Source: an uncultured virus (IMG/VR IMGVR_UViG_2831345111_000005) (lineage: Duplodnaviria; Heunggongvirae; Uroviricota; Caudoviricetes). Taken from it: a stretch of DNA of 64,000 nucleotides. Shown here in pieces: positions 1 to 64,000 of the stretch. The stretch lies in IMG/VR virus record IMGVR_UViG_2831345111_000005; one strand, 5' to 3'. The stretch's first letter is position 1. Every line of letters begins with the position of its first letter. The notes beneath the pieces were generated by a model. It was not told the origin of the DNA and did no database searches. It saw only the letters and a list, made by a program, of their open reading frames with translations. The position numbers and the translations under genes are program-made.

Positions 1-1
1 C

Positions 2-1576
2 CTGGGTGACGTCGTTGACCGTGGGCCTCAATCCATTGAGACCTTGAAGTTCGTCCGCCAGGCTATAGCGGTTGGGCACTTGATGGTCGCAGGTAATCAT
101 GAGCGCAAATTGCTGCAGTTCTGGGATTCACTCCAGACTGGGGCACCTCGCGCAAATTCTCCATCTGCTGCTGAAACGGCCATGGAGTTCATGAAGCTGC
201 GTGAGGAAGAACAGCAGGCTTTGATTCAGTTTGTCCGAAACCTGCCTGGCTTCTACACTGTGACCGACGGGCCACTCCAGCTTGCGTTTGCGCATGCACC
301 GCAGACGGCTTTTCATCCTTTCACGATTCTGCATTCTGAATGCCTGTATGGCGGGAATGAGTTGCCGGATTATGGCGATGAGGACGCCGACGGGATGTAT
401 GCGGAGAGCTATCGCAGCGGCGAATCACGGCACATGCTTATCCATGGGCACATCCCGTTGACGAGTATGCATCATTGCGTGTTCTCACTGGACGCCCACC
501 AAGCGTTTGCCGGAAACATGCTGGCCTTGCGCCTGGATGGATTCTTGGCTGACTGTCGCGAAAAGATGGCTCAAGAGGCCTTCAATGACAATCTCGTTTC
601 CCAAAAGTGCGAGTTTGACTTCGACGTACACAGCGCCAAGTTTGAACTGAAGCGTTCGCTGGATAAGCTGAAGACCGCCAAGATGGTGACCGTGCAAACG
701 GAGCCGTCGGCCGGCCTATCGCTCTACAAGTATTCGAAGCGTGTGTTTTTCGATGCATTGTGGGGTGAGAGCCCTTATCTCCTGAAGGCTCGCGGTATCG
801 TGCTTGACCTGGCTGGAAACATTGTCGTGCATCCGTTCGACAAGGTGTTTAACTATGGTGAAAACGGTGCCGGTCTCGATATCGCAGACGACCATCCGGT
901 CTACGCGGTTGAGAAGATGAATGGCTTCCTAGGCTGCATCAGTCGCCATCCTTGGAAGAATGAACTGCTGGTGACGAGCTCCGGGTCATTCGACTCGCCG
1001 TTCGTTGACTACATCAAGTCGTTCATCACGCCGGCATTGAAGGGGCTGCTCCTCTCGTACTTCTCGCGCAACAACGTGACGCTCATGTTCGAGGTTCTGC
1101 ATCCGGAAGACCCGCACATCATCCAGTACCGGCCGCAAGACATGGGCCTTTGGTTGATTGGTGGGCGAGGTAAGGAGCAGGGCGCTGAGCCGATAACGGA
1201 AGATGAGTTGGACGAAATCGGGTTGATGTTGACCGTGAATCGTCCGGAGTGGTTCTACACGTCGTTCGGGCAGCTGAAGGAAAAGGTGGCCACCTCCCGA
1301 CTGGAAGGCTATATGGTTCGGGATGCGAAGTCACACAAGACGCTCTTGAAGTTCAAGACGCCTTATTACCTTGTGACCAAGTTCCTCGGCCGTATGAGCG
1401 ACACCAAGGTACGGCACATGTTCTGTCATCCTAAGGGATTCAAGAAGGACATCGATGAGGAGTTCTACCCGTTGGTCGACCACCTGGTCACCACAACCTC
1501 GGAGACTGACTTCTTGGCGCTGCCGGATACAGAACGTGTAGTCCTGGTGCGAGACGCAATTCAAGCACTGCGCTAA
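2..1576 (+). CDS. Metallophosphoesterase - T4 Rnl1-like RNA ligase fusion (Pnkp-like RNA repair enzyme), 5' truncated by window
   Basis: Frame is open from base 2: LGDVVDRG, GNHE and HGH calcineurin-like phosphoesterase motifs; C-terminal ARGIVLD, KVFNYGE, EKMNG (ligase motif I KxNG), FEV, EGYMV, KFK. Confidence 0.85.
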   Translation: MGDVVDRGPQSIETLKFVRQAIAVGHLMVAGNHERKLLQFWDSLQTGAPRANSPSAAETAMEFMKLREEEQQALIQFVRNLPGFYTVTDGPLQLAFAHAPQTAFHPFTILHSECLYGGNELPDYGDEDADGMYAESYRSGESRHMLIHGHIPLTSMHHCVFSLDAHQAFAGNMLALRLDGFLADCREKMAQEAFNDNLVSQKCEFDFDVHSAKFELKRSLDKLKTAKMVTVQTEPSAGLSLYKYSKRVFFDALWGESPYLLKARGIVLDLAGNIVVHPFDKVFNYGENGAGLDIADDHPVYAVEKMNGFLGCISRHPWKNELLVTSSGSFDSPFVDYIKSFITPALKGLLLSYFSRNNVTLMFEVLHPEDPHIIQYRPQDMGLWLIGGRGKEQGAEPITEDELDEIGLMLTVNRPEWFYTSFGQLKEKVATSRLEGYMVRDAKSHKTLLKFKTPYYLVTKFLGRMSDTKVRHMFCHPKGFKKDIDEEFYPLVDHLVTTTSETDFLALPDTERVVLVRDAIQALR

Positions 1577-1643
1577 GCAATAACGCTATACCCTCATGCC
1601 CCGCACATTTGTGTGGGGCGTTTTTCCATCCAAGGAGTACATC

Positions 1644-2316
1644 ATGAAATTAACGCTGGAGATTCGCGCCGCCGAGGGCGGTGAAGATGCCAAGCTCCTG
1701 GTTCATGACCAGGCAGCCATTTATCAACGCTATGCCGCACGTAACGGCATCAAGGCGTCTGTGGAGACACGGGGCCACCTTTGACCTGGTAACTCTCGAG
1801 GGACCAGCAGAAATTCTTGCCATCCTGCGCAATGAGGCCGGCGGCCATCGCTGGCAACGCGTACCTCCGACCGAACGCAAGGGCAGGATGCAAACCAGTA
1901 CCGTCACCGTTGCCGTAATGGAGGGTGAAAAATACGCTCCTTTACAGCTGAATGTGAACGATATCCAGGAGAGAGTAACAAAGGGGACTGGTCCAGGCGG
2001 GCAGAATCGAAACAAGCGATTAACCGCCATAATCCTCAAAGACCGCCTAACCGGTATCGAAGTAAAGGCTGAGGCCGAGCGCACACTTGAAGCAAACCGT
2101 CGAGTGGCCATGGCCACCTTGCGCGAGCGAGTCTTGGCTTATTACGCAGAGCGGGCGGCACAGGCCGAGAACAGTTTCCGCAAATCACAAGTTGGGACGG
2201 GCGCTCGGGGTGACAAGATACGCACTTATCGTGCGGACGGGGTGACTGACCATCGCACAGGAAAAAGAGCGGCATTGAGTTCAGTTGAAGCCGGCAAGCT
2301 TGACCTGTTGCTGTAA
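1644..2316 (+). CDS. Class I release factor homologue (RF1-type PxT motif, GGQ, lacks domain 1), made by predicted +1 frameshift at 1779-1785; about 223 aa
   Basis: AAGGAG RBS, ATG 1644. Frame 0: LEIRAAEGGEDA...RGHL-stop. +1 frame: DLVTLEG...EAGGHRWQRVPPTERKGRMQTSTVTVAV...GPGGQNRNK...GDKIRTY...VTDHR. The joined product is colinear with RF1 domains 2-4. Confidence 0.88.
1770..1785 (+). promoter_or_regulatory. prfB-type programmed +1 ribosomal frameshift site
   Basis: CGG GGC CAC CTT TGA C versus E. coli prfB AGG GGG TAT CTT TGA C; SD-like G-run at the same spacing. Confidence 0.85.
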
Positions 2317-2318
2317 AG

Positions 2319-2343
2319 AAAAAGCCCGCAATCGCGGGCTTTT
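2319..2343. terminator. Bidirectional intrinsic terminator
   Basis: AAAAA-GCCCGC-aatc-GCGGGC-TTTT between convergent genes. Confidence 0.75.
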
Positions 2344-2350
2344 GAGTGTG

Positions 2351-2707
2351 CTACCAAACTTCCTTCTTGCGTAATGGTGTTCCCACTGGGGCATACCCAT
2401 AAAACGGGTCAAACTGGCCTTCTTTTGACTTGAACCGCAACCGCTTTCGCACCATGACAGGAATCGCCATTTCAGCAGGAATGACGGCGCGAATAGACCC
2501 TGCAGAATTAACAAACTCTCTCCCTGGCTGGCTTCCGTATTTGTCATAAGTCACATAGGTGATATGCCAATAGTCGCCAGGTTGTGAAGGTTGGATACAA
2601 CTTAGCACTTCAAAGAAAACGTCGCCACAATGTGACGTCGTCTGAATGAAGTCACCCGGTTTCAAGCCAGGAGGGTAGTAGCCGTTGGAACGACTTAGCT
2701 CTAACAT
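2351..2707 (-). CDS. Hypothetical protein
   Basis: 118 aa ORF with GGAGG RBS, downstream of 2716-3501. Confidence 0.6.
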   Translation of the reverse strand: MLELSRSNGYYPPGLKPGDFIQTTSHCGDVFFEVLSCIQPSQPGDYWHITYVTYDKYGSQPGREFVNSAGSIRAVIPAEMAIPVMVRKRLRFKSKEGQFDPFYGYAPVGTPLRKKEVW

Positions 2708-2715
2708 GCTGCCTC

Positions 2716-3501
2716 CTAGGTGCCGTTGTGAATCAGAATGTAGCTGAGGTCGTTCTCGCGAGCATCTGCGAGGACCGGCACCAGCTTTTCCGGGATGTCC
2801 TTGTAAGTCCGGCTCATATTGAGCATGAACTCCCAGACACCCGCACCCTTGCCATTGTCACGGTGAGCATAGCTTGCGTTTTCCTGCACCCAGGCCCACT
2901 CAGGTGAAGCCTCCGGTTCAACGTCCTCACCGAGGATGTCGCTCATGGAGATGTCTCCAATCGTGGACTTGTTACCTGCGTTGAAGATGGGTTTTGTTTC
3001 AGGCGCTGCCAGTCCGGTCAATTCAAGTGCCTTGAGGGCCACTCGATTCCCGGTTGACGCCGCATTCCGCACAAAAGACAAGGCTGCCGCATCATCTGGA
3101 AAGCTATCTTCATCGTCATCACGCTGAAGGCTCAATACAACCTTGCCGTCGACGATAGTCTCGAACAAGTCCCAGCCATCGGCTTGCGCGGCCGCAGAAT
3201 CGGCAGTCGTCCAGCACAGTGTCTGCAGATACTCCAGCGCTTCCTCGATGGTTTCGTGATAGCGGCCTTCTCCAGACTCTGCGAGGTCAAACGGCACATC
3301 GCTGTGGTACTCAACCCCATCCCAACTCAACCCAAAGACCTGCCCATCCAGACGCTCAACGAGGGTGACCTCGCCTTCCCAGCCTAGCTCGTAGGCCAGG
3401 TAGTTATTGGTACCAGGCTCATAGGGATTCAGCTTGGGAATGCCGATGCCGCTTGCTTGTTTTGCGTTGTCGACGATGGTGTTCAATGCTGCGTTGCTCA
3501 T
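2716..3501 (-). CDS. Hypothetical acidic protein
   Basis: 261 aa ORF, AAGGAG RBS. Confidence 0.7.
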   Translation of the reverse strand: MSNAALNTIVDNAKQASGIGIPKLNPYEPGTNNYLAYELGWEGEVTLVERLDGQVFGLSWDGVEYHSDVPFDLAESGEGRYHETIEEALEYLQTLCWTTADSAAAQADGWDLFETIVDGKVVLSLQRDDDEDSFPDDAAALSFVRNAASTGNRVALKALELTGLAAPETKPIFNAGNKSTIGDISMSDILGEDVEPEASPEWAWVQENASYAHRDNGKGAGVWEFMLNMSRTYKDIPEKLVPVLADARENDLSYILIHNGT

Positions 3502-3602
3502 GATTTCTCCTTGGTTAATGTTTCCTAATTACTGCGTTGAAGTATAGGGAGCATCCTTCCTATACGAAGGAGTAGGAAAATCGACAATCAGGAGGAAAAA
3601 TC

Positions 3603-3785
3603 ATGCAAGCCGTAAGGACTACACTACCCCTTAAGGAGCAGTGCTGGAATCAAGTAAGAGCGGTCATTGAGACCGAAGGCCCAGGGACATCAGTGCAAAT
3701 CGAATATGAGCAGCTGGCTGCTTCTTATGGCGACGCCCCCAATGACCCGGTCTGGGAAGAATTTGCGCAAGCGCTTGCCCAGTAA
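3603..3785 (+). CDS. Small hypothetical protein
   Basis: 60 aa, strong AGGAGG RBS, followed by a hairpin terminator. Confidence 0.6.
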   Translation: MQAVRTTLPLKEQCWNQVRAVIETEGPGTSVQIEYEQLAASYGDAPNDPVWEEFAQALAQ

Positions 3786-3825
3786 CTCAAAACACCTCGG
3801 TTTTCCGGGGTGTTTGTTTATTTGG

Positions 3826-4518
3826 TTAAAAGAACCCGAGTTGCGTGGGCGCGCTTTCCAAGACCAGGCTGACCCCGCCGGCAACCTTGCGCATAATGGA
3901 TTCAGCGATTCTCGCTAGTCTTGGGTGTGAGCTGCAATGCTTCAATTCCTGCACCGCTATGCCGTAGCCAGAGAAGTCTTCCTGAGCGACGCCGTGATGC
4001 CCCATGGAAATGGATATCGTAGGGACGCCCGCATACCGGCTTCCAAGGCGCTCAATGCTCCGGCAGAAGTGCTCAGGGGTTGCAATCCCTTTCGCGAATA
4101 AGGCGCCTGTCTCGTGAGCCAAGGCGATGCGGACAAACACATCTGCCTGGTTCGCTTCGGCGAGACGCATGAATTTTACGATATCCGCTTCGTCACGGGC
4201 GATATTGGCACATTGGATTTCAACAGCCACCCTGGCGCCGGCGACTTCCTTATAGGCATCAGGAATATCGCCAGTCGCCAAAGGATGGCCGACTCGCCAG
4301 CCGTGCGCCTTGAGTTGGGCTGCGAAGAGGGCATTTAAAGCTGGGATGTTGCCAATGTGCTCAGGAAGCTTGGCATAGCCCGGCCACACTGGAAAGGGGA
4401 CTGAATCCACGATGGCGGATAGCTGCTGGAGAATTTCTGCCCGAGGATGCTTGGGGTCCAGCCCGAAGTCCCGAACTTCCAAAATTTGCATTGGATGGCC
4501 GCATGATTTAGAGGTCAT
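3826..4518 (-). CDS. BglII/BstYI-like PD-(D/E)xK-fold restriction endonuclease-like protein
   Basis: PD...VAVEIQ (E-x-Q variant typical of the BglII family), plus LNALF...GW. Confidence 0.5.
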   Translation of the reverse strand: MTSKSCGHPMQILEVRDFGLDPKHPRAEILQQLSAIVDSVPFPVWPGYAKLPEHIGNIPALNALFAAQLKAHGWRVGHPLATGDIPDAYKEVAGARVAVEIQCANIARDEADIVKFMRLAEANQADVFVRIALAHETGALFAKGIATPEHFCRSIERLGSRYAGVPTISISMGHHGVAQEDFSGYGIAVQELKHCSSHPRLARIAESIMRKVAGGVSLVLESAPTQLGFF

Positions 4519-4565
4519 CGTATAGCGTTAATTGATATTTTTTGTAACGAACTTGAAAGAAACAC

Positions 4566-5060
4566 ATGAATCACGACTTTATCGAGGCGCTTCTGCGGGA
4601 GACCCTCACTTTTGCCGACCAGCTGAAGGCTGCCTTGGCCGCTAACCAACCAATCCAGAAGCTCGAGCACACCTCATCCAGCACACACAAGCAGGTCCTT
4701 GTTCTACGCAAGGACCTGAAGATGCGACTTGGTAAATCAGTCGCCCAAGGTGCGCACGCCTCAATAGGCGCGCTGCTCGAGCGAGGGATACGCCTACCGT
4801 CAGCCATCATCATTCCGCTTGATGCCGACATCCGCCCCTGGCTGGACGGACGCTTCAAGAAAATCTGTGTCTCCACCCCGGACGAAGCCTCATTGCTTGA
4901 GCTCTATGCCCAGGCGCAAGCCGCAGGTCTGCCTGCTGCGCTTATTACCGATTCCGGGTTAACCGAATTCCATGGTGTGCCGACGCGCACCGCTTTATCA
5001 ATTGGCCCCGGCGATGCCGAGGCTGTCGACCGCATTACAGGGGGCTTACCGCTCCTCTAA
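4566..5060 (+). CDS. pth2: Peptidyl-tRNA hydrolase type 2
   Basis: KQVLVLRKDLKMRLGKSVAQGAHAS, KKIC, ITDSGLTEF, T.L.IGP...VD.ITG.LPLL. Confidence 0.92.
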   Translation: MNHDFIEALLRETLTFADQLKAALAANQPIQKLEHTSSSTHKQVLVLRKDLKMRLGKSVAQGAHASIGALLERGIRLPSAIIIPLDADIRPWLDGRFKKICVSTPDEASLLELYAQAQAAGLPAALITDSGLTEFHGVPTRTALSIGPGDAEAVDRITGGLPLL

Positions 5061-5116
5061 GTCGATGGCGTCCGGCGGGAAGGGGCTTGCTCCATCTCGC
5101 ACTGAAAGGACGCCTC

Positions 5117-5671
5117 ATGACTGCCATCCTCACGCTCGACCAAGCCGGCCAGCCTAACCGCTGGAGCACGCTTGAAGACGCGCTTTACTACCATCTCAAG
5201 GGACTTATCGCCTGGAGCCAGGGCGAGGACGAATATCACCTTCACGGTGGATACTCCAAGTCTGGACAACGCACCGTTGTTGCGCTCCCCTCCATCATCG
5301 CCGTTCGCAATATCGGCTTTGCCGGCCGGGTACCGCTCACGAATCAGAACCTGTTCTCTCGTGACGACAACATCTGCTGCTACTGTGGCCTGCGCTTCCC
5401 GCGAGGACAGCTCACGCGCGAGCACGTTATCCCGGTAGCACGCGGAGGCCCCAACACCTGGACCAACTGCGCAACCTGCTGCAAGCCGTGCAATAACGCC
5501 AAGGGCTGCATGCTGCCTGAAGAGGCTGGAGTGAAACTGCTGTACGTGCCGTATGCGCCAAATACAGCCGAATCTCTCATCCTGGCCGGCCGCAACATCA
5601 AGGCGGACCAGATGGAGTTCCTACGGGCCTGTCTGCCTCCTGATTCCAGGCTGCTTGGCAGGCTTAATTGA
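5117..5671 (+). CDS. HNH endonuclease
   Basis: LFSRD..ICCYCG...TREHVIP...GG..TWTNCATCCKPCNNAKG. Confidence 0.88.
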   Translation: MTAILTLDQAGQPNRWSTLEDALYYHLKGLIAWSQGEDEYHLHGGYSKSGQRTVVALPSIIAVRNIGFAGRVPLTNQNLFSRDDNICCYCGLRFPRGQLTREHVIPVARGGPNTWTNCATCCKPCNNAKGCMLPEEAGVKLLYVPYAPNTAESLILAGRNIKADQMEFLRACLPPDSRLLGRLN

Positions 5672-5709
5672 TAGAAAAACCCCGTCGAGAAATCGGCGGG
5701 GTTTGAGTG

Positions 5710-6330
5710 TTACAGCGTGTCTAAAATCTCGTCAAACTGCTTGTCGTAATCGCTAACAGCCGGCGAAATCAATGAAGCCAGTCCAATTAAGGCAATTGGC
5801 GTGCTGTCGAATAATGCATACTCATTTTTGAGCAACGCATAGAACTGCTGCAGATGCCCCTCGATTTCACTGGTGGATGACTCATAGAACATCTCGGCCA
5901 GTAAGGCGGAATCAGACTGCTCGAGGCGATTTCCCTGCATAGCCAGCATGCCGTTTATGCGACGGAGCGAAAACGCGAGGGTAGCTAGAAACTCCTGACG
6001 GTCACGAACGCTATCAGGCACCTCCGCTTCAATCAGCACATCAACCGAGCCTTTTTCTAGGCTCACCTCACCAAGCTTGAATTCAAGCGTCCCCTCGCTA
6101 GCTGATGTAGCCAGCTTGAGACTCGCGAGAATTCGGTCGACGACGTAAGCAAAGGCAAGGGGTTTATCCTTGATGCCTGACTGCTCAGGCGAACCGGCCA
6201 AAACAATTTTCCCCAGACCTTCAGTAAAAATCCCATCCAGATAACGGCGGATGCTACGCCCGCAATTCCCTGTCGCATGAGACAGCTCTTCAGCACGTTC
6301 AATCAGATTTTCCAAATTTGCATTCAGCAT
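5710..6330 (-). CDS. Hypothetical protein
   Basis: ORF with AAGGA RBS before ATG 6330. Confidence 0.65.
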   Translation of the reverse strand: MLNANLENLIERAEELSHATGNCGRSIRRYLDGIFTEGLGKIVLAGSPEQSGIKDKPLAFAYVVDRILASLKLATSASEGTLEFKLGEVSLEKGSVDVLIEAEVPDSVRDRQEFLATLAFSLRRINGMLAMQGNRLEQSDSALLAEMFYESSTSEIEGHLQQFYALLKNEYALFDSTPIALIGLASLISPAVSDYDKQFDEILDTL

Positions 6331-6452
6331 AATAGTTTCCTTAAAAATTAATAAAGACCACGATATGTATAGCTGCATTCCAGCCCGCTTCCCTTGACCC
6401 AACATGATATTTATGGTAGATTTACTATATCTCGGTTCAAAGGGGTAACCCC

Positions 6453-6707
6453 ATGTCTAACGTTAAACTTTCCCTGCAGTTCGCCCAAAAGCTGGAAACG
6501 GCTCACCTTGAACTGCTGAAAGCAGATACGCAGGATATTTACTGGGGAAGCCCGGCTGAAATTGAGGCTGGCAATATGGTTCACCAGCTTTGTATCGATA
6601 GCGGAATCGATATGGCGCAGGGTGAAGCCTATTGTATGAAGGCAACGCCTGAAGAAATCTGCGAATACAACCTGAAGCGTATTGCCGAGGCTTTGTCGGC
6701 CTTATAG
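6453..6707 (+). CDS. Hypothetical protein
   Basis: 84 aa, AAGGGG RBS. Confidence 0.6.
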   Translation: MSNVKLSLQFAQKLETAHLELLKADTQDIYWGSPAEIEAGNMVHQLCIDSGIDMAQGEAYCMKATPEEICEYNLKRIAEALSAL

Positions 6708-6806
6708 CCTCTTTTTTGTAGGGATTTCCCTATACTCACAATCTTCTTTATCGCCTGGCCTCCCCGGCCTGTTGAAATGTTCCGTGGGATTTAAGGTTCT
6801 CATCAA

Positions 6807-7733
6807 ATGAAACTACGTTTTGTCCTTCGCAAGGCGGCCACTATTGTGGCCTTGGCCCTTATTCCCTTTGCTGTCGGGGATGCAGCCACCTATCATCAGA
6901 TTCAATCGGTTGCCACAGCGAACTCGACCTGGCACAAATTCACCGTGGCCAGCGGGACTGCCGGGACCTGGCGGGCCCTCAGTTCTGGTGCTACAGCCTG
7001 TTTCTCGCGTAAGGTAGGCTTTACCGCAAATACGTCGTGGACTATTCCGGCCGACAACTGCGGAACAATCCGAATTAAGGCTTGGGGAGCAGGCGGTGCA
7101 GACTACAGTGCGGGTAATGTCTCTAAGTCTGGAGGTGGTGGTTTCGCCCAAGCAGACTATGGTGTAACGCCTGGGTCTACTGTCCTGGTTGCGGTTGGTG
7201 GCGGCGGGGGTGTTAACGTCGCCGGCACAAATGGCGGCGGCGGAGGTGTTGCAACCTTTTATGGCGGCGGTGGCTACTCGGGCGTTTTCCTTAACAATTC
7301 TGCTACACAGGCTAATGCCATTGTTATTGCAGGAGGAGGTGGTGCCTGCGCAACCTTATCCATATGTAATGCGGGCGCGGGGGGTGGTTCGTCTGGGCAA
7401 AATGGAAGCACCGCCGGAGGAGGCACCCAAACTGCCGGTGGAACAAACTATAACAGCGGTACAACTGGAAGTGCGCTGAAGGGCGGGGCAACGATTGCGT
7501 CAAATAATTCAGGCGGAGGCGGCGGATGGTTTGGAGGAGGTGCCACCGGTGCGTCGGGTGGAGGCTCTGGGCACGTGATATCTGGTGCAACGAATACCAT
7601 CCTGACGACGGGCAATGTTAATGTTGTCGCTAATGCCGCAGATGTCGACTACGTGGCGGGGAAAGGGAATGGCGCGAATATTTCCTCAGGAACGGCCTCA
7701 GGACAACCCGGCTATGTTGTCATCTATTATTAA
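6807..7733 (+). CDS. Secreted glycine-rich protein (adhesin/fibre-like)
   Basis: Signal-peptide-like N-terminus; WTIP...IKAWGAGG, GGGG repeats, C-terminal G.PGYVVIYY. Confidence 0.7.
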   Translation: MKLRFVLRKAATIVALALIPFAVGDAATYHQIQSVATANSTWHKFTVASGTAGTWRALSSGATACFSRKVGFTANTSWTIPADNCGTIRIKAWGAGGADYSAGNVSKSGGGGFAQADYGVTPGSTVLVAVGGGGGVNVAGTNGGGGGVATFYGGGGYSGVFLNNSATQANAIVIAGGGGACATLSICNAGAGGGSSGQNGSTAGGGTQTAGGTNYNSGTTGSALKGGATIASNNSGGGGGWFGGGATGASGGGSGHVISGATNTILTTGNVNVVANAADVDYVAGKGNGANISSGTASGQPGYVVIYY

Positions 7734-7734
7734 C

Positions 7735-7763
7735 TTGACATTAATAGGCAATTGAAGTATACT
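7735..7763 (+). promoter_or_regulatory. Near-consensus sigma70 promoter for the RNA operon
   Basis: TTGACA-17 bp-TATACT. Confidence 0.85.
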
Positions 7764-7764
7764 G

Positions 7765-7895
7765 TTTGAACAGTGGCGGCGTGGATGGACACGCAAAACG
7801 GCTAGACGCAGCGCATGCGCCCACAAGGAATTTCCATTGCGCTCGGGGTCTCCGTGCCCTGCACAGCTGGTGTCGAGCCCAGCCCTCTGTTCAAA
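7765..7895 (+). ncRNA. tRNA-like RNA with expanded anticodon arm
   Basis: Terminal stem TTTGAACAG/CTGTTCAAA; D-like arm GCGT-GGATGGAC-ACGC; T-like arm GCTGG-TGTCGAGC-CCAGC; long internal stem ACGG/CCGT, AGAC/GTCT, AGCGCA/TGCGCT. Confidence 0.6.
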
Positions 7896-7898
7896 TAT

Positions 7899-7974
7899 GG
7901 CCCCATAGCCAAGTGGTTAAGGCAGGGAACTTTAAATTCTCCATTCGAGGGTTCGAACCCCTCTGGGGCCACCA
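7899..7974 (+). tRNA. tRNA with anticodon TTA (ochre suppressor, tRNA-Sup), Gln-like D arm and variable loop
   Basis: 76 nt cloverleaf: acceptor GGCCCCA/TGGGGCC + A-CCA; D GCC-AAGTGGTTAA-GGC; anticodon stem GGGAA/TTCTC with loop CT-TTA-AA (7932-7934); T arm GAGGG-TTCGAAC-CCCTC. Confidence 0.92.
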
Positions 7975-7982
7975 GACAAACT

Positions 7983-8013
7983 AAAGCCCACCAATACTTC
8001 TGGTGGGCTTTTT
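7983..8013 (+). terminator. Intrinsic terminator of the RNA operon
   Basis: AAAGCCCACCA/TGGTGGGCTTT hairpin plus T run. Confidence 0.8.
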
Positions 8014-8035
8014 GAGTTTTATCGGCTGAATGAAG

Positions 8036-8164
8036 TTACTTCAGCAGCACCGCAAGCATGGCCGCAGCGAATAGAATTGTGCCAATGATTGCGCTGCCAT
8101 AGGACAAAGTCACGCGGGTATGTTCAGCAGTGTCGAAGTGTTCTTTAATCCAGGCCGCCATCAT
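8036..8164 (-). CDS. Small membrane protein (42 aa; not in ORF track)
   Basis: AGGAG RBS; MMAAWIKEHFDTAEHTRVTLSYGSAIIGTILFAAAMLAVLLK. Confidence 0.5.
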   Translation of the reverse strand: MMAAWIKEHFDTAEHTRVTLSYGSAIIGTILFAAAMLAVLLK

Positions 8165-8303
8165 AAATCTCCTAAATCAACATTCCTCAAAGTGTACCAC
8201 TCTGTATAGTGTACCAGCGGTGTCAGTAAAATTGAGCATACATATACATTTTCTTGCCTGGCGGCATGGGTAATGTCATCGCTAGAATCAACTTAACATT
8301 CAC

Positions 8304-8332
8304 TTGACAAGTATCAGATAATCAGATATGCT
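8304..8332 (+). promoter_or_regulatory. sigma70-type promoter
   Basis: TTGACA-17 bp-TATGCT upstream of the tRNA-like RNA. Confidence 0.65.
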
Positions 8333-8358
8333 ATATTCATATTGTTAATATTTAAGTT

Positions 8359-8553
8359 AAACTTCATTGCACGGCGGTAGCTCAAATGGCTTATGGTGAG
8401 GCTGCAGACTTGCTATAAGCACGCTTGACTAAGGCATGGGTGAGCCCACAAGGCCTGTGGAGGTAATCTGTGAACAATTTCTTGCGTGTAGAGCAATCCA
8501 AAGATAATGGAAAGGTCGTTGGTTCGAGTCCAGCCCGCCGTGCAATGAAGTTT
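8359..8553 (+). ncRNA. tRNA-like RNA with a ~100 nt structured D-loop insertion and a 19-bp terminal stem
   Basis: AAACTTCATTGCACGGCGG pairs perfectly with CCGCCGTGCAATGAAGTTT; TA-GCTC-AAATGG[insert]TA-GAGC; TCCA-AAGATAA-TGGA; AGGTC; GTTGG-TTCGAGT-CCAGC; no CCA. Confidence 0.75.
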
Positions 8554-8754
8554 GTTAATTTGTAAATAACAGCACTATACTGAGAACTATGCCTCACTTG
8601 TAAATACATCTCGCGTTAGATTCCTTCGCTTCGGCGAGGAACTCTTTCCATGCCTGGAGCCTGCCTCCAGCTCGTGGTCCGCCATCCCATTCGATGAGCC
8701 TTTTGGCTCAGTTTGCGTCAGTACGACTTAACTTTTATCGAATGGAGATTTGCA

Positions 8755-9117
8755 ATGACCACCACTAACCTCAATACCACCATCCTGACCTCGGACGAGC
8801 GTCGCACGCTTACAGCCGCTTGGAGCGCTTTCCATGCCTCCGGGGAGGCGCGCGCAGAGGATTTCATTCTCTACGCCATCCTTCGAGGCAAGAACCCCAA
8901 GACTGGATTCACGCGCATCACCAACCCCAAGAAGCTGGCAAACGGTCTTCGTGAGTTTGGGGGCTACCAACATGCTCTTGACATGCTTGGCCGAGCCTAT
9001 AAGGGGCCGCTGACTCGCAAGCTTGCTCTATGTTTCCCTGGCCTTCGCGGTGAGCGCTTCAATGAGCTTCTGGATGCCATCTCGGCTGCCATCGAAGCAG
9101 CTCGAAAGGAGGCTTAA
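8755..9117 (+). CDS. Hypothetical protein, first gene of the Pth2-like operon
   Basis: GGAG RBS, 120 aa. Confidence 0.7.
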   Translation: MTTTNLNTTILTSDERRTLTAAWSAFHASGEARAEDFILYAILRGKNPKTGFTRITNPKKLANGLREFGGYQHALDMLGRAYKGPLTRKLALCFPGLRGERFNELLDAISAAIEAARKEA

Positions 9118-9118
9118 G

Positions 9119-9460
9119 ATGCATAAGCCCTACTCATACCTCATGGTGCGTGAAGACATCCCCCTCGAGCACCAGATGGTGCAGTTGGGCCATGCGGCCC
9201 TCGAGGCCGGCTTCAGCTTTAATCGCCCGGCCGAGACTTCCTACCTCATCCTCCTGGCGGCGAAGAACCAGGAGGAGCTGGTTCGCACGGCAGAGGAGCT
9301 CGCGGACCTTGGCATCGAGCATCACATGTTCTATGAGCCCGACTTCGGGCCCATGGGCCACTCTGCGCTGGCCACGAGGCCGCTCTTCGGAGATGAGCGT
9401 AAGCACATGCGGAAATATCGGCTGTACAAGGCAAAACAACCCATGATGGAGACCTGCTGA
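9119..9460 (+). CDS. Second, divergent Pth2-superfamily peptidyl-tRNA hydrolase-like protein
   Basis: YLMVREDI...QMVQLGHAALE...LILL...FYEPD...SALATRP. Confidence 0.65.
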   Translation: MHKPYSYLMVREDIPLEHQMVQLGHAALEAGFSFNRPAETSYLILLAAKNQEELVRTAEELADLGIEHHMFYEPDFGPMGHSALATRPLFGDERKHMRKYRLYKAKQPMMETC

Positions 9461-9461
9461 C

Positions 9462-9959
9462 ATGACGACAAAAATTTACACCCTCATTGCCCTCAAGGAA
9501 GAAAGCCAAAGCTATTGCCGCGGCTGCTTGATGGATACCTATAGCGGAGACTATCAACTCTGGTATGGCCTGGACCGAGACGCGCTTATCGCCAAGATGG
9601 CGGAATTCAAGCTCAAGAATACTGACCTTGGCCATAGTGAATCGGGCTATTCTTTAACAGTACTGATTAACGGTATCCCATGGGATTATTCTGACTACCA
9701 TATTCTCAACCAGCCGGTGGATGTCGATGCTGTCTATGATGCACAAAGTGCATATTCGGAGGAGTTTTCGGAGATAGCCCGACTCGCAAAAGAAGCGGTG
9801 GTGGTACTACAGGCTCAGCAAGCGGAGAAGAAGGCTGAGGCCGACCGCTTGGCCAAGGAGGCGGAGGATGAACGTAATCGCCTGGCTGCAATTGCCAAGG
9901 AGGAGGCTGAGCGAGCCGAGTACCTGCGAATGCAGGCTAAGTTTGGCGCTCGAAATTGA
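9462..9959 (+). CDS. Hypothetical protein with C-terminal coiled coil
   Basis: 165 aa, tightly coupled to the previous gene. Confidence 0.65.
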   Translation: MTTKIYTLIALKEESQSYCRGCLMDTYSGDYQLWYGLDRDALIAKMAEFKLKNTDLGHSESGYSLTVLINGIPWDYSDYHILNQPVDVDAVYDAQSAYSEEFSEIARLAKEAVVVLQAQQAEKKAEADRLAKEAEDERNRLAAIAKEEAERAEYLRMQAKFGARN

Positions 9960-10095
9960 TAGCGCGTTCTCCATCCAAATTCTTCTCCTTGCGAAAAGTA
10001 TAGTTTTTTGATATACTATGATGCGTGGCTGCCATCAGCGGCCACTTATCTACATGGGCCTACCCGGCCCCCTAATTTTCTCTGGAGAAACAAGC

Positions 10096-10632
10096 ATGGC
10101 AGTAATTGACCGCGTTCTGGTGGGCGAAGCCCTGGTTATCGATATGCGAGTGGACAGCAATGAGCTGGACCTCTTGAACGTTGCACATATCGACCTCATC
10201 CTCGGCCCCCGTGGAAGCGCAGCAGAAGAAGCCTTCTGTCGCACCCTGACCGACCAGAAGCAAGGTGTGAACGGCCTCCTGGCTGTTGTTGCACCCAACC
10301 TCATGACCAAGCCGGCCACGGTCATGTTCAACAAGGTCACCATCAAGAACGGCAAGCAAGCTGTTCAGATGTTCGGCCCGGCCCAACGCGGTGTTTCGAT
10401 GGCGGTCATGGACTGTGTCGAAGAAGGTATCATCCCGGCCGCCGAGGCTGACGACATTTTCATTTGCGTGGGCGTGTTCATCGACCACAACGCTGACAAT
10501 GACGAGCGCATTCAGGACTGGAACTACCAGGCCACCAAGCAGGCAATCAAGAATGCGATTGCGCGCTTCCCGTCGGCTGAGCATGTTCTGGAAGAACGCA
10601 AGAAGGCGGCACACCCGTTCGCGGCGAAGTAA
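10096..10632 (+). CDS. fae: Formaldehyde-activating enzyme
   Basis: VGEALV...[18 protein letters not shown]...[29 protein letters not shown]...VGVFI...NYQATK. Confidence 0.92.
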
Positions 10633-10693
10633 CGTAACCCACAAGGGTGATGGTAAAAAAGGGCGGAGATTCCGCCCTTTTGTTCATTGAAAC

Positions 10694-12973
10694 CTAGTTC
10701 TGACAGAGGTAGAAAGTGTAAGTTATAAAAGAGCCTGAAGAATTTCCCGTTTGGTAGGAGTTATATCCTCCTGGGCAGGAGCACGCTCCGGTTTCTGGAT
10801 TAGCGGTACTACAATTAGTCCCCGACATTGCATAAGTCCCCCCAAAACGGCTTGCTGCAGTTCCAGTTGATACCTTCGTCCAAACCCCGCCAGAACAAAA
10901 TACAGGGATGCCATTTGATGTATTAGCCATTGCGCCCGTATTGTAGCCTGCGCAGCTTGCACCGGCTCCGGCGACAAGGGATGGAACGATATTGTTGCCA
11001 TAAATGGCACCGCTCGCATTAATAGCGCCTGAGAAATTTTGCTGGCCAGTAAACGTTTGTGTCGCATCTGTACGTGCAAGGATTGCCGATGTGCTGGGCA
11101 TGGTCATCGTCGTGCCATCCGTGCCAGCCAGGGTTATGGAGTTGTTGACGGTCAAGGTCTTCCTAGTGACGCCTCCCGCAAGACTAAACCCAGTTGAGTT
11201 CTCTACTAGCGACATACCGTTGGCCCACTTGCCTGTGGTTCCGTTATATACAAGAGCTTGCCCGTTTGATGGACTCGTTAGGCTTACATCTCCCATGGTA
11301 GCCAAGCTCGATGCACCAACTTTAGCCCAGGCGCTGCCTGTGTCCCGATAGATTTCGTTAGTATCCGTCGTCATGTAAATGCGGTTTGCCACGCTGGCAG
11401 TTGGCCGGGCAGCCAAAGCCCCTGTGATGCTGGGGCTAGACAGCACCAAATTTCCTCCAGATACAGTCGTTCCGGCTGGCAGGCTCACGCCGCTCGAGGT
11501 CGCACTCAGGACTTGTGTGCCACCAGCGACCAAGCCAAGCGTATTGGCCGATGGCGAATACAATCCCGTGGTCGGGCTACCCGTGAAGGTGTACGCTGGG
11601 GAGGACGTCGAACCCACAGGCGCCACAATCTGCCCAGTCGCCGTCAGGGAGGACGTATTGATACCGCCGTTAGCCGTGATACCTCCGGAGGTCACCAGCG
11701 TCGCCAGCGTACCGTTACGGCTGCCGTCGATAGCCGACGCCCCACCAATCTGGAGGGAGCCTACGTTTGCATATCCAGTCACGGTAGCGTTACCCGCTGC
11801 GATGACGTTATTGATATTGTTGAGGTTGCGACTGGTATCGATGACCGTCGTGCCACCGACCTGAAGACCCCCACCCGCATTCACTACGCCGGAGAATGCC
11901 CCACCATTCGCCGTCACATTCTTGCTGGCATCCAGGAACACGGCGCCGTTGACCGTGACCGTGCCGTCGGTGCCCAGATTGAAGCGTTCAGAGCCACCGG
12001 TCTTAATAGCAAAGCTACCGTTAGCGACGTTAATCAGCATCTTGCTGTTGGTGTTGTCGTAGCCCAGAAAAGCGTTCACCGAAGAGCCGGCCGTGTTGTA
12101 GATATTGATGCCGGTCGTTGAGCTGGTGCCGCTTAGCCCCAGGGCCGTCGCCGAGGCGCCACTATTGATAGTGAGTTTTTCAGCGCCAAGGGTTGTTTGA
12201 CCGATGGCTACGCGGCCACTGGCGTTCGCCATGGTGACGTCGTAAGTACCATTATCAAGCCAGTTCTGGCTGCCACCACTTCCCCCTCCCAGGTTAAGCC
12301 ATTGTTGTTGGCTGGCGCTCCACCGGTACATACGGTTGGTGTCGGTCGTGAGGCGGACTTCACCATCATGTAAGGAGCCTGCACTAAGCCCTTGAAGCGC
12401 GGTTAGTGAGGCTGCAGGCGCGCCCCAGTAGGTCGACGTCGTGCTCGAGGCGCCGGTCGTCACCTGATTGGTCGTCATCCAGAAGGCATAGTCGTCGCCA
12501 CGCACAATGCCTTGCGCTAGGTCTGCGCAAGTCGTCTGAAAGACGTTGTCTAGGCCGTAGGAGATGACCGCCAGGGAGACTGAGCCTGCAGCCGTACTAC
12601 CAGGCAAGCGGCCGCTGCTCGAGGTTAGTGTACCGTTATCCCAGGCGCAATAGCCCAGCGTGCCGCCGAAGCCATCCGTCTTGGGCGCGGAGGAGGTATC
12701 CGGGATGACGCCTCCATCCGAGGTGCCTAGCCCGGTACCCAGCTTCATGGCCGGCGCTTCAATGGTCGCATCATTATCGACGTCGTAGCTCTCAGCAACG
12801 AGCTGATACACCGCCTGCTGCACGGAGGCGTATTGGCTGTTACGGCGAATGGCATCACTCGTAGTATCCGCTAGAGCAGTGTAAGTAACTAGCGCCATTG
12901 AACCGAAAGCAGCCAGCCGGGTCATCCAAACTTTTTCTGAATATTTTTGCATTTTTGGAAACCAAAAAATCAT
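10694..12973 (-). CDS. Large secreted adhesin/fibre-like protein with a PilV/shufflon-like Cys-containing tip
   Basis: Signal-like N-terminus, G/S/T-rich beta repeats, C-terminal C..G.W...FGG.Y....C...NP.TG.CSCP.GY. Confidence 0.65.
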   Translation of the reverse strand: MIFWFPKMQKYSEKVWMTRLAAFGSMALVTYTALADTTSDAIRRNSQYASVQQAVYQLVAESYDVDNDATIEAPAMKLGTGLGTSDGGVIPDTSSAPKTDGFGGTLGYCAWDNGTLTSSSGRLPGSTAAGSVSLAVISYGLDNVFQTTCADLAQGIVRGDDYAFWMTTNQVTTGASSTTSTYWGAPAASLTALQGLSAGSLHDGEVRLTTDTNRMYRWSASQQQWLNLGGGSGGSQNWLDNGTYDVTMANASGRVAIGQTTLGAEKLTINSGASATALGLSGTSSTTGINIYNTAGSSVNAFLGYDNTNSKMLINVANGSFAIKTGGSERFNLGTDGTVTVNGAVFLDASKNVTANGGAFSGVVNAGGGLQVGGTTVIDTSRNLNNINNVIAAGNATVTGYANVGSLQIGGASAIDGSRNGTLATLVTSGGITANGGINTSSLTATGQIVAPVGSTSSPAYTFTGSPTTGLYSPSANTLGLVAGGTQVLSATSSGVSLPAGTTVSGGNLVLSSPSITGALAARPTASVANRIYMTTDTNEIYRDTGSAWAKVGASSLATMGDVSLTSPSNGQALVYNGTTGKWANGMSLVENSTGFSLAGGVTRKTLTVNNSITLAGTDGTTMTMPSTSAILARTDATQTFTGQQNFSGAINASGAIYGNNIVPSLVAGAGASCAGYNTGAMANTSNGIPVFCSGGVWTKVSTGTAASRFGGTYAMSGTNCSTANPETGACSCPGGYNSYQTGNSSGSFITYTFYLCQN

Positions 12974-13082
12974 GTGTCAGAAGTATAGTTAACATCTTGA
13001 TAGCACAAGATATAATTAACTAAGCTATTGACATTGCTTGCTATTTTTGATATACTCAAAAAATACAAAAGGGAGTATAGAA

Positions 13083-13979
13083 ATGTTAACAGTCGCCGTA
13101 AGTAGCCGTGCATTATTTAATCTTGAAGACGGAAATACCATCTTCCAGACGGAGGGATGGGCTGCATTTGACGCCTACATGCGTAAAAATGAGAAGAAGC
13201 CTCTTCGTCCAGGGGTTGCCTTCCCGGTCATCCAGAAGCTGCTTGCCCTCAACATTGAAGGTGCTCCCCGCAAGGTGGATGTCATTCTACTGTCGAGTAA
13301 TACCTTGGATGCGGGCGCTCGCGTAATGAATTCGGTTCGCCATTACGGCCTGAACATCGACCGTGCATTCTTCACTTCGGGTGGCAACCGATTTTCCATC
13401 GCACAAGCCGGTAATGTGACGCTGTTCCTGTCAACCAACCCTGATGAAGTGCGTCGCGCGCTTGACCGGGGCATTGCAAGTGCTTGTGTGCAACCTCATT
13501 CGCACGTAGGCGAGTCTGCGCCTGGCATACGCATCGCGTTTGATGGCGACTCCGTCCTGTTTGATGACTCGGCCGAACGGGTAAACCATGAATCAGGCTT
13601 GGCCGCATTCACGCAGAATGAGCAGAAGCAAGCCAGGATTCCGTTGGGAGCAGGTCCATTCAAGCCTGTATTACAGGCCCTGCAGGAGATTCAGGAGAGC
13701 TACGCCGACGCTGCTGATTGCCCAATACGCGTCGCGCTGGTAACGGCGCGTAGTGTGTCAGCTTATGAGCGTGTTCTGCATACCTTCCGTACCTGGCGGG
13801 TCAAGGTGGATGAGTGCTTCCTGTGCGGCGGCCTTCCGAAAGGACCCTTCCTCGCAGCATTTGGCGCAGACCTGTTTTTCGATGACGGTATGCATAACAT
13901 CGAGTCCGCAGCGCAGTACGTGCCATCGGGCCATGTCCCACACGGCGTCGCGAACCAGGAAATGGCCGTTACCGCATAA
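13083..13979 (+). CDS. 5'-nucleotidase (cN-I-like HAD family)
   Basis: VAVSSRALF, RIAFDGDSVLF, GPFK, ALVTAR, FFDD, HVP.G. Confidence 0.88.
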   Translation: MLTVAVSSRALFNLEDGNTIFQTEGWAAFDAYMRKNEKKPLRPGVAFPVIQKLLALNIEGAPRKVDVILLSSNTLDAGARVMNSVRHYGLNIDRAFFTSGGNRFSIAQAGNVTLFLSTNPDEVRRALDRGIASACVQPHSHVGESAPGIRIAFDGDSVLFDDSAERVNHESGLAAFTQNEQKQARIPLGAGPFKPVLQALQEIQESYADAADCPIRVALVTARSVSAYERVLHTFRTWRVKVDECFLCGGLPKGPFLAAFGADLFFDDGMHNIESAAQYVPSGHVPHGVANQEMAVTA

Positions 13980-14314
13980 CGCATACTCAGCCGCATACCC
14001 ACCGAAGCCCGGCCATCGTGTCGGGCTTTTTCATTTCTACGAGGACGCCTCGGCCCAGCGAGGCCGAGATGGAGATGCTAACACCGCTCGTCCATCCTGG
14101 TTGGACAAAATTGAAGCTAACGCCGAAGGCGGGAAGGTGAGTGATTATCGCGAGGGTTCGGGGTTACGAAATTTGCATCCTAAGGGGGTTTCTGATGCGT
14201 CTTAATAAGCCTCCCATTTGATTTGGGATTACAAACTAGTGATTATAATATGATTACAGGGGTGTAAAATTGCCGTTTTAAATCTAATAATCAGTGACTT
14301 ACAAAATCACTCGC

Positions 14315-14395
14315 CGCCAATTATCCCGCACTTTGCCGCCAATTATCCCGCAGAAGCTCGCCAATTATCCCGCACCTGTCGCCAATTATCCCGCA
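14315..14395 (+). repeat. Four 16-bp iterons (putative oriV) with an AT-rich segment upstream
   Basis: CGCCAATTATCCCGCA at 14315, 14337, 14359, 14380 (period 22/22/21), directly upstream of rep. Confidence 0.85.
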
Positions 14396-14460
14396 CTTAC
14401 CTGCATTCTTTGGTATACTGGTATTATCGAATCGCCTCCGGCTTCTCTAGGAATATCGCT

Positions 14461-15360
14461 TTGCACGAATCAACCGCTGTCGCCGAATTATCGGGCTGGC
14501 TGCCAGAAGTGTTGGCACCTGCCACGCATTTAAGCCCCATTCCGAACGTCCTTGCTCGCTGCTCGATGTTTGCCGCGCGCACTGGTCGAGGTGCGGTAGG
14601 GAAGATAGTCTACAGGAAGCGTACCTTGTTAGCGGCGTATGGTGGCTACGAAATCTGGCAGGAGGCGGGGAGTCCGCATCTTACTCAGGACCATTTGGAT
14701 ATCTGGCTACTCCTCATAAAGGCTTCTTACGATAATCCTTTAAACCAGTCTGATAAAACGGTGACCGTTTCATTTGGCTACCGGGAGATGCTCCGTCACC
14801 TCGGTAAAACCGGAGGCGGCGCGGATATGGCTTGGCTGCGTGACAAGCTTACTGAAATGCGTATGGCTACCTACCGAATCACCTGCGGTGAGCAATTGAC
14901 GGTGACGGGTCTGGTTCATAAATTTACCCAGTCCCCAGGCGAGGATGGCCGATACGAGGTTCTGTTGGATGCTGAGCTCCGCAACCTTTTCTCTGCTGGG
15001 TGGACGCAACTCAATCTGGCGCATCGTCTTGCGCTGGCAGGTCGCACAAGTGCTCACGTCCTGGCGCAGTGGCTTCACGCGTTCTACTCAACCCATCGCT
15101 CACCTGTGCCTTTGGGGACACAGAAAATTCAGATGCTGTGCGGGCGGGCCGAGATGGAAGCGGGTAAATTCAATAAGCTCCTTCAAGAAGCCATTGAGCA
15201 TATCAACAATAGCACCATTGGGTGGAAGTGCGAGGTTAACAATGGGGTGGTATCCGTGAAAAAAGGAAGCCACACAAAATTAGCGCAGCGCGCTGGCCAC
15301 GAAAAATCTTCGAGGCCTAGGTATGATTTAGTGGCAGAAGAAGACGAGGAAGATATTTAA
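14461..15360 (+). CDS. TrfA-like plasmid replication initiator (start uncertain: TTG 14461 or 14410)
   Basis: IPNVLARCSMF, LTQDHLDIWL, LAQWLHAFYSTH; adjacent iterons. Confidence 0.75.
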   Translation: MHESTAVAELSGWLPEVLAPATHLSPIPNVLARCSMFAARTGRGAVGKIVYRKRTLLAAYGGYEIWQEAGSPHLTQDHLDIWLLLIKASYDNPLNQSDKTVTVSFGYREMLRHLGKTGGGADMAWLRDKLTEMRMATYRITCGEQLTVTGLVHKFTQSPGEDGRYEVLLDAELRNLFSAGWTQLNLAHRLALAGRTSAHVLAQWLHAFYSTHRSPVPLGTQKIQMLCGRAEMEAGKFNKLLQEAIEHINNSTIGWKCEVNNGVVSVKKGSHTKLAQRAGHEKSSRPRYDLVAEEDEEDI

Positions 15361-15413
15361 TCTTCACATGTTGCATATTTGAAGTTTAGTGATATACTTG
15401 TCTTGTTCGGATA

Positions 15414-15608
15414 AGGATGGGTTCAGCACTTTCATTTCTGACAAATGGCTTGCCGGGGCACCTTACGTGGACTAAAACTCTCCCGTAAGGACCGAAACCT
15501 CCCGCTTGGGGACGCAATCCTGAGCTAGTTGTGTGGCACGATAGCCACTCCCTTCCAGGCAGGTAGCCTTGGACGACCGAACCGGAATAGCCTTAGGGCA
15601 CCATCCTG
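15414..15608 (+). ncRNA. Structured RNA upstream of the Ro60-like gene (Y-RNA-like candidate)
   Basis: Extended -10 TGATATACT at 15390-15398; terminal stem AGGATGG/CCATCCT with an adjacent unpaired TTCAGCA; inner GGCT..CCGG/CCGG..AGCC stem and several hairpins. Confidence 0.55.
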
Positions 15609-15666
15609 TAAGCGGAGCCAGTTACACTGGTTCCGCTTGATTCTCTCCCTCAGCGATTAAACTCTT

Positions 15667-17073
15667 ATGCGGAAAACATTAAACGGCGCAGCTACATTCA
15701 AGACATCAGGCTCAGCCTGCCTTGACCTGTTCTCCATGATTGGAGCGGCACGCCGTCATCCCGCACAGCTTATTCAACTCTTTGAGCGTGCCCTGCGCGA
15801 AGACCAGGCGCTTGCCTTGCGTATCCTCCTGTGGTCGCGTGACGCCCGCGGAGGGGCGGGTGAGCGAGACACCTTCCGCAACGTCCTGCATTGGCTTGAG
15901 CGTAAGCGTCCAGAATTAGCGAGAAAGCTCATTGCCTCCTGGATTATTCCGGAGGTTGGCCGCTGGGATGACGTCTTAGGTGTAGCGACACCGGAACTGC
16001 GGGCCTTGGTCGCAAGCCAGGTAGCGCTTGTTTTAGCAGGCTCCATGGAAGCGTCACCTGACAGGTTGGCAGCTAAGTGGATGCCGCGCTCTGGCCCGGT
16101 CGCAGCTTGGCTCTGTAAGGCCCTTGGTATTTCCGAGGCCCAGTGGCGAAAGGGATTGGCCAAGATTTCCGATACCGTCGAGCAGCAAATGTCGGCAGGC
16201 AAGTGGAGTGGCATCCGCTATACCGCAGTCCCGTCTGTCGCGGCAACCCGCTATCAAAAGGCTTTTGCGCGCCACGATAAGCGCTATGCGACCTACATCG
16301 AGGACGTTACAGCGGGTAAGGCAACCATGCATGCGGGAGTGGTGTTCCCGCACGATGTTGTTAAGGCAAGCGCTGTGCATGATGCGGCAGCGACTGCGCA
16401 GTGGACGCAATTGCCCCGTCCTGCTATTGCAGGCAAGGCGCTGGTGCTATCTGATGTATCCTCGTCAATGATACGGCGTATTGGCGGCAATACCCTCGCA
16501 ATCGAAGTCTCCATTGCGCTTGGCCTGTTGCTTTCAGAAGCGCTGCCTGAGCCCTTCAAGAATAAGGTCTTGATGTTCTCAGCCCAACCAGAGTTCCACA
16601 CGGTGAAAGGCAATACGCTGCATGAGCGTGTAACCAATCTCACCAGCGGGATGTGGAGCATGAGCACCAACATACAGGCTGCTTTCGATAAAATTCTCTC
16701 GATGGCACGAGAAGCCGGCGCGGGGTTCGAGATGCCAGAAGCACTCATCATCCTCTCCGACATGGAGTTCGATGAGGCAGACGCCAAGGGATGGACAAAC
16801 TTTGAGGTCGCACGCAGGAAGTTTGAGCGGGCTGGCTTTAAGATGCCGTTAATGGTGTTCTGGAACCTGGCGGGCAGAGCCGGCAATGCCCCTGTGCGCG
16901 CCAATACCCCTGGTGTTGTTTTGTTGTCAGGATATTCCCCTCGTATTCTGGACGCGGTCCTCGCGGGAAACTATGAGCAGCTCACCCCAACTATACTGAT
17001 GCGTCAGGCCGTCTATATAGCACGGTACGACATTCCAGGGTTAACCATCCCGACAAAGTTAATCCTGACGTAA
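15667..17073 (+). CDS. DUF2828-family, Ro60/TROVE-like protein with a C-terminal vWA domain
   Basis: RDARGGAGERDTF, GRWDD, AAKWMPR, MIDAS DVSSSM, STNIQAAF, ILSDMEFD, FWNL, SGYSP. Confidence 0.8.
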   Translation: MRKTLNGAATFKTSGSACLDLFSMIGAARRHPAQLIQLFERALREDQALALRILLWSRDARGGAGERDTFRNVLHWLERKRPELARKLIASWIIPEVGRWDDVLGVATPELRALVASQVALVLAGSMEASPDRLAAKWMPRSGPVAAWLCKALGISEAQWRKGLAKISDTVEQQMSAGKWSGIRYTAVPSVAATRYQKAFARHDKRYATYIEDVTAGKATMHAGVVFPHDVVKASAVHDAAATAQWTQLPRPAIAGKALVLSDVSSSMIRRIGGNTLAIEVSIALGLLLSEALPEPFKNKVLMFSAQPEFHTVKGNTLHERVTNLTSGMWSMSTNIQAAFDKILSMAREAGAGFEMPEALIILSDMEFDEADAKGWTNFEVARRKFERAGFKMPLMVFWNLAGRAGNAPVRANTPGVVLLSGYSPRILDAVLAGNYEQLTPTILMRQAVYIARYDIPGLTIPTKLILT

Positions 17074-17192
17074 CATGCAGAATTAATGCGGCAAAATTGT
17101 TAATTAAGGCAAGTTAACACTTGCCTTTTTTCATTTATTCTGCTATAGTTACACCATCGCAATCAGCAATGAAATACCAGGAGGATTCCTCA

Positions 17193-18344
17193 ATGGCTAA
17201 GCAGGATTTAGTAGTTCGCGCACTGGACTTGGGTTCCGGTTTTGTAAAATTGAGCAAGAAGACGGAAAATGGCCTCGAGTTCATGAGCTTCCCGTCGCTT
17301 GCCCCGCGCCATACCGGCCGCGACCTCTCGATGTCGCTTTTGGGTAAGCGGGATACTGTTGTGGTGACGGTTGAGGGGACGCAGTATGAGGTTGGCCCGG
17401 ATAGCGGCGACCTCGATACCAACGACGCTACCCGCAACCTGAACGACCAATACATATATACCGACCAATACAAGGCTTGTTTCTACGGCGCCCTGCACTA
17501 CATGGGTGAGTCAACTATCGACCTGCTGGTTGTTGGTTTGCCGCTTACAACCTTGCATCGTGCTGCAGACCTCAAAGCAATGATGGAGGGTACGCATGTT
17601 ATCAATGAAGATGAGACGGTAACGGTCAAACAGGCGCTGGTTCTGGCTCAGCCGATGGGCGGCCTGCACTATTGCTTGTCGCTGGAAGACACGGTGCCTG
17701 AGTTCGAGTTTCTCCGTGATGAAACCAACCTCATCATCGACCCCGGCTACCTGACCTTTGACTTCCTGGTCACTAACGGTGAAAAAATTAACGACCCTCG
17801 CAGTTCGGCCCACCCTGGCGGTGTCTCCAAGGTGCTGCGCGCGATTGCGGAATCGATTTCCAACAAGTTTGGCATGAAGTATGACAACCTGACCGCCATT
17901 GACCGCGCTATCGAGCGCCGTCGCATCAAGATTAGCGGCCAAGTGGAAGATATGCTCGAGCATATCAGAAATGCGCGTGCCGCCATTGAAGGCTCGGTTA
18001 ACTACCTGCGCAACATTGCGGGGGATGGCTCTGATATCGACAACATCATCCTGATGGGTGGTGGCGAAAAAATCTTCAGCAAGACCATCCTGAACTATTA
18101 CAAGGACCACAAGATTTACGTGCTACCGGATGCCCAACTAGCGAACGTCAAAGGCTTCCAGGCCGCTGGCGAGAAGTTTGCCGGGGTGCCTGCTTCCCAG
18201 ACAAAAGCGGCAGATGCGCCCAAGGTTACTGTACTGACATGGGAGCCGCCAAAGCCAGCGCAAGCAGCTACCGCGGCACCAGCGGCGCAGCCTCAGGCCG
18301 CTGCGCCGGCACCACAGCCTGAGACCGAGGCCGAGGAAATCTAG
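17193..18344 (+). CDS. ParM/StbA-like actin-family ATPase (partition or PRTRC protein D-like)
   Basis: ALDLGSGFVK, LVVGLP, QPMGG, IIDPGYLTFD, MGGG, ANVKGF. Confidence 0.85.
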   Translation: MAKQDLVVRALDLGSGFVKLSKKTENGLEFMSFPSLAPRHTGRDLSMSLLGKRDTVVVTVEGTQYEVGPDSGDLDTNDATRNLNDQYIYTDQYKACFYGALHYMGESTIDLLVVGLPLTTLHRAADLKAMMEGTHVINEDETVTVKQALVLAQPMGGLHYCLSLEDTVPEFEFLRDETNLIIDPGYLTFDFLVTNGEKINDPRSSAHPGGVSKVLRAIAESISNKFGMKYDNLTAIDRAIERRRIKISGQVEDMLEHIRNARAAIEGSVNYLRNIAGDGSDIDNIILMGGGEKIFSKTILNYYKDHKIYVLPDAQLANVKGFQAAGEKFAGVPASQTKAADAPKVTVLTWEPPKPAQAATAAPAAQPQAAAPAPQPETEAEEI

Positions 18345-18471
18345 TCGCTTAAAGTAAAACAATGAAAAAGGGCGGCAATACCGCCCTTTTTTGTTAGAAA
18401 TGACTTTAAAGAAATTAATTGAAGTCACTTTAAGAAAAATCAAAACCTAACTGAAAATACTAGGAATTATC

Positions 18472-19416
18472 ATGGCAGACAGAACCAATTTGTTGTGGAC
18501 GGATGCTACTCTGAACGTTGTCACAGGCTGCGAAAAAATTTCGCAGGGCTGCAAGCATTGTTATGCCGAACGCGATTGGGCGCGTAACGCAGCCAAGCCG
18601 GGCACTGTGTACTTCGGTCGCAAATTCACTGATGTGATGTGCCATCCTGAGAGACTGGACCAGCCATTGCGCTGGACGCGTCCGCGCAAGATTTTCGTCA
18701 ACGCTATGTCGGACCTTTTTCACCATGACGTCCCGGACGCCTTCATCGACCAGATGTTTGCGGTGATGGCCCTTTGCCATCTGCTTGGGCGTGGGCACGT
18801 ATTCCAGATTCTGACAAAGCGCCCGGAGCGCATGTTTTTCTACTTAACGCACCCTGAGGTCAAGTCGCGCATCCTGGCCGAAATGCATAAGCTGGCCCCC
18901 AAGTGGGGTGTGAAAATGGTGGGGTTGGTATGGCCTGTACAGAACGCATGGCTAGGCGTTACTGCTGAGCACCAGGAAGCAGCTCTGGAACGTATCGTTT
19001 GGTTGCAGAAAACACCTGCGGCCATTCGCTGGGTAAGTGCGGAGCCGCTGATAGGGCCGCTGGACCTGTTATTTGCCCTTGAGAGTGACGCGCTCCCGTC
19101 AATCGACTGGGTGGTAGGCGGGGCGGAATCTGGAGATGGCGCGCGCCCGGCCGACTTGCGTTGGTTTCGTGCCTTGCGTGACCAGTGCCGCAAGGCCGGG
19201 AAGAAGTTCCTGTTCAAGCAGTGGGGAGCCTGGGCGCCGGCTACCTACGGCGCTCCTGAAGCCACTTGGCGCCTGCATGACGAGGCTACCAAACTACCGC
19301 TGGGTGAGTGGCACGCTATGCACGATTTTGGCGGCGGCGTAGGTGCAATCCATGCGGGCAGTTTTGATACCGGCCGCACCCTGGATGGGGAACTGATTGA
19401 GGAATACCCCGAGTAA
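18472..19416 (+). CDS. Phage Gp37/Gp68 (DUF5131) family protein
   Basis: WTDAT.N.VTGC.KIS.GC.HCYA, IFVNAMSDLFH, FQILTKRPER, SAEPL, GAESG, FKQWG. Confidence 0.88.
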   Translation: MADRTNLLWTDATLNVVTGCEKISQGCKHCYAERDWARNAAKPGTVYFGRKFTDVMCHPERLDQPLRWTRPRKIFVNAMSDLFHHDVPDAFIDQMFAVMALCHLLGRGHVFQILTKRPERMFFYLTHPEVKSRILAEMHKLAPKWGVKMVGLVWPVQNAWLGVTAEHQEAALERIVWLQKTPAAIRWVSAEPLIGPLDLLFALESDALPSIDWVVGGAESGDGARPADLRWFRALRDQCRKAGKKFLFKQWGAWAPATYGAPEATWRLHDEATKLPLGEWHAMHDFGGGVGAIHAGSFDTGRTLDGELIEEYPE

Positions 19417-19485
19417 TCTCGAGCAGGCCTGGATATGAAAAAACGGCAATCCATATGGGTTGCCGTTTTGTTTTGAGAAGGGTGA

Positions 19486-20139
19486 TTAACCTAGAATGAT
19501 AGTTGACCCAGAGAGCACATTTTCAATCCGGATACCGCGGCTTTCCAGCTGCTTGTATGCGGCATCTAAGCGAGACCGATTCGTCCAGTAGCCATTCAAT
19601 CCATCTGCGGCCATGCGTACTTCAACCTGCCAGGCTGCATCATCAAATGGACTGGGAAACATGCGAATATGGACCCAATCATAGCCGTCAGGACCGTCAG
19701 CCCGGTTGCACCTTGCCCGAACCTCCCACCAGCTTTCACTTTTTGTAGGGGATACCCGGCGTGGCTTCAGTTTATGCCTGACAGCGCAGCCAAGCGAAGT
19801 AAGGATTTCATGTGCTATCCGCAGCATGTATTCATTGAACTTAGCTTGATGTGCGGCCATTCCAGAACCCGCGTCCAGAATCATTTGAGCCCGTTTATAC
19901 AGCCCTAGGCGGAACAAATCATTGCTTTCCCCCAAGTCCTGCAAGGCAGTGGGAGTCATAGCCGATAGCCATCTCCACATTTCTTCCTCAGTGGCCATAT
20001 CCTGCCGAGGCATCCCGGCGGGATAAATCAGATACTTCCCTTGGCTTAGTCGAAGGGTGATGTGCGCCGGGCTGCCGGTAGACGTGAAGTAGCAGTAGGC
20101 GGGGGAAATAGCCAAGGCATAGTTGTTTGAAATTTCCAT
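19486..20139 (-). CDS. Hypothetical protein
   Basis: 217 aa, GAGG RBS. Confidence 0.65.
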   Translation of the reverse strand: MEISNNYALAISPAYCYFTSTGSPAHITLRLSQGKYLIYPAGMPRQDMATEEEMWRWLSAMTPTALQDLGESNDLFRLGLYKRAQMILDAGSGMAAHQAKFNEYMLRIAHEILTSLGCAVRHKLKPRRVSPTKSESWWEVRARCNRADGPDGYDWVHIRMFPSPFDDAAWQVEVRMAADGLNGYWTNRSRLDAAYKQLESRGIRIENVLSGSTIILG

Positions 20140-20238
20140 GATGTTTCCTCTATTGATGATAGTGACTTAGGTGTATAGCTAGAGGACGCTCATGAAAAAA
20201 GCGCCGATGGAAAACCATCAGCGCTTTGAGATGTTGCA

Positions 20239-20589
20239 TTATGAGAGCCAGTTATAGCTCCCGATGATGGATGTCATGATGAAACCCATCTGCATGGCCA
20301 CCATTCCCCATGTTCTGGTTTTAAGGCCGAACCAGAGCCAGCAGCCATTGGATAGCAGGTAAGCAACGAACCCGTAGCCAGAGTACGCATTATGGCAAGC
20401 CAATAATGCAGACCCCGTCATACCAGCAGCAGCTCCCATCCATTCAACCCATTTACCTGGCTTGGAGCCGACCTCGGGCGTGGGTTGCTTAACAGCATCC
20501 GACATCCGGGCGCGGCTTAGTTGCATTACCGGGGCATGTAACACCCAAATAACAGCAGCACACACCAGAAACAAGAATACAAATTGCAT
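20239..20589 (-). CDS. Small membrane protein (possibly PnuC/SemiSWEET-like)
   Basis: 3-4 hydrophobic helices. Confidence 0.5.
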   Translation of the reverse strand: MQFVFLFLVCAAVIWVLHAPVMQLSRARMSDAVKQPTPEVGSKPGKWVEWMGAAAGMTGSALLACHNAYSGYGFVAYLLSNGCWLWFGLKTRTWGMVAMQMGFIMTSIIGSYNWLS

Positions 20590-20601
20590 ACAGCCTCCTT
20601 A

Positions 20602-21087
20602 TTACCTGCGCATGAGCAGGATGAGCGTCGATTCCATGTCGAAAATGGCTTTTTCAAGTAAGTCGGGTTCCCGCTTGGTGTCCAAGCAAGGAAGCTCCTT
20701 GACGCCCTTACCTCCAATCTCACCCCGCAGGTTGTCGTTGAAATACACCTTTCGAACACCAGCTGCTTGCAAAGCTCGAACAGCATAGTTTGCAAAATTG
20801 GCCGAATAGCCCACCGTATCATTCAGTTCTTTGAGTACCCGGTTAGCGCGGCGCATGAGGAGATAGCCCTTATGACAGGCATACTCACCAATAACGCCAT
20901 AGTCGTTCGAGAGGCCAAACTCCCAGGCGTAGCTGGTCGTATGTGATTCGCCTCCCATCTGACAACTCAGGCGCAGGGTAGGGCCGCTATAGCCGAACAA
21001 TTCGAAGCAATCGATGTAGATGTGGCCGTAACCATGCGCCTGCGATGCACGGACGTACGCATACACCGGGTTTTCCCGTTTTGCCAT
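20602..21087 (-). CDS. Hypothetical protein
   Basis: GGGAG RBS before MAKREN. Confidence 0.6.
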   Translation of the reverse strand: MAKRENPVYAYVRASQAHGYGHIYIDCFELFGYSGPTLRLSCQMGGESHTTSYAWEFGLSNDYGVIGEYACHKGYLLMRRANRVLKELNDTVGYSANFANYAVRALQAAGVRKVYFNDNLRGEIGGKGVKELPCLDTKREPDLLEKAIFDMESTLILLMRR

Positions 21088-21100
21088 GATGATTTCTCCC

Positions 21101-21838
21101 TTAAGCGGCTTCAGCCAGATATTGTTGAACGGATGCGATGTCCCGGCAGGGCAATCCACCTCCTTGGTGGGCAAGTTCGAGGTCGTAGCCTTCAAGTACA
21201 GACTGGCCTTCGAAAATGTTACCCAGTAGGTGATGCTTGCAGCCGCATGAATAAACCAAACCCTCTGGGCTTACCAGCGGGGTTTCGCAACAGCACTGCA
21301 AATGCTCCGCAGTCGATGTCAGAATGCCGCGAGCAGGCTCTGCAGCGCGCCCAACAGGACTGATGATGGATACGGTACGGATACCGGCGCCACGGCCGTC
21401 ATTAAGCTCCAAGTAAGACGAAGAGAACCTCGATTGGCTATCCTTGGCGCGTTGATGCTTTTTGAAGGCATCAACAATTTCAGGACGGATGGGGTCGTGA
21501 TATTCGTCTTGAGATAGTTCGACCGTGACCGGGCGACCCTCCTCGACGTAATCCAACAACTTCCTGACCTTGGTGACCAACTTACCATTGGTCACCACCA
21601 GGGGAGGCATATCCAGCTTTCCAGCCTCAAAATACTCCATCGCCTTATCCAGAAATACAAAAAACTCAGGATGAGTCGTAGGCTCGCCGCCACCTATGGT
21701 GACGTGGTCGCCCATGGATACTGCCATTTCGAGCGCCGTGATGAACGTGTAACGGTCCATGTTGGTGCCTTTTGCTGTTGCCGAGAAGCAGCAATGCGCA
21801 CAGGTCATGTTGCACCGGGTGGTAATCTGAATGTACAT
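21101..21838 (-). CDS. Radical SAM protein with SPASM/twitch-like C-terminus
   Basis: CNMTCAHCC (CxxxCxxC), GGGEPT, VTNG, V.PEG.VY.C. Confidence 0.85.
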   Translation of the reverse strand: MYIQITTRCNMTCAHCCFSATAKGTNMDRYTFITALEMAVSMGDHVTIGGGEPTTHPEFFVFLDKAMEYFEAGKLDMPPLVVTNGKLVTKVRKLLDYVEEGRPVTVELSQDEYHDPIRPEIVDAFKKHQRAKDSQSRFSSSYLELNDGRGAGIRTVSIISPVGRAAEPARGILTSTAEHLQCCCETPLVSPEGLVYSCGCKHHLLGNIFEGQSVLEGYDLELAHQGGGLPCRDIASVQQYLAEAA

Positions 21839-21944
21839 AATATACCTCTCAATATCAATTTTCGTAAGCTCAATGAAGAGCACATCTGTTCCTGATTGAG
21901 TATAGAGAGCGCAAAAATACCCCGTCATAGACGGGGTACGAGTG

Positions 21945-22430
21945 TTACAACCAAGGATGCCAGGATGCGTTATGCAAGGGCAACACATGAACCAGGAAAT
22001 CACGTCCACTCGCAAATCGCGGATAGGATTCTTCATGAACATCATGACTGAAATCCCAAGCCGAGATGGAACTGAATTGTGACGCGATGACAGCACTCCA
22101 AAGCTCATCCGGCGTGGTTTTTGAGAATAGAACCTCGACTTCCTTATCAAACATTAGGCGGCGATTAGTTACATCCTCAGGAGCACCTACCCGCTCTCTC
22201 AACCCCCTTGTTTTGAAATTCTTCGAGGAGTCCAGAGAAATCCGCAGTGCTGGATTTTTACCTTCAAAATCGCGAGCCCATGAGAGCGTTAGATAGCTAA
22301 AGGGCTCTTGCGCGAACAATGCCACAGCAAAGTCCAACCAGGCTAACCCGGCCTCCCGAAGAGCCGGCGACTCGATGTCCCAAGGGATTTGTAAATTGAG
22401 AATATTAAGGGGCTTGTTCGTATGCAGCAT
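21945..22430 (-). CDS. Hypothetical protein
   Basis: 161 aa, GGAGG RBS. Confidence 0.6.
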   Translation of the reverse strand: MLHTNKPLNILNLQIPWDIESPALREAGLAWLDFAVALFAQEPFSYLTLSWARDFEGKNPALRISLDSSKNFKTRGLRERVGAPEDVTNRRLMFDKEVEVLFSKTTPDELWSAVIASQFSSISAWDFSHDVHEESYPRFASGRDFLVHVLPLHNASWHPWL

Positions 22431-22650
22431 ATGTCCTCCGTTATTAAGTTAAGTCCTGAACCAGTATAGAAAACGCAGCAGAGCACGTTGCCGCAATTGA
22501 ATAAACAGGCTTTTTATGATATATTATTAAGTTAATACATCACTGTCAAACGCATTGCCTGTCGAACTGCGCTATACAGTATCTCGGTTTCTAGTAACGA
22601 ATTTTTACGGCGCCTTCCTGGTGCCGTTATTAGTTGAAAGGTCTTTGCGC

Positions 22651-23379
22651 ATGTTCGAATCACAACCCTTATCCATTGAATTTTGGAATCGACTGCTTTC
22701 ACGCTTGGAGGCAGATTTCCTTGCTCGACGTCAATCGCTGCGGGCGCTGCTTACGCCTAAAGCGGCGACTGTTGAAACGCTGTCTGTTGTCCTCGGCCAA
22801 ACAGCCAGGATGCGTAACCAGGCGGTAGCCGAGTTGAACAACCTGGAAAACCTCCAGCTGCTCATTCAGGCAGTAAGCTCCCAAGTCCGCCAGGTATCCT
22901 TTGATGTTGGCATTCCTACGCTCGAGCAGCAGATTTCGACGGTTCGTAATATCATCTCGGTATTTGAAGAGTACATGTGCGGCTTGCCGAGTCGTGTTAT
23001 CGATGAAGAAGACATTAACCATGCGGCCACGCAATACACAGCCCTGCGTTCCAGCGGTACCGGTGAGGCGGCCACGACCGAACGCCAGCGACTGCGCAGC
23101 ATTACCCGCGAATTGCGCGTTTTTGGTAGTGAGGACAGCGGCGAATACGAGACCTCCACGCGTAACATGCAGACCACGCTCGACCAATGGGACGCTGATT
23201 TGCAATCCTTGCGCGTGAGCACCTTGTTGTCCGTTCGAGTCACCCCAGAATTGGCTGAGCTGCTTTCCAGTTTCGGCGTGGCTGTTTACGAGATGGCGCT
23301 GCCTCCGGCGGAGGAGGGTGGTAACTCCAAGCAACCTGAAGAAACCGTCGAAACGGCTACAGAAGGGGCTGTTGCTTAA
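22651..23379 (+). CDS. Hypothetical coiled-coil protein
   Basis: Long ORF coupled (TAATG) to the VRR-NUC gene. Confidence 0.65.
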   Translation: MFESQPLSIEFWNRLLSRLEADFLARRQSLRALLTPKAATVETLSVVLGQTARMRNQAVAELNNLENLQLLIQAVSSQVRQVSFDVGIPTLEQQISTVRNIISVFEEYMCGLPSRVIDEEDINHAATQYTALRSSGTGEAATTERQRLRSITRELRVFGSEDSGEYETSTRNMQTTLDQWDADLQSLRVSTLLSVRVTPELAELLSSFGVAVYEMALPPAEEGGNSKQPEETVETATEGAVA

Positions 23380-23846
23380 TGAATGTCTCCTATGAGGAGG
23401 CGGTCAAGCGAGGCTGGATAAAGCCAAGCGAGGTTCCGAAAAAGGCCCGCCCGACGAAGGCCCGCAAGGCTGAGCTGGAAGGCGAAGAGCAAGCCCAGCT
23501 CATCAAGCTTTTCCGGCAGCTTTTCCCGGCCGAGGGGCCGCTCCTCATACATATCCCCAACGGCGGTTCTCGCAAGAACGCATTTGAAGGATGGCGACTC
23601 AAGGAGCAGGGGGTACGCGCCGGTGTAAGCGACCTGATGCTGCCTGTGGCTCGAGGAGGATTCTTCGGGCTGTGGATTGAGTTTAAAGCCGCGCCGCCGA
23701 ATGATGCCGGCGTCTCAGACTCTCAGAAGGATTGGGTCGCTTTGATGCGCGCCCAAGGCTACCAGGCTGAGGTATGTTTGGGGGTTGAAGCGGCGATTGC
23801 AGTGTTGGAAGCTTATATGCGCTTACCGGCTACTGTGGTGGCCTAA
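23379..23846 (+). CDS. VRR-NUC domain nuclease
   Basis: HIPNGG.R, GV.AGVSDL, LWIEFK, S..QKDW. Confidence 0.88.
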   Translation: MNVSYEEAVKRGWIKPSEVPKKARPTKARKAELEGEEQAQLIKLFRQLFPAEGPLLIHIPNGGSRKNAFEGWRLKEQGVRAGVSDLMLPVARGGFFGLWIEFKAAPPNDAGVSDSQKDWVALMRAQGYQAEVCLGVEAAIAVLEAYMRLPATVVA

Positions 23847-23907
23847 ATCCACTAAGCCATACAGCGGGACAAAACTAAAAGGGCTGAAATATTCAGCCCT
23901 TTTTTAG

Positions 23908-24573
23908 TTAGCACCCAGGGTGCTTTGGCGTGAAGAACTCTACCGGCGGCGTGAAATGCATCACACCTGAGTCCATCGGCGTGATTGCGTCGGTAGCCTT
24001 CTTGATGATGGCCCCTTCGTTCGTGTTGATGTCCTGGCTTACCGTATCATCCGATACGACAATGTGGCCGTCATACACAAAGACGTGCACGCCATCCTCC
24101 AATCCATCACACGAACCATTGCCGCAAAGCATGGCTGAATAATCCGTGCCTCGAATCCCGATAGTTGCCGTAGGCGTCTTCAGGGCATAATTGTCGTGGT
24201 TTTTCTTACCAATCAACCCAGACACAGTGCGCAGGCCGCCCTTCAGGATGGAGGTAAAGCTAACCCCTTCTTCCGGCGCTACAGCTGCAAACTTGTAATT
24301 ATCGATACGAAATGCACTGTTTGGCTTGAGGTACACCACTTGGCCGTCAGCCATTACCAGAGTTGCATCTGTGGTCTTGCCGGTTAGAACGACGTCCCCT
24401 TGCTCGAAGGCGGAGCCTTCTGAAGCCAGGCTGACATGTTGGTCTGGATGGCGGATGGAAACCAAGGGTCCCGCTTTCTTAATCGTCCCCACTGCTTCGG
24501 CATACGCCGACTGACTCACGAAGGCGGCCGCCACCAGCGCCGCTATCGAGATTGCTTTCTTAACTACATGCAC
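23908..24573 (-). CDS. FecR-domain secreted protein
   Basis: Signal peptide; GD.V.TG, G.LR..SG.IGK, TPTATIGIRGT. Confidence 0.82.
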   Translation of the reverse strand: MHVVKKAISIAALVAAAFVSQSAYAEAVGTIKKAGPLVSIRHPDQHVSLASEGSAFEQGDVVLTGKTTDATLVMADGQVVYLKPNSAFRIDNYKFAAVAPEEGVSFTSILKGGLRTVSGLIGKKNHDNYALKTPTATIGIRGTDYSAMLCGNGSCDGLEDGVHVFVYDGHIVVSDDTVSQDINTNEGAIIKKATDAITPMDSGVMHFTPPVEFFTPKHPGC

Positions 24574-27500
24574 GACAGTTCTCCTTTAGCGCGCCCCTGG
24601 TCAACCTGGAGCGGCGTCTGTGGTGCAGACACGCCATACACCGGGGTTTGAATTGCAGTCGTCAGCACGTTGGATAACAGGTTTGTTTCCGGCACGCTGA
24701 GCACCGGGAGGCTAGGAGTTGGCACTGGCGTGACCGGAACAACAACTGGAGCAGCCAGAATTGAAAACTGGCCATTTGTGAAGTTCAGGTTGTAGTCACC
24801 AGAAGCGGACAGGGTGCCTTGACGAATGACGTACTGGCCCACTGCTTCCCCAGCATCCCGGGTCAGGCCGCCGGATAGCGTGTCACCGTTCACCAAACTG
24901 CCTGATGAGACGGTATAGCTAAAAATCGGGTCATTTCCACCAAAAGTCTTGCTGGCGGGGTCTGCTGTGACCCCAATATTTCGCTTATTTACCGTCAGCG
25001 TATTCCCAACGAAGGTCAGCGAGTAGTCGCTGGAGGCCGAGAGTGTGCCTTGGGTGATGTTATAGGTGCCGACATGTTCGCCCGTTTGGCGGGTAAGACC
25101 ACCTGTGAGACTGTCAGAGCCCACTAGAGAGCCTGTCGTAATGGCATAGCTCAAGGTTGGGTCGCCATTCCCATAGGTCTTGCTCTGTGCGCCAGCCGTT
25201 ACCGTAATGCCACGCTGGGTGATACTGTAGGTTCCCCCAACATAGGTCAGCGCATAGTCGCTGCTTGCGGCTAGCGTGCCCTGGGTGATGCTGTAGTTAC
25301 CGACATGCACCCCCGTCTGGTTAAGGGCGCCAGTGAGGCTGTCCGTACCAACGAGAGAACCTGTAGTTACCGAGTAGGTGAGGGGCTGGGTCGGGTCACC
25401 GTAGACACTAGTTTGGTTGGCAGCGGTCACCGTAATCCCCCGCTGATTAACGGTAAGGGTGCCCGTGGTATTCCCGGTTGAAGCCAATGTGTAGTTGCCT
25501 GCTGCGGAGCCAGTCAAGCCCGTCAAGGTTTCAACATACGTGCCCGCATGCAAGGTCTGGTTGGGGTTGATTGAGGTCCCGTTCAGAGTCAGTCCCTGCG
25601 TGGCCCCTACCGCGGTCAAATCAGCAGCAATAACGCCATTGAGAGTGTAGCTGCCGAAGGAAGTGACATCCCCATATGTAATGCTATTGTTCGTGGTTGT
25701 GTAGGTAATGGATTTTGGGGTAATGGCGTACGTTGCCGGCGAACCAGTCATTTGAATCTGGTAGCCAAGGTTGCTAGCCAGATTGCTCGCAATGAAGTTA
25801 TAGGTTCCAACATTACTGCCTGCCGCGCGGGTCAGGCTGCCAGAAATAGAATCATCCGCGACATCGTTGAACAAGTAACCGGACAACGTGTAGCCAAGCA
25901 CCCCGTCACCAGCGGTATCGGTGCCATCATAGGTGCGCGATTGTCCCGTACCAGGGGTTACCGTCAAGGTGGGTGCGTTCTGAAATACGAAGCGATTGCC
26001 GGTCAGGCCGGTCAGCGCCGCGCTATTTGGGCCGCAGGCCGCATACGTGCAACCGTAGCGACCGTTACCAGCCAGTCCGTTAGTAACGATGGAGGCGTAG
26101 TCACTGCTGTAGATGAGCCAGTTTGCCCCAGCGGTACCAAGTGAGATAGCTGCGCTTCCGTTGTTGGATTGATTCCGGAATACGCCATCGGATTGAAGAA
26201 CCAGCGCGTTACCAGCACCGCTCAAGTTGAGCTGTGATGCGGCGCCCAGCGTAAGGTCTCCCGCGGTCGTAATCGTCGCTGTGGTCGCGGACACTACGCC
26301 GTTGAGGGTCAGGCCTACCCCGGCATTAGCCAAGAGGAAGTTGCCTGTAGAAACGTTTCCGAGGGCCGCGACAGAATTACTTGCAGTCGAAAGGTCGGCA
26401 TTCGCAGCCGTGACAGAAAGCGAGTTCACGCCGGTGATGCCATCCGTTTGTGAGACATTTCCACCTGCGGTGAGATTCAGATTGCCGCCATTGGCATTAA
26501 TGCCTGCGATGCCATCCACCGTCGTGATGCTCAGCGCACCCGTCGTGGTCACTGCGATGGACTGACCCGAGCCGGCTGCATCGATGGCGATAGCGCCAAC
26601 GGAGTTATTCCCTGTGAGGTCGACCGCCTGGCCGACCGCTGACACCGAAAGCGAGCCTGCTTGAATGAGGCCTTTGGTTGTGCCTAGTTCGGAAACACTA
26701 CCCGTAATCGAGACCTTGCCGGTACCTGCATTCAGTATGGAAGAATTTAACAGCTGGGTGCCCGTTTGAGTTCCGATTGCGACACCTCCAAGGGCGTTCA
26801 CCGTACTGCCAATCGTGAGGCTATTGGCGTTCGAAACGTTGAAGGCGCCTCCATTGGTATCAATAGCCGCATTAATGGCTACGGTTCCCGTGCCCCCCGC
26901 GCCGGGCGTCGATTTGTTCGCAAAGAAGTTAAGGTCAAGAGTGCCTGCGGTCGAGCTGATGCCCGCATTGACCGTGATGCTGTTATCCGCCTGGAAAGAC
27001 AAGCTTGCGTTACCGCCAGCCGTCTTGGTTATCGCGGCGCTTACGGTAATGTTGCCCGCCTCGGCACCACCCGCGTTTGTCGTGTCCACCACCACGGAGG
27101 TGCCGCCATTCAGGATGGAACTGATGGCTCCAGCGCCGATTTGGGAGGTGCTACCGGTAGGAGAGTAGGTGATGGGGTTTGTGCCCGTATTGGTAGAGGC
27201 ATTCCCAACGACGCCAGAGACAATTTCGATATTGTAGGGGTCGATAAGCCAAGTGCCGTCCTTGGCCTCGATAGACGCACCAGAGGCATCGAGGTAGCCA
27301 GCAGAGGTTTCGATGAACCCGCTGCCACCATTAGCAGTTAATGAGCCACCTACCGTGCCGGTATTGTCTGACTTCAGCTTGATGGTCCCGCCTTGCGTGC
27401 CGGCGCCATCCCCGTTCGCAGTAATCACGGAGGTGCTGGTGGTTTGTAAGGAGCTGTTGGCGCCTTGGGCAACAAGATACACATGCCCACCACTCGATTG

Positions 27501-28232
27501 CAGGCCAGATGCTGAAATAGCACCGCTATTGGAGACATCCAGTCCAACCAGGCCAATGACGCCATGCTCTGCGATGAGTTGACCCATATTTACTGCGGAA
27601 CCAGCGGGAGCTTTAACCGTGACATACGTCCCCGGCTGGGCAGAGTCTGCAAGCGTCACCGAGTTGCCGGCGGCGAGCCAGATTTCACCATTTTGCGCGT
27701 GAATTACGCCTGAGTTCTCGACTGCCTGCCCCAAAAGCACAATGCGGCCGCCAGAGGGCGTTTCAAGAAATGCCGCGTTACTCACCTTGGCCGTGCTATC
27801 CCCAGAAAAGGCATAGTTTCCTGCCAGAAAATCAGCGTTCTTGATATCCAGTGTGGAGGCGACGAGACCGCCTACATTCACCTGGGCGCCTTGGCCAAAA
27901 ACGATGCCGTTCGGGTTAACCAGGAACACGCGACCATTAGCTTGCAGCTGCCCGAGTATGACCGATGGGTCTTGGCCAACCACACGGTTAAGGACCGTGG
28001 CGGATGCGGAGGGTTGCAGGAACTGGGTGACTTCATTTTGATTAATCGAGAAGCTACCCCAGTTGATGATGGCCTTGTCGGAGGCTGTCACCTTCAGCGT
28101 ACTTCCAACTTGCTGGAGGTTGACCACGCCAGAAACGACGGATGCTCCAGTGGGATTGGCTAGCGCCGTGCTGGAGAGCAGTGACGCAATAATGGCTGCG
28201 ATAGCCTTGGGGCGAAAATTCGTTGTAGTCAT
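24564..28232 (-). CDS. TpsA filamentous haemagglutinin-like exoprotein with MBG-type repeats
   Basis: INWGSFSI, LNRV, NPNGI TPS domain; repeated K.YG..DP.L...G.L.R..GE.VG.Y.I.QGTL. Confidence 0.9.
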   Translation of the reverse strand: MTTTNFRPKAIAAIIASLLSSTALANPTGASVVSGVVNLQQVGSTLKVTASDKAIINWGSFSINQNEVTQFLQPSASATVLNRVVGQDPSVILGQLQANGRVFLVNPNGIVFGQGAQVNVGGLVASTLDIKNADFLAGNYAFSGDSTAKVSNAAFLETPSGGRIVLLGQAVENSGVIHAQNGEIWLAAGNSVTLADSAQPGTYVTVKAPAGSAVNMGQLIAEHGVIGLVGLDVSNSGAISASGLQSSGGHVYLVAQGANSSLQTTSTSVITANGDGAGTQGGTIKLKSDNTGTVGGSLTANGGSGFIETSAGYLDASGASIEAKDGTWLIDPYNIEIVSGVVGNASTNTGTNPITYSPTGSTSQIGAGAISSILNGGTSVVVDTTNAGGAEAGNITVSAAITKTAGGNASLSFQADNSITVNAGISSTAGTLDLNFFANKSTPGAGGTGTVAINAAIDTNGGAFNVSNANSLTIGSTVNALGGVAIGTQTGTQLLNSSILNAGTGKVSITGSVSELGTTKGLIQAGSLSVSAVGQAVDLTGNNSVGAIAIDAAGSGQSIAVTTTGALSITTVDGIAGINANGGNLNLTAGGNVSQTDGITGVNSLSVTAANADLSTASNSVAALGNVSTGNFLLANAGVGLTLNGVVSATTATITTAGDLTLGAASQLNLSGAGNALVLQSDGVFRNQSNNGSAAISLGTAGANWLIYSSDYASIVTNGLAGNGRYGCTYAACGPNSAALTGLTGNRFVFQNAPTLTVTPGTGQSRTYDGTDTAGDGVLGYTLSGYLFNDVADDSISGSLTRAAGSNVGTYNFIASNLASNLGYQIQMTGSPATYAITPKSITYTTTNNSITYGDVTSFGSYTLNGVIAADLTAVGATQGLTLNGTSINPNQTLHAGTYVETLTGLTGSAAGNYTLASTGNTTGTLTVNQRGITVTAANQTSVYGDPTQPLTYSVTTGSLVGTDSLTGALNQTGVHVGNYSITQGTLAASSDYALTYVGGTYSITQRGITVTAGAQSKTYGNGDPTLSYAITTGSLVGSDSLTGGLTRQTGEHVGTYNITQGTLSASSDYSLTFVGNTLTVNKRNIGVTADPASKTFGGNDPIFSYTVSSGSLVNGDTLSGGLTRDAGEAVGQYVIRQGTLSASGDYNLNFTNGQFSILAAPVVVPVTPVPTPSLPVLSVPETNLLSNVLTTAIQTPVYGVSAPQTPLQVDQGRAKGELSCM

Positions 28233-28234
28233 GG

Positions 28235-29710
28235 TTAAAACCTGTAAGACACGCTGAAATGAACACTCCAGCCACCTTTGTCCGTGGTGGAGTTTTGAAG
28301 GCTGGTCATCGCCTTGGCGACATCAGCTCGAGCGACAATAGGGGAGACGCCATCGCCATAGGTGACGCCCGCACCAACGCTTGCCAGCTTGTCATGGCTG
28401 ACTTCACCAGGGAGGGCCTTATTGCGATAGCCTTCGCCAATATCAGCGAATACGCGGCCAACCCAACGCGGACCAACGGGAAGCGCATGCGAAATTTCAG
28501 CTGTTGCCGAATAACCGCTATCCTGAGCCACGGCACGTTCCGAATAACCGCGCACCGAGGACGCGCCACCCAATCCAAACTGCTCACCCGCAGGAAGCGC
28601 ATTTGGGGTGTACTGCCCAGTCGCCAAGACCCTTAACCTGAAATTTGCCAGGGCGACCACGCGCTCCCAAGTGCCACGCAAGATGCGATAGTCGGAAACG
28701 GCGCCACTTCGAACTTGAGATAAATCGGCACCCGCCATCCCCTGTGTGAGGGAGGCGTCGCCACGCCAATCCTTGCGGGTTACTCGCAGGCCTGCCGTGA
28801 TTGGAATGAGGTGGTAGTCCGGCGTCAACGTTATTTCTTGGCCGCCATACGTGGTCGTAGAGTGGTATTCACGTGCTTCTACGCCGCCATAGTATTCATG
28901 GCTGCCCTTATCCTGGTCTGGAATGAACTTGGTGAGCTTTACCCCAAGGGAAGAGCCGCCGCCCGCAAGGGTCAGGGGGCCTACGTCGCCGATATTGGCC
29001 TTCGAGGTTGCGCCATAAAGGTCTGCAATAAGACCAGAGGCCATGAAGGGTACCCGCACCCCAGCCACCATCGCATGGACAGCATCAGGCTTTTCCACCG
29101 AGGCTACCAATGCCGCATACACAGAGCTTGTCGCCCCCATCGGGCTTTTAATCAGGTAAGTGGCTCGATGCTGCCCGGTCCGCTGTGTTCCCGTGTTATC
29201 AAGCATCAACCATTGCTGAGTCGTAATTGGGTCACCCTCAACCTTCAACGAGGTTGCGCCATGCTCAGCGGCACCCCAGATATGGTCATGAGGCTTTGAT
29301 AAGTCGGCCAGCAACAACAGGTCCGTCTCCACCCCCTCACGGTCAAGCGGAGCCCCTTCTTTAGCCGATGGGAAGTAAGGCATAAGCGCAGGGTTGATAT
29401 CCACCTTGCCAAACAGCTTTTTCTCGATGTTGATATGCACTTGGCCCGTAGAGATGTCTTGCGCGGGCAACACGGCGACCCATCCGGGATGTGAGGCGTC
29501 AAGCACCCTTTGGACAGCCTGACGCGCGGCGTCGAGGTCGCTGAAAGAAACTTCGGGCCCGGTATACTGGGACAGGTAAGAGGTGTCCATGCCGTCCGGC
29601 AGCACATAGCCAGTCACGCGAGCTGTGGGGTTGGTTTCATCTGCTGCTGAGGCGTACACCGCAGAAGCGCATAGCGCCATAATGGCGGCAACAATAGCCG
29701 TGTTCTTCAA
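28235..29710 (-). CDS. TpsB (ShlB/FhaC) outer-membrane transporter
   Basis: DNTG...TG, LGG..SVRGY, C-terminal Phe. Confidence 0.85.
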   Translation of the reverse strand: MKNTAIVAAIMALCASAVYASAADETNPTARVTGYVLPDGMDTSYLSQYTGPEVSFSDLDAARQAVQRVLDASHPGWVAVLPAQDISTGQVHINIEKKLFGKVDINPALMPYFPSAKEGAPLDREGVETDLLLLADLSKPHDHIWGAAEHGATSLKVEGDPITTQQWLMLDNTGTQRTGQHRATYLIKSPMGATSSVYAALVASVEKPDAVHAMVAGVRVPFMASGLIADLYGATSKANIGDVGPLTLAGGGSSLGVKLTKFIPDQDKGSHEYYGGVEAREYHSTTTYGGQEITLTPDYHLIPITAGLRVTRKDWRGDASLTQGMAGADLSQVRSGAVSDYRILRGTWERVVALANFRLRVLATGQYTPNALPAGEQFGLGGASSVRGYSERAVAQDSGYSATAEISHALPVGPRWVGRVFADIGEGYRNKALPGEVSHDKLASVGAGVTYGDGVSPIVARADVAKAMTSLQNSTTDKGGWSVHFSVSYRF

Positions 29711-30030
29711 GGGGAATCCCTTTGTATTGATTTATAAATTAATATAGCACATTATGACTATTTTTGCAAGGTTAACATTCCGCAAAACGCGGAATAGCAA
29801 TATACTGCTGGATGAACGCTCACCTTCAAAATTGCAGCTGTCATACCAAGCTTGGATTAGCCAGGGCGGTAGCTGGGCTCTATTGCTGCATGGCGCAAGA
29901 GCGAAAACAAGCCATGCATCAAGACGCGCTTCTGCTCATTGAGCGGCAACGGCAACAGCGCACGATTAACGAGCGCTTCGAGAGGTTTATGGCGGGTGTG
30001 TTAGCCGACCAACGGCGTGTTAACTATTAG

Positions 30031-30483
30031 TTACTCAGCGCTGGTGGGCAGTATGCCTGAAACGGATTGCTGCACTTTTTGAGGCAAGAGAACAACCATA
30101 TTTTTGGCCGGGATGCACAATCCCATCCCCAGTGTCCCTGAGTACATCTGTATGGACAGAATGGTGGAACCACTAGAGAGTAGGTCGGAAAGAACCTGAC
30201 TCTGCCCCTCGGGTAAGGTGGCTAGCAGTGAATTCACGTTGTCGGCGGACATGGCGCTGTCCGAGCAGCCTTCCTCGGGCAAATCTGCTGTCTTGATGCC
30301 GCTGGCTGAGGCGGCGGCCTTCAGGGCCATCGACCCCAGCCCAGATATCAATCCTTCTTGTTGCGCCGCGGCAACCGTCTCGGCAGGTGCCGCCGGGCCT
30401 CCCATTTTTTCAATGAGTGAATAAGCCCCAAATGCGGCCAATCCAAGGATGATAAGCATAAATCTAATCATGGTCTGCGCCAA
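30031..30483 (-). CDS. Membrane-anchored hypothetical protein
   Basis: N-terminal TM helix. Confidence 0.55.
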   Translation of the reverse strand: MAQTMIRFMLIILGLAAFGAYSLIEKMGGPAAPAETVAAAQQEGLISGLGSMALKAAASASGIKTADLPEEGCSDSAMSADNVNSLLATLPEGQSQVLSDLLSSGSTILSIQMYSGTLGMGLCIPAKNMVVLLPQKVQQSVSGILPTSAE

Positions 30484-30498
30484 ACTCCCTGGATGGCA

Positions 30499-30939
30499 TT
30501 ATTTACGCTTAGCAGCGTTTCGAAGGGACCGTATTGCCGACAGCAAGGCGGCTCTGTTTTCCATCAAAACCTTCGTTTCGCGAATGACGCCCGCGAGCTC
30601 CTTATAGTGCTCCTCGCCTCGGGATAGCGCTCGGACAGGGTCTCGTGACTGTGCGTCAAGATTGGTGCAAACCAGCCGTGGCGGCTTACTCCCTTCTTGC
30701 TGCGTCCAGAAATATTTCACCCACCTCGGATGAGGACAGCCGGTACATCCGGGCCCGCAAGGATAGAGTTCGAGACAGATGGAGCCAGACGCAACAGGTT
30801 GCAATGATTTAATGGTGTCATGCAACTCAATGAGTCTTGAGTTTTGCTGATTCAGCTTGTCTAAGACTTGGTGAAAGAACTGCTCAGCCTTGGTCTCCGC
30901 TGCTACGGCGGATTCGCGTGCCTGGACAACGTCAGTCAT
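30499..30939 (-). CDS. Hypothetical protein with C-x3-C-x2-CPH putative metal motif
   Basis: CGPGCTGCPHPRW. Confidence 0.6.
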   Translation of the reverse strand: MTDVVQARESAVAAETKAEQFFHQVLDKLNQQNSRLIELHDTIKSLQPVASGSICLELYPCGPGCTGCPHPRWVKYFWTQQEGSKPPRLVCTNLDAQSRDPVRALSRGEEHYKELAGVIRETKVLMENRAALLSAIRSLRNAAKRK

Positions 30940-31217
30940 GCTGTCTCCGAGGCCAGATTTAGACGACGGGCAATTTCTTCCGCATAAACACGACGCTGAG
31001 CCTCATCGCTGAAATCACCAATGATGCGCAACCTCACGTCATGCGTGAAATCATTACTTTCTAAATGGCTGCCCGATGCATCGACCGACCAGGGGCCGCG
31101 CTCTACAATAAATGGGCGACCCAAAGCCGCTTCCAGCGCTGAGACACGTTCGCGCAAATGGTTGAGTTCAACCACCGCAGGATGTAAGTCGTGAAGTCCG
31201 TAATACATGACGAGCAA
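30936..31217 (-). CDS. Hypothetical protein
   Basis: Overlaps the next start (ATGA). Confidence 0.55.
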   Translation of the reverse strand: MLVMYYGLHDLHPAVVELNHLRERVSALEAALGRPFIVERGPWSVDASGSHLESNDFTHDVRLRIIGDFSDEAQRRVYAEEIARRLNLASETA

Positions 31218-31310
31218 ATGTTGGTAGAGGATTATGAGCGTATAGCGCGCTCGAGTTGTCTAGCCACAAATGAAAAACCCCGACTAATCGGGGCTTGTTG
31301 CAAGGCTGGT

Positions 31311-31514
31311 TTAGTACACGCCACCCGCTCGGGATTGACCGGTCAGCAGCAGGTGAAAGCTGGCGCCTAGCCGGGAAGGAGCTTCGTAATCGGCCTCACC
31401 CAGGTCGATTTCGACCAATGTTTTTTGCCGCTTGGGCTCAGGGCGAGGTTGCGGATTTTCGTTAACACGATTCGGGTTAACAGTGAATGCGCGCTGATTA
31501 ACGTGTCTAGCCAT
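31311..31514 (-). CDS. Small hypothetical protein
   Basis: AGGAG RBS before MARHVNQ. Confidence 0.5.
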   Translation of the reverse strand: MARHVNQRAFTVNPNRVNENPQPRPEPKRQKTLVEIDLGEADYEAPSRLGASFHLLLTGQSRAGGVY

Positions 31515-31528
31515 GCGAGGATATCTCC

Positions 31529-32680
31529 TTAGTGAACTTTTTGAGCCGTATTGGTCAGGCTCAGGTTGGGGTTCAACACCGGCACGGCGTACTGCAAGTT
31601 GCCGCAATGCTGGCACGAGACTGTTTGAATAGGGTCATGGCGAAGTTGAATCACTTGCATGCCCATTTCATTCAGAATGCGTGACGTCATGCCGACGATG
31701 TGACCATGAGGGTCGTCGTAATCTACCTGCATGCTGAGCGTAGCCATGTAGGCGCCGGTAAGGCGCGATACAAGGGATACACCCAAGACATAGGTATCAT
31801 CCATTTGTTTGGTGACATAAGGAGCAACCAGGGCCGCCAAGGCATTGGGCAGCACATTCAACTGGTCGCAGAGGCCGGTCATCATTTCGCGAATACGAAC
31901 ATCAATGAAGATGCGCTCACCGGCCGGCATGCCGGCCGCGTAGGATTCCGGGGTCGGGGCAACATGAATTGCGAAATCAGTTAGGTCGACGGATTGGGCA
32001 GTCAGGCTGTCTGAAATCCACTTCTGGACTCGATGCATAACGCGTTCATCTGCGGCCGGAGGCTCAACCGCCACACCAGGAGCGTGGCGCGTAATAAACG
32101 GAAGGAAGTACAAGGCAGCGCCCGGCAGAGGGGCTGGCACAGAAGCGTCGCCTACAAACTTGATGTTAGCTGTCTGGCCACGCACCAGTGCCATTGCCTG
32201 ATGGGGTAATTTGATGAGTGCGCCGATATCGGCTTGCTTGACCTGCTCAGAGGACAGGAGCATTGGCATCACATAGGTCCAACCGCGGTTGCGATTAACG
32301 CCCATCTGCGCCTGAATATAGGAGGTTGCCTTCAAGCCGTTAATGGATTCGGTCTCGAGGGGAATAATAGAGGCGGTTGCTACAGGGCGGGACACCACCA
32401 CAGGCAGAAGCCACAAACCCAGCATCGAACCATCGTCGAGTTGGCAAAAACTTACCGCACGGTCTACAGTGGTACCCAGCTCCTTTGCCAACGTTTCCGG
32501 GCAGCTATCGATAGCATCCAGCAATTCCTTTGGAGTAATCCCAGCCAGTACGGCTTCCTGAATGTGAGCGGCAGCGGAGGTGATGGCAACAGCACAATCA
32601 TCTTCATTGCGGGAAGCCGCAATCGCTTCCAGGGCAGCAGTTAAAGAAGAAGGTGTAAGAGTTGATACCGAGCGTGACAT
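31529..32680 (-). CDS. Hypothetical protein with C-terminal CxxC
   Basis: 383 aa ORF, GAGG RBS. Confidence 0.7.
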   Translation of the reverse strand: MSRSVSTLTPSSLTAALEAIAASRNEDDCAVAITSAAAHIQEAVLAGITPKELLDAIDSCPETLAKELGTTVDRAVSFCQLDDGSMLGLWLLPVVVSRPVATASIIPLETESINGLKATSYIQAQMGVNRNRGWTYVMPMLLSSEQVKQADIGALIKLPHQAMALVRGQTANIKFVGDASVPAPLPGAALYFLPFITRHAPGVAVEPPAADERVMHRVQKWISDSLTAQSVDLTDFAIHVAPTPESYAAGMPAGERIFIDVRIREMMTGLCDQLNVLPNALAALVAPYVTKQMDDTYVLGVSLVSRLTGAYMATLSMQVDYDDPHGHIVGMTSRILNEMGMQVIQLRHDPIQTVSCQHCGNLQYAVPVLNPNLSLTNTAQKVH

Positions 32681-32987
32681 ATGAACTATTCCTCTATTTT
32701 CAAATATAATTTATCTGTAACAAATTCACATAAAGCTGCAAAACGTGGAACGAATGATATACCATGTAACGCTTATTTGTCAAGCGTAAAAGCGAAAACC
32801 AATAAACTTACTACATGCTGTCACGCCAACGTTACATAAAATGCACTAAGATGGTGCAACATGACATCGGGGTTAACATTAATCGTTACAGGCCCGACCT
32901 TTAAAATTACGTCGCGTGTAACGTATACGTGACAAAGGGCGCCAAGTTTCCTTGACACCCTTGTCGTGAGGCCGAATTTTTGTTGGA

Positions 32988-33269
32988 TTAATCTTGCTCG
33001 GACCAAACCGGCTGCCCGGCCCCCCATCCAAAGTTAGCCTGTTGTTTCCGACGATGCTCCAGGTCGGTTTGGCATTTAACGCATCGAATCTTACCCAAGG
33101 CCAATCGGTCTTTTGGGATTTCATCTCCGCATTCCAGGCAATTCTCCCCATCGAAGTCAGGATGAGATTCTGGCGCCGAGGCGCGGCGAGCCGCGGCAAT
33201 AGCTCCTTCGGTGAGGGTTGCAGCTAAGGCGGTGGCCTCATCGATAGGGTCGGCGTGACGCTCTTGCAT
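32988..33269 (-). CDS. TraR/DksA C4 zinc-finger protein
   Basis: ADPIDEA (DxxDxA), CLECGDEIP..R......RCVKCQ. Confidence 0.88.
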   Translation of the reverse strand: MQERHADPIDEATALAATLTEGAIAAARRASAPESHPDFDGENCLECGDEIPKDRLALGKIRCVKCQTDLEHRRKQQANFGWGAGQPVWSEQD

Positions 33270-33523
33270 TTTGAAACTTCCTTAAAGCTCAGCCATGCCC
33301 AGCTGGCCGATGGATAAGAAGCAACCCGGCAGAGGCCGGGTCTTAATCAGGCTGGGAGCGCCCTGGGCGACGCTCGTCAGTTGAAAGGTATAGTGCTAAT
33401 GCTTCAACCCCAGTAAAGATGGGCTATCCCATAAGTTGACGTTTTATGCATTTGGTGGTATAATTGGCCTATACCTTGTAATACCTCGGCTCCTACGAGG
33501 CATTTCTTTGACCAAGGAACCAC

Positions 33524-35794
33524 GTGTCTAAATCTACTCTTATCATTGCCGAGAAACCGTCGGTAGCTAAGGCGCTTGCCGCCTGGTTGGCAGATACCTT
33601 CGGCCTTACTGTGCGGTCAGCTGGCTCACATATCGTTGTTGGCCACTACAACGTTTCCTGGTTGTTCGGGCACGTGCTCGAGAACATCGAGCCCCACGAA
33701 TACGATGCACGGTTCAAGGCTTGGTCTTTCGACCACCTGCCCATCATTCCTGAGAAATGGCAGCTAAAGCCACGGGTTGACCGTGAAACCGGTAAGCCTG
33801 ACAGCGGGAAGATGGCTCAAATTAAAGCCCTGAAGTCGCTGCTCGATTCGGCTACCGAGGTGATTGGATTAGGCGACCCTGACCAAGAGGGCCAACTCCT
33901 GCAGGATGAGTTCCTGATTTGGGCGGGCTGCAAGGTCCCGGTCAACCGCTTGTGGCTATCCGCCGTGGACGATGCCACCATTGCCAAGGCGTGGAAGGAC
34001 ATCAAGCCTAATGAGCATTACAAGGGCTATTACTGGATGGCTCTGGCCCGGTCACACGCAGACTGGCTCTACGGAATTAATGGTACCCGTGCCTGCACGC
34101 TTTCATCCCAGATGAATGGCGGCAATGCCACGCTTACCTTAGGCCGCGTTCAGACACCGACCCTTGCGCTCATCGTTTTCCGTGAGTGGGAAATCAGACA
34201 TTTCAAGCCGGTCAATTACTTCACCCCATTTATCCATCTCGCTACAACCCCTCAGTTCCGCGCGGCATGGTACCCGGACAAAGAAGATTCAAGGCTGGAT
34301 TCAGAAGGGCGGTTACTCGACCGTAAGGTTGCGGATGGGATTGTGTCCGCGTGCAAGGCTGCCGCTACGGCAACCGTAAAGGATGTCCAGTCGGATAAGG
34401 GCCGAGAAAATCCGCCGCTGCCTTTCTCGTTGTCGTCGCTGCAGGAGCACCTCTCACGACGGTATGGCATCGGGGTGCAGGACACCCTGAAGTACGCCCA
34501 GAGCCTGTACGAAAAGAAAATTGCGACCTACCCACGTACCGATTGCGAATACTTGCCGGTTTCCCAGCATGCGGAAGCTTCGGATATCGTTCGCAGCATC
34601 GATAGTGCCAGTTCGCGGTTGCCCGCTATCGGGGGTGCTGCTGGCAAAGCCAACACCACCCTCAAGTCCAGGGCTTTCAACGACAAGAATGTGACAGCGC
34701 ACCACGCCATTGTGCCTCGGCCGGTCACCACCTCTCAATTGGTGGGACTATCCAGCCAGGAACTGTTGGTGTGGACTGAAATCGCAAAACGCTATCTGCT
34801 TCAGTTCTTCCCTGCGGCGGAATTCCTAACCACTGAAATCCTGCTGGAGTGCGCCAAGGAAGCTTTCAAAGTCACTGGTAAAGTGTATACCTCCCGCGGT
34901 TGGAAAGACGCCTTCACATCCCCGGATGACAAGGAGGAAGAAGAGGCCGCTGGCAGCGTGACCCTGCCGAAAGTGGCGAAGGGCGACGTGCTGAAGGTCA
35001 AGGATGCGGGTTTCGACAGCACCACGACCAAGCCTCCCAAGCGATTTACTGAAGGTACGCTCGTCGCCGCAATGAAGTCGGTGCACAAGTTTGTGACCGA
35101 CCCAAAACTCAAGGCTATTTTGCGTGAAAACGTCGGTATTGGTACCGAAGCCACGCGTGCCAATGTGATTGGTGAATTGTTCGGCCGCAAGTTCATTACG
35201 CTTGAAAAGAAGGAAATCAAGCCGACGGAGTTGGGTGAACAACTCATTCAGGTATTGCCGAAGCAGATTTCTGCGCCGGACATGACCGCCCTTTGGCAGC
35301 AGGCGATGGATGACATTCGCAAGGTTGGCGAAAAAGGCTATCTCGACTTCATCGCCGCTCAGAAAAAGTGGCTGACCGAGTTGGTCAAGGAAGTGCCAGT
35401 CTGGTTTGCGGGCAAGTCGATGATGGCAGCTGGAAAGAAGTCTGGCCTCACCATTGAAGCTTCAGCGCAGAAGTGCACCAAATGCGGCAGCGCGCTGAAC
35501 CGGGTGAAAGGCAAGTTCGGCTGGTTCTTTGGCTGCACCAACGCTGCTTGTAAAACAACCTTCAAGGATGTCGATGGCAAGCCGGTCGAAAAAGCAGCCC
35601 TCCCTAAAGACCCCGTAATTATCGGTGGCTACGAATCCGGGGCGGTGTGCCCTAAGTGCAAGAAGGGGGAGTTGCAACTGCGCGTATGCGGACCGGCTAG
35701 CAAGGCGCCCGGTCGCCAGTTCTTGAGTTGCTCCAATTACTTCGCCAAGGGTAAGGCGAAGTGCGAGCACAGCATCTGGCCCGATACCAAATAA
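33524..35794 (+). CDS. topB: Type IA DNA topoisomerase III with C-terminal zinc ribbons
   Basis: IIAEKPS, DPDQEG, GRVQTPTL, TYPRTD, AHHAI.P, GIGTEATRA. Confidence 0.93.
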   Translation: MSKSTLIIAEKPSVAKALAAWLADTFGLTVRSAGSHIVVGHYNVSWLFGHVLENIEPHEYDARFKAWSFDHLPIIPEKWQLKPRVDRETGKPDSGKMAQIKALKSLLDSATEVIGLGDPDQEGQLLQDEFLIWAGCKVPVNRLWLSAVDDATIAKAWKDIKPNEHYKGYYWMALARSHADWLYGINGTRACTLSSQMNGGNATLTLGRVQTPTLALIVFREWEIRHFKPVNYFTPFIHLATTPQFRAAWYPDKEDSRLDSEGRLLDRKVADGIVSACKAAATATVKDVQSDKGRENPPLPFSLSSLQEHLSRRYGIGVQDTLKYAQSLYEKKIATYPRTDCEYLPVSQHAEASDIVRSIDSASSRLPAIGGAAGKANTTLKSRAFNDKNVTAHHAIVPRPVTTSQLVGLSSQELLVWTEIAKRYLLQFFPAAEFLTTEILLECAKEAFKVTGKVYTSRGWKDAFTSPDDKEEEEAAGSVTLPKVAKGDVLKVKDAGFDSTTTKPPKRFTEGTLVAAMKSVHKFVTDPKLKAILRENVGIGTEATRANVIGELFGRKFITLEKKEIKPTELGEQLIQVLPKQISAPDMTALWQQAMDDIRKVGEKGYLDFIAAQKKWLTELVKEVPVWFAGKSMMAAGKKSGLTIEASAQKCTKCGSALNRVKGKFGWFFGCTNAACKTTFKDVDGKPVEKAALPKDPVIIGGYESGAVCPKCKKGELQLRVCGPASKAPGRQFLSCSNYFAKGKAKCEHSIWPDTK

Positions 35795-35836
35795 CCAACC
35801 AGGCCGGCGGACGCCGGCCTTTTCATCAAGGACCTT

Positions 35837-36169
35837 ATGAAAACGCTGTTTACATTCGGATTGGGGCTGATATTTGGCGCCCTGATTATTAATCACTACA
35901 CCCCCTGGGTGGCGCCCTCGCTGGACTCCACAATTCTCACGGCTATCTGGGTCACGCTTTGCGGCATCGGCTTCGGCGTCACCGCATCGGTAGTATTCGT
36001 TACCTGCGCAGGATGGATGTTGATTGGCTGTGCCCTGGTCGCCGCCATGCTGGCAGGCGCTGCGCTGTCTGGGCTGGATTGGCTCGCAGTAAAGCTGTTC
36101 AACCGGTTGAACCGTGTTAATCGATTGGCCCCGCAGGAGCTTTCCCGCCCTGGAGCCGCAAATGAATAA
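35837..36169 (+). CDS. Membrane protein
   Basis: Hydrophobic 110 aa, AAGGA RBS. Confidence 0.6.
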   Translation: MKTLFTFGLGLIFGALIINHYTPWVAPSLDSTILTAIWVTLCGIGFGVTASVVFVTCAGWMLIGCALVAAMLAGAALSGLDWLAVKLFNRLNRVNRLAPQELSRPGAANE

Positions 36170-37169
36170 ATGGGTCCAGCCCGCAGCGGCAAGTGTGCTC
36201 TTCGTGGCAACCCTGCTGCTTGCCTTGAGTATGCACACCATCCCCGCGCTGTTATCGGGCCTCCTGGCGTTCGCGCTCACCCGTCATCTGCTGGGATTCC
36301 TGCAACGTTATCCGAACATGCAGCTCATCCTGGGCCATGAGCATCTCGCCGGCCTCCTGGTTGGGCTGGGTTCGTTCGTCGTACTGGCGGCAATTGGCAT
36401 GGGGGTAGCACATCTGCTCGAAGGGGAGTCGCTCAAAGGATTGATGCTTACCCTTGCTGTTACTATCAAGCAGTCCAAGCATTATTTGCCTCTATCCGTG
36501 GCCTCCCAGCTACCAGAGACGGTCCTTGAACTTAAGGAGCGATTTTCCGATTCACTTCGAGAGCATGCCGGTACGCTGGCCGATATTGGAACGCATGCGA
36601 TGCATACCCTGGTGCTTACGCTTATTGGCTGGATTGCAGGCGTATTAGCGGCTGTACGGAAGCCATGTGCCGAGAAACTCGCTCCTTTCACGTCCACATG
36701 GTTGAAGCTATGGCAACAGCTCGGAATTGCCTTTGAGCACGTCGCATTCGCCCAATGTAAAATCGCAGGCCTTAATGCAGCCTTGACCGGTATTTTTCTG
36801 CTCGGCATCTGCCCATTGTTCGGGTGGCACATCCCGTTCGCTAAATCCATGGTGCTAGTCACCTTCCTGTGCAGCCTCATCCCGGTTGTCGGGAATTTGG
36901 TATCGAATACCGCTATTTGTACGCTGGCGCTCGGCGTCTCGCTGCCTGCCGCAGCAGCAGCCCTCGGCTTTCTTGTCGTCGTGCATAAGCTCGAATATTT
37001 CATGAATGCTAGGATTCAAGGGCATGAGATTGGGGCCCAAGCTTGGGAGCTCCTCATTATGCTGTTCAGCTTCGAATTATTGTTCGGGCCAATTGGCATG
37101 GCGGCGGCACCTGTTTTTTACGCTTTTGTTAAAAACGAATTGCGCAGACACGCATGGCTAACCAAATAA
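36162..37169 (+). CDS. AI-2E family transporter
   Basis: Multi-TM; AQ.KI..LN, IPVVGNLVSN, HKLEYF.N.RI.G. Confidence 0.82.
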   Translation: MNKWVQPAAASVLFVATLLLALSMHTIPALLSGLLAFALTRHLLGFLQRYPNMQLILGHEHLAGLLVGLGSFVVLAAIGMGVAHLLEGESLKGLMLTLAVTIKQSKHYLPLSVASQLPETVLELKERFSDSLREHAGTLADIGTHAMHTLVLTLIGWIAGVLAAVRKPCAEKLAPFTSTWLKLWQQLGIAFEHVAFAQCKIAGLNAALTGIFLLGICPLFGWHIPFAKSMVLVTFLCSLIPVVGNLVSNTAICTLALGVSLPAAAAALGFLVVVHKLEYFMNARIQGHEIGAQAWELLIMLFSFELLFGPIGMAAAPVFYAFVKNELRRHAWLTK

Positions 37170-37235
37170 CTCGCAATAAGACACATTTAAGCCTATACAA
37201 ACTTAGGTAAAATCAAAACTTAAGTAAGAGGCTCT

Positions 37236-38183
37236 ATGACTACTAAAATCAATATCATTACGCACGATAAGGTTGTGCACGCAGATGATGTTTTTGCAGC
37301 TGGTATTTTGCAAATCATCTATCAGAAAGTCCATGTGACCCGCACGCGCGACCTCGACATTCTGAGAGCCGCCACCGGGGCACCCAACACATTCTTGCTG
37401 GATGTAGGGGGCCGGTATGACGCTGAACAGCGTTTATTCGACCACCATCAGCCAGAAGGTGCTGGTTTCCGTAATGCAGCTAGCGGTGAATGGCCGTATG
37501 CAACAGCAGGACTGGTTTGGAAGCATTACGGCGCACAAGCTGTGCGCAAATTGCATCCAGACTTGAATGCTGAGAGCATCCAGGAGATTGTCACCCATAT
37601 CGATGAATCAGTCGTTCGATACATCGATGCAGTTGACTGCGGTGTTCGCATTAAAACGGCGGGTCCGTCATTGTCGGCGTTAATTGGCAGCTTCAACCCC
37701 TCCTGGTTTGAGGAGGATGAGGATGTCTTTCCGTTGGTAATGAACCTGGCGCAAGTGCTGCTCACCAACTTTATCAAGCGTCATGCCGGCAAGGTAATGG
37801 CACGAGACAAGGTCCGGGCGTCTGAAACTATCCATGATGGTCAGATACTCTTACTTGAAAAGTGCTTGCCTTGGTCGGAAGTGGTGTCGAATGAGATGCC
37901 CGGGGTGTTGTTTGTGGTATACCCCGTCGGTGAATCCGAAGGGTCGCGTCCGCAATGGCAACTTCGAGCAACTGTGAACGACGATATGACCCCGCGTATC
38001 AAGCTTCCTCCGCAATGGGGAGGTCGTGAACGTACGGCTCTTGCTACAGTATCAGGTGAAAACACTGCTGTGTTCTGTCACCGTTCCCGTCACCTTGCTG
38101 GTGCGGAAACGATGGAAGGTGCTATTTCGATGGCAATGACCGCGATAGAACATGTTGCGCGCGAAGAACGTCTCGTCGCGTAG
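37236..38183 (+). CDS. MYG1-family (DHH-like) exonuclease
   Basis: THD..HADDVFA, RTRD, DVGGRYD, FDHHQ, AGLVWKHYG, FCH. Confidence 0.9.
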   Translation: MTTKINIITHDKVVHADDVFAAGILQIIYQKVHVTRTRDLDILRAATGAPNTFLLDVGGRYDAEQRLFDHHQPEGAGFRNAASGEWPYATAGLVWKHYGAQAVRKLHPDLNAESIQEIVTHIDESVVRYIDAVDCGVRIKTAGPSLSALIGSFNPSWFEEDEDVFPLVMNLAQVLLTNFIKRHAGKVMARDKVRASETIHDGQILLLEKCLPWSEVVSNEMPGVLFVVYPVGESEGSRPQWQLRATVNDDMTPRIKLPPQWGGRERTALATVSGENTAVFCHRSRHLAGAETMEGAISMAMTAIEHVAREERLVA

Positions 38184-38285
38184 CAGGCTTTACTCCATCA
38201 GCCCCTGGACTTCTTCCAGGGGCTTTTGCGTTAGGGATGTCGGGTTCCGGACCTATACTCAAGACCACTTAATAGCGGAGTATTC

Positions 38286-39752
38286 ATGGCCACCCCGGAT
38301 TCTCAATCAACCTCCAAGGCAGCACGTTCGACCGTAAAAACCCCAAAGCCACGCAAGACCTCCGCAGCGCCGGCCCCCGTACCGCAAAAGCAATACGTGC
38401 TGGACACCAACGTCCTGCTCCACGACCCGACCTCCCTCTACCGCTTCGAAGAGCATGACGTTTACATTCCACTCGTCGTGCTGGAAGAACTCGACCGTCA
38501 CAAGAAGGGCACTGCGGATATCGCGCGAAATGCCCGACAAGTAACGCGCCAGCTCGACACCATCCTGCTGGATGGCTCGATGGAAGAGGGATTCTCTCTC
38601 TCAGGCGCCTCCAATGGCGTTGCAACGGGCAGGCTCTACTTCCGTAGCGCCGAAGACTGCGAGACGGCTGACAAGCTTCCGGCGCTCGAGCAAGATAAGG
38701 CAGATAACCAGATTCTGGCTTGTGCCATGTGCCTGCTCAAGACCCATGGGAACACGGTCCTGGTGACCAAGGATATCAATCTCCGTGTGAAAGCACTGGC
38801 CTGCGACATCCCGGCACAAGACTATCGAAGCGACAAGGTGTTGTCTGACGAGGATGTGCTTCCGCCTGGCTTCATGCGTGTTGACGAAGACTTCTGGACT
38901 ACCTACCAGGATACGGATGCCACCTTCTGGCGCCGGGATGGCCGCCAGTACACGACCATCAACATCAAGCTACCCGTTAATTCCTTTCTGACCGAGGACC
39001 TGGGCAAGGGCCGCACGCGGATTTGGCGCGTCGAAAGCCATACCGCTCACGAATCCATCGTTTACAGCACCCTGGGACCCCTCGATGACCGCGATACGAT
39101 GGTGACGGCACGCAATGACGAACAAGTCATGGCACTCAACCTGTTGCGCGACATGGATGTCGATTGCGTGGCTTTGCTTGGCCAGGCTGGTACAGGTAAG
39201 ACGCTTCTGGCCCTGGCAGCTGGTATGGAGCAGGTGAAGCAGGGTAAATATCAGGGCGTTCTGGTCACCCGGGCGACCGTGCCCATGGGCGAAGACATCG
39301 GCTACGTTCCTGGCACGGAAGAAGAGAAGATGAATGCCTGGCTAGGAGGTTCGCTGCGCGACACCTTCACGGCGCTCGGCATTTCGACCGACCCTCGGCA
39401 AAACAAGCATGGGGTGCCGCCTGCGGCCCTCGTGGAGATGGCCTCCATGAGCTTTATGCGCGGCCGAAGCTTCCAGGGTAAGTACATCATCATCGATGAA
39501 GCCCAAAACCTCACTGTGCGTCAAATGCGCGCATTGCTCACGCGCGTTGGCGAAGGCACGAAGGTCGTGCTTGCCGGTAACTTGAGCCAGGTTGATAGCC
39601 CGTATCTCGACGAAGGCAGTTCTGGCCTTGCCTGGGCAGTGAAATGCTTGCAAGACTGGGAGCATGCCGGACATCTCATCCTGAGCCAGGGTGAACGTAG
39701 TCGCTTGGCCACCTTCATTGAGGAGGTCGCTGACCGCAACGACCAGCACTAA
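38286..39752 (+). CDS. PIN-PhoH (PhoH2-type) protein
   Basis: YVLDTNVLLHDP, DNQIL, TKDINLR; GQAGTGKT, RGRS, IIDEAQN. Confidence 0.92.
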   Translation: MATPDSQSTSKAARSTVKTPKPRKTSAAPAPVPQKQYVLDTNVLLHDPTSLYRFEEHDVYIPLVVLEELDRHKKGTADIARNARQVTRQLDTILLDGSMEEGFSLSGASNGVATGRLYFRSAEDCETADKLPALEQDKADNQILACAMCLLKTHGNTVLVTKDINLRVKALACDIPAQDYRSDKVLSDEDVLPPGFMRVDEDFWTTYQDTDATFWRRDGRQYTTINIKLPVNSFLTEDLGKGRTRIWRVESHTAHESIVYSTLGPLDDRDTMVTARNDEQVMALNLLRDMDVDCVALLGQAGTGKTLLALAAGMEQVKQGKYQGVLVTRATVPMGEDIGYVPGTEEEKMNAWLGGSLRDTFTALGISTDPRQNKHGVPPAALVEMASMSFMRGRSFQGKYIIIDEAQNLTVRQMRALLTRVGEGTKVVLAGNLSQVDSPYLDEGSSGLAWAVKCLQDWEHAGHLILSQGERSRLATFIEEVADRNDQH

Positions 39753-39850
39753 AGTGCAACCGAAACAAAAAGGCGCCCTTGAGGCGCCTTTTTGTCGGCA
39801 AAACTAGCATTAAATGATATACTAGTCCGTTCAAAAAATCAGTTATCTGC

Positions 39851-40465
39851 ATGGACCGTCGTCAGTTCTTACGCATGGGCCTGGGGCTAGGTGCCGGGCT
39901 GCTACTATCGCAACTTCTGCAAAACAATGCGGAAGCGGCGGAGCCTGCGTTTGGATTTGACCTCAAAACCGGGATTCGCACCGTCGACCTTTGGCGCCCT
40001 GAAACCAGGGAGCGACTTCAGCTCAGCTATTTGCAAGATGGGCAGTGGGTCGACAACGCCTATCCGCAGTTGTGCTGGCTGTTGCGGGACTTTCACGCCA
40101 ATGAGGCGGTGCAAATGGACCCAACGCTCATTGCCATTCTGGATTGGACCCAGCACTACCTTGCGCAATTCGGGTATACCGAGCCGCTGCAAATTCTTTC
40201 TGGGTACCGCAGCCGTAGAACAAACGCACATACGGAGGGCGCTGCTCGCAACTCTCAACATCTCTATGGAAAGGCGGTAGACTTCCGCGTGCCCGGCTTG
40301 CCGGCGGGGTACTTGGGAAGGCTAATGGCCTGGTTGTCGCAAGGAGGGGTGGGGATTTATGAGAAGGATGGGTTTGTGCATGTCGATACCGGCCGTATCC
40401 GATTATGGCGCGGGCATCTCGTTTCCCGCCGGTGGCATCAGGATTTGCCGGGTGTAGTGGGATAG
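39851..40465 (+). CDS. YcbK/DUF882 (peptidase M15) protein with Tat signal
   Basis: DRRQFL, LLRD, SGYRS..TN, S.H..GKAVD, FVHVDTG. Confidence 0.88.
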   Translation: MDRRQFLRMGLGLGAGLLLSQLLQNNAEAAEPAFGFDLKTGIRTVDLWRPETRERLQLSYLQDGQWVDNAYPQLCWLLRDFHANEAVQMDPTLIAILDWTQHYLAQFGYTEPLQILSGYRSRRTNAHTEGAARNSQHLYGKAVDFRVPGLPAGYLGRLMAWLSQGGVGIYEKDGFVHVDTGRIRLWRGHLVSRRWHQDLPGVVG

Positions 40466-40467
40466 CG

Positions 40468-40977
40468 ATGCAAGCCTACCTCGCATTCTGGTTCGACGCG
40501 TTGCCTCCGGCTGCACTTGCGCTTGAAGTGCTCATGTTGGTGTTGACGATAGTCTTGGTGCGAAGCTCCATGCACCCCTCGACGTTCGCGCTCGTCTCCT
40601 GGGTGGGCACGGTGACGCATGAGGCTAGCCACGGGATTGTGGGCCTTGTGCTGGGCGCCAAGCCCTGTGAACTGTCCCTGTTCCCCAAGCAGAATGCGGA
40701 TGGGAGCTGGACGCTGGGCTATGTCGCGTTTTCCAACATGCGCTGGTGGAATGCGCCGTTTACTGCCATGGCCCCCATGTTGCTGGCGCCACTGGCCATC
40801 TGGCTCGTGGCGGACTGGGCGTATCCCTTTATCGTAGCGGGCGACACCCTGGGGTCGCTCTGGCGCACCAGCATCTGTTCCATCATCTTTCAGGCCTCCT
40901 GGCCCAGCAAGCAGGATTTCAAGGTGGCTGCCCCCGGTCTTGCGGTGATTATTTTTCTGCTTTGGTTATTCAATTAA
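40468..40977 (+). CDS. M50-like membrane metallopeptidase
   Basis: GTVTHEASH, LGYV, AP, S..D. Confidence 0.65.
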   Translation: MQAYLAFWFDALPPAALALEVLMLVLTIVLVRSSMHPSTFALVSWVGTVTHEASHGIVGLVLGAKPCELSLFPKQNADGSWTLGYVAFSNMRWWNAPFTAMAPMLLAPLAIWLVADWAYPFIVAGDTLGSLWRTSICSIIFQASWPSKQDFKVAAPGLAVIIFLLWLFN

Positions 40978-41022
40978 CGTAAGTTTTGCTATACCGAGAT
41001 TCTATTTTTCGGTTTTCGGTAA

Positions 41023-41283
41023 ATGGCAGTTTCAGGCGGTATACCGCCTCAGAGCAAAGTCGAGGACGCGCGTCATCGCGCCATCCTGCGATATTCCAGA
41101 GATTCTAGCTGGCAGGCGACGTTTGGCGTCGCACTTCTTTATCTGACCAATGAGATTTGTTCGGAGCTACATCCATCTCTGGCTGGGGACTATGTGTTTC
41201 TCGGCATCCTGACGTATTCGGCGGCGGTTTCGCTGTTGATGTCGCTGGATAACTTCCGAAGGATGCTGGCATTGTCCAGATGA
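41023..41283 (+). CDS. Small membrane protein
   Basis: 86 aa, two hydrophobic segments. Confidence 0.5.
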   Translation: MAVSGGIPPQSKVEDARHRAILRYSRDSSWQATFGVALLYLTNEICSELHPSLAGDYVFLGILTYSAAVSLLMSLDNFRRMLALSR

Positions 41284-41355
41284 GACTGTCCCGAGAGCCA
41301 TCAATTTGAATGCTATACAGGCAAAGGACGACCTTTGCGTCAAGAAAGGGCTTTT

Positions 41356-41727
41356 ATGCAGTTAGTCGACTACACCCATCCAGGTAAAGTCCCCGCGCTT
41401 CGGTTGCCGGTGGACCGCCGGGCAGCGCGCTACTACTTGCGCTTGGACGAATTGCCATATGGCCATCCCTATTATTCACGCGAATGGGGTTTATTCCGCT
41501 ATCCAGAATGGCTAGAAGGCGGTTCAGCCTGGTTTCAGGCCAAGGAGATTGCCAATGACCTTTCCGCCCTTGCTGAAGCCGGCAATATGGACGAGCTGCG
41601 CCCGGTAGTTGGCAGCGCCGACCCTGCATTTGATGAAGCCTTGGCTCAAGCGTTGAAACTCAGGGGATTCCGGCCAATGGTGGCTGACGTGCTTCCCCGC
41701 GAATATCTAAACCGTAGCAAGGAGTAA
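41356..41727 (+). CDS. Hypothetical protein
   Basis: ORF coupled to 41730. Confidence 0.6.
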   Translation: MQLVDYTHPGKVPALRLPVDRRAARYYLRLDELPYGHPYYSREWGLFRYPEWLEGGSAWFQAKEIANDLSALAEAGNMDELRPVVGSADPAFDEALAQALKLRGFRPMVADVLPREYLNRSKE

Positions 41728-41729
41728 TC

Positions 41730-43028
41730 ATGGCTCTCGAACAACCGATGGACGCTTCAATCCTCGAGGAGAAGCGGCGCGCAGAACAACGTGACGCGGA
41801 TGAGCGCCGGGCGGCTGAGCAGGAGAACCGCGTAAAGCTGCGAGACTCCGTAGTGCAGCTGCGTGAAGCCGGCGAGCCTTACGCACGGGCTCCGGCAAGC
41901 CCTAACTCGCCTTCATTCAAAATCGGCGATACGCCTGGGTTCCCCTATGTCCCGGATGGCCCGGCAACCCCCGGAAACGGAAACATGTCTCCCAAGGCGT
42001 TTGAAGAATTCAAGCAGGCCTTGATTGAGGCTGGCAAGCGTCCGGATGCTGCATCTCGGGACGTGGCCACCCAGAAGGCGGCGCATATCGTCGCCAAGGA
42101 TTTTGCAGCGAAACATCATCTATCGGGCCCGGAGGGGGTTAAGGCTGAGGTTTTGCATGCCGCTCGAGCACAGGCCGCCTTTGCCGCCCGCCAGCTGGGT
42201 AAGGAAGTCGGGATGGACCCTGTTTCGTCCTCTGTGGTGGGCTATTCGCTGGAACGCGCGCTTGAGAAGGAAGGATTTCGCGTCATGGCCAACCATGCCA
42301 TCGACAAGGTTGGCAACTACATGCAATCGAGCTCGGCCACGGCCGGGGCCACGGGCATCCGCGCAGAGATGGAGGGGGCGCTATCCAAATCCATGAATTG
42401 GATGGCAGAGCATGGTGTCTCTCGTGAAGCATTGAAAACCGCTGTAACGGAGCATAGTGGCAAGCTGATGGCCATCGCGACGCTCGCGCAGAATCCAGAA
42501 ACGTTTCATCGGGTGGCACAATTGGCCTCCAAATCCGAGGGTGCGCTCGACCTCCTGCATAAAGCTGTTGGGGATAAAGAGCTGCGCCATGCCGTTGGTA
42601 CGCTGACCCTGGCTGCCGGTGAGCAAATCAGCCTGGCCAGCAAGGGCGTGGGCTCGGTCGCCATTTTGGCGGGCTCGGCCATGAAGGGCGACTCAAGCTC
42701 TGAAATCGGCCGTGAGGCGTTCCGCGCGGCGATGTCAGTGGCAGGCGGTGCCGCTGGCGCCGTAGCTGGGGCTGGCTTCCTGTCTGTCGCTGGCGGGGTA
42801 GTGGGCGCCGAGTTAGGGTCCCGGCTTGCCGACAAGATTCTGGATAAATACGACCAGATGACCGGGCATGACGCCTCGCAGCCCACGAAGTCTCATGTCT
42901 CGCATCAGGAACTTGCTGATAGCGCGAAAGTGATAGGGGATAAGGTGAAGTCTGGCGCCCAGCACGCGGTCGGAGATAAGGTCCAATCCCTCGAACGAGA
43001 GTTCTCAATGGGCCGGCAGCAAGGCTAA
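41730..43028 (+). CDS. Hypothetical protein with a glycine-zipper-like segment
   Basis: 432 aa, AAGGAG RBS. Confidence 0.7.
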   Translation: MALEQPMDASILEEKRRAEQRDADERRAAEQENRVKLRDSVVQLREAGEPYARAPASPNSPSFKIGDTPGFPYVPDGPATPGNGNMSPKAFEEFKQALIEAGKRPDAASRDVATQKAAHIVAKDFAAKHHLSGPEGVKAEVLHAARAQAAFAARQLGKEVGMDPVSSSVVGYSLERALEKEGFRVMANHAIDKVGNYMQSSSATAGATGIRAEMEGALSKSMNWMAEHGVSREALKTAVTEHSGKLMAIATLAQNPETFHRVAQLASKSEGALDLLHKAVGDKELRHAVGTLTLAAGEQISLASKGVGSVAILAGSAMKGDSSSEIGREAFRAAMSVAGGAAGAVAGAGFLSVAGGVVGAELGSRLADKILDKYDQMTGHDASQPTKSHVSHQELADSAKVIGDKVKSGAQHAVGDKVQSLEREFSMGRQQG

Positions 43029-43062
43029 GCAACTAGGCCCGCACATCGCGGGCCTTTTCATT

Positions 43063-43812
43063 TCAGCGTACGCCGTACGTTCGAAGGAAGCTCAAGTCCA
43101 GTGTCCAGTTACGTTTGGACAACTCCTCCTGCCTGGCTTGGACCTTGGCCAGCTCAGTTTTGAGCATCTCATCATCCCAGTCATTGAGCCATTTGAGACG
43201 GTCCAGAACCTGCGGCAACAAACCAATCCGCTGGGCGAAACCCAGGTGCTTCGCTTTATGGCATGTAGGGCATAAGGACAAAAGCGCCTTCAGCTTTTGA
43301 ATGCCGGTACGCTCATCGAAGCTCCACGCCTCATGTGCCTCGATATGGGGCTCGCCACGGGAACCACAGGCGACGCAGGTATTTCCGGCAGCCTGATAGC
43401 AGAACTTGCGCAACCGGTCCCATTCCTCATCCGAAAGCATATGCCGCAGATTGGCCTCCCACACAGAGGAGGGCAACATGTCTGGCAGCAGCACTGGCAC
43501 AGGGGGCTCGCCGCGGTACTGCCATTTACGCGGAAGCCATTCCTCAAAGTCGTGCAGGTACGCATCCTTGGGGATGTAATAGCCAAGGCCGATTTTGTAT
43601 TGGCCGCCCGCGCTAATGAACTTGCGTTCATCCCAGTAGGGCACGCAGCAATTGATGATATCCACGCTATCTGGCGTGGCGGTGGCCGGCAAAGTCATTG
43701 CCTGGCGTGAAATCAGTTTTCCGGGAGGCCGGTTGATGTAATCCACAGGCGTTCTCGCTAAAAAATGAACCCCAGCAAAGCTGGGATTCGGTGAGTTAAG
43801 AGTGTTTAGCAC
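43063..43812 (-). CDS. HNH-like nuclease-domain protein
   Basis: W..LR......A...CVACG...EAHE.W...LCPTCH..KH. Confidence 0.7.
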   Translation of the reverse strand: MLNTLNSPNPSFAGVHFLARTPVDYINRPPGKLISRQAMTLPATATPDSVDIINCCVPYWDERKFISAGGQYKIGLGYYIPKDAYLHDFEEWLPRKWQYRGEPPVPVLLPDMLPSSVWEANLRHMLSDEEWDRLRKFCYQAAGNTCVACGSRGEPHIEAHEAWSFDERTGIQKLKALLSLCPTCHKAKHLGFAQRIGLLPQVLDRLKWLNDWDDEMLKTELAKVQARQEELSKRNWTLDLSFLRTYGVR

Positions 43813-43975
43813 AAGGTTCCGAGCCAGGCCGTAAATAAACTGACAAAGGCACGTTGAAATGAACCATCGTTTGACTGACAGCGGGGTGTGAACAGTATCC
43901 GTAACCAGGACACTGAACCTTGGTTTCCTGCCAATGCCGACAATCCCCGCACGTGGCAGGGTACTGTGAAGCCAT
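43796..43975 (-). CDS. Small Cys-rich protein
   Basis: GGAGG RBS; CGDCRHW...GYC. Confidence 0.5.
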   Translation of the reverse strand: MASQYPATCGDCRHWQETKVQCPGYGYCSHPAVSQTMVHFNVPLSVYLRPGSEPCAKHS

Positions 43976-44146
43976 AAATGTTTCCTCCATGAATAAATTT
44001 GACAATCCGTATAGCGTCAAATCATTGAATTGCAAGGTTGACCGTTGGTTGCGTTATATATTATTCTACGCTATACAACTGCGTAGGCACATATTCCCCG
44101 CCGTGCGTAAGCGCGATGGGCACAGTTAATTTATAAGGAGGAAACA

Positions 44147-45622
44147 ATGTCTAATTTGGTGTGGTTTAACAATGTCCCTGACCTCATGTCCAAAGGCCAG
44201 GCTAACCCTATGACCAATACGTTCCCGCTGTACTCTGGCCCGTTTGTCCTTGTGAAGGACGCGCTGGGTGCAGACGGAACTTCAGCAGGCCCCCGTCAGG
44301 ATGTTGAGCTGGTTTCCGGCCGACTCTTTAAGGCGACTCTGGGTTCTGATGAGTATGCGGTTGTGGTGCTTTGCCGAATGATGGATGTCATGGACACAAC
44401 GAGTGGTGCCGTTTCGGCGAAACCCCAGTGGAGTATTTACTGTGGGGATAAGCAGGTATCTGGCGAATTTCGTGCGGATGGTAAGACGCTGGCAAGTCAG
44501 TTGCGCAAGGAAGGCAAGGTAAGCAACAAGGTCGCAAACCTCCTCGAGGCGAGCGATTGGGTTGGCAAGATTCCTGCCATGGCAAGCTGCGGATTTTTCC
44601 GGATGCAGAAGCGTAATGGGTCATACTGCACTCACACGCAAGCAGTGCTGGCCAACACGCCGAAGGAAGAATTCGAGCAGATGGCTACCGAGCTGCAGGG
44701 TTGGCTGGCTGGAGATGACACATCGTTGTCGTCGCCGACTGGTCCGCTCTCGCCTGAGGAGGAAGCGTTCTATGACGCAGCCTTCATTCAGCATGTAATG
44801 CTGGCAGGTGAACGTGGTTCTGGTAAGTCCTACCTGGCTCGTCAGGCAGCTGACAAGTACGACGCGGTGTATCTGGAGATGCAAATGCATCCCTCCATGG
44901 AAGCGTGGGAATTCCGCGCCCATGACCGAGCCTGGAATGGCAAGGTGTACACAGTGTTGGGCAAGTTGGCTGAGGCGGTGTACTGGATTCAGAAGGGGAA
45001 GAAGGTCGTGCTCTGCATGGACGAATTCCTCAACATGAACCCGTTGTACGCAACCACCATCAATACGCCGTTGTCGCTGACCGAGCGGGACACGTACATC
45101 ATCGAAACTGGGCGCATCATCGATTTAGGTGATGGTATCGGCCAGATTGAGACGGTGGAAGTGCCTGCTGACTCGTTCTGGGTTGTCGCTACGAGCAACA
45201 TTGGGGCGCGTTATGGCCTCGATAAGATTGCTCCAAGCGTGCGTGCACGTTTCCAAATCATCTTGATGAACACGAATCCTGAACGGACTAAGACCATCGT
45301 CGAGAAAAACCTCGACAAGTATGGGATGCCGTTCGATTTGTCGGAGATGTTCCGGAAGTTCATCGAGGCGTGTAATCAGGCAGTTGCTGAAAACACGCTG
45401 GATGAGGAAGCCACGACTCGCTTGGCTTGTAATGTTCTGCGCGCTTGTCATATGAAAGCGAAGCGGGACAAGAAAAGTTATTCGACGACACGCCAGTGGC
45501 TCCCGCAAATCAAGAAACAGCTCATGCTGGAAATTGCTCAGGTGGTGAACTTCGAGTTGGGTCCTTTGGACTCCGACCAGGAGGCTCGCTACAAGGCTTT
45601 GGTTGACGGCAGCTTCAAGTAA
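44147..45622 (+). CDS. MoxR/dynein-related AAA+ ATPase with SWIM-like Cys/His N-terminal region
   Basis: GERGSGKS, LCMDE, ATSN, RARF; SC...YCTH. Confidence 0.82.
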   Translation: MSNLVWFNNVPDLMSKGQANPMTNTFPLYSGPFVLVKDALGADGTSAGPRQDVELVSGRLFKATLGSDEYAVVVLCRMMDVMDTTSGAVSAKPQWSIYCGDKQVSGEFRADGKTLASQLRKEGKVSNKVANLLEASDWVGKIPAMASCGFFRMQKRNGSYCTHTQAVLANTPKEEFEQMATELQGWLAGDDTSLSSPTGPLSPEEEAFYDAAFIQHVMLAGERGSGKSYLARQAADKYDAVYLEMQMHPSMEAWEFRAHDRAWNGKVYTVLGKLAEAVYWIQKGKKVVLCMDEFLNMNPLYATTINTPLSLTERDTYIIETGRIIDLGDGIGQIETVEVPADSFWVVATSNIGARYGLDKIAPSVRARFQIILMNTNPERTKTIVEKNLDKYGMPFDLSEMFRKFIEACNQAVAENTLDEEATTRLACNVLRACHMKAKRDKKSYSTTRQWLPQIKKQLMLEIAQVVNFELGPLDSDQEARYKALVDGSFK

Positions 45623-45778
45623 AGCAGTACCGCAGTATCGCAGTAGTTCTCAAGTCTCCCGTGTTTTACGACCGGGAGACTCACTCCCGAACACATCGCG
45701 CGCAAGCGCTTCGTCCGCGAGTTGAAGGGCTACTCCCGATAACTCAGCGATACAACTTTACAAAGAGAGGAATCAATC

Positions 45779-47767
45779 ATGTCAGCAACAGGCTTTTTAT
45801 TGGCAGAATCGCTTTCCGAAGCGTTTCGTAAGCCATACCATCAGGGCGACACCAACATCACGGTGCAGTACCTGATTGAAGGGTTGGCCATCGGCGAATA
45901 CCGGGTAATGCTGAAGCGTGACTTCGATACGGCTTGCTGGATTCCTCCAGTGGGTCGCCGCGGTTCGCATTCGATTTACTACGGTGACCGCATGCTGGAC
46001 CGGCTTATCGACCAGTTCGTTAAGGTGGAGGGGGTTGGTATGCCACCTACCGAAGAATTCGTCGAGCAGGTCAAGGCAGAGATGGCGAAGCCGGCAGCTC
46101 CAGGCACTCCAGTTAAAGGCAGGAAATCACCTGCTCGTCCGCCCCTCACGCGAGTGTTGGATGCACGGGTTGACTGGTTAAAAACCAACTTGTCTAAGGC
46201 GACTTGGGCTAAGCTGGTTGAATGGATGGTTATGGCTGTGGCGTCCTATGGGCGTCATGAGCGTGAACACGCCAGGCAAACCACGCAGGACATGAAGCAG
46301 GTGAATCGGGACCTCGCTGCACTGGAGATTCCGTTTCAGTTGTTCAACCTGTTCGAAGATAGCCGAATCGAGCACTTTTCAAGAGAGTGGCTCAATGCCA
46401 AATTCGATTGGATGGTGTTCGAGGATATCGCTCCGGCCAATAACCCGTACAACATGTACCTTCGCTGCATTCAGCTCGAGGGAGAACGTGATGACGCGGC
46501 GTTGGACGACGAAACCCCTTTCGATAAGGATGGGACGCGGACTATCGGTCACGTCGCAGATTCGGTGATGTCCTATTACCATCGAGCATGCAAATGCACG
46601 ACCTCGGAACAGCTGTATCCTATCATCAAGGAGTTCTTGGAGGAATTCAAGGACGATATGCCGCCGCTGCCGCCCCCTCCGGGTGGGTCTGGTGGTGGAG
46701 GCGCACCTGGCAGTGGCTCCGACCCTGGTAAAGGGAAGGGCGAGGGTAAGCCAGGTGAAGATGAGGAGTCTGCCGGCGGTAAGGGTGAAGGCGAAAGTGA
46801 AGAGGATGAGTACAACGGCGCAGGGGAGCGCGCTGGTGACCTGTCGTTGGCTGCGGAAGCGGCTGACAAGGGTGATGAATTCTTCACTGAGTTTGAGTCT
46901 GGTATCGAAGTTGTCGGTGGCACGGACCCTGAAGGCAAGGCTGCTGATGCGAAAGCAAAGGCGGCGGTTAAAGGGGACCGGACACCGAGCGACAAGGATG
47001 TCGGCAAGTCGCATGGTCAGGGCATTCCTGAATCCATCATTCCTGATGGGGAAGGGGGTCGTGGCAAGGTTGAGCATTTCCTGACATCAAAGGCAGGGGA
47101 GATTGACCCGGCATATCAAAAGCGGGTTGATAACCTGACGGCGATGCTGATGCAGATGTTCAAGTCGCATACGCTACCGGCAGCACTGGAAACACCTGGT
47201 CGGCGCATGTCGGGCCGTCATTTGGCCCATGGTGAAATTCGGCACATCCACAAGCGGGTATTTGGCGGCAAGGGTAAACGGAAGTATTCGGTTATCTATG
47301 ACTGCTCAGGCTCGATGAGTGGACGTCCGGACCGGGAAGGAAAACTGTTCTTGTTGGCAATGAACAATCTGGCAAAACGTGGCTTCCTGGAAGGGTCGCT
47401 CATCTTGTCCGGATTCGTTGGTGGCCGACCGAGCTGGATTTCCTATCCGTTCCCGGTGAAGGATGAAATCATCATGCGCATACACCCGCATCATTCCGCA
47501 GAAGGGCTCCAGACAGCATTGGAGCACAACCTGCCGAAGATACAGGGGATGGATGATGTGTTCGTGTATACCGATGCCAACATCTGTGACACGCCCATCA
47601 ATCGTGGATTGTTTGCAAAACGCCGCGTCTGGCCAGTTGGCCTGTATGTCGGCAAGGAAGAAATGGCTTCCATCATGGAAGAACATTTTCCGCAAAACAT
47701 CATTCGCGACACCATCGAGGAGCTGGTGAAAGTAATGCTGACCCGTAACCGCCGTACTGTGGGGTAA
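45779..47767 (+). CDS. vWA (CobT/NorD-like) partner of the AAA ATPase with HExxH motif
   Basis: HEREH, FNLFEDSRIE, acidic Gly-rich linker, MIDAS DCSGS, YTD. Confidence 0.8.
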   Translation: MSATGFLLAESLSEAFRKPYHQGDTNITVQYLIEGLAIGEYRVMLKRDFDTACWIPPVGRRGSHSIYYGDRMLDRLIDQFVKVEGVGMPPTEEFVEQVKAEMAKPAAPGTPVKGRKSPARPPLTRVLDARVDWLKTNLSKATWAKLVEWMVMAVASYGRHEREHARQTTQDMKQVNRDLAALEIPFQLFNLFEDSRIEHFSREWLNAKFDWMVFEDIAPANNPYNMYLRCIQLEGERDDAALDDETPFDKDGTRTIGHVADSVMSYYHRACKCTTSEQLYPIIKEFLEEFKDDMPPLPPPPGGSGGGGAPGSGSDPGKGKGEGKPGEDEESAGGKGEGESEEDEYNGAGERAGDLSLAAEAADKGDEFFTEFESGIEVVGGTDPEGKAADAKAKAAVKGDRTPSDKDVGKSHGQGIPESIIPDGEGGRGKVEHFLTSKAGEIDPAYQKRVDNLTAMLMQMFKSHTLPAALETPGRRMSGRHLAHGEIRHIHKRVFGGKGKRKYSVIYDCSGSMSGRPDREGKLFLLAMNNLAKRGFLEGSLILSGFVGGRPSWISYPFPVKDEIIMRIHPHHSAEGLQTALEHNLPKIQGMDDVFVYTDANICDTPINRGLFAKRRVWPVGLYVGKEEMASIMEEHFPQNIIRDTIEELVKVMLTRNRRTVG

Positions 47768-47945
47768 TCAAAAGCAGCCGGAGAGCATCCCGGCTGCATG
47801 AGGACAACTAGGAGAAACTCATGATTCGCTAGACCAAGCAGAGCCGCCCCTTCTCGGACGGCTCTGTTGTTTTATGCGCCCAATAAAAAGCCCACGTAAA
47901 AATACGCGGGCTTTTGAGATTTTGAAACTGATAAGGCTGCAGCGC

Positions 47946-48746
47946 TTAGAGCGCTACAACATCACCTGATACACGATTGATGATTCGAACACTGGAGCCG
48001 CTTTTTCGGATTTCTTCCGCATTAAGGCGCGCTGCTTTCAAGCTATCGAAGGACAAGTCCTCCAACCAGCCATCAGCAGTGCCTTCCTCGCAGCGGTAGG
48101 TCTGGTTGAAGCCCAGAATGACAGGCTCAGCCAAGACCTCTTCCACAAGCGCGCTATCCGCGCCAAAGGTACCGATGACAACGCCCTCATCGAGCCGGAT
48201 TGAACCGTCCACGAAGGTGAAGCCGTCATAGCTCACAAGCCCAAACTGCGGACCTGATGGCTTGCCGACTACCTTGTCGCCGATACGGGCCTCAGCCGGA
48301 AGCATTTGCGACGTGACCAGCCCGAGCCTGAATGTGTCTATGGCAATTTCTTGCCAATGCAAACAGACCTGCTCAACCTTCGCGGTCGCAGCAGCACCCC
48401 CCAGCCGTTCCGCCAATCGGAGGAACGGTGCTAGAGAAGCGCCTGCGGCCATACCGCGTTGCAGCAACGGCATCCAGCTAGCCTTGCCCAGGGAAATGTC
48501 TTGCAGCCGAAAGTTTTCGCCTTCGTCCGTAAACTTCACCCCGAACTTGTTGCACCAACTGGAGAAGGCCTGCAGCGGATTGGCAGCTAGGTCTTGCAAC
48601 TTGACCCACACCTGCTCCGCCGGCATCGCCTGCCCCAGCAAATCCTTGCTGGACTGAAACGCTGGACTGTTTCGCGGAACCCGCAACGGCCGGCCAGATG
48701 GGCCTATCACAGTCAACCCCATGGGGGTTTCCATGCTGGATAGCAT
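47946..48746 (-). CDS. Hypothetical protein, possibly rIIB-like
   Basis: Directly downstream of the rIIA-like gene; AGGAGG RBS. Confidence 0.45.
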   Translation of the reverse strand: MLSSMETPMGLTVIGPSGRPLRVPRNSPAFQSSKDLLGQAMPAEQVWVKLQDLAANPLQAFSSWCNKFGVKFTDEGENFRLQDISLGKASWMPLLQRGMAAGASLAPFLRLAERLGGAAATAKVEQVCLHWQEIAIDTFRLGLVTSQMLPAEARIGDKVVGKPSGPQFGLVSYDGFTFVDGSIRLDEGVVIGTFGADSALVEEVLAEPVILGFNQTYRCEEGTADGWLEDLSFDSLKAARLNAEEIRKSGSSVRIINRVSGDVVAL

Positions 48747-48781
48747 GTTTTTCCTCCTTTCTTTGAATTTAAATAACACGG

Positions 48782-51244
48782 CTACTTGTAAAGCGCGGCC
48801 AATGCATGACAGAAGTGCTCGATGGCCAACTTAGTCCTCAGGTCTGTACCACCTAGTTGACCTACTGCACCCAGTAAGGGGAACTGCTCAACCAGATTGC
48901 GCCAGACGACCTTGTAGTCAAGATGACCTGCCGATGCAAGGTTATGCATCGCCTGAATCATCGACTTCCGGTCATCAGAATCGAACTCAGACACCACCAT
49001 ATGCGCTGCAATCATATTCAAGCCGTTGCAGGCATGATTAAGCGGTTGCTTGTTGATGTATGACCCGTCCAAGTACTTGGTTTTACCAGCAACAACATCC
49101 AGATAGGGCGCTATTGCTTTGTCAAACTTCGTACCGGTCAGCATCATGCGCGGTTCTTTTGCGAGAACATTGCACAGATTTCTCAAGTCGTAGCAGTCAT
49201 CAATCGACCGAACCCTCTTTCCATTCAAAACATCCTGAATGTCAGAAGTGTCCATCAACACCATTAAGGCGTCCTCAAAAGCAACCCAGCCCTTCAACGC
49301 ACAAACTGCATGGTACGCCTCATGACCACCTGCTTCTTCGTCGAACTCATCCAGCGCCAAGTCAAACAGTCCTTCAGCTTGGGCATCCGCTTGCGCTTTA
49401 GCCAATGCGTCTACCTGCTTGGATGTCAACAAATACAACTTGTCGATACCCATCTTGGTCGCCACCGCCCTAAGGTCACCCCCTCCATAGGACACCAGGA
49501 GGTCCGCCAGCGTGACATCATCCTTGAACCCTTCCAGCTTGCCACCATCCTTGCGAATCCAGACGCGCTGCGGTTCTCTGGCGCGATAGGTGTCGAAATT
49601 GATTTCTTCCGAAACCTGCTTCCCCTGCGCAAAGCTATGGAAAGTTATCTGGCCGACACGCGAGGTTCGCGCGACAACCTTACCCCCCACCACCTTACGA
49701 GAAACATCAGGAAAGCTCGACGTCAGGTGCACCGGCAAAGCTCCGCCGTAAGCTGCATTAAGCCCTTCTACCGTAGTTTTGGCGTCCGCAATTTCTTCCG
49801 CGGTCACGTACACAAAGCTCAAAAAGCTCAATCCTTCTCGCTGGGATTTAAGCCAGCTACGGAATCGAGCAGTGCCGCCAGTGGCAAGGTCATTGCAAAC
49901 CAACCGGATAGGTTTATTGGCTTTGAAACTCACCTCCTCGCTCGACATGGTTTTCCCATTGCAGTGCAGCCTACCTTTTACGGAATAAGCTTCACGCAAC
50001 ACGGGGTCGCTAGATTTGGTGAACTTCAGTTGAACACCATTCAAGTGTTGACTGCGCTCGAACGGAACGGCCAGAAGACCTGTCCATGGTGAGTTTTTAC
50101 TCGTTGCCTGAATTAACGGCTCATACAGGGCGGATTTGTTATCGCGAGTGCCGCGAGCAAACCAATGCCAGACTTCGTCGTTGCCCAATAAATTGGACAA
50201 AGTTGCTTTTGAGCTCAGGTCCGGCTGTGCATACAGCTCCCGCGCCGTTTTGATGACATGCAGTTTTGCTGCATGGTCAATCTTACGCAAGAGGGCATAC
50301 ACCTCATCACTGTACTTCAGTTCTTCGCGAGAAGGCATGAAGGGCAGGTTGAACGACATCGGGATTTCAATAATCATCCCTCTGAAGAACACCGATTGCC
50401 AGTCCGTTGGAGATTGAACATGGAACGGCAGACCGCCAACACCGGACTCCTGGTTGGTCAAGACCACCAAAGAGCCGTCCTGCAAGCCCTGTCGCCCATA
50501 CTGCAGCGCTGTACCATGCATCGGGAAAATGCGAACACCAGCAAGGCTGGGGTCAACTTCTTCCAAATCAAGGCGAACACCACTGAAGTCCGGCAACACA
50601 GGTGAAAGAGCTGAGGGGCTATCCACGGAGAACGCATCCCCCATGGTCAGCGTCATCACTTCACGCAGCCAGCTGACCGCGCGCAGTGCTTCCGGCAAGT
50701 CGGCATCCTTCACGGGGAAGTAAACCTGCGTGCCGGTCACCGTACCTGGAACCTCGGAGGCCAACTGCACCTGAGGACGACCATCCTTCCCTTGAAACTG
50801 GAAGTAAGTCCGCTCAATCATGTCTTCAGCATTGCAAGTCACGATGTAGCATTCCCGGATGTAGCCATACGCTGCCCAGCGACCAACACCCAACCCACCA
50901 GCAGCGCCATTGTCGGCAGCTTTGGTGGAGGAGCCGAATGACAAATAGCCGTCATCTGCTTCCATAAAGGCTTTGGTCATTCCGGCACCCTTGTCGACCA
51001 CCTTGATAACAGGATTATCCAGCGTCGGGAGGTAAACCATCACCCCATCCGCGGCGGACATCCCCAGGCGCTTAACAGCGTCCACACCATTCTGAATCGG
51101 CTCACGAATTGCAGCCATCAGCATGTACTTGTAGACCGTTGCCAGCATGTCGAACATAGCTCCGGAAAGGTTCATGGTCGCATGCATTGCCGACCCCAGT
51201 GCCTTCACTTCGGAACGTTGTTGATTAATGCTAATAATAGCCAT
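48782..51244 (-). CDS. GHKL ATPase, rIIA-like protein
   Basis: Y...AAIREPIQNGVDA, LPT...P...V.DKGAGM, FGSSTK, GGLGVG, GT.V..PV, PSREEL.Y. Confidence 0.72.
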   Translation of the reverse strand: MAIISINQQRSEVKALGSAMHATMNLSGAMFDMLATVYKYMLMAAIREPIQNGVDAVKRLGMSAADGVMVYLPTLDNPVIKVVDKGAGMTKAFMEADDGYLSFGSSTKAADNGAAGGLGVGRWAAYGYIRECYIVTCNAEDMIERTYFQFQGKDGRPQVQLASEVPGTVTGTQVYFPVKDADLPEALRAVSWLREVMTLTMGDAFSVDSPSALSPVLPDFSGVRLDLEEVDPSLAGVRIFPMHGTALQYGRQGLQDGSLVVLTNQESGVGGLPFHVQSPTDWQSVFFRGMIIEIPMSFNLPFMPSREELKYSDEVYALLRKIDHAAKLHVIKTARELYAQPDLSSKATLSNLLGNDEVWHWFARGTRDNKSALYEPLIQATSKNSPWTGLLAVPFERSQHLNGVQLKFTKSSDPVLREAYSVKGRLHCNGKTMSSEEVSFKANKPIRLVCNDLATGGTARFRSWLKSQREGLSFLSFVYVTAEEIADAKTTVEGLNAAYGGALPVHLTSSFPDVSRKVVGGKVVARTSRVGQITFHSFAQGKQVSEEINFDTYRAREPQRVWIRKDGGKLEGFKDDVTLADLLVSYGGGDLRAVATKMGIDKLYLLTSKQVDALAKAQADAQAEGLFDLALDEFDEEAGGHEAYHAVCALKGWVAFEDALMVLMDTSDIQDVLNGKRVRSIDDCYDLRNLCNVLAKEPRMMLTGTKFDKAIAPYLDVVAGKTKYLDGSYINKQPLNHACNGLNMIAAHMVVSEFDSDDRKSMIQAMHNLASAGHLDYKVVWRNLVEQFPLLGAVGQLGGTDLRTKLAIEHFCHALAALYK

Positions 51245-51475
51245 CGTTGTTTCCTCTTTATGAAATAAATTTAACAGACGCAATAAGCGCCTTAGATATG
51301 TTCCTACGAGTTTGTATAGCGTATTTTACTACATAAGCCAAGGCATAAACAGCGCCACAAAGAGACAATTAACTATATTGATGCTATATTGCTAATCTGA
51401 ACTGGCGCTATACGGTTATGGACATAACCATGTTCAGGCCTTTCTGGCCGAAACATTAACAAGGAGGAAATTAAT

Positions 51476-52696
51476 ATGACGTTATCTTGTGTATCTCAGG
51501 TCGCGCTCGAGTATCGTGGAGGAGGCAGCGACAAGATTTACGTGATTCAAGTGCAGTCCGAGGATATGCCTGGCGGCGGCACGACTTATCGAGCGGTAGG
51601 CTATTACGGCCGCCGCGGTGCCACGTTGTCCAGGACTGAGAAATACCATGGTCCTCGGCTTGCGGATGCTGAGCGTGCCGCTGAAAAGCTGGAGAAGGAT
51701 AAGCGCTCAAGTAGTGGCTACACCACCATGGCGGTGGCTCCTGGCGATAAAATTGTTGGCATGCCGGCGGGGGTACCAGTATTTGGAGGTACGCCTGCGA
51801 CATCAACCGCCACGCCTGCAGGTGCTGCGTCTGCGGCTTCTGCAGCCTCCCCCAAGGCTATCGTTGGCATGATACCGATGCTGGCTCAGGTAGCGGCTGA
51901 GAGCGCCGTTGAACCTATGCTTGCAGAACCCGATTGGGTTATGCAGCAGAAGTACGACGGTGAGCGCTGTGTCATCTCCATTCGACGCGGCACCATCAGT
52001 GCCTCGAATCGAAACGGGCATGCCAAGTCTATCTCGCAAGAGGTAGCGACGGAGTTGAGCAAGCTCTGGGCGTTGCCTGACTTCAACGATGACCGTGAGA
52101 CCATTGTTGATGGGGAGCTGCTCATCGGTGACCGCTACATCGTGTATGACGTGCTGAAGTTGCGTGATGTGGATATGCGCAAGACTTCTTTCGTTGAACG
52201 TTTTTCCATGCTGGAAGAACTCCTCACCGACAGGCCCGGGTTACTGGCGCCTACGGCATGGACGGAAGAAGACAAGCGCGCGATGCTGCAGGCCGCCCAG
52301 GATAATAACTGGGAAGGCGTCATGTACCGCAACATCAATGGGAACTACACGACCGGTCGGTCATCGTTCCTGCTGAAGCACAAGTTGTGGGCTACCGCGT
52401 CTTGCCGTGTACTCACGGTAAACGCTCAGCGTTCCATTCGGGTTGCACTACTGAATGCCGCAGGTGAAGAAGAGTTTGTGGGCAATGTGACGGTCCCAGT
52501 CAATCAGGATATCCCTGAAGCTGACGACCTCGTGGAAGTGCGATATCTGTACGCCCATGAAGGCGGCCTGCTTTATCAGCCGACCTTGCTTGGCCGTCGT
52601 GATGACATTTCTGAAGCTGACAAGATTGCTGACCTGCGTCGCCCTCCAGCAGAGCGTACCGGTGAAGCAGATGCTCCTTTGAAAGCTGCTGCGTAA
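51476..52696 (+). CDS. WGR-domain ATP-dependent DNA ligase-like protein
   Basis: SDKIY...YGRRG (WGR-like); QKYDGER, VDGE, YDVL, EGVM, LKHK, VEVRY. Confidence 0.85.
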   Translation: MTLSCVSQVALEYRGGGSDKIYVIQVQSEDMPGGGTTYRAVGYYGRRGATLSRTEKYHGPRLADAERAAEKLEKDKRSSSGYTTMAVAPGDKIVGMPAGVPVFGGTPATSTATPAGAASAASAASPKAIVGMIPMLAQVAAESAVEPMLAEPDWVMQQKYDGERCVISIRRGTISASNRNGHAKSISQEVATELSKLWALPDFNDDRETIVDGELLIGDRYIVYDVLKLRDVDMRKTSFVERFSMLEELLTDRPGLLAPTAWTEEDKRAMLQAAQDNNWEGVMYRNINGNYTTGRSSFLLKHKLWATASCRVLTVNAQRSIRVALLNAAGEEEFVGNVTVPVNQDIPEADDLVEVRYLYAHEGGLLYQPTLLGRRDDISEADKIADLRRPPAERTGEADAPLKAAA

Positions 52697-52732
52697 TCGA
52701 TGTAACTCAAAGCCCTCCTTGGAGGGCTTTTC

Positions 52733-53158
52733 TCATGCGAGCAGTGGAAGTTGATTCTTAGGGGTGCGCAGGTATTTCACGATAACGTGAATCATCGCGA
52801 TAACCGACCACAGCTGGATAAAATAGGACGTGACAAGGATTGCCGTTGGAGCGATGTGCAAAACAATCATCCCGCACACAACCAGGATGCTGATAAGCGC
52901 AACACTCACCTGCATACAGCCCAGCGCCAGGGCTAGCCGCGCTGAGAACCAGACGATGCCAAACGGACTCAGGAGGGTGAGAATGATATTGCCCATCGTC
53001 AATTCGCCAACCAGGTAAAGCGCCAACAGGTTCAAAGGGACGCTCCCAAACAGCCACAGCCGCGCCTCAAGCACGGAGCCAGCCCATATCGGGCTACGAA
53101 AATCCGACTTAAGCAGCAAGGGAAGCAGCAGACGCTGGACTGTGATGTTGAAATTCAA
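52733..53158 (-). CDS. Membrane protein
   Basis: AGGAG RBS before TTG 53158; multi-TM. Confidence 0.5.
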   Translation of the reverse strand: MNFNITVQRLLLPLLLKSDFRSPIWAGSVLEARLWLFGSVPLNLLALYLVGELTMGNIILTLLSPFGIVWFSARLALALGCMQVSVALISILVVCGMIVLHIAPTAILVTSYFIQLWSVIAMIHVIVKYLRTPKNQLPLLA

Positions 53159-53168
53159 AGTAAGACTC

Positions 53169-53543
53169 CTAAATGGATAGGCGCAAGGCAGAAAGGTAGT
53201 TGCGCCCCATAGACCGCAGCTTCCAGAGCAGCAATCCAATAACCAGCGTCGACAGAACCCAGCCCGGCAATACCCCCATCGCTCTAAAAATGGGTTGGGC
53301 GGCATTAAGCACGGGCCCCGCCAAAAGTAAGCCAAAGACCAGAATCAGAACGGCGCCCGCCAATACCGGGCTGTTAGCCCCACCTCGACTACTCAATGGC
53401 GGCACTGCACGGAACACAACGCCGAGTCCTGCAAGTAGATAAGCCAGCTCTCGCAACTCGATGGTATGCGTCGTCATGGCCAGCAACGCGCGCGCGACAC
53501 GAACTCGCCAGCTCGGCGACTGCCTTGGTTGGATAGTAAGCAT
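53169..53543 (-). CDS. Membrane protein
   Basis: Hydrophobic ORF. Confidence 0.5.
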   Translation of the reverse strand: MLTIQPRQSPSWRVRVARALLAMTTHTIELRELAYLLAGLGVVFRAVPPLSSRGGANSPVLAGAVLILVFGLLLAGPVLNAAQPIFRAMGVLPGWVLSTLVIGLLLWKLRSMGRNYLSALRLSI

Positions 53544-53627
53544 GATTTACAAGTATAACTTTAAATAGCATATATGTCACCTATACTCAAAACGGCAATT
53601 GGCCGTTTTTTGTTTTCAGGATTCCCT

Positions 53628-54122
53628 ATGACCGGACGTGGTCACCGTTGGACGGGAGTGGGCGCCGCATTTATGGCTGCAGCGCTTGCACGGGCATTTC
53701 ATCTTCCAGAGCTAGTGGCCGCTGCGGTCGCTGCAGGCTCGACCACATTACCCGATTGGGTTGAAATGCCGTTCTACCGCCGGGATGCGAAGACCGGCAT
53801 GCGAGTCCGCGTCGGCGCACTAATCCCGCACCGGACTATTACCCACTGGCCTCCGCTATGGCTAGGCGTTATCTACTGGGGTGTGCATGCAGGCGGCTTC
53901 GTTGGTTCTATGGCCATAGGGGCAGCAATTGGCGCAATCGTCCATATCCTAGGGGACGCACCCAATCCCATGGGTATCCCTTGGTTAGTCCCCACCAAGC
54001 GGTTGAAGCTAGGGAAAAAGGGATGGTGGCGTTCGGGAGAACACGAAATCATGATGACTCTGTCCTTTGCAACAGCGGGATTTGTTTCATGGCAGTTGGT
54101 CAGCATGTGGAACATGAGTTAG
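53628..54122 (+). CDS. YdjM-like metal-dependent membrane hydrolase
   Basis: GH, LPD, HRTITH, HILGD, GIP. Confidence 0.78.
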   Translation: MTGRGHRWTGVGAAFMAAALARAFHLPELVAAAVAAGSTTLPDWVEMPFYRRDAKTGMRVRVGALIPHRTITHWPPLWLGVIYWGVHAGGFVGSMAIGAAIGAIVHILGDAPNPMGIPWLVPTKRLKLGKKGWWRSGEHEIMMTLSFATAGFVSWQLVSMWNMS

Positions 54123-54170
54123 CTTGACTAAATTGCTTATATATGGTACACTCATAATATACAATCAGAC

Positions 54171-54536
54171 GTGGAACGTACCATGTATTTTGGCAACTTG
54201 GCTGACAAGTCGGCACAGGCTGCGCTCGTTCATGCCCAGCACCAGCCAGAGGCATGGCAAGTCTATCTGGTAAAGACTGGCGCGGAGAAGCGCACCCCGG
54301 CGCAGAACAAATTTTTCAGGTCACTGCTGCGGCGATTTGCCCAGCAGAACGGTAATTCCGTGCAGTTCTGGCATGACTACCTGGTGGAGCGTTATTTGGG
54401 GCTTGATGAGGTTGTCACTGAGGATGGGTATGTCCGCAAGGTGCTTCCCTCCACGGCTGAGTTGTCTGTTAATGAATTTTCAGACTTCTTGAGTGCTTGC
54501 TTGGTTTTGGCAGCTGAGCACCATATTACCGTGTAA
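54171..54536 (+). CDS. NinB/YbcN-like protein
   Basis: KRT.AQN...L...ST..L...EFS.FL. Confidence 0.6.
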   Translation: MERTMYFGNLADKSAQAALVHAQHQPEAWQVYLVKTGAEKRTPAQNKFFRSLLRRFAQQNGNSVQFWHDYLVERYLGLDEVVTEDGYVRKVLPSTAELSVNEFSDFLSACLVLAAEHHITV

Positions 54537-54613
54537 CTCGAATTCAAAAATTGCCTTTAGTTCATATACTAAAGGTTCGCAATAACTGCATTAACTAACA
54601 CTGGACTCAATAT

Positions 54614-55519
54614 ATGTCGAAAAAAATCATTGCAATGCTTATTGGCGCCATGGGCTTTCAAGCAGCGGCCGTCCTTGCTGACGCAGGCCCGGGCAAAGCC
54701 CCGACAACCGATACCACCATGCGTTGCGACGCCCCTGTCCTCAATGTCCCCGCAGACACCTCCAAGCCTGCTCTTTATGTTGTGGACTGCCATGGTGCGG
54801 ATGCTACCTCGATTGCCCCCTCTATCCGCTTCGCAGGTGAGGCGCTCATCAAGGGCACTCCGCCTTACCTTATCAATGCTGCTTACACCATCAGCTCCCA
54901 AAGTGAACATGCCACCAAGCTGGGGCAACTACCTCGCGCGGACCAGGTTGCAACTGGCGTCCTGAAGTCGAGCGCGGTGTCCTCTGCCGCCTTACCGGCC
55001 CAGTTCGCCCATCAAATCGAATGGGATGCGCCGACGGGAACCCTCTCGGTCGAAGAATCCGCTGGGGTATGGCGTGCCTACAACGTGAATTACGCAGATG
55101 CAGTGGATGAGCCGGGAATTGTAGAGTCTGGCCTGGCCTCAACTCCTGTCATCAACGGCCGGGCCAGCTCGAAGGTGGTTCTTGGCCCTAAGGTGTCTCG
55201 CTTTGCTGGAAAGGCCGTGCTGACGCAGCCTGTCGTGAAGGCTGAGCTGCGCCTGCGTGACGGAAAGCTTGAAGTGCAGATGGGTGAAACTCGCGTAGCC
55301 AACCAGGATGCCGTGCAAGGTGCGCTGCTCGCGTTGGACCGCAAGCCTGCGGATATGACCCGCGCCTGGGCGCTGGCCTCCCGTGCGCAATACCTCGGCC
55401 TCGATGACGAGGTGCATTATGCTGAGCGCAAGGTGGCAGAACACAATCCTCAGCTGCTTGAAGAGTTCCAGCAAAACGTGGCGCGCATCAAGCCCTATTC
55501 TCAGGCTAACCAACAATAA
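54614..55519 (+). CDS. Secreted hypothetical protein
   Basis: Signal peptide, 301 aa. Confidence 0.7.
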   Translation: MSKKIIAMLIGAMGFQAAAVLADAGPGKAPTTDTTMRCDAPVLNVPADTSKPALYVVDCHGADATSIAPSIRFAGEALIKGTPPYLINAAYTISSQSEHATKLGQLPRADQVATGVLKSSAVSSAALPAQFAHQIEWDAPTGTLSVEESAGVWRAYNVNYADAVDEPGIVESGLASTPVINGRASSKVVLGPKVSRFAGKAVLTQPVVKAELRLRDGKLEVQMGETRVANQDAVQGALLALDRKPADMTRAWALASRAQYLGLDDEVHYAERKVAEHNPQLLEEFQQNVARIKPYSQANQQ

Positions 55520-55533
55520 CGGCGGGGCGTACC

Positions 55534-56649
55534 ATGATTGTCAAAAAAGCGTTATTGGCAGTGCTTTTGGCGGTAGGCTCTTTGAGCGTACAAGCTGCGC
55601 CGGCACTACAGAAATGCGCTCCTATTGAAATTTCGCATACCGATTTATCCGGGTTGTCCTATCACCTTGCCTGTGACGCCGGAAAATGGCATCTGGGATA
55701 CACAGGCAGCGTGCCCGCTGGCGAAGATGCCGTTAATGCTCAGTACCGATTAAGCATTGACGGCCCGGATGGCGTTTCCATGGTACAGAACCGAGTGGTG
55801 CGCTTGCCGGCTCCGGCCAGACTTGCGCAGATGTTGATGCGTGAAGCTGTGGTGCTGGACTCGGGTGAGCTCGCGCTTCGTGACTGTAAGGAAATTGGCT
55901 GCACCCTATATCGTCCAATGGTTGAATCGAAATCGCTGATTAAGGCGACGGTCACTGTAACGCCGGAATCGAAACGACTGATGGACGAAGGTGCGGCATT
56001 AAAGGCTGATATCGAGCAGCTGAAAGTAGAGTTAAGCTCAGCTCGTATGGAACGCGACACTGCGCAACGCGAGTTGCGCAAGACGCAGGATGCACTTAAC
56101 CAGATGTCCGCAGAATTGACTGGATATCGGCTGGAGGCTGACAGTATTAAGCAGGTGAAGTCCTCCGCTTCACAGGAAGAGCTCCAGGCGCGCATCCGTC
56201 AACTGGAGGATGAGGTTGCTTCAGCCAAGTCGGCTGAAGTTCGAGCAATGCATACGGTTGTGGAAGTAATGCAAGCCAATCGCACATTGACTCAACGTTT
56301 GCGAGAACTGGATAGCCCGCCGGCAGATACAAAAAAGGTATCTCCCATCCCTGACGCGATGAAGTCAGAGGATGTCCGGGGTAAGGACGACGACTCCAAT
56401 ACGCCTAACTACATGCTTCCGTATGAGCCGTGTCACAATGTGATGGAGGAAGGACAGTCAGGCCTTCATATCAAAGACCCCGGAAAACAAGACTTCACTG
56501 CGCTGGTGTCACCCGGTACCCACCACCAGCTCGACAAGAAGACACGCCCGGCACATCGGTTCGCTCGGGTGAAAGGCCAGTGGTACGACGTATGGACTGA
56601 CCCGCCCACCCCAATTGCGCCTCCAGCTAAGTTGCACCGAAATAGCTAA
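55534..56649 (+). CDS. Secreted coiled-coil hypothetical protein
   Basis: Signal peptide, heptad region. Confidence 0.7.
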   Translation: MIVKKALLAVLLAVGSLSVQAAPALQKCAPIEISHTDLSGLSYHLACDAGKWHLGYTGSVPAGEDAVNAQYRLSIDGPDGVSMVQNRVVRLPAPARLAQMLMREAVVLDSGELALRDCKEIGCTLYRPMVESKSLIKATVTVTPESKRLMDEGAALKADIEQLKVELSSARMERDTAQRELRKTQDALNQMSAELTGYRLEADSIKQVKSSASQEELQARIRQLEDEVASAKSAEVRAMHTVVEVMQANRTLTQRLRELDSPPADTKKVSPIPDAMKSEDVRGKDDDSNTPNYMLPYEPCHNVMEEGQSGLHIKDPGKQDFTALVSPGTHHQLDKKTRPAHRFARVKGQWYDVWTDPPTPIAPPAKLHRNS

Positions 56650-57180
56650 AGCAGCAGGACGACTCAAACGCGGAACCAAAAATTCCGCGTTTTTGTTTTT
56701 GCTTTTGACAAGCAAAAGACAATTCTTACATCAAACTGACATATCAAACCACCAATAATATTCTCCTTGTATTTACCAGAAATCTTTAATCCACTTGCTT
56801 GACAAATATTAAAATCTCCAAGCTAGTATGGTTTTAAATTGATTGGTGATTACTAGTATTTTGATATAGCGGCAATTTAATTTGTCATATCTAAAATTCC
56901 CTTGGCATGTTGGGAACTTTGGCTATACTTGCATGCAGATACTGGACTAACACAGGGCCTCTACGGCCTCCAAGACAAACTTTTTGGGAGGGCAAAATAA
57001 TAATGGGGAGACCTTCAGTGATATTGGGGAAGCACGCACAATACTAAAACTGTCAAGGTTTCATGGTTGGCATATCTGAAAACACTTGCATTTCAAACTT
57101 GTTTAGCGTATAAATAGCGAAAACGACTTGAATATTCATGCATTTTTGGAAATAGTGTAATTTAAAAAGGAAATATCATC

Positions 57181-58104
57181 ATGTCTCAGTTTGATAAATA
57201 CACCACCGCTGAGTACGTTGAAGGTTTGCGCGTTTTTCTCAACATCAAAAAGCAAGGCTTCCAACGTGAGGCAGGACTTGTTCGGGACCCAGGCACGAAG
57301 CGTAAAGGCCGTCTTCCGAGCTACCCTCAAGAAGCTATTAAGCTTCTCGAGGATGAAGTAAACAAGAAGGCGGCGCTATGTGAGTCGGCAACCACCACGT
57401 TTGGTGAGCGCTTTCGCATAGCACGTGACTATCTCGGCTATAACGATTCCCAGGTCGCAAGACAGTTGGGTGTCAGCCGGGAGCTGGTGCGGCGCTGGGG
57501 TGAGAACATCCACCGCCCGTCGTGTGTACCGGAACTTGCAGAACTTTTGCAGGTACCGCTGGATTGGCTGGAGTATGGCGGCGAAGAATATTTGCCAGCC
57601 AACAGTCATATCGGCGTTCGAGTCGGGGAGGAGAATCTGTTATGGCGCGAGCAGCTGTTTGGTATGACGCTCGACGTTGTGGCAGAACTCCCGGATGACG
57701 TGGATGTCCCTCAGGCGCAAGCCTACATTGAAGATGCTGTGTTCACTCGTTACGACCTGGCGCATGCCGCCCGTCGAGCAGGTGGTCGCTGGCAAACCGT
57801 GGGAGCAACGCTGCTGTTCTCTCCGTGGATTCCAATTAAGGAACATGGATTGATGCGTCGCTACTGGTCGGATGAAGTCGAAGCTATCATCAGTGAAGAG
57901 CTGGACCTCAACCAGACTGTCCTCGCGGCATGGGAGGCGGTAAAAGCTCGTTGTGAGGCATTGGGCCTGAGTTCGGAGCAATACCCGAAACTCATCTCCC
58001 TGCATAAGCGTATCGAAAAGGAACGTACTCGTGCTGAAACATTCGGGGTAGACCTGAATGACATGATTGCGGCATCTGTCGAGGCGTATTCGCAACATCA
58101 TTAA
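57181..58104 (+). CDS. XRE-family HTH protein
   Basis: FGERFRIAR...SQVARQLGVSRELVRRW...LAELLQVPLDWL.YG. Confidence 0.8.
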   Translation: MSQFDKYTTAEYVEGLRVFLNIKKQGFQREAGLVRDPGTKRKGRLPSYPQEAIKLLEDEVNKKAALCESATTTFGERFRIARDYLGYNDSQVARQLGVSRELVRRWGENIHRPSCVPELAELLQVPLDWLEYGGEEYLPANSHIGVRVGEENLLWREQLFGMTLDVVAELPDDVDVPQAQAYIEDAVFTRYDLAHAARRAGGRWQTVGATLLFSPWIPIKEHGLMRRYWSDEVEAIISEELDLNQTVLAAWEAVKARCEALGLSSEQYPKLISLHKRIEKERTRAETFGVDLNDMIAASVEAYSQHH

Positions 58105-58159
58105 CCAACCTTTAAGGGCTACCAACTCTCTGGTAGCCCGATGGAAACAGCAACCAGCA

Positions 58160-59857
58160 ATGTCCGTCGTCTGCAGTCTCCAAAGGCGCCCGGTAATCGA
58201 CCACCGGGCGCTTTCACAACTGATTATCGAAACCGGTCTGTCTCCCCTTGAAGCGCAGCTTTTAAGCTCGCGTGGGGACCTGGGAGCACACTCGCCGGCG
58301 CTCCCAATCCTGCTCACCACCCCAATGCGCGACATGGCCAGCGCAGCGATGCGCTTGCATGAGGCCATTGAGGCTCAGGAGCAGGTGGTGGTGATTGCGG
58401 ACTATGATTGCGACGGCGCAACCTCCTGCGCAGTGGCCGTCGCCGGCCTGACTGAATTGGGCGCTAAAATCGGCTATGTCGTTCCAGACCGCATGGTTCA
58501 CGGTTACGGCATTTCGCCCTCCGTCGTCGACCTGGCCTTGGACCATTACCCAAATGCGCGCGTCATTCTTACCGTAGACAATGGCATTCTGGGTCATGCC
58601 GGAATCTCCTACGCGGCAGGGAAGGGGTTGGCAGTAATTGTGACTGACCATCACCTGCCCGGGGATACCTTGCCTTCTGAGGCCCTTGCTGTCATTGACC
58701 CCGCGCGGGAGGACTGCCCGAGCGGCCTGCAGAAGCTCGCTGGTGTGGGTGTGGCATTGTGGATGGTTGCCGCTGTAAAGCGTCTACGCACAGCATTTGG
58801 GATGCAGACCCCCTCGCTCAATTTCTTGCTGCCTTATGTGGCGGTAGGCACTGTCGCCGACATGGTTGGACTTGACGTTGCGAATCGGAAGCTCGTCTCA
58901 GCAGGGCTGGACGCCATGCGCCGCGGTAACGTTCCAGTCGGGATTCAGGCGCTCATTAATGAGGCAGGCTGCGTTCCTGCCTACATCACCACCCAGGACA
59001 TTGGGTTTGGCCTAGGCCCGCGCATCAATGCGGCCGGACGTCTGGATACCATGGATTCCGGCATCGAACTTTTGCTTACCCGCGATGAAAAGAAAGCGCG
59101 GCAGCTAGCCAAGCTCCTGACGGAAACCAACGATGAACGTAAGCGCCTGCAAAAGGAGGCCGTTGATGATGCCTCGCTGGTGCTCGACTTCACCTTCACC
59201 GAGGATACCCTGGCCATTGTGAAGGGTAGCCCTAACTGGCACCCTGGCATCGTTGGCCTAGTCGCTTCCCGCATCAAGGAAAAGCATCATCGGCCAACCT
59301 TCGTCTTTTCGCTGCATGACGGCGTCGCCAAGGGCTCTGGGAGGTCCATCCCGGGCTTCCACCTTAAGGACGCCCTCGAAGAAGTCGCGCGTCGTGCACC
59401 TGGCGTTCTATCCAAGTTCGGCGGCCATGCCATGGCTGCAGGAGCGACGCTTGAAAATGTGGGCGCATTAGAGGCCTTTGAGCGTGCATTTATCGATGTC
59501 GCCAAGGAGCGCGTGACTCCAGAGATGCTTGAGAACACGCTTTGGAGTGATGGCCCAATGCCAAACCTTTCTGTGGAGGACGCTGCGCGCGTGTTGCGCC
59601 ATCCATGGGGGCAAGGCTTCGAGGCGCCAGCTTTTGATGATGCCGCAGTCATCAAGGAAGTGCAGCCGTTGGGGTCGAGCGGCCTGCACTGGAAGATTCG
59701 GGCAAAAATCGGGGATAACGACGTGCCGGAAACGGTGGTCATGTTCAACCAGCCGGAGCCGACCGTTGGCCAGGAAGTCCAGATGTATCTGGCTCCCAGC
59801 CTGAATACTTGGAAGGGAAAGACCTCCCTGCAGTGGCAGGGAAGGGTGTTGAACTAG
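58160..59857 (+). CDS. recJ: Single-stranded DNA exonuclease RecJ
   Basis: DYDCDG, TVDNG, TDHH, GTVAD, PRINAAGR, GSGRS, FGGHAMAAG. Confidence 0.93.
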   Translation: MSVVCSLQRRPVIDHRALSQLIIETGLSPLEAQLLSSRGDLGAHSPALPILLTTPMRDMASAAMRLHEAIEAQEQVVVIADYDCDGATSCAVAVAGLTELGAKIGYVVPDRMVHGYGISPSVVDLALDHYPNARVILTVDNGILGHAGISYAAGKGLAVIVTDHHLPGDTLPSEALAVIDPAREDCPSGLQKLAGVGVALWMVAAVKRLRTAFGMQTPSLNFLLPYVAVGTVADMVGLDVANRKLVSAGLDAMRRGNVPVGIQALINEAGCVPAYITTQDIGFGLGPRINAAGRLDTMDSGIELLLTRDEKKARQLAKLLTETNDERKRLQKEAVDDASLVLDFTFTEDTLAIVKGSPNWHPGIVGLVASRIKEKHHRPTFVFSLHDGVAKGSGRSIPGFHLKDALEEVARRAPGVLSKFGGHAMAAGATLENVGALEAFERAFIDVAKERVTPEMLENTLWSDGPMPNLSVEDAARVLRHPWGQGFEAPAFDDAAVIKEVQPLGSSGLHWKIRAKIGDNDVPETVVMFNQPEPTVGQEVQMYLAPSLNTWKGKTSLQWQGRVLN

Positions 59858-60432
59858 GCGGCGTCCACCAGCACGGTCTTTTTGAGTTCCGCGACCTGGA
59901 TGGCTGTGCCAGCGCCGAATACGGCATCAATCTGCTCAGCATAGCGCAAAATCAACGCTTTCGTTAAACGCGTATCCTTGGTTCCTGGCTCACGATGATT
60001 ATTGGTGAGGTCCCGATGATTGCGGTGGCGTTGTTCCGGATTTTCACCATGTACTTCCAGTTCGCCAGGAGTGTACACGCTGGGCTCTAACTGGCTCGCC
60101 CAAAACTTGCTGCCATATCGCCAAATCAAACGAAGTGCACCTTTTCGCGCAAGGACGATACCCTCAGCGCTAAAATCGGTTCCATTTTCATACCTTGGCG
60201 CAACTTCAAATAACCCGGAGTTCTTCCGTCCGCCGTTCTTTCGCTTATCGCGGGCGGTTTCGGCTTTATTATGCTCGATGGCGAGTATCTCCTCGCGCTC
60301 CCTCAAATTCGAAAGAAACTTATGAATTTCAGGCACCGCCGAATCATCCCCCTCGTTCACACGCGTAAGCAAGTCAACAGCAGTTTCAAATTTTGAGGAG
60401 CGTTCGAGGATGGAGAGATGTTTGAATGCCAT
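59854..60432 (-). CDS. Hypothetical protein
   Basis: About 190 aa ORF. Confidence 0.6.
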   Translation of the reverse strand: MAFKHLSILERSSKFETAVDLLTRVNEGDDSAVPEIHKFLSNLREREEILAIEHNKAETARDKRKNGGRKNSGLFEVAPRYENGTDFSAEGIVLARKGALRLIWRYGSKFWASQLEPSVYTPGELEVHGENPEQRHRNHRDLTNNHREPGTKDTRLTKALILRYAEQIDAVFGAGTAIQVAELKKTVLVDAA

Positions 60433-60560
60433 GATGGATTCCGACTGTAAGGAATACCTTCTGAATATAGCATTATTTGCTATAATAGTCAATCAGTTAA
60501 TGTGCAACTTTGTTTCCAGTTTCGAGTTTTGTGCGTTAATCTGTTTCCGCTCCCTATACT

Positions 60561-60820
60561 GGTACATGGAAATATGGTTCCGTTTGTGTGAACCCGACGG
60601 GTAGGTAGAGTGCCCCTGTGGACGAAGCTTGAGCATTTGCTCGCTGTTGACGACGGTCGACATCCTCAAAAAGAAGTTTTACCGCAGTGACGCCTTTAAC
60701 TATCCGCCAAAACACGGACGTCCGTCAGCGACATTGAGCGTAAGCTCTGTTGTGACGATGAAAGGCCATTCTCGGTAACTTCTCTCTCCCACACCAGTTC
60801 TCTGAACTGGTGTTTGTTTT
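60561..60820 (+). ncRNA. Candidate structured ncRNA
   Basis: Intergenic; CCTATACT upstream; nested stems with G-U pairs on the + strand; terminator ACACCAGTTC/GAACTGGTGT + T-rich tail. Confidence 0.45.
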
Positions 60821-60838
60821 TATTAGAGCCTTTGAGGC

Positions 60839-61402
60839 TTAAACCCTGGCTGAGCTCATTCGCCGGTCTTTATTGGCTTTTGTATACCGAGATTTATATT
60901 CATTCTTAGGGGTACGCTTAGCTTCATAAGGTTGTCCGGCTCTGCGAGCCGCCAGATATGGCTCAAGCCCTTTGTGAAATGTGGCCCCTTGGCAAGATTT
61001 GCACAAAATCGAGCTGTGCTCGATTGCTTCCATCAACGACTCCCTAGCCATGCCGTTATGCAAAATGGCGGAAACACACGGCCCGTCAAAGTCACGATTC
61101 AAATGATAGGTTAGCTGATTAGCTGTTCCACATTTCTCACACTTAGCTGCCGCCAGACCTTCCTTCACAATTTTTTCTAAGGAAACCCGTCTTGCGGCTG
61201 CATTAATTGCTGACCGCTCGATGATTTTTTCTTTATTCGCTAAATAATGTTCTCGACTCACGATTGCTTGGCACGGCTTGCATCGAGACTGACGTTTGCC
61301 CGTTACCTTGTTCTTCAAATTGAAATCCGTAACAGGTTTTTCAACATGGCAATGACAACATTCCTTAACTTCAATGGCCTCGAGAATTTCCATACAGTTC
61401 AC
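60839..61402 (-). CDS. Zinc-finger/HNH-like protein
   Basis: CCHC...F...CKPC; CEKCG...H...LCKSC. Confidence 0.6.
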   Translation of the reverse strand: MNCMEILEAIEVKECCHCHVEKPVTDFNLKNKVTGKRQSRCKPCQAIVSREHYLANKEKIIERSAINAAARRVSLEKIVKEGLAAAKCEKCGTANQLTYHLNRDFDGPCVSAILHNGMARESLMEAIEHSSILCKSCQGATFHKGLEPYLAARRAGQPYEAKRTPKNEYKSRYTKANKDRRMSSARV

Positions 61403-61487
61403 TTAATTTCGTTTAGCAAGTAGGTAAGCTACCAAGTAAAACTGGCCGGATGGCCAGTTTTAGAGTAACTAGTTGAAATTCTTAAAG

Positions 61488-62132
61488 CTAGTATTGTGTT
61501 TCAAATGGTGTTGACTGGCTGTAGTTGCGGTTGAAGTGCTTGACGTAGGCATCAGCCAATTTTGGGTTGTTCCAGTTCACCAGCACATTCTCGGAGTTCT
61601 TGTGAGCGGCGGCGGCCGAATAGTTGAACGAGCCAAGTTCGACCGTATCCCGGTTCACGATGAGGACCTTATCATGGTGAATAGGATACACCTTGATGAC
61701 GCGCACATCGGCGCCAGCGGTCTTCAACGCAGAGAGCGCGGCACGCGCCTTGCCGGAGCGGTCTTCAGAGATGTTGTTCTTGTAGTCAGCCACCAGCTTG
61801 ATGGAAACGCCGTTATGCGCCGCCTTCACCAGCGCCTCGGTCACTGGCGCCGAGGTGAAGCTGTAGGACAGCATCAAAATTTCGCCACCCTTTTTCTCGG
61901 ACGCGGAGTTGATAACCTTGATGACCAGATTTTCGCTGCCTTCGTCAGGGGAGAAGGCAACCTCTAGTGTGCCCGCCGCCGGCACGACAGTGCTGCCCTG
62001 GTTGGAAATTGCTTTACTGACATCATGGAAGCCTTTGGTGACGTCTTTGAATGAGAATGCGTTGGCCACACCGCCAACCGCAACCATTGCCAGGGTTAAC
62101 AATGCGGATACTGCAACACGAGAGCGCGTCAT
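61488..62132 (-). CDS. nuc: Secreted phospholipase D-family endonuclease (Nuc-like)
   Basis: Signal peptide; FSP, YSFTS, HHDKVLIVN...GSFNYS.AA...NSEN. Confidence 0.88.
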   Translation of the reverse strand: MTRSRVAVSALLTLAMVAVGGVANAFSFKDVTKGFHDVSKAISNQGSTVVPAAGTLEVAFSPDEGSENLVIKVINSASEKKGGEILMLSYSFTSAPVTEALVKAAHNGVSIKLVADYKNNISEDRSGKARAALSALKTAGADVRVIKVYPIHHDKVLIVNRDTVELGSFNYSAAAAHKNSENVLVNWNNPKLADAYVKHFNRNYSQSTPFETQY

Positions 62133-62234
62133 TTCTTGCCTTTTGTTATCTAATATGGAACATGAAATATACTATATTAGGCACTTATTGTCAACTTAGG
62201 CATTTGTTAATCAGCCAAGGCATCAGGAGAAATT

Positions 62235-62483
62235 ATGGCAGAACCTTGCAGAAAACGTGCGTGGAAAAATTCCCTTGCCCAAGGCCATCTTGAGGTTTGC
62301 CCGTGGGACTCGTCCGAAGCCGTCAGTTTTGAGTTGTATTATGCTGGCATGGAAAGTTCTAGCGCCACGCTCACCTTTACCTCCAGGCTACTGGCAGACC
62401 AGGTTTGCTACGCCCTAATGAAACAATTCGAGGCAGGCAAGCGTGCGGCTAAAGTGGAACTTAAGCATTGGCTCGACAGCTAA
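62235..62483 (+). CDS. Hypothetical protein
   Basis: AGGAG RBS, terminator downstream. Confidence 0.55.
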   Translation: MAEPCRKRAWKNSLAQGHLEVCPWDSSEAVSFELYYAGMESSSATLTFTSRLLADQVCYALMKQFEAGKRAAKVELKHWLDS

Positions 62484-62565
62484 TGCAGACTCAAAGCCCC
62501 GATATTCGGGGCTTTTCGTTTGGACACAGAAAAGCCGCAAGAAAAATCTTGCGGCCTTGTGAGAG

Positions 62566-62763
62566 TTACATCAGGTTGTATTTCGACAAAAGGTGCTCAA
62601 TCGCTTGATAGTGCTCCTGCATTGCATCTACCAGGTCGGCCCCAGAGATACTGGCTTCTGCATCACCAAACCCGAGTGATTCCAGGCTTGCGCGAATGTT
62701 CGTCAGAATGACGATACCCAGTTCCTTGTCATCATTAGTCACTTGAGACAGTTTGCTTGCCAT
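62566..62763 (-). CDS. Small hypothetical protein
   Basis: GGAGG RBS. Confidence 0.55.
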   Translation of the reverse strand: MASKLSQVTNDDKELGIVILTNIRASLESLGFGDAEASISGADLVDAMQEHYQAIEHLLSKYNLM

Positions 62764-62774
62764 GATTCCTCCGC

Positions 62775-63509
62775 TTAGGGTTGAGTAAAGCTGTCACCGG
62801 ACATAAATGCCATCCAGTTGCATGCTTTACCGTAGGACTTGAAGTTCGCGTGATTCAATAACAAACCATTCTGGTTTTTTACCCAAACCCCATGCGAGTA
62901 GCCTAGAGCCGCAAGAGAGACATACTTACCCTTGCTATCGGTATACCCATCTTCGTCGGAAATCGAACGAAGTTCCATCTCCGGCAAGTGGTACTGCGGG
63001 TGCCGATACACATCTTTACGGGTTGTGACGTCAACGATACGGACAATGCAGCTGGTCAGAAGTGCAGGTCCCCCATCCTCATCATCAGAAATCAGGAGAG
63101 GGCTCTTCATTGGCCCCATGCTGCGACCAATTCTTCCCATCATATCGTGTTCGTCCATCCAGTCACGGCCTGTGGATTCGTCGCCCAGGAAAATCCGGAC
63201 ACGATTTCCACTTTTACGATAGGCCTCGAGCACCTTGCGTACCTGTTCAGGCGTGCGCGCATCAAACCAAGTTTCCTTGTCTTCGATGGCGCGATACTCC
63301 TGAAGCAGCGAAAGGTAGTCCTCGTACTGCTTGAGGGTACCGATTTCAGCGCTTTGCGGCGTTACTGAAATCGCGCGGCCGGCTTTTGCAATCCGGCTCG
63401 CAAACTCAGTGATGTAGTTATAGACTACATCAAACCCCAGGCAGCTATATCCACCGCCACTCGGGATTACAAACAAACGTTGGTCTTGATTCAGGCTGAC
63501 AGCAGTCAT
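62775..63509 (-). CDS. Hypothetical protein
   Basis: 244 aa, GAGG RBS. Confidence 0.7.
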   Translation of the reverse strand: MTAVSLNQDQRLFVIPSGGGYSCLGFDVVYNYITEFASRIAKAGRAISVTPQSAEIGTLKQYEDYLSLLQEYRAIEDKETWFDARTPEQVRKVLEAYRKSGNRVRIFLGDESTGRDWMDEHDMMGRIGRSMGPMKSPLLISDDEDGGPALLTSCIVRIVDVTTRKDVYRHPQYHLPEMELRSISDEDGYTDSKGKYVSLAALGYSHGVWVKNQNGLLLNHANFKSYGKACNWMAFMSGDSFTQP

Positions 63510-63558
63510 GATATTTCCTCATTTTGGTTAGTAACAATGAGGTATAGCGCTAAGTCGG

Positions 63559-63903
63559 CTAGAGCCGGATGATGCCCGTTTCGATGGAATCGATGGATTT
63601 CTCCAGGAAGGTCACCGAACACTTCTTGTCGTCGCCGGCAATCTCCTGAGCCATGCCCAAGGTGCTGGCAAATGTGCGCTGCAAGGTGCTGTGACGCGCC
63701 TGGACTAGCGCCGTGGTGACAGCGCCACACTCACATTTCTTTGCCCAGGCCGCGCCGGCCGGGGTGTGCTTGATGAGCGTGAATCCATTCAGGACTTCGC
63801 CGCAGGTCTTGCACTTGATGTTAATCGGGGATTCGTCTTCCTGGATGGCTTGTGCCTGCGCAATGCGTTCTGCGAGGGAACCACGTTTTCTTGCTTGACC
63901 CAT
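63559..63903 (-). CDS. Hypothetical zinc-ribbon protein
   Basis: AAGGA RBS, MGQARKRG, CKTC...CEC. Confidence 0.6.
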   Translation of the reverse strand: MGQARKRGSLAERIAQAQAIQEDESPINIKCKTCGEVLNGFTLIKHTPAGAAWAKKCECGAVTTALVQARHSTLQRTFASTLGMAQEIAGDDKKCSVTFLEKSIDSIETGIIRL

Positions 63904-64000
63904 TTTGTTTCCTTGATGGTTGGCCCAGAGGGCTGAGGTTAGAGGTACCGCTGACTTCCGACACGTCCCGGCTTTAATGCCACAACGATGCCGCGGCAAG

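Follow-up and report, generated by a model that had tools for sequence, protein, structure and literature searches.

The first 17 kb of the DNA analysed here (64,000 nucleotides of IMG/VR record IMGVR_UViG_2831345111_000005, referred to as the window) raise the question of whether genes for tRNA repair, translation termination and peptidyl-tRNA recycling act as one system or as several. A preliminary description had read them as a single module, analogous to known repair systems, that sustains translation under attack. Most of the genes it listed were recovered, the exceptions being one of two tRNA mimics, the Ro60 likeness of one protein and a structured RNA upstream of its gene. Its reading of a plasmid-like replicon, of a PxT factor behind a UGA gate and of competition at UAA and UAG codons was consistent with the results, but the single module was not.

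The replicon

The window lies on assembly contig C7 (225 kb), which is probably joined with C8 (108 kb) in one replicon; the two contigs shared G+C content and stop codon usage (TAA.60, TAG.20 and TGA.20, with host contigs at approximately.42,.20 and.38, respectively). F-type transfer genes (TraC, TraE, TrbI, TraF, TraH, TraG_N and TraN), a TrwB coupling protein match (E 1e-111) and, on C8, TraU, TrbC and ParA/ParB support a very large plasmid-like replicon with an F-type transfer apparatus, in line with its earlier designation as plasmid-borne, and TrfA-like and actin-like (ALP) genes were present in the Pfam search. Terminase_6N, Phage_capsid and Phage_portal had no match in the whole assembly. 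The replicon may nevertheless be a phage-plasmid, given that jumbo-phage families were the best match for many of its genes, and that two glycine-rich ORFs matched tail-fibre adhesin profiles. No relaxase was found with the TrwC, Relaxase or TraI_2 profiles, a point against the preferred reading. A 38-tRNA array is located at C7 46-65 kb, and the 17 kb are proposed to close off a translation island at its downstream end. The MYG1 (37236-38180) and PIN-PhoH (38286-39749) genes reported further along the window were both found. Other genes in or next to the 17 kb were:

10018-10632, + strand: formaldehyde-activating-enzyme (Fae) homologue (Pfam Fae, E 3.5e-65)
14410-15360, + strand: TrfA-like replication initiator candidate (Pfam TrfA, 26.3 bits, cut-off 22)
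17121-18344, + strand: actin-like (ALP/ParM-type) segregation protein (Pfam ALP_N, 97.9 bits)

A predicted fused RNA repair enzyme

1-1576, + strand: 3' 524 codons of a polynucleotide kinase/metallophosphatase/T4-Rnl1-type RNA ligase fusion (Pfam AAA_33, Metallophos, RNA_lig_T4_1)
1596-1621, + strand: terminator-like hairpin (11 pairs, 7 GC) followed by a T run, between ligase and release factor

The ORF at 2-1576, described earlier as a phosphoesterase-RNA ligase fusion, proved to encode the C-terminal portion of a 737-aa protein (C7 65575-67785). The complete gene starts 637 nt 5' of the window, and its product carries an additional kinase domain and matches phrog_8238 over nearly its full length (residues 11-692). 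Judged from its domains, it would heal and seal broken tRNA as a single chain. In T4, kinase, phosphatase and Rnl1-type ligase are the set required for repairing tRNA cut by anticodon nuclease; the fusion would have the same three activities but, unlike T4 Pnk plus Rnl1 or bacterial Pnkp, combines all of them in one chain (PHROG 8238). Like that of bacterial Pnkp, its phosphatase belongs to the metallophosphatase type; the bacter_Pnkp profile itself reached just 50.6 bits (cut-off 750). The hairpin 3' of the gene ranked first among the terminator-like sites of positions 1-17100.

A release factor gene with a +1 frameshift site

1644-2316, + strand: gene for a short release factor of RF1 type (frame 0, 1644-1781; frame +1, 1783-2316)
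1771-1785, + strand: +1 frameshift cassette (G-rich SD-like run GGGG, 4-nt spacer, CTT TGA C)

As had been noted, the full product at 1644-2316 requires a +1 shift at CTT TGA C (CTT 1779-1781, TGA 1782-1784, then C). The joined protein comprises 223 aa, lacks domain 1 and has both PPT and GGQ; its sequence thus supports an RF1-type PxT motif placed behind a UGA frameshift gate. The CTT-stop +1 site was kept in 18 of 22 relatives (13 of 16 viral and 5 of 6 genome loci) at identities down to 37%, while the decoding motif varied among them (PPN, PPG and PEN were also present). The factor of these relatives travels with tRNA arrays, and not with ligase, Pth2 or Ro60-like genes: tRNAs or tmRNA were located within 10 kb in 10/16 viral and 1/6 genome loci.

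The site resembles the autoregulatory frameshift of prfB (RF2) in its CUU UGA C, its SD-like run on the 5' side and the continuation of a class-I factor in the +1 frame. In the host itself, prfB carries a site of this kind, AGGAGG TAT CTT TGA C. The prfB shift site lies early in domain 1, whereas the one in the window is at codons 46-47, in domain 2, of an RF1-like factor (PPT, best match RF1) without domain 1. Synthesis would occur only upon a +1 slip at CUU UGA C, and since a PxT factor is not expected to read UGA, the gate would answer to host RF2 rather than to its own product: slow host RF2 at the UGA would raise the amount of short factor and thereby termination capacity at UAA and UAG, which together end 80% of the replicon's genes. 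In the available part of one account, no programmed frameshift is known for prfA (PMC12421855). Our literature searches returned no paper describing a frameshift-gated short RF1-type factor of this kind.

An ochre tRNA and a proposed suppressor-gated operon

7735-7763, + strand: promoter-like site 5' of the tRNA (TTGACA-17-TATACT, 11/12 matches)
7899-7974, + strand: tRNA with anticodon UUA, ochre suppressor type (ARAGORN; Rfam tRNA, 66.8 bits)
7983-8011, either strand: two-way terminator-like hairpin 3' of the tRNA (terminator scan)
8364-8552, + strand: tRNA-like element (T-arm and acceptor scan; fold z -4.35)
8589-8768, + strand: leader with minigene ATG CCT CAC TTG, TAA, then 54 open codons
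8674-8694, + strand: anti-SD segment inside the read-through frame, containing GGTCCGCCA, as in the leaders of relatives
8755-9117, + strand: 120-aa orf without a family match, opening the gated operon
9119-9460, + strand: Pth2-fold protein, 113 aa (49 homologues; structure model)
9462-9959, + strand: orf of 165 aa, no family, directly 3' of the Pth2-like gene (ORF list, profile search)

The ochre tRNA was confirmed, with CCA encoded and an anticodon loop of CU-UUA-AA; none of the assembly's 91 other tRNAs qualifies as a close parent (identity 68% at best). The tRNA and the PxT factor would compete for UAA and UAG, as proposed earlier. One tRNA mimic was recovered, at 8364-8552; it is closed by a 14-bp stem, has the T-arm GTTGG TTCGAGT CCAGC and carries a branched insert of approximately 100 nt. 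None of 200 shuffles was as stable, and it produced no tRNA or tmRNA call at default thresholds and no Rfam match. The second mimic was not recovered, as the T-arm and acceptor scan of positions 1-20000 otherwise returned only the true tRNA.

The Pth2-like protein, the start of which was corrected from 9023 to 9119, scored below the Pfam cut-off (17.8 vs 23), but the ten best PDB matches of its predicted structure (pLDDT 89.5) were all Pth2/Bit1 chains (TM 0.67-0.76), in agreement with the second Pth2-like gene of the preliminary description. Weak homologues of the 120-aa orf were located 5' of the Pth2-like gene in 11 loci. Upstream, the gate TAA occupies 8601-8603, and the read-through frame crosses the start codon of the 120-aa orf to stop 9 nt further on, at the TAA of 8766-8768; the chance of a 54-codon open stretch is estimated at approximately 7 in 100. 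The anti-SD segment pairs with the SD GGAG (8744-8747) and with 8757-8762 at pair probabilities of 0.86 to 1.0, so that both SD and AUG of the 120-aa orf are paired in the predicted fold (z -3.85 for the region). In the nine relatives with a correctly assigned start, all SD bases that are paired have their partners in the read-through segment. The SD of the leader's own ATG is weak (GAGA), whereas relatives have AAGGAG-type sites.

This gate anatomy is conserved. Of 45 loci, 28 have a suppressor tRNA no more than 4 kb from the Pth2-like gene and 20 have an in-frame stop 1-9 codons after that gene's ATG, and a homologous leader minigene with a stop was present in 18 of the 23 other loci scanned, the nearest in form (L046) having TAG in the equivalent position. 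The gate stop matched the tRNA type in 25 loci (23 TAG-CUA and 2 TGA-UCA), a 26th combined TAG with a tRNA called 'ctaa', and no mismatch occurred among loci showing both gate and tRNA; the pair in the window is TAA-UUA.

We infer that the suppressor tRNA switches the operon. The UUA tRNA and the release factors would compete at the TAA of the four-codon leader; only read-through ribosomes would traverse the anti-SD segment that locks the RBS and start codon of the 120-aa orf, terminating 9 nt past that codon, and the 120-aa orf and the Pth2-fold hydrolase would be switched on. A cost speaks against this: with 60% of the genes of the replicon itself ending in TAA, an efficient ochre suppressor would be expensive. 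Translational attenuation by leader peptides (erm, cat and secM-type) likewise uses a short upstream ORF on which ribosome position decides the opening of an RBS-hiding hairpin, but those leaders respond to stalling by a drug or nascent peptide, whereas the signal here would be stop read-through by the element's own suppressor tRNA, and the gate codon covaries with the anticodon. The standard-code jumbo phage Xanthomonas phage XacN1 similarly combines suppressor (CUA) tRNAs, a Pth2-like gene and an early in-frame stop (ATG AAG TAG in frame 5' of ORF364), and in the available part of that report the authors found no target for the tRNAs (PMC5852040). The window differs in its UUA tRNA and TAA gate, and in being carried by a plasmid-like replicon with a transfer apparatus rather than by a virion-forming phage. 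The GAP32 homologue starts ATG GCA CAA TAG. A suppressor-tRNA-gated Pth2-like operon was described in no paper returned by our literature searches.

Canonical Pth2, HNH and DUF2828 genes

4566-5060, + strand: peptidyl-tRNA hydrolase of the canonical Pth2 type, extended by 41 aa at the N-terminus (Pfam PTH2, 99.3 bits)
5087-5671, + strand: HNH endonuclease (Pfam HNH_5 and HNH)
15667-17073, + strand: DUF2828/DUF7788 protein of a family common in phages (Pfam; phrog_850)

The Pth2 and HNH genes were as described, Pth2 also exceeding the NCBIfam arch_pth2 cut-off (90.3 bits vs 82). The HNH endonuclease is probably of the homing type; homologues (49-54% identity) lie directly 3' of the Pth2-like gene in 7 loci. 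The DUF2828 assignment held, but the likeness to Ro60 was not confirmed (neither TROVE nor vWA_Ro60 matched at E up to 1, and no PDB sequence matched). The structured RNA claimed upstream of it also found little backing: region 15361-15680 had a fold z of only -2.19 and matched no Rfam family up to E 1, and an unaligned comparison by eye of the upstream regions of six homologues gave no evident likeness.

Separate units or one module

The preferred reading, held with somewhat better than even confidence as the best explanation of the whole, is that the region contains at least three independent units (repair enzyme, release factor and suppressor-gated operon), the frameshift factor and the gated operon being separate devices and not parts of one repair machine. 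The units have their own promoter-like sites.

That ligase, factor, both Pth2 proteins, ochre tRNA and DUF2828 protein form one module sustaining translation under ribotoxin or abortive-infection attack is doubtful, though it keeps a small probability. All parts lie inside 17 kb and share a theme, namely tRNA repair, termination and recycling of peptidyl-tRNA, and the data support its recurrence in relatives. Some linkage is possible, since factor and Pth2-like module are found within 4-5 kb of each other in five records (L045, L047, L064, L014 and one further), in the first three of which factor, tmRNA, suppressor tRNA and Pth2-like gene fall within 4 kb; in L053 the Pth2-like gene has a DUF2828 gene 2 kb away. 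However, a terminator separates ligase from factor, opposite-strand genes lie between the units, and the co-occurrence expected earlier across gene neighbourhoods was rare: Rnl1, Pth2 and Ro60-vWA each occurred once within 6 kb of the factor among 15 relatives. Of 10 large records carrying the Pth2-like module, just 2 have the factor (2 of the 7 complete ones), no PADLOC defence model matched the core genes, and the factor cannot be assigned to PrfH.

It is quite improbable that the short factor pairs with the RNA ligase as a PrfH- or ArfB-like rescue factor acting independently of stop codons. The arrangement does recall RtcB2-PrfH, with a short class-I factor without domain 1, as in PrfH, beside an RNA ligase. 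Against this, RF1 was the best NCBIfam match of the joined factor (174 bits, profile positions 106-334 of 347), ahead of RF2 (89 bits), and PrfH was rejected at 44 bits (cut-off 167), with ArfB at 24. The factor retains Q-R-V-P-P-T-E and T-S residues, which we take to lie at the decoding places of RF1. The adjoining ligase is Rnl1-type (the search of the 1-20 kb ORFs gave no RtcB), a terminator intervenes, and the ligase-factor pairing is not conserved in relatives.

Suppressor tRNA and release factor together also recall the 'code change module' of recoded phages, as given in the available part of bioRxiv 10.1101/2021.08.26.457843. A switch by which the tRNA reassigns TAA in late genes while the factor tunes termination is very improbable here, as coding density is 89% with the standard code and gains little if TAA is sense, TAA is the commonest stop codon (60%), and TAA-gated gene starts are no commoner on C7 than TAG or TGA ones (35 vs 33 and 51). 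Functionless decay or assembly error, suggested by a factor gene read in two frames and a tRNA without a close parent in the assembly, is extremely unlikely in view of the shift site and SD-like run in 18/22 of the diverged relatives, the retained GGQ and decoding motif, the tRNA's score and its own promoter-like and terminator-like sites, and the covariation of gate and anticodon types.

Under the preferred reading of separate units, the suppressor tRNA of this replicon appears to unlock a small hydrolase operon; at a guess, the most likely task of the hydrolase is to remove or restrict peptidyl- or aminoacyl-tRNA at high levels of read-through.

Features of the window

window start to 1576: end of the gene for a 737-aa kinase-metallophosphatase-Rnl1 ligase fusion
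1596-1621: best terminator-like site of 1-17100, between ligase and release factor
1644-2316: short RF1-type release factor
1779-1785: prfB-type shift site CTT TGA C (stop directly after the CUU codon, rest in the +1 frame)
4566-5060: canonical Pth2
5087-5671: HNH (Pfam)
7899-7974: tRNA with anticodon UUA
8293-8332: promoter-like site
8364-8552: tRNA-like element
8589-8603: stop-gated leader
8755-9117: orf of 120 aa
9119-9460: Pth2-like gene
15667-17073: DUF2828/DUF7788 protein (Pfam)

A short RF1-type release factor behind a predicted +1 frameshift

The release factor gene starts 68 bases past the ligase, after an AAGGAG site, and its initial frame is closed by a TGA (1782-1784) right behind CTT, the +1 frame continuing to the end of the gene. 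Joined by one four-base step, the two parts gave a protein of 223 aa with a complete domain 2-4, including RVPPTE and GPGGQ; the shift site, the +1 continuation and these motifs bear out the frameshift-gated PxT release factor of the preliminary description. An SD-like GGGG (1771-1774) was located 4 nt 5' of CTT. Against the curated RF1 profile, which was the best match, the factor scored 174 bits (cut-off 400) over positions 106-334 of 347, as compared with 89 bits for RF2 and 44.3 bits for PrfH (TIGR03072; cut-off 166.65). It is therefore RF1-like and without domain 1, for which there is no room 5' of the gene because the ligase ends at 1576. No RtcB was found among the 22 ORFs of the first 20 kb, and the neighbour of the factor is the Rnl1-type ligase.

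Relatives of the factor were found at 22 loci (16 from IMG/VR and six from genomes), one of which (L024) is a near copy of another (L025). A CTT-stop site with the remainder of the gene in the +1 frame was present in 18 of the 22, the stop being TGA in 17 and TAG in one (L022), and a G-rich SD-like run preceded CTT by 1-4 nt in the relatives keeping the site. The remaining four, three of which have 30-41% G+C, contained one or two in-frame TGA codons and no frameshift, perhaps because TGA is read as sense there or because it serves as a gate for read-through. L015 and L016 have two such codons apiece and L014 and L100 a single one, and the first TGA falls close to the position of the shift site in the other relatives.

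The prfB gene of the host carries AGGAGG TAT CTT TGA C and the anti-SD of its 16S rRNA is normal, so host ribosomes can perform the +1 shift. Among release factor genes, programmed frameshifting is generally regarded as peculiar to prfB: according to a recent survey (PMC12421855), the autoregulatory type is known in prfB and not in prfA, and TAG is unseen at the prfB site. The PPT motif of the window's factor predicts decoding of UAA and UAG, not of UGA, the former two being the codons that a PxT factor of the RF1 type is expected to read; the gate would thus sense host RF2 and not its own product. At L022 the gate (CTT TAG) holds a codon that a PxT factor could read. Genes ending in TAA or TAG make up 80% on the replicon versus about 62% in the host, and extra RF1-type capacity at times of RF2 shortage would suit such a TAA/TAG-rich replicon. 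In four relatives (L017, L102, L103 and L104) PPT is replaced by PPN, PPG or PEN, with GGQ and the shift site kept, so the codon specificity of the short factor family may vary.

A putative stop-gated leader, its suppressor tRNA and a Pth2-fold gene

The ochre tRNA announced earlier was confirmed as a cloverleaf with the stop-codon anticodon UUA in a 7-nt loop. When a parent was sought, no tRNA of the assembly exceeded 68% identity; the core resembles the host Gln tRNA in the D-arm. The suppressor tRNAs of the relatives described below are 42-68% identical.

Downstream of the tRNA, the leader reads ATG CCT CAC TTG TAA. Past its TAA, 54 codons remain open, ending at 8766-8768; the 120-aa orf that precedes the Pth2-like gene has its ATG at 8755, so that the open stretch ends 9 nt past it. 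The read-through frame holds GGTCCGCCA (8676-8684), an element also seen in L064 and L073, in their short leaders. Predicted pairing of 8674-8694 with both the SD GGAG (8744-8747) and 8757-8762 has probabilities of 0.86 to 1.0 (fold z of the whole leader, -3.85). By this design, opening of the operon would require a ribosome to read past the leader stop codon. The quantity sensed in the cell may be the level of charged suppressor tRNA or, alternatively, how fast termination proceeds.

The Pth2-like protein had 49 homologues, and 45 IMG/VR loci were compared. A suppressor tRNA was encoded within 4 kb of the Pth2-like gene at 28 of the 45 (CUA alone in 24, UCA in two, CUA together with UUA in one and a 'ctaa' call in one). 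An in-frame stop 1-9 codons past the ATG of the Pth2-like gene itself was found at 20 of the 45 loci and additionally at L014, and 18 of 23 other loci scanned had a leader 414-489 nt upstream. Each such leader opens with an SD and an ATG, has 1-6 codons before its stop, and continues either with 6-7 codons ending mostly in Pro/Ser and a second stop, or with a long open stretch. Where both gate and suppressor tRNA were found, their types agreed in 25 loci (23 TAG with CUA, including L038 with its gate in the upstream gene, and two TGA with UCA); L064 combines a TAG gate with the tRNA called 'ctaa'. No mismatch between gate and anticodon was seen among the loci having both, in a tally that leaves L037 and L042 unassigned. 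The TAA of the window leader and the UUA tRNA thus represent the TAA-UUA case of a covarying gate/tRNA pair. The same long leader form occurs at L046, with TAG where the window has TAA. Of 17 relatives folded, the nine in which the start codon had been assigned correctly were used, and in all nine every paired base of the SD window of the next gene paired into the read-through segment.

TAA-gated gene starts were not enriched on C7, the contig that holds the window, and 60% of the genes on the replicon terminate in TAA; both points speak against an efficient suppressor with many targets. A second minigene (8546-8584; ATG and five codons, TAA, five codons, TGA) has the same TTG TAA ATA gate, and as only 4 nt separate its last stop from the leader ATG (8589) there are maybe two gates in series. 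Its ATG sits within the stem of the tRNA-like element.

This element, located between the promoter-like site and the gated leader, is closed by a stem of 14 bp and has a canonical T-arm; a branched insert of about 100 nt takes the place of the D and anticodon arms. Its fold was far more stable than that of shuffled sequences (z -4.35). It has neither CCA nor G3:U70, and gave no Rfam match and no ARAGORN call at default settings; with intron options or a lowered score threshold ARAGORN made implausible calls only. When positions 1-20000 were scanned for T-arms accompanied by a fitting acceptor stem, only the true tRNA and this element were returned, so that one of two proposed tRNA mimics was recovered and the second was not found in that interval. 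A loose scan of all loci for split tRNA-like elements was swamped by chance matches. The element might act in the processing of the operon mRNA, as a signal.

The Pth2-like gene begins one base past the stop of the preceding orf. Its Pfam score (17.8 bits) is below the cut-off of 23, but the ten PDB chains most similar to a structural model built from 31 homologues (pLDDT 89.5) were all Pth2/Bit1 (TM 0.67-0.76). On this model the product is a Pth2-fold protein, and the earlier call of a second Pth2-like gene therefore stands for the predicted fold and falls short at the level of the Pfam score. The canonical Pth2 scored 99.3 bits with Pfam (cut-off 23) and 90.3 with TIGR00283 (cut-off 82); it and the HNH gene were both present as described. 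Homologues of the HNH protein (46-54% identity) were found at L030, L031, L041, L046, L067-L069 and L101, directly 3' of Pth2-family genes or inside tRNA arrays, and seven Pth2-like loci with such a homologue had no suppressor tRNA within 4 kb. From the placement of its homologues, the HNH protein looks like a homing endonuclease targeting this neighbourhood. The same-strand run of genes after the Pth2-like gene ends with a homologue of the formaldehyde-activating enzyme (10018-10632, Pfam E 3.5e-65), odd company for translation genes.

The two devices are largely separate units

The phosphoesterase-RNA ligase fusion proved to be real: the ORF at the window start represents the 3' 524 codons of the gene for a 737-aa protein in which an AAA_33 domain (polynucleotide kinase type), a metallophosphatase and a T4 Rnl1-type ligase share one chain. 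PHROG 8238 matches this protein almost end to end, and the fusion is thus an existing family. The preliminary description had placed ligase, factor, Pth2 genes, tRNAs and the DUF2828 gene in a single ribosome-rescue and RNA-repair module, and the neighbourhood check that it called for was run. When 20 whole or partial proteins of the region served as tblastn queries, the surroundings of the factor yielded no hit other than Pth2 (L017) and the Pth2-like gene (L014) in the 16 viral loci, and none but an HNH homologue in the six genome loci. Of the 196 ORFs lying no more than 6 kb from the factor at 15 loci, 180 were scanned with Pfam; RNA_lig_T4_1 (L015), PTH2 (L017) and vWA_Ro60 (L019) turned up once each and homing endonucleases in five loci, and at L026-L028 the factor was adjoined by capsid or baseplate genes. 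Genes for tRNA occurred within 10 kb of the factor in nine of the 16 viral loci and tmRNA in one more, and at L101 the factor sits inside an array of 31 tRNAs. By these counts the factor travels with tRNA arrays and not with the ligase, from which it is separated in the window by the terminator-like site, and co-occurrence as one module was not upheld.

The frameshift-gated factor and the leader/Pth2-like operon with its suppressor tRNA were likewise seldom close neighbours. The factor was found within 4 kb of the Pth2-like gene at three of the 45 loci. Two of ten large records with the Pth2-like module (two of seven among those at least 90% complete) contained it, about 175 kb away in one and about 1 kb beyond the locus in the other, and the Pth2-like profile matched three of five large records carrying the factor. 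This distribution suggests that the two devices have largely been inherited apart. Genes for tmRNA, several of them permuted, were called by ARAGORN a few kb from the Pth2-like module or the factor at seven loci (L039, L045, L046, L047, L064, L071 and L020).

DUF2828 and other genes of the window

The description of the DUF2828 protein as Ro60-like was not supported, as neither TROVE nor vWA_Ro60 matched at E values up to 1 and a PDB sequence search returned no relative. A comparison with a phage Ro60-vWA protein gave a BLASTP E value of 0.1. In the Atlas, DUF2828 matched its own family only, a common phage family with a C-terminal part that is vWA-like in some clusters; a literature search yielded nothing relevant. 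The 300 nt 5' of the gene had a modest fold z of -2.19 (two of 100 shuffles were as good) and no Rfam match, and the upstream regions of six homologues, folded separately and unaligned, showed no evident likeness by eye.

MYG1 and PIN-PhoH were present further along the window, as had been stated. A 5'-nucleotidase (13038-13979) matches the PADLOC candidate PDC-S08 (E 2e-110), and a DUF5131 protein (18472-19416) the candidates PDC-M41B and PDC-M30B (E about 1e-65). A two-partner secretion pair (24567-29710, minus strand) consists of a 1222-aa TPS/MBG-repeat protein and a ShlB/FhaC-type transporter, and is adjoined by a FecR-like gene.

A plasmid-like replicon with a tRNA array

C7, a 225-kb contig of a 3.69-Mb assembly in which the window occupies C7 66213-130212, has a G+C content of 0.541 versus about 0.57 in most contigs. 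It is matched by a second contig, C8, in G+C content and unusual stop-codon usage (TAA.60, TAG.20 and TGA.20 on C7 and C8, host contigs about.42,.20 and.38); these plasmid-like contigs thus use TGA about half as often. An array of 38 tRNA genes (C7 46308-64681), covering 19 amino acids with Tyr alone missing, lies just before the window on the contig that also bears the UUA tRNA. One tRNA of the array (C7 57416-57491) was called with a four-base anticodon (tgat). Arrays of tRNA genes on megaplasmids have been published before.

Recoding of the replicon was unsupported by coding density (89% under the standard code), stop-codon usage and the counts of gated gene starts; a full list of the pairs of in-frame stops on C7 contained too much noise to be of use. 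A jumbo phage had been suggested by PHROG matches on C7 to families of such phages (ribonucleotide reductase, both topoisomerase II subunits, thymidylate synthase, polymerases and primase, as well as RIIA, CCA-adding enzyme, RecJ and PhoH). This reading was dropped in view of F-type transfer genes, ParAB and the absence of virion families. The transfer apparatus was recognized by Pfam (TraC, TraE, TrbI, TraF, TraH, TraG_N and TraN), as was a TrwB-type coupling protein (E 1e-111) directly 5' of the tRNA array; a mating-pair apparatus and a coupling protein, as expected of a conjugative plasmid, were both found. C8 bears TraU, TrbC, ParA and ParB, and the window a TrfA-like gene and an actin-like segregation gene (Pfam). 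Terminase_6N (PF03237), Phage_portal (PF04860) and Phage_capsid (PF05065) had no match in the whole assembly, and no terminase, portal or major capsid was among the C7 and C8 ORFs scanned by profile; the search for Gp23 (PF07068) carries no weight, its control having been silent. With transfer and partition genes present and these virion families absent, the designation as plasmid-borne therefore stands, with the reservations that no relaxase was matched in the assembly by the three families searched (TrwC, Relaxase and TraI_2) and that two glycine-rich ORFs matched tail-fibre adhesin profiles.

Megablast of window positions 1-17073 against plasmids and phages gave no match, the region 7700-9500 was present in none of 60 related genomes, and a metagenome scan for the region returned four distant loci only. 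The closest relatives of the C-terminal part of the factor (63-73% identity), and likewise several Pth2-like relatives, are on Burkholderia/Paraburkholderia contigs of 423-640 kb. These sequence matches hint that there may be a family of very large replicons in which the factor and the Pth2-like gene are both present.

Cultured relatives and implications

By tblastn the Pth2-like gene was detected in 28 phage records, in many of which it is unannotated or annotated short. These phages include GAP32, CBB, Serratia phage BF, Yersinia phage fHe-Yen9-04, Acinetobacter phage ME3, RsoM2USA and XacN1. In GAP32 the gene starts with ATG GCA CAA TAG, and in XacN1 an ATG AAG TAG stands in frame before ORF364; the XacN1 paper (PMC5852040) reports two CUA tRNAs with a target that was not identifiable. 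Searches of the literature outside supplements revealed no description of either device. New from the window are the ochre form of the gate, the anatomy of the long leader with its pairing, and the location on a replicon that bears transfer genes.

It is conceivable, if rather unlikely, that the replicon operates a two-channel homeostat of translation termination, composed of the UGA frameshift gate and the TAA leader. The first channel would measure the speed of host RF2 and answer with an RF1-type factor; the second, in which release factors compete with the replicon's own UUA tRNA at the leader, would measure overall termination capacity and deliver a Pth2-type hydrolase recycling tRNA from failed termination. 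If this were true, suppressor tRNAs of standard-code jumbo phages and megaplasmids would be parts of sensors and not of decoding.

A prfB-like cassette at another position in a conserved RF1-type gene would constitute an independent origin of the device, and gating by a codon that the factor should not read would amount to control through the factor of the host. A cognate gate before a Pth2-fold gene would provide the suppressor tRNAs of standard-code phages, for which no target has been known, with one, and with both devices on a replicon bearing a transfer apparatus, a toolkit typical of jumbo phages would extend beyond virions.

Follow-up and report, generated by a model that had tools for sequence, protein, structure and literature searches.

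An ochre-suppressor-type tRNA of a plasmid-like element and its genomic linkage to a small, predicted PTH2-fold protein

Suppressor tRNAs and tRNA arrays of mobile elements

Suppressor tRNAs encoded by phages and other elements with a standard genetic code are a known puzzle, as they should be costly. To our knowledge, no target genes have been found for them. An example is the Xanthomonas phage XacN1, for which the available text reports two CUA tRNAs, a standard code, tRNAs for all 20 amino acids and no target after in-silico readthrough (PMC5852040). The locus described here lies in a window of 64 kb, by which we mean the whole stretch of DNA analysed. It resembles XacN1, as far as that text goes, in that a suppressor-type tRNA is found on a very large standard-code element with a tRNA set for 20 amino acids and without a detectable target. 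XacN1 also encodes a homologue (34.7% identity) of the PTH2-like protein discussed below. In contrast to XacN1, the anticodon is UUA instead of CUA, the carrier appears to be plasmid-like, and the gene stands alone 9.4 kb outside the tRNA array. Furthermore, an orthologue and a linked protein partner were found for the window tRNA.

Suppressor tRNAs of stop-codon-recoded phages are reportedly the subject of a preprint by Borges et al. (10.1101/2021.08.26.457843) and of a second paper (PMC7886860). According to the available text of another study, such phages carry suppressor tRNAs reading the stop codon, sometimes together with an own release factor (PMC13037316). The common feature is a mobile-element tRNA predicted to read a stop codon. 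Unlike in these phages, the matching stop codon is the commonest one of the element and no in-frame use of TAA was found. Moreover, the release factor homologue of the element is RF1-like and by homology reads UAA, i.e. it is not a factor sparing this codon. The laboratory ochre suppressors of E. coli derive from tRNA-Lys, tRNA-Gln and tRNA-Tyr. They share with the window tRNA the class I body and a loop in which UUA is the anticodon and U33 and A37-A38 are present; A73 of the window tRNA is found in tRNA-Lys as well. In contrast to them, the window tRNA is natural, conserved, borne by a mobile element and equipped with an own promoter-like site.

Arrays of tRNA genes on mobile elements together with genes for RF1, Pth and tmRNA are known (PMC5966550), as is the presence of GOLLD RNA inside such arrays (PMC6582537). 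Tran et al., who define an array unit as a minimum of 20 tRNA genes at a density of no less than two per kb, report no suppressor tRNAs in the array units surveyed, as far as the available text goes (PMC4758250). The element studied here has much in common with the known units: a dense array of about 41 tRNAs, HNH endonucleases, a GOLLD RNA with tRNA-like sequence, a gene with RF-1 domain, PTH2 and tmRNA. Unlike in those, a suppressor-type tRNA accompanies the array.

The tRNA gene, its orthologue and its carrier

The window corresponds to positions 66213-130212 of contig C7 in an assembly of 3.69 Mb and 32 contigs (G000:C7:66213-130212). A previous sequence-only reading of this DNA had claimed a full 76-nt cloverleaf with encoded CCA, a canonical loop and the anticodon TTA, and had suggested ARAGORN as a check. 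The program recovered exactly this gene at 7899-7974 (+ strand, 76 nt) as the sole tRNA of the window and called it 'tRNA-Stop' with anticodon tta. The sequence belongs to the tRNA family RF00005 of Rfam (66.8 bits, gathering score 29, E 2.4e-12), and this score places it among the better tRNAs of the contig. The cloverleaf drawn by ARAGORN comprises an acceptor stem of 7 bp (G1-C72 to A7-T66), a D stem of 3 bp plus A13/A22, an anticodon stem of 5 bp including one G-U pair, the anticodon loop CTTTAAA, a variable loop of 5 nt, a T stem of 5 bp, and A73 followed by the encoded CCA. Ochre suppressors are characterized by a 7-nt loop that contains the anticodon UUA, U33 and a purine at position 37, and such a loop is present in the window copy as well as in the orthologue of locus L054 (see below). 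A36-A37-A38 in the loop are expected for tRNAs reading codons that start with U. The best match among the host tRNAs covers 51 of the 76 positions, and the body is unlike that of any host tRNA. The gene is a real, well-formed and intact suppressor-type tRNA.

Features of the window around the suppressor-type tRNA gene (positions in the 64-kb window)
Feature	Position	Strand	Evidence or remark
Pnkp-like gene, 3' part	2..1576	+	737 aa; starts at C7:65575, before the window
RF1-like release factor gene without domain 1	1644..2316	+	predicted +1 frameshift at CTT TGA C, 1779-1785
Canonical PTH2 peptidyl-tRNA hydrolase, 164 aa	4566..5060	+	PF01981, E 2.1e-28; TIGR00283, 90.3 bits (cut-off 82)
Sigma-70-type promoter-like site TTGACA-17-TATACT	7735..7763	+	11 of 12 consensus positions
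Leader from promoter-like site to tRNA	7764..7898	+	no recognised element
Ochre-suppressor-type tRNA, anticodon UUA, encoded CCA	7899..7974	+	ARAGORN, Rfam, syntenic orthologue
Terminator-like hairpin	7983..8011	. (scan reads both strands)	11-12 pairs, 6 of them G-C; T run on + strand
134-aa ORF, directly 5' of the PTH2-like gene	8713..9117	+	36% identity over 67 aa to the L054 ORF in the same position, pairwise E 4e-8
113-aa predicted PTH2-fold protein (P0003)	9119..9460	+	fold, family, L054 homologue

The gene had also been described as standing under a near-consensus promoter and having its own terminator. The terminator was found in the form of a hairpin followed by a T run. The promoter claim holds only in part: the site exists with the sequence and spacing given in the table, but it is located 135 nt upstream of the 5' end of the tRNA and thus is not adjacent to it. 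In the surrounding region C7:44001-76000, the pattern TTGAC[AT]-N16-18-TA[TC]A[AC]T has one other match, at C7:45636 immediately 5' of the tRNA array. For the leader between promoter-like site and tRNA, folding (127 nt) gave a minimum free energy of -40.8 kcal/mol compared to a shuffle mean of -44.5 (z +1.0), i.e. it folds no better than shuffled sequences. An Rfam scan of the leader yielded no match, and it occurs a single time in the genome.

Homologues of the RF1-like gene were used to collect related loci with 10-kb flanks, 16 from viral contigs and 80 from metagenome contigs, which together with two more form a set of 98 loci (L032-L129) with 296 tRNA genes. A stop-anticodon tRNA was detected in one of them, L054, at 18110-18186, and it has the anticodon tta as well. 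L054 belongs to a related metagenomic element whose neighbouring proteins are 57-62% identical to those of the window. Upstream, the RF1-like gene (62% identical) lies 7.5 kb away and the YqeY gene (60% identical) further out; downstream, at 1.0-1.3 kb, homologues of the 134-aa ORF and of the 113-aa PTH2-like protein (57% identical) are found. The two tRNAs are identical at 54 of 76 positions, among them A73, CCA, all seven bases of the loop and the first six pairs of the acceptor stem. At pair 7-66 both sides have changed, one copy having A-T and the other G-C. That anticodon loop and acceptor end were kept while the body changed points to selection. L054 has a promoter-like site, too (TTGCCA-17-TATATT with TG), ending 9 nt 5' of the tRNA. 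Its tRNA departs more from the canonical form: C31 and C39 are mismatched, the T loop has 8 nt, and the score is 50.5 bits.

According to the sequence-only reading, homologues with TTG, TTT or TTC would indicate a private mutation or a sequencing error. The only orthologue recovered, that of L054, retains TTA. The comparison indicates that the window tRNA is not a private mutation. Loci L050 and L055, with RF-like genes of 69% and 62% identity, lack a tRNA up to a distance of 10 kb, and the contig of L032 terminates at the RF-like gene. DNA searches with the tRNA region and with window positions 1-8000 gave no match in phage and plasmid collections. Pattern scans for the tRNA returned 0 hits in metagenome contigs, 0 in each of two scans of viral contigs and 0 in 400 other genomes of the order.

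The tRNA array is located upstream of the window at C7:46308-64681 (18.4 kb) with all genes on the + strand. ARAGORN counted 38 tRNAs by default and about 41 with relaxed settings, which added Tyr(GUA), a second Met and an intron-like Gly call. The array represents all 20 amino acids and includes tRNAs for Lys(UUU), Gln(UUG) and Glu(UUC). Its tRNAs are redundant, and some members are odd, e.g. a 'tgat' tRNA-like sequence and several low scorers. The GOLLD RNA within the array (RF02032, 174.8 bits, cut-off 150) has a tRNA-like sequence embedded. The suppressor gene, at C7:74111, is located 9.4 kb past the array and therefore is not a part of it. We had considered the suppressor as a stand-in for a missing array tRNA-Tyr; this was ruled out by the low-scoring Tyr(GUA) at C7:46496-46584. 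Between array and suppressor there are genes encoding a YqeY-domain protein, the Pnkp-like protein, the RF-1-domain protein, the canonical PTH2 and an HNH endonuclease. The Pnkp-like protein combines kinase, metallophosphatase and Rnl1-type ligase. A search of genome contigs with this protein found one distant locus, which is devoid of tRNAs.

Contig C7 further carries plasmid and transfer genes (TrfA, an actin-like partition protein, a type IV coupling protein, TraG_N), genes for replication, nucleotide and RNA metabolism (topoisomerases, DNA polymerases, ribonucleotide reductase, a CCA-adding enzyme, further RNA ligases) and a permuted, beta-type tmRNA, which is present beside the ordinary tmRNA of the host. 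Contig C8 encodes ParAB and a Rep3 initiator. C7, C8 and C10 are alike in their lower G+C content (52-54%, compared to about 56-57%) and in their frequent use of TAA as stop. The data do not support that the element derives from a phage: no PHROG family for capsid, terminase, portal or tail sheath was matched by the 93 ORFs of C7:1-130 kb without informative Pfam hit (E<=1e-5) or by the 217 ORFs of at least 150 aa from the rest of C7, C8 and C10 (E<=1e-20 or 1e-25). Two glycine-rich proteins match tail-fibre families via their repeats. In our reading, the carrier is plasmid-like, has a size between 225 kb and about 410 kb, and encodes replication and nucleotide functions of phage-like type. 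It is distantly related to Variovorax plasmids of about 800 kb (Pnkp-like protein 41%, RF-like protein 46-47% identity, HNH gene), which have a 43-gene tRNA array and no suppressor.

Charging, stop codon usage and the RF1-like gene

The resemblance to tRNA-Gln noted previously is real. Searching 60 related genomes with the DNA of the window tRNA, we found only five genes, all for tRNA-Gln(UUG), with 76-80% identity across positions ~8-66. The L054 orthologue has neither the Gln-like D arm nor the Gln-like variable loop. In E. coli, the Gln identity at the acceptor end consists of a weak 1-72 pair and G73. This set is absent from the window tRNA, which has G1-C72, C3-G70 and A73, confirming the non-Gln acceptor end. 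For the window copy, Lys leads among the isotypes of its 25 nearest neighbours in a pool of 431 tRNAs (7 of 25); for the L054 copy, Lys, Arg and Phe tie with 6 of 25 each. The identities are only about 51-54 of 76 positions. The view that the sequence does not reveal the charged amino acid is supported. U34, U35 and A73 favour LysRS under the E. coli identity rules. Since all three are present in the window tRNA, we rank LysRS first; lysine would be the most likely amino acid and glutamine the second. In the available text of Fukunaga et al. 2006, pair 31-39 sets a see-saw between Lys and Gln in the mis-acylation of suppressor tRNAs (PMC1483225); this pair is A-T in the window tRNA.

The element gives no indication of recoding TAA, in agreement with the earlier statements that TAA is used as an ordinary stop and that this is not simple recoding. 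On C7, TAA is the commonest stop, ending 122 of the 204 ORFs with 100 aa or more. Taking C7, C8 and C10 together, it terminates 230 of 403 ORFs (57%) compared to 1160 of 2749 elsewhere, and TGA terminates 84 of 403 (21%) compared to 1049 of 2749 (38%). In-frame extensions of at least 40 codons follow TAA in 52 of 230, TAG in 17 of 89 and TGA in 25 of 84 cases. The +4 base and tandem stops at the ends of the element ORFs show no adaptation. We searched for genes with conserved in-frame TAA, as had been proposed, and found none. When TAA was translated as Q, no Pfam domain crossed it in 51 of the 52 long products, the omitted one overlapping the GOLLD RNA. In tblastn searches with all 52 products against 1.10 Mb of related loci, junction-spanning hits were obtained only for this spurious GOLLD-overlapping ORF. 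There is thus no sign of TAA recoding or of programmed TAA readthrough among element genes, most of which have no known relatives; because many are ORFans, homology tests for target genes have little power.

The RF1-like gene itself appears to depend on recoding at a stop codon. As a plain ORF it encodes 211 aa matching only the C-terminal half of RF1, and we had initially taken it for such a fragment. This was dropped once the frameshift was found. The start of RF domain 2 is encoded by an upstream ORF in another frame, homologues have an in-frame TGA near codon 21, and the DNA alignment has CTTTGAC without variation in 7 of 7 close homologues. Reading CTT-T as one step gives a product of 239 aa, or 223 aa from the likely start ATG at 1644, which follows AAGGAG. 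The joined product aligns to residues 112-341 of E. coli RF1 (2b3t_B) and contains PPT, a PxT-type motif, as well as GGQ. Joining the frames improves the match to RF1 1zbt from E 1.5e-30 (residues 175-352) to 1.5e-37 (residues 125-352). An assignment as PrfH-like was dropped, too, with the PrfH model reaching only E 1e-10 and PDB 9mor 4.6e-9. In 55 of 97 homologous loci, CTT TGA is in register, preceded by an open stretch of at least 20 codons and followed by the remainder of the gene in the +1 frame; GGAGG or GGGG is often found a few bases 5' of the site. Other loci, e.g. the Variovorax gene, have one uninterrupted frame.

By sequence criteria, this is the +1 frameshift device of prfB in an RF1-type gene lacking domain 1. 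Like in the autoregulatory frameshift of prfB (RF2), a G-rich Shine-Dalgarno-like stretch precedes CUU UGA C and the product continues in the +1 frame (PMC12421855, available text); unlike prfB, the gene is RF1-like, domain 1 is missing, and the frameshift site is located within domain 2. According to the same text, a survey of prfB found only 34 genomes with a prfA needing a frameshift, and these were called pseudogenes.

The putative PTH2-fold partner and possible roles of the pair

The gene of the 113-aa protein P0003 starts 1.1 kb downstream of the tRNA, with AAGGAGG before the ATG. The 134-aa ORF in front of it has no Pfam hit. P0003 itself matches PF01981 with 17.8 bits (E 0.004), below the cut-off of 23 bits, and by this measure is not a Pfam member. 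A word-indexed protein search found 26 relatives, all of which match PF01981 at E<=1 (26 of 26, best E 1.2e-5). An AF2 model built from the family alignment (pLDDT 87, pTM 0.79) had 12 Foldseek hits at E<=0.001; those listed, including 3erj, 1q7s, 1wn2, 2zv3, 1xty and 1rlk, are all archaeal Pth2-type or Bit1 structures (TM 0.62-0.74, top hits 0.66-0.74). As judged from the model, P0003 has the PTH2 fold. A profile search with the family retrieved 982 cluster representatives at E<=1e-10.

With the P0003 family alignment as query we obtained 61 viral loci with 5-kb flanks, in which tRNAs were called by ARAGORN only. Searches of viral contigs with the canonical PTH2 and the glycine-rich neighbour were unproductive, and the 145-aa ORF alone found nothing; the family alignment was the sole successful query. 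A stop-anticodon tRNA was present within 5 kb of the PTH2-like gene in 36 of the 61 loci (33 of 54 distinct genes), always on the strand of the gene. The anticodons are CTA in 34 loci, TTA in 2 and TCA in 1, L138 being counted under both CTA and TTA. The suppressor was the nearest tRNA in 32 of the 46 loci with any tRNA; its distance was 500 nt or less in 19 loci and 1500 nt or less in 29. Suppressors made up 42 of 179 tRNAs in these loci compared to 1 of 296 in L032-L129. A Fisher test of 33/54 against 1/98 gave p of about 5e-18, to be read with the reservation that the loci are not independent and the control is a convenience set and not a random one. The linked suppressor tRNAs are diverse in sequence. 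No suppressor is nearby in 21 of the 54 distinct genes, and this applies also for the viral homologues closest to P0003 (L131-L134, 50-56% identical).

In the phage collection, P0003 matches 28 records of large phages (180-595 kb), seven of which were inspected; in the plasmid collection it has no match. In ME3, a tRNA annotated with 'anticodon CTA' is located 450 nt upstream of the PTH2-like gene. In Arash, ARAGORN calls a CTA tRNA 1.0 kb downstream of it, which the record labels tRNA-Phe. GAP32, RsoM2USA, RAS14, Xoo-sp13 and LR756511 have no suppressor within 2.5-4 kb of the gene. Iyer et al. 2021, in the available text, read the PTH2 of jumbo phages as a rescue after tRNA cleavage (PMC7824862); 'suppressor tRNA' has zero occurrences in that paper, supplements aside. 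Likewise, 'peptidyl-tRNA hydrolase' and 'Pth2' do not occur in the open-access papers on phage recoding and jumbo phages that mention suppressor tRNAs, and we found no description of the linkage in the open-access literature, supplements aside in both cases.

The array upstream, the linked PTH2-fold gene and the frameshift in the RF1-like gene favour a working suppression module that is tolerated or regulated. We see an even chance that the tRNA is a functional, selected ochre suppressor and one half of a conserved module, with the small PTH2-fold protein as the other half. It would be transcribed from its own sigma-70-type promoter and trimmed at the 5' end, the CCA being already encoded. A host synthetase, most likely LysRS and otherwise GlnRS, would charge it, and the charged tRNA would compete with RF1 and RF2 at UAA and, though weakly, at UAG, resulting in low-level readthrough. 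An efficient suppressor would harm the element itself, since TAA ends 57% of its ORFs. The partner would cleave the ester bond of peptidyl- or aminoacyl-tRNA. By this it may clear products of readthrough or stalling, so that the suppressor is tolerated, or alternatively it may set the charged fraction of the suppressor.

An alternative would be a dedicated target, i.e. conditional programmed readthrough or recoding of one or few element genes with in-frame TAA. The RF1-like gene nearby shows a comparable dependence at CUU UGA C, and the number of ORFans leaves the homology tests little power. Against such a target stand the extensions past TAA, which are no longer than those past TAG or TGA, the unremarkable +4 base and tandem stops, and the results of the Pfam and tblastn searches described above, so that we consider it unlikely. 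Similarly low is our estimate for a non-elongator role, in which the tRNA would act as decoy or bait for anticodon nucleases or as an uncharged ligand within an anti-ribotoxin island. The neighbourhood would fit tRNA damage and ribosome rescue (Pnkp-like protein, further RNA ligase, CCA-adding enzyme, PTH2, tmRNA, RF-like gene, tRNA array), as would the interpretation of phage PTH2 by Iyer et al. However, a decoy for nucleases cutting tRNA-Lys, -Gln or -Glu should have a sense anticodon, and the array already provides Lys(UUU), Gln(UUG) and Glu(UUC), over which, in the case of tRNA-Lys(UUU), UUA has no clear advantage. Furthermore, the linked tRNAs elsewhere carry CUA, UUA or UCA, which have stop codons in common and not the target of one nuclease, and charging is suggested by the CCA being encoded and by the acceptor stem, which is conserved together with A73.

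It is improbable, too, that the gene is a neutral by-product, i.e. a redundant mobile-element tRNA that drifted to UUA and has little or no activity. The redundant and often odd array tRNAs are in line with drift, as is the failure of the pattern scans to detect close relatives of the tRNA in viral contigs, metagenome contigs and the 400 further genomes from the order. Drift does not account well for a loop and acceptor stem kept in L054 despite 57-62% protein identity, for the two-sided change at 7-66, for the high score of 66.8 bits, for own promoter-like sites in both elements, or for the linkage of the PTH2-like family to suppressor tRNAs. We would give equally little weight to a role as a weapon, by which weakened UAA termination would handicap competing phages or the host while the RF1-like factor, tmRNA and PTH2 enzymes shield the element. 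The element does encode an extra RF1-type factor, which by homology would read UAA and UAG, as well as two PTH2-type genes and a second tmRNA, and has few TGA stops (21%, compared to 38% in the rest of the genome). This explanation is purely inferential, however; all mRNAs of the cell share one tRNA pool, leaving selectivity unexplained, and most RF1-like loci have no suppressor tRNA (present in 1 of 98).

Returning to the suppression module, it might be, and we put this forward tentatively as the less probable extension, that suppressor tRNA and PTH2-fold protein form a widespread two-gene module of giant phages and megaplasmids. It would install controlled readthrough in standard-code hosts, mostly of UAG, here of UAA and rarely of UGA, with the partner acting e.g. 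as gatekeeping deacylase or as peptidyl-tRNA cleaner. In the element described here, the module would act together with the frameshift-controlled RF1 lacking domain 1 to re-tune termination. The frameshift dependence of this gene suggests that such elements sense and adjust termination capacity.

New in this study are the genomic linkage of suppressor tRNAs to PTH2-fold genes and the prfB-style frameshift predicted for an RF1-like gene. To the puzzle of suppressor tRNAs in standard-code elements, the locus adds evidence of selection, a carrier that appears plasmid-like instead of a phage, and a linked family of predicted PTH2-fold proteins. The link to PTH2 turns the question why such tRNAs exist into an experiment on a tRNA-protein pair, which is present also in the cultured phages ME3 and Arash.

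Tandem paralogues with TAA at some of the inter-copy stops

On contig C8 of the host assembly, about five paralogues stand in tandem and share one reading frame (Table). At three of the inter-copy stops the codon is TAA and the next ATG follows only 1-2 codons on, so that readthrough of TAA would join adjacent copies. A single ancestral in-frame duplication would explain the same arrangement, and for this reason we do not take the tandem copies as evidence.

Table. Positions of features on the element and in related viral loci (C7 and C8, contigs of host assembly G000; L009, L010, L011 and L021, pieces of it)
Feature	Position	Strand	Remarks
Tandem paralogues	C8:62154-65027 = L021:8154-11027	+	about 184-204 aa each
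tRNA array	G000:C7:46308-64681 (L010, L011)	single strand	about 41 genes; upstream of window
GOLLD RNA	L011:3354-3817 = C7:57354-57817	+	within array; RF02032, 174.8 bits (cut-off 150)
Second tmRNA	L009:2614-2995 = C7:20614-20995	-	RF01850, 89.4 bits; RF04321, 95.3 bits
RF1-like gene (RF-1 domain)	window 1596-2316	+	adjoins Pnkp-like gene
+1 frameshift site CTT TGA C	window 1779-1785	+	prfB-style
Fae gene	window 10018-10632	+	E 3.5e-65
Protein with PTH2-like domain, phage RAS14	L196:3527-4312		261 aa
Protein with PTH2-like domain, phage Xoo-sp13	L197:3464-4306		280 aa
CTA/TTA tRNA pair, viral contig	L138:5349-5495

Translation-related RNAs and genes of the element

The tRNA array represents all 20 amino acids. 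Scattered between its tRNA genes are HNH genes, small ORFs and genes for glycine-rich proteins. It is preceded by TTGACA-N17-TATACT at C7:45636, a consensus identical to that in front of the suppressor tRNA. Embedded in the GOLLD RNA is a tRNA-like sequence, to which ARAGORN assigned a 4-base 'tgat' anticodon. The GOLLD region is kept in the closest viral relative (L032). The tmRNA of the element is permuted (two-piece, beta-type) and encodes the tag ANDESYRLVA; an ordinary host tmRNA with the tag ANDETYALAA is located on C13.

The RF1-like gene lacks domain 1 and requires a prfB-style +1 frameshift at CTT TGA C. This site was invariant among the close homologues (7/7) and in register at 55 of the 97 homologous loci.

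PTH2-like homologues in phages and viral contigs

In the phages RAS14 and Xoo-sp13 the PTH2-like domain forms the C-terminal portion of longer annotated proteins. A valyl-tRNA synthetase gene lies near the gene in RAS14, and in Xoo-sp13 the gene is found two genes downstream of a YqeY-type 'glutamyl-tRNA amidotransferase'. On one viral contig (L138) a CTA tRNA directly followed by a TTA tRNA, i.e. a tandem amber and ochre suppressor pair, begins 46 nt downstream of the PTH2-like gene.

Nature of the carrier

The gene encoding the formaldehyde-activating enzyme Fae, 2 kb past the suppressor module (suppressor tRNA and PTH2-like gene), looks like a metabolic passenger gene of the element.

A lower G+C content and a TAA-rich, TGA-poor stop usage are common to C7, C8 and C10. 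Among their scanned ORFs no capsid or terminase families were found. Plasmid genes (TrfA, Rep3, ParAB, ParM-like, TraG and a coupling protein) are mixed there with phage-like genes of DNA and nucleotide metabolism. The three contigs probably constitute one or more megaplasmids of about 410 kb in total.

Follow-up and report, generated by a model that had tools for sequence, protein, structure and literature searches.

A tRNA-Ile-shaped element with clamped ends and a D-loop insert on a huge phage-like replicon, possibly a non-decoding RNA scaffold

The DNA analysed here (the window, 64,000 nucleotides, G000:C7:66213-130212) carries, at positions 8359-8553 of its plus strand, an element (W) that we read as a scaffold derived from tRNA-Ile(GAU) in which decoding has probably been lost. 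It combines the landmarks of a tRNA cloverleaf with a 99-nt insert in the D loop and with ends that are closed into a long helix, and a counterpart of the same build, V, was found in another phage fragment, L046. The reading we favour, and hold tentatively, is that W is maintained as a non-decoding tRNA-Ile scaffold displaying self-pairing loops. A second gene with clamped ends, W2, is located on the same contig, C7.

W consists of a 12-nt leader strand, a 7-nt acceptor strand, the D arm, the insert, the anticodon arm, the T arm and the trailer, in that order. These parts, and the neighbouring genes to which they are compared, are as follows (positions are those of the window).

2-1576, plus strand: kinase-phosphatase-Rnl1-type RNA repair enzyme, C-terminal 524 aa (frame opens at C7:65575, about 737 aa); context
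7899-7974, plus strand: canonical suppressor tRNA, anticodon UUA, with its own promoter and terminator (ARAGORN, Rfam); context
8304-8332, plus strand: sigma-70-like promoter match, TTGACA-17-TATGCT, 10 of 12 consensus positions; predicted start about 18-20 nt before the helix
8359-8370, plus strand: leader/trailer clamp, 5' strand of the 12 bp that extend the acceptor stem; the leader motif ending in CATTGC recurs at W2
8371-8377, plus strand: acceptor stem, 5' strand, 7 nt (landmarks, fold)
8378-8389, plus strand: U8-A9, 5' strand of the D stem (GCTC) and 5' part of the D loop (A14 ... G18 G19); same in V except for one D-loop base
8390-8420, plus strand: insert hairpin 1, 11-12 bp with three G.U pairs, 8-nt loop with CTGCAG at 8402-8407 (z -3.3 alone)
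8421-8488, plus strand: insert hairpin 2, irregular, closed by CACGC/GCGTG, apical AGGCCT at 8451-8456 (z -0.8 alone)
8489-8495, plus strand: end of the D loop (U20 A21), 3' strand of the D stem (GAGC) and position 26 (landmarks, fold)
8496-8512, plus strand: anticodon arm, loop AAGATAA, GAT at 8503-8505, A37 A38 (landmarks, fold)
8513-8534, plus strand: 5-nt variable loop and T arm, GTTGG / TTCGAGT / CCAGC; T stem identical in V
8535-8553, plus strand: acceptor 3' strand (8535-8541) and clamp trailer (8542-8553); G73 and C74 pair with C-1 and G-2; no CCA
15667-17073, plus strand: DUF2828 + DUF7788 protein, 'Ro-like RNA-binding protein' in phage annotations; about 7.1 kb downstream of W

The terminal helix pairs 8359-8377 with 8535-8553 over 19 bp without a mismatch, and a T.G pair at 8358/8554 brings it to 20. 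The D stem is formed by GCTC (8380-8383) and GAGC (8491-8494), and the D loop begins with AAATGG; the insert (8390-8488) starts directly after this GG and is followed by TA, so that its removal restores a canonical 8-nt D loop. The insert enters the D loop at its variable pocket, which faces outwards at the corner of the L-shape, and leaves G18, G19 and the T loop untouched. All bases of the D and T loops that make tertiary contacts are intact, and the T loop, in an arm spanning 8518-8534, is canonical. The anticodon arm has A33, the anticodon GAT and four standard pairs plus an A.A at 27:43. A15 faces C48, the pair 3:70 is G-C, and positions 73-76, which read GCAA, are buried in the terminal helix. 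A first-pass annotation of the sequence had described the tRNA landmarks, the insert behind the D-loop GG, the loop AAGATAA without U33, the missing CCA and the perfect 19-bp stem of the ends, and all of these lie where it had placed them.

The MFE fold of W reproduces the cloverleaf, and with it the two insert structures of that annotation, an 11-bp hairpin (11-12 bp in our fold) and a domain closed by CACGC/GCGTG. Its energy is -80.2 kcal/mol, compared to -57.5 +/- 4.25 for dinucleotide shuffles (z -5.34), and none of 200 shuffles was as stable. The promoter that had been ascribed to W corresponds to the sigma-70-like match at 8304-8332, a match to the consensus only; sites of this kind number four in 1.3 kb, compared to 1.4 +/- 1.4 in shuffles. 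Hairpin 1 depends on three G.U pairs, which points to structure at the RNA level. We infer that W is a real, separately promoted RNA gene, with a predicted transcript of about 195-215 nt.

On full-length W, ARAGORN called neither a tRNA nor a tmRNA, its sole call nearby being the UUA suppressor tRNA at 7899-7974, and no Rfam family, the tRNA model RF00005 included, matched W at its gathering threshold. At E <= 10, Rfam returned seven weak matches, none of them overlapping W; no group I intron, ribozyme or tRNA family matched W even at this level. Once the 99 nt had been deleted in silico, ARAGORN at its default settings reported a tRNA-Ile(gat). The same treatment turned V, uncalled at full length, into a tRNA-Ile(aat). 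ARAGORN and Rfam overlook such genes entirely, and genes like W are therefore probably under-counted.

With canonical bacterial and phage tRNA-Ile(GAU) (RF00005), W has in common the 7-bp acceptor stem, A14, G18, G19 and A21, the 5-nt variable loop, the T arm, and the anticodon GAU followed by A37 and A38; its 4-bp D stem, 5-bp T stem and conserved D- and T-loop bases are also those of a tRNA cloverleaf. It differs by the 99 nt after G19, A33, the A.A at 27:43, the absence of CCA and the 12-bp extension that locks positions 73-76. A tRNA anticodon arm has U33 and a 5-bp stem, and A33 and the 27:43 mismatch of W speak against a role on the ribosome. C7 also has a canonical, CCA-bearing tRNA-Ile(GAU), at C7:47717-47793.

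Two other identities were considered for W and rejected. A tRNA interrupted by a group I intron would be expected to carry about 200 nt or more in its anticodon loop, with a P1-P9 core, but the insert of W measures 99 nt, sits in the D loop and matches no intron family at E <= 10. A tmRNA-like tag could be read from an ATG frame of 11 codons within the insert, but W has no G3:U70, no CCA and no ARAGORN call.

V is located on the minus strand of L046, at about 2979-3183. This 40.5-kb fragment, with a GC content of 39% and an estimated completeness of 11%, is one of three near-identical contigs of a single phage, and the element is identical in the two others. The terminal helix of V has 18 bp with two mismatches, the D arm is as in W, and an insert of 110 nt follows the GG at the very same insertion point. 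The T stem is identical to that of W and CCA is again absent, whereas the anticodon loop, CTAATAA, has U33 and the anticodon AAT (Ile). The fold of V was also more stable than all of 200 shuffles (z -4.59).

The alignment of W with V has 93.8% of its cells paired. In it, both bases differ at 13 of 33 pairs, of which 10 belong to the 19 of the terminal helix and 3 to the 5 of the anticodon stem; control alignments that were slid gave at most two. These counts are weak, because they come from two sequences from which the structure itself was drawn. The first-pass annotation had looked to Infernal/Rfam and to covariation for a verdict on W: Rfam finds nothing, and the compensatory changes of this two-sequence comparison lie in the terminal helix and the anticodon stem. 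The replicons of W and V are otherwise unrelated, with 54% and 39% GC and only two weakly similar ORFs in common. What the two elements have in common thus appears to be a design and not a recent copy. With the same design present in an unrelated phage, a chance insertion into a gene in decay is excluded as the simplest account.

Further members were sought with a D-arm / gap / T-arm pattern. For viral contigs, L046 was the one true match among the matches listed, nearly all others being tandem tRNAs, and a tighter pattern returned three contigs, all of the same phage as V. The genome contigs (one genome per species) gave a single match, a false one due to a tandem tRNA, and the metagenome contigs at least 132, all of them tandem tRNAs or duplicated 5' tRNA pieces. 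Tandem tRNAs also predominated among the matches listed when D-loop inserts without a clamp were scanned for. The insert-bearing members among the matches listed are thus W and V, which are independent. By blastn, W had no relative in plasmids, a single 45-nt, T-arm-like match in phages, and only T-arm matches of 19-31 nt in 60 related genomes; V had none in phages. Viral contigs searched with the neighbour genes at window positions 8755-9117 and 9116-9460 yielded no relatives, and in phages that share the flanking protein of V at 60-61% identity, the syntenic place lacks the element.

The clamp was more widespread than the insert. The whole 3.69-Mb genome was scanned for a T arm followed by at least 14 contiguous terminal pairs. 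Three matches were obtained: W, W2, and one on contig C3 that is presumed to be due to chance. With three matches per 3.69 Mb, the pattern seen in W is not a chance one. W2 (C7:48256-48365, 110 nt) is tRNA-like and lacks CCA; its anticodon is GTT, its variable arm is long, and its terminal helix has 20 bp. Over about 22 nt, the leader and trailer of W2 are similar to those of W (...CATTGC before +1 and GCAATG after 72), whereas the tRNA bodies differ. The same scan, conducted on 1.1 Mb of other loci, gave four more clamped tRNAs that lack CCA and are otherwise canonical (Gln, Arg, Gln, Arg): one in L024, two in L113 and one in L219. The clamped genes represented two of the seven tRNAs in one cluster stretch of G063 and one of 31 in G062, and their neighbours had CCA and no clamp. 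The clamped copies are not recent duplicates of normal tRNAs. They look like functional isoacceptors, so the clamp alone is no sign of a decoy.

We defined the clamped class by flanks that pair over at least 12 bp in the register of the acceptor stem, the absence of CCA, and the pairs G73:C-1 and C74:G-2. W has the 12-bp extension, in which ...TTGC before +1 faces GCAA after 72. The two pairs occur in W, W2 and the genes of L024, L113 (both genes) and L219, with V as the exception (5/6), since its clamp is present but lacks the GC/GC pairs. Judged from these loci, the clamp appears to be a recurring feature of phage tRNA clusters, affecting one or two genes per cluster, and the class appears uncatalogued. 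This recurrence, the second clamped gene on C7 and the palindromic loop tips described below were all absent from the first-pass annotation.

A processing-stalk role for the clamp is plausible, since E. coli RNase III takes part in the maturation of T4 tRNAs, according to the part of a review used here (PMC4810235). Like the leader/trailer stalks of rRNA precursors and the RNase III-dependent T4 case in the same source, the flanks of W pair over about 20 bp around what would be a stable RNA; they differ in that the helix runs unbroken from the acceptor stem and replaces the CCA end, and cleavage is hypothetical.

Each insert, when folded alone, forms two adjacent hairpins, a short one and then a longer, irregular one. 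These folds are only modestly stable, with z -1.9 for the W insert (-3.3 for hairpin 1 and -0.8, nothing unusual, for hairpin 2) and -2.8 for that of V. No convincing sequence is common to the two inserts, the only one being AACAAYTT, in different structural contexts, and no boundary motif is common to them. By our estimate their GC contents, about 51% in W and about 35% in V, are apparently matched to those of their own replicons, which suggests long residence.

The loops of these hairpins have one property in common. The only 6-nt palindromes in the 195 nt of W are CTGCAG (8402-8407) and AGGCCT (8451-8456), and there is one in each apical loop of the insert. V has TGATCA and GCGCGC, again one per apical loop, and otherwise only the trivial TTCGAA of its T loop. 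In mononucleotide shuffles, with a palindrome counted when at least five of its six bases lay in a loop of the MFE fold, the W insert acquired two or more palindromic loops in 6 of 3000 cases and the V insert in 21 of 3000. Three of the four palindromes extend by one base into the pair that closes the loop. At L292:5776-5900, in a phage related to that of V (flanking protein 61% identical), there is a tRNA-like gene whose anticodon arm is replaced by two hairpins. Both of these have TTGATCA loops and hence the same palindrome as hairpin 1 of V. The gene lies about 1 kb beyond the syntenic site, where a V-type element is absent. Palindromic hairpin loops were thus found at two of two positions in each of W, V and L292, and tRNA frames with extra hairpins of this kind appear uncatalogued. 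On C7, CTGCAG and AGGCCT are unremarkable (87 and 48 copies in 225 kb), and no convincing partner RNA with the same palindromes was found on that contig.

The retroviral dimerisation initiation site is a kissing-loop hairpin, in which a 6-nt self-complementary loop pairs with that of a second copy. W resembles such hairpins by its 6-nt self-complementary loops and differs from them by its tRNA scaffold and by having two different palindromic loops per molecule. For self-duplexes of the four hexamers, energies of -5.0 to -10.9 kcal/mol were calculated, loop-loop pairing itself being only predicted.

C7 measures 225,409 bp and has a GC content of 54%. Its tRNA-type genes, 39 in number, and a permuted tmRNA are mostly located between 46 and 65 kb; by manual count, CCA is encoded in 33 of the 39. 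It codes for TrfA-like and ParM-like proteins. A PHROGs scan of the 58 large C7 ORFs outside the window revealed DNA polymerases, a primase, both topoisomerase II subunits, a ribonucleotide reductase and a CCA-adding enzyme (tRNA nucleotidyltransferase, C7:208686-209930, E 3e-129 to phrog_2244), and no clear virion protein among these 58. We refer to C7 as a huge phage-like or phage-plasmid replicon. The RNA repair enzyme 6.8 kb upstream of W is a complete heal-and-seal enzyme, a fusion of P-loop kinase, metallophosphatase and Rnl1 ligase. A shortened RF-1-like protein, a PTH2 hydrolase, an HNH endonuclease and a weak second PTH2-like ORF are also encoded around W. RNase III is not encoded on C7, the only copy in the genome being on C21.

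The non-decoding reading is preferred because of A33 and the 27:43 mismatch, the canonical tRNA-Ile(GAU) on the same contig, the clamped acceptor end and the display module at the elbow. Under it, leader and trailer would extend the acceptor stem to 19-20 bp and bury positions 73-76, and this clamp would block both charging and end-trimming. The tRNA body would retain the elbow and the anticodon-stem shape that are read by tRNA-binding proteins. By means of the two palindromic loops, copies of the RNA could pair loop to loop, forming dimers or chains, or could bind a symmetric partner. Given a tRNA shape, blocked ends and pairing loops, we propose that the RNA may act as a decoy or as an assembly platform in the dealings of the phage with tRNA-directed enzymes. 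A tRNA-shaped scaffold that does not decode was one of the options in the first-pass annotation, and in line with it are the exact insertion in the D loop, an acceptor end that is closed off, and an anticodon loop ill suited to decoding.

W might instead be the precursor of a working tRNA-Ile, which we regard as possible, if on the unlikely side. The clamp would be cut by host RNase III, RNase P and exonucleases would then act, and CCA would be added by the replicon's own nucleotidyltransferase; the insert would be tolerated, or removed and sealed by the kinase-phosphatase-Rnl1 enzyme. Both of these enzymes are indeed encoded on C7, the heal-and-seal enzyme being complete, and the insert is so exact that its deletion leaves an ARAGORN-callable tRNA-Ile in W and in V, with every tertiary-contact base of the D and T loops in place. 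The resemblance of the other clamped genes to ordinary isoacceptors and the part of RNase III in T4 tRNA maturation (PMC4810235, in the part used here) fit this account, as do the unexplained introns in megaphage tRNAs (PMC6784885, likewise in part). V, moreover, retains U33 and a better anticodon stem, so that the whole family may still decode. W itself fits less well, with A33, A.A at 27:43 and A15 opposite C48, on a contig that already has a canonical CCA-bearing tRNA-Ile(GAU) and has no RNase III, encoded only on C21. As to the insert, W and V have no common boundary motif, Rfam detects neither a group I intron nor a ribozyme in it at E <= 10, and excision of a D-loop insert is not known for any described enzyme of bacteria or phages. 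Excision followed by sealing by the nearby ligase, which the first-pass annotation had offered as an option, is not supported: no splice motif or endonuclease for it was found, and the enzyme 6.8 kb upstream indicates only that a sealing activity is present.

Two accounts would dispense with a function of the RNA. One is that W is a decaying duplicate of a tRNA-Ile with a chance insertion, and functionless. It would agree with A33, with the mismatch at 27:43, with the presence on the contig of a canonical tRNA-Ile that makes W redundant, with the lack of blastn homologues in the 60 related genomes, plasmids and phages, and with the patchy occurrence among relatives of V's phage. Decay is nevertheless very improbable in our view: insertion point, clamp and Ile anticodon are repeated in an unrelated phage with 13 of 33 pairs compensated, no flaw is seen in the 19-bp helix, the D stem or the T arm, all tertiary bases are kept, the composition of each insert appears matched to its replicon, all four loop tips are palindromic, and a promoter-like site is present. 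The other account, to which we give hardly any weight, places the role at the DNA level, the repeats and palindromes being sites for a nuclease, a recombinase or a dimeric protein that mark a mobile tRNA cassette. HNH genes are found 2.7 kb upstream of W in the window and about 1 kb away from V, the distribution is patchy, and the leader and trailer start that W and W2 have in common (about 22 nt) enclose different bodies, as expected of a cassette frame. However, the helices accommodate G.U pairs and show the covariation of RNA helices, the repeats extend the acceptor stem exactly, and neither CTGCAG nor AGGCCT is unusual on C7 (87 and 48 copies).

The DUF2828 + DUF7788 protein raises another possibility, that W is a Y-RNA-like partner of a Ro-like DUF2828/vWA protein, with the helix as the binding site and the tRNA-like module as the effector-binding part; we consider it quite unlikely. 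The protein (phrog_850, E 5e-120) has homologues in 703 phage records, annotated as 'Ro-like', for which one depositor cites HHpred similarity to Rsr of D. radiodurans. The homologue of mycobacteriophage LeBron has a YrlA-type match 125 nt downstream (39.8 bits, E 1.2e-6; gathering score 69), a locus that served as the positive control for the YrlA model (RF02553). This model had no match at W or at window positions 13900-19600; in the whole genome it gave six weak, sub-threshold matches (at most 29.7 bits, gathering 69), none of them at W, which are presumed to be tRNA pairs. C7 is thus without YrlA, so that its Ro-like protein lacks a known RNA. In the part of Chen et al. (2014, PMC4201824) used here, Yrn1 of D. 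radiodurans and YrlA are set apart by how their T and D arms are oriented with respect to the 5' end, and by our reading the Yrn1 orientation corresponds to the layout of W.

W is further comparable to YrlA (RF02553) and Yrn1 (PMC4201824, in part): like them, it would be an RNA that does not decode, with D and T arms in a tRNA-like module and a helix between its two ends, and a Ro-like protein is encoded in the same genome. YrlA, however, has a permuted order (T arm, closed acceptor-like hairpin, D arm) whereas that of W is the order of a tRNA, and W has no apparent GNCGAA-type motif, carries a large D-loop insert and is not adjacent to the protein gene, which is 7 kb off. The helix is perfect, without a bulge, and no motif in it is common to W and V. 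Across 12 other DUF2828 loci (147,857 bases), model R1 detected no insert-bearing RNA, its eight matches all being 97 nt or shorter. Seven loci with DUF2828 relatives in viral contigs, at 46% identity or less, had no W-like RNA, and YrlA at E <= 0.01 was absent from four proteobacterial phage loci. Conversely, DUF2828 is lacking in the fragments of V's phage (11% complete) and of the two phages with clamped tRNAs, G062 (26%) and G063 (45%). The partnership with the DUF2828 protein that the first-pass annotation had in mind is, on these sequence comparisons, not supported.

Some described phage RNAs are comparable to W. The T4 RNAs RNAC and RNAD may resemble it in shape. In the part of a review used here (PMC3014915), these two are small stable RNAs encoded among phage tRNA genes, with no role assigned. 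The eukaryote settings of tRNAscan place introns at the anticodon-loop position. Such settings were used to predict the 'enigmatic' introns in tRNA genes of Lak megaphages (Devoto et al. 2019, PMC6784885), which are, like the insert of W, short, unclassified and conserved, without an Rfam match or a known splicing route; a D-loop site, a clamp or palindromic loops are not described in the part of that paper used here.

Phage tRNA genes are usually seen as helpers in codon usage or as spares against tRNA-cutting defences. W, V and the related designs suggest that large phages also remodel tRNA frames into non-decoding RNAs, by three repeatable edits: the ends are clamped, a surface loop at the elbow is expanded, and self-pairing loop tips are added. 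A bolder extension, which we judge unlikely as it stands, is that large phages encode clamped, unchargeable tRNA-framed RNAs that self-assemble via kissing loops and so trap or organise tRNA-directed enzymes; possible targets would be anticodon nucleases, synthetases, and repair or modification enzymes of host or phage. If true, RNA decoys or scaffolds of a new kind would have a part in the contest over tRNAs. If the loops drive RNA-RNA assembly, they would constitute a simple, testable RNA architecture with no described bacterial counterpart, and may offer an explanation for the 'enigmatic introns' of megaphage tRNAs.

The contig that carries the window element, an end-clamped tRNA-Ile-like RNA gene with a D-loop insert, holds a second gene with such a clamp, that is, a leader/trailer pairing that continues the acceptor stem.

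G000:C7:48256-48365, plus strand: second clamped tRNA-like gene, 110 nt, located 17.9 kb before the window begins

The terminal helix of this gene is 20 bp, its variable arm is long and CCA is absent; the anticodon loop is CTGTTAA (GTT), and leader and trailer are similar to the window element's. ARAGORN listed no other Asn-type gene on C7. On the same replicon, ARAGORN also reported a tRNA with the 4-base anticodon tgat (8-nt loop; G000:C7:57416-57491, +) and a permuted tmRNA with the tag ANDESYRLVA (C7:20592-20974, -). CCA-bearing phage tRNAs show flank pairing as well, since it was found on two of them, one being tRNA-His of KVP40 (L278:480-572, +), whose leader pairs with the CCA and the trailer, and the other belonging to G063, another phage with clamped tRNAs.

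L274:2584-2667, minus strand: tRNA-Tyr of G063, CCA kept

Here a 2-nt bubble is followed by 13 more leader/trailer pairs.

Atypical tRNA-like sequences occur on other phage or viral contigs, including that of the counterpart, an element of the same design in an unrelated phage.

L292:5776-5900, plus strand: tRNA-like gene with replaced anticodon arm, in a phage related to the counterpart's; identical copy in L293
L046 about 2893-2975, minus strand: 83-nt partial tRNA-like sequence, immediately after the counterpart element
L087:5939-6040, plus strand: CCA-bearing tRNA-like gene with D-loop insert, on a 115-kb viral contig

The L292 gene, for which ARAGORN made no call and whose fold had a z of -0.15, retains the acceptor, D and T arms, and two hairpins, each with a TTGATCA loop, take the place of the anticodon arm. 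The partial sequence encodes its ACCA end and has an acceptor of 7 bp and a hairpin resembling a T arm; its D and anticodon arms are not recognisable, and it was called by neither ARAGORN nor Rfam. In the L087 gene (anticodon loop CTGACCG), the D loop takes the insert, as in the window element; this insert is a hairpin of ~30 nt with a UUCG loop, and here there is neither clamp nor palindromic tip.

Other features concern the surroundings of the DUF2828 gene.

Window 15381-15650, plus strand: region 5' of the DUF2828 gene, promoter-like TTGAAG-17-TATACT, then ~250 nt of GC-rich untranslated sequence

A strong 14-bp hairpin closes the untranslated stretch directly 5' of the gene. The stretch folds with a z of only -2.4 and had no Rfam match; it is a possible leader, or else an RNA, as yet unrecognised, that partners the DUF2828 protein. 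The DUF2828 gene adjoins tRNA genes, or lies within a few kb of them, in KVP40 (L278), Stenotrophomonas phage DLP_6 (L277) and Escherichia phage momo (L279), where a cluster of >20 tRNAs starts 165 nt after it.

The window also encodes proteins of RNA repair and of translation termination.

Window 2-1576 (full frame C7:65575-67788), plus strand: predicted heal-and-seal RNA repair enzyme, ~737 aa, one polypeptide
Window 1681-2316, plus strand: RF-1-like protein, shortened, 211 aa
Window 4566-5060, plus strand: PTH2 peptidyl-tRNA hydrolase
Window 7899-7974, plus strand: suppressor tRNA, anticodon UUA, well formed, 66.8 bits
Window 9116-9460, plus strand: second PTH2-like ORF, weak

The ~737-aa chain combines a P-loop polynucleotide-kinase-like N-terminus, a metallophosphatase and an Rnl1-type RNA ligase, and is thus predicted to be a complete heal-and-seal enzyme in a single chain. 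The suppressor tRNA, which has a putative promoter and terminator of its own, forms a small termination/rescue gene cluster with the RF-1-like protein, PTH2 and the second PTH2-like ORF.
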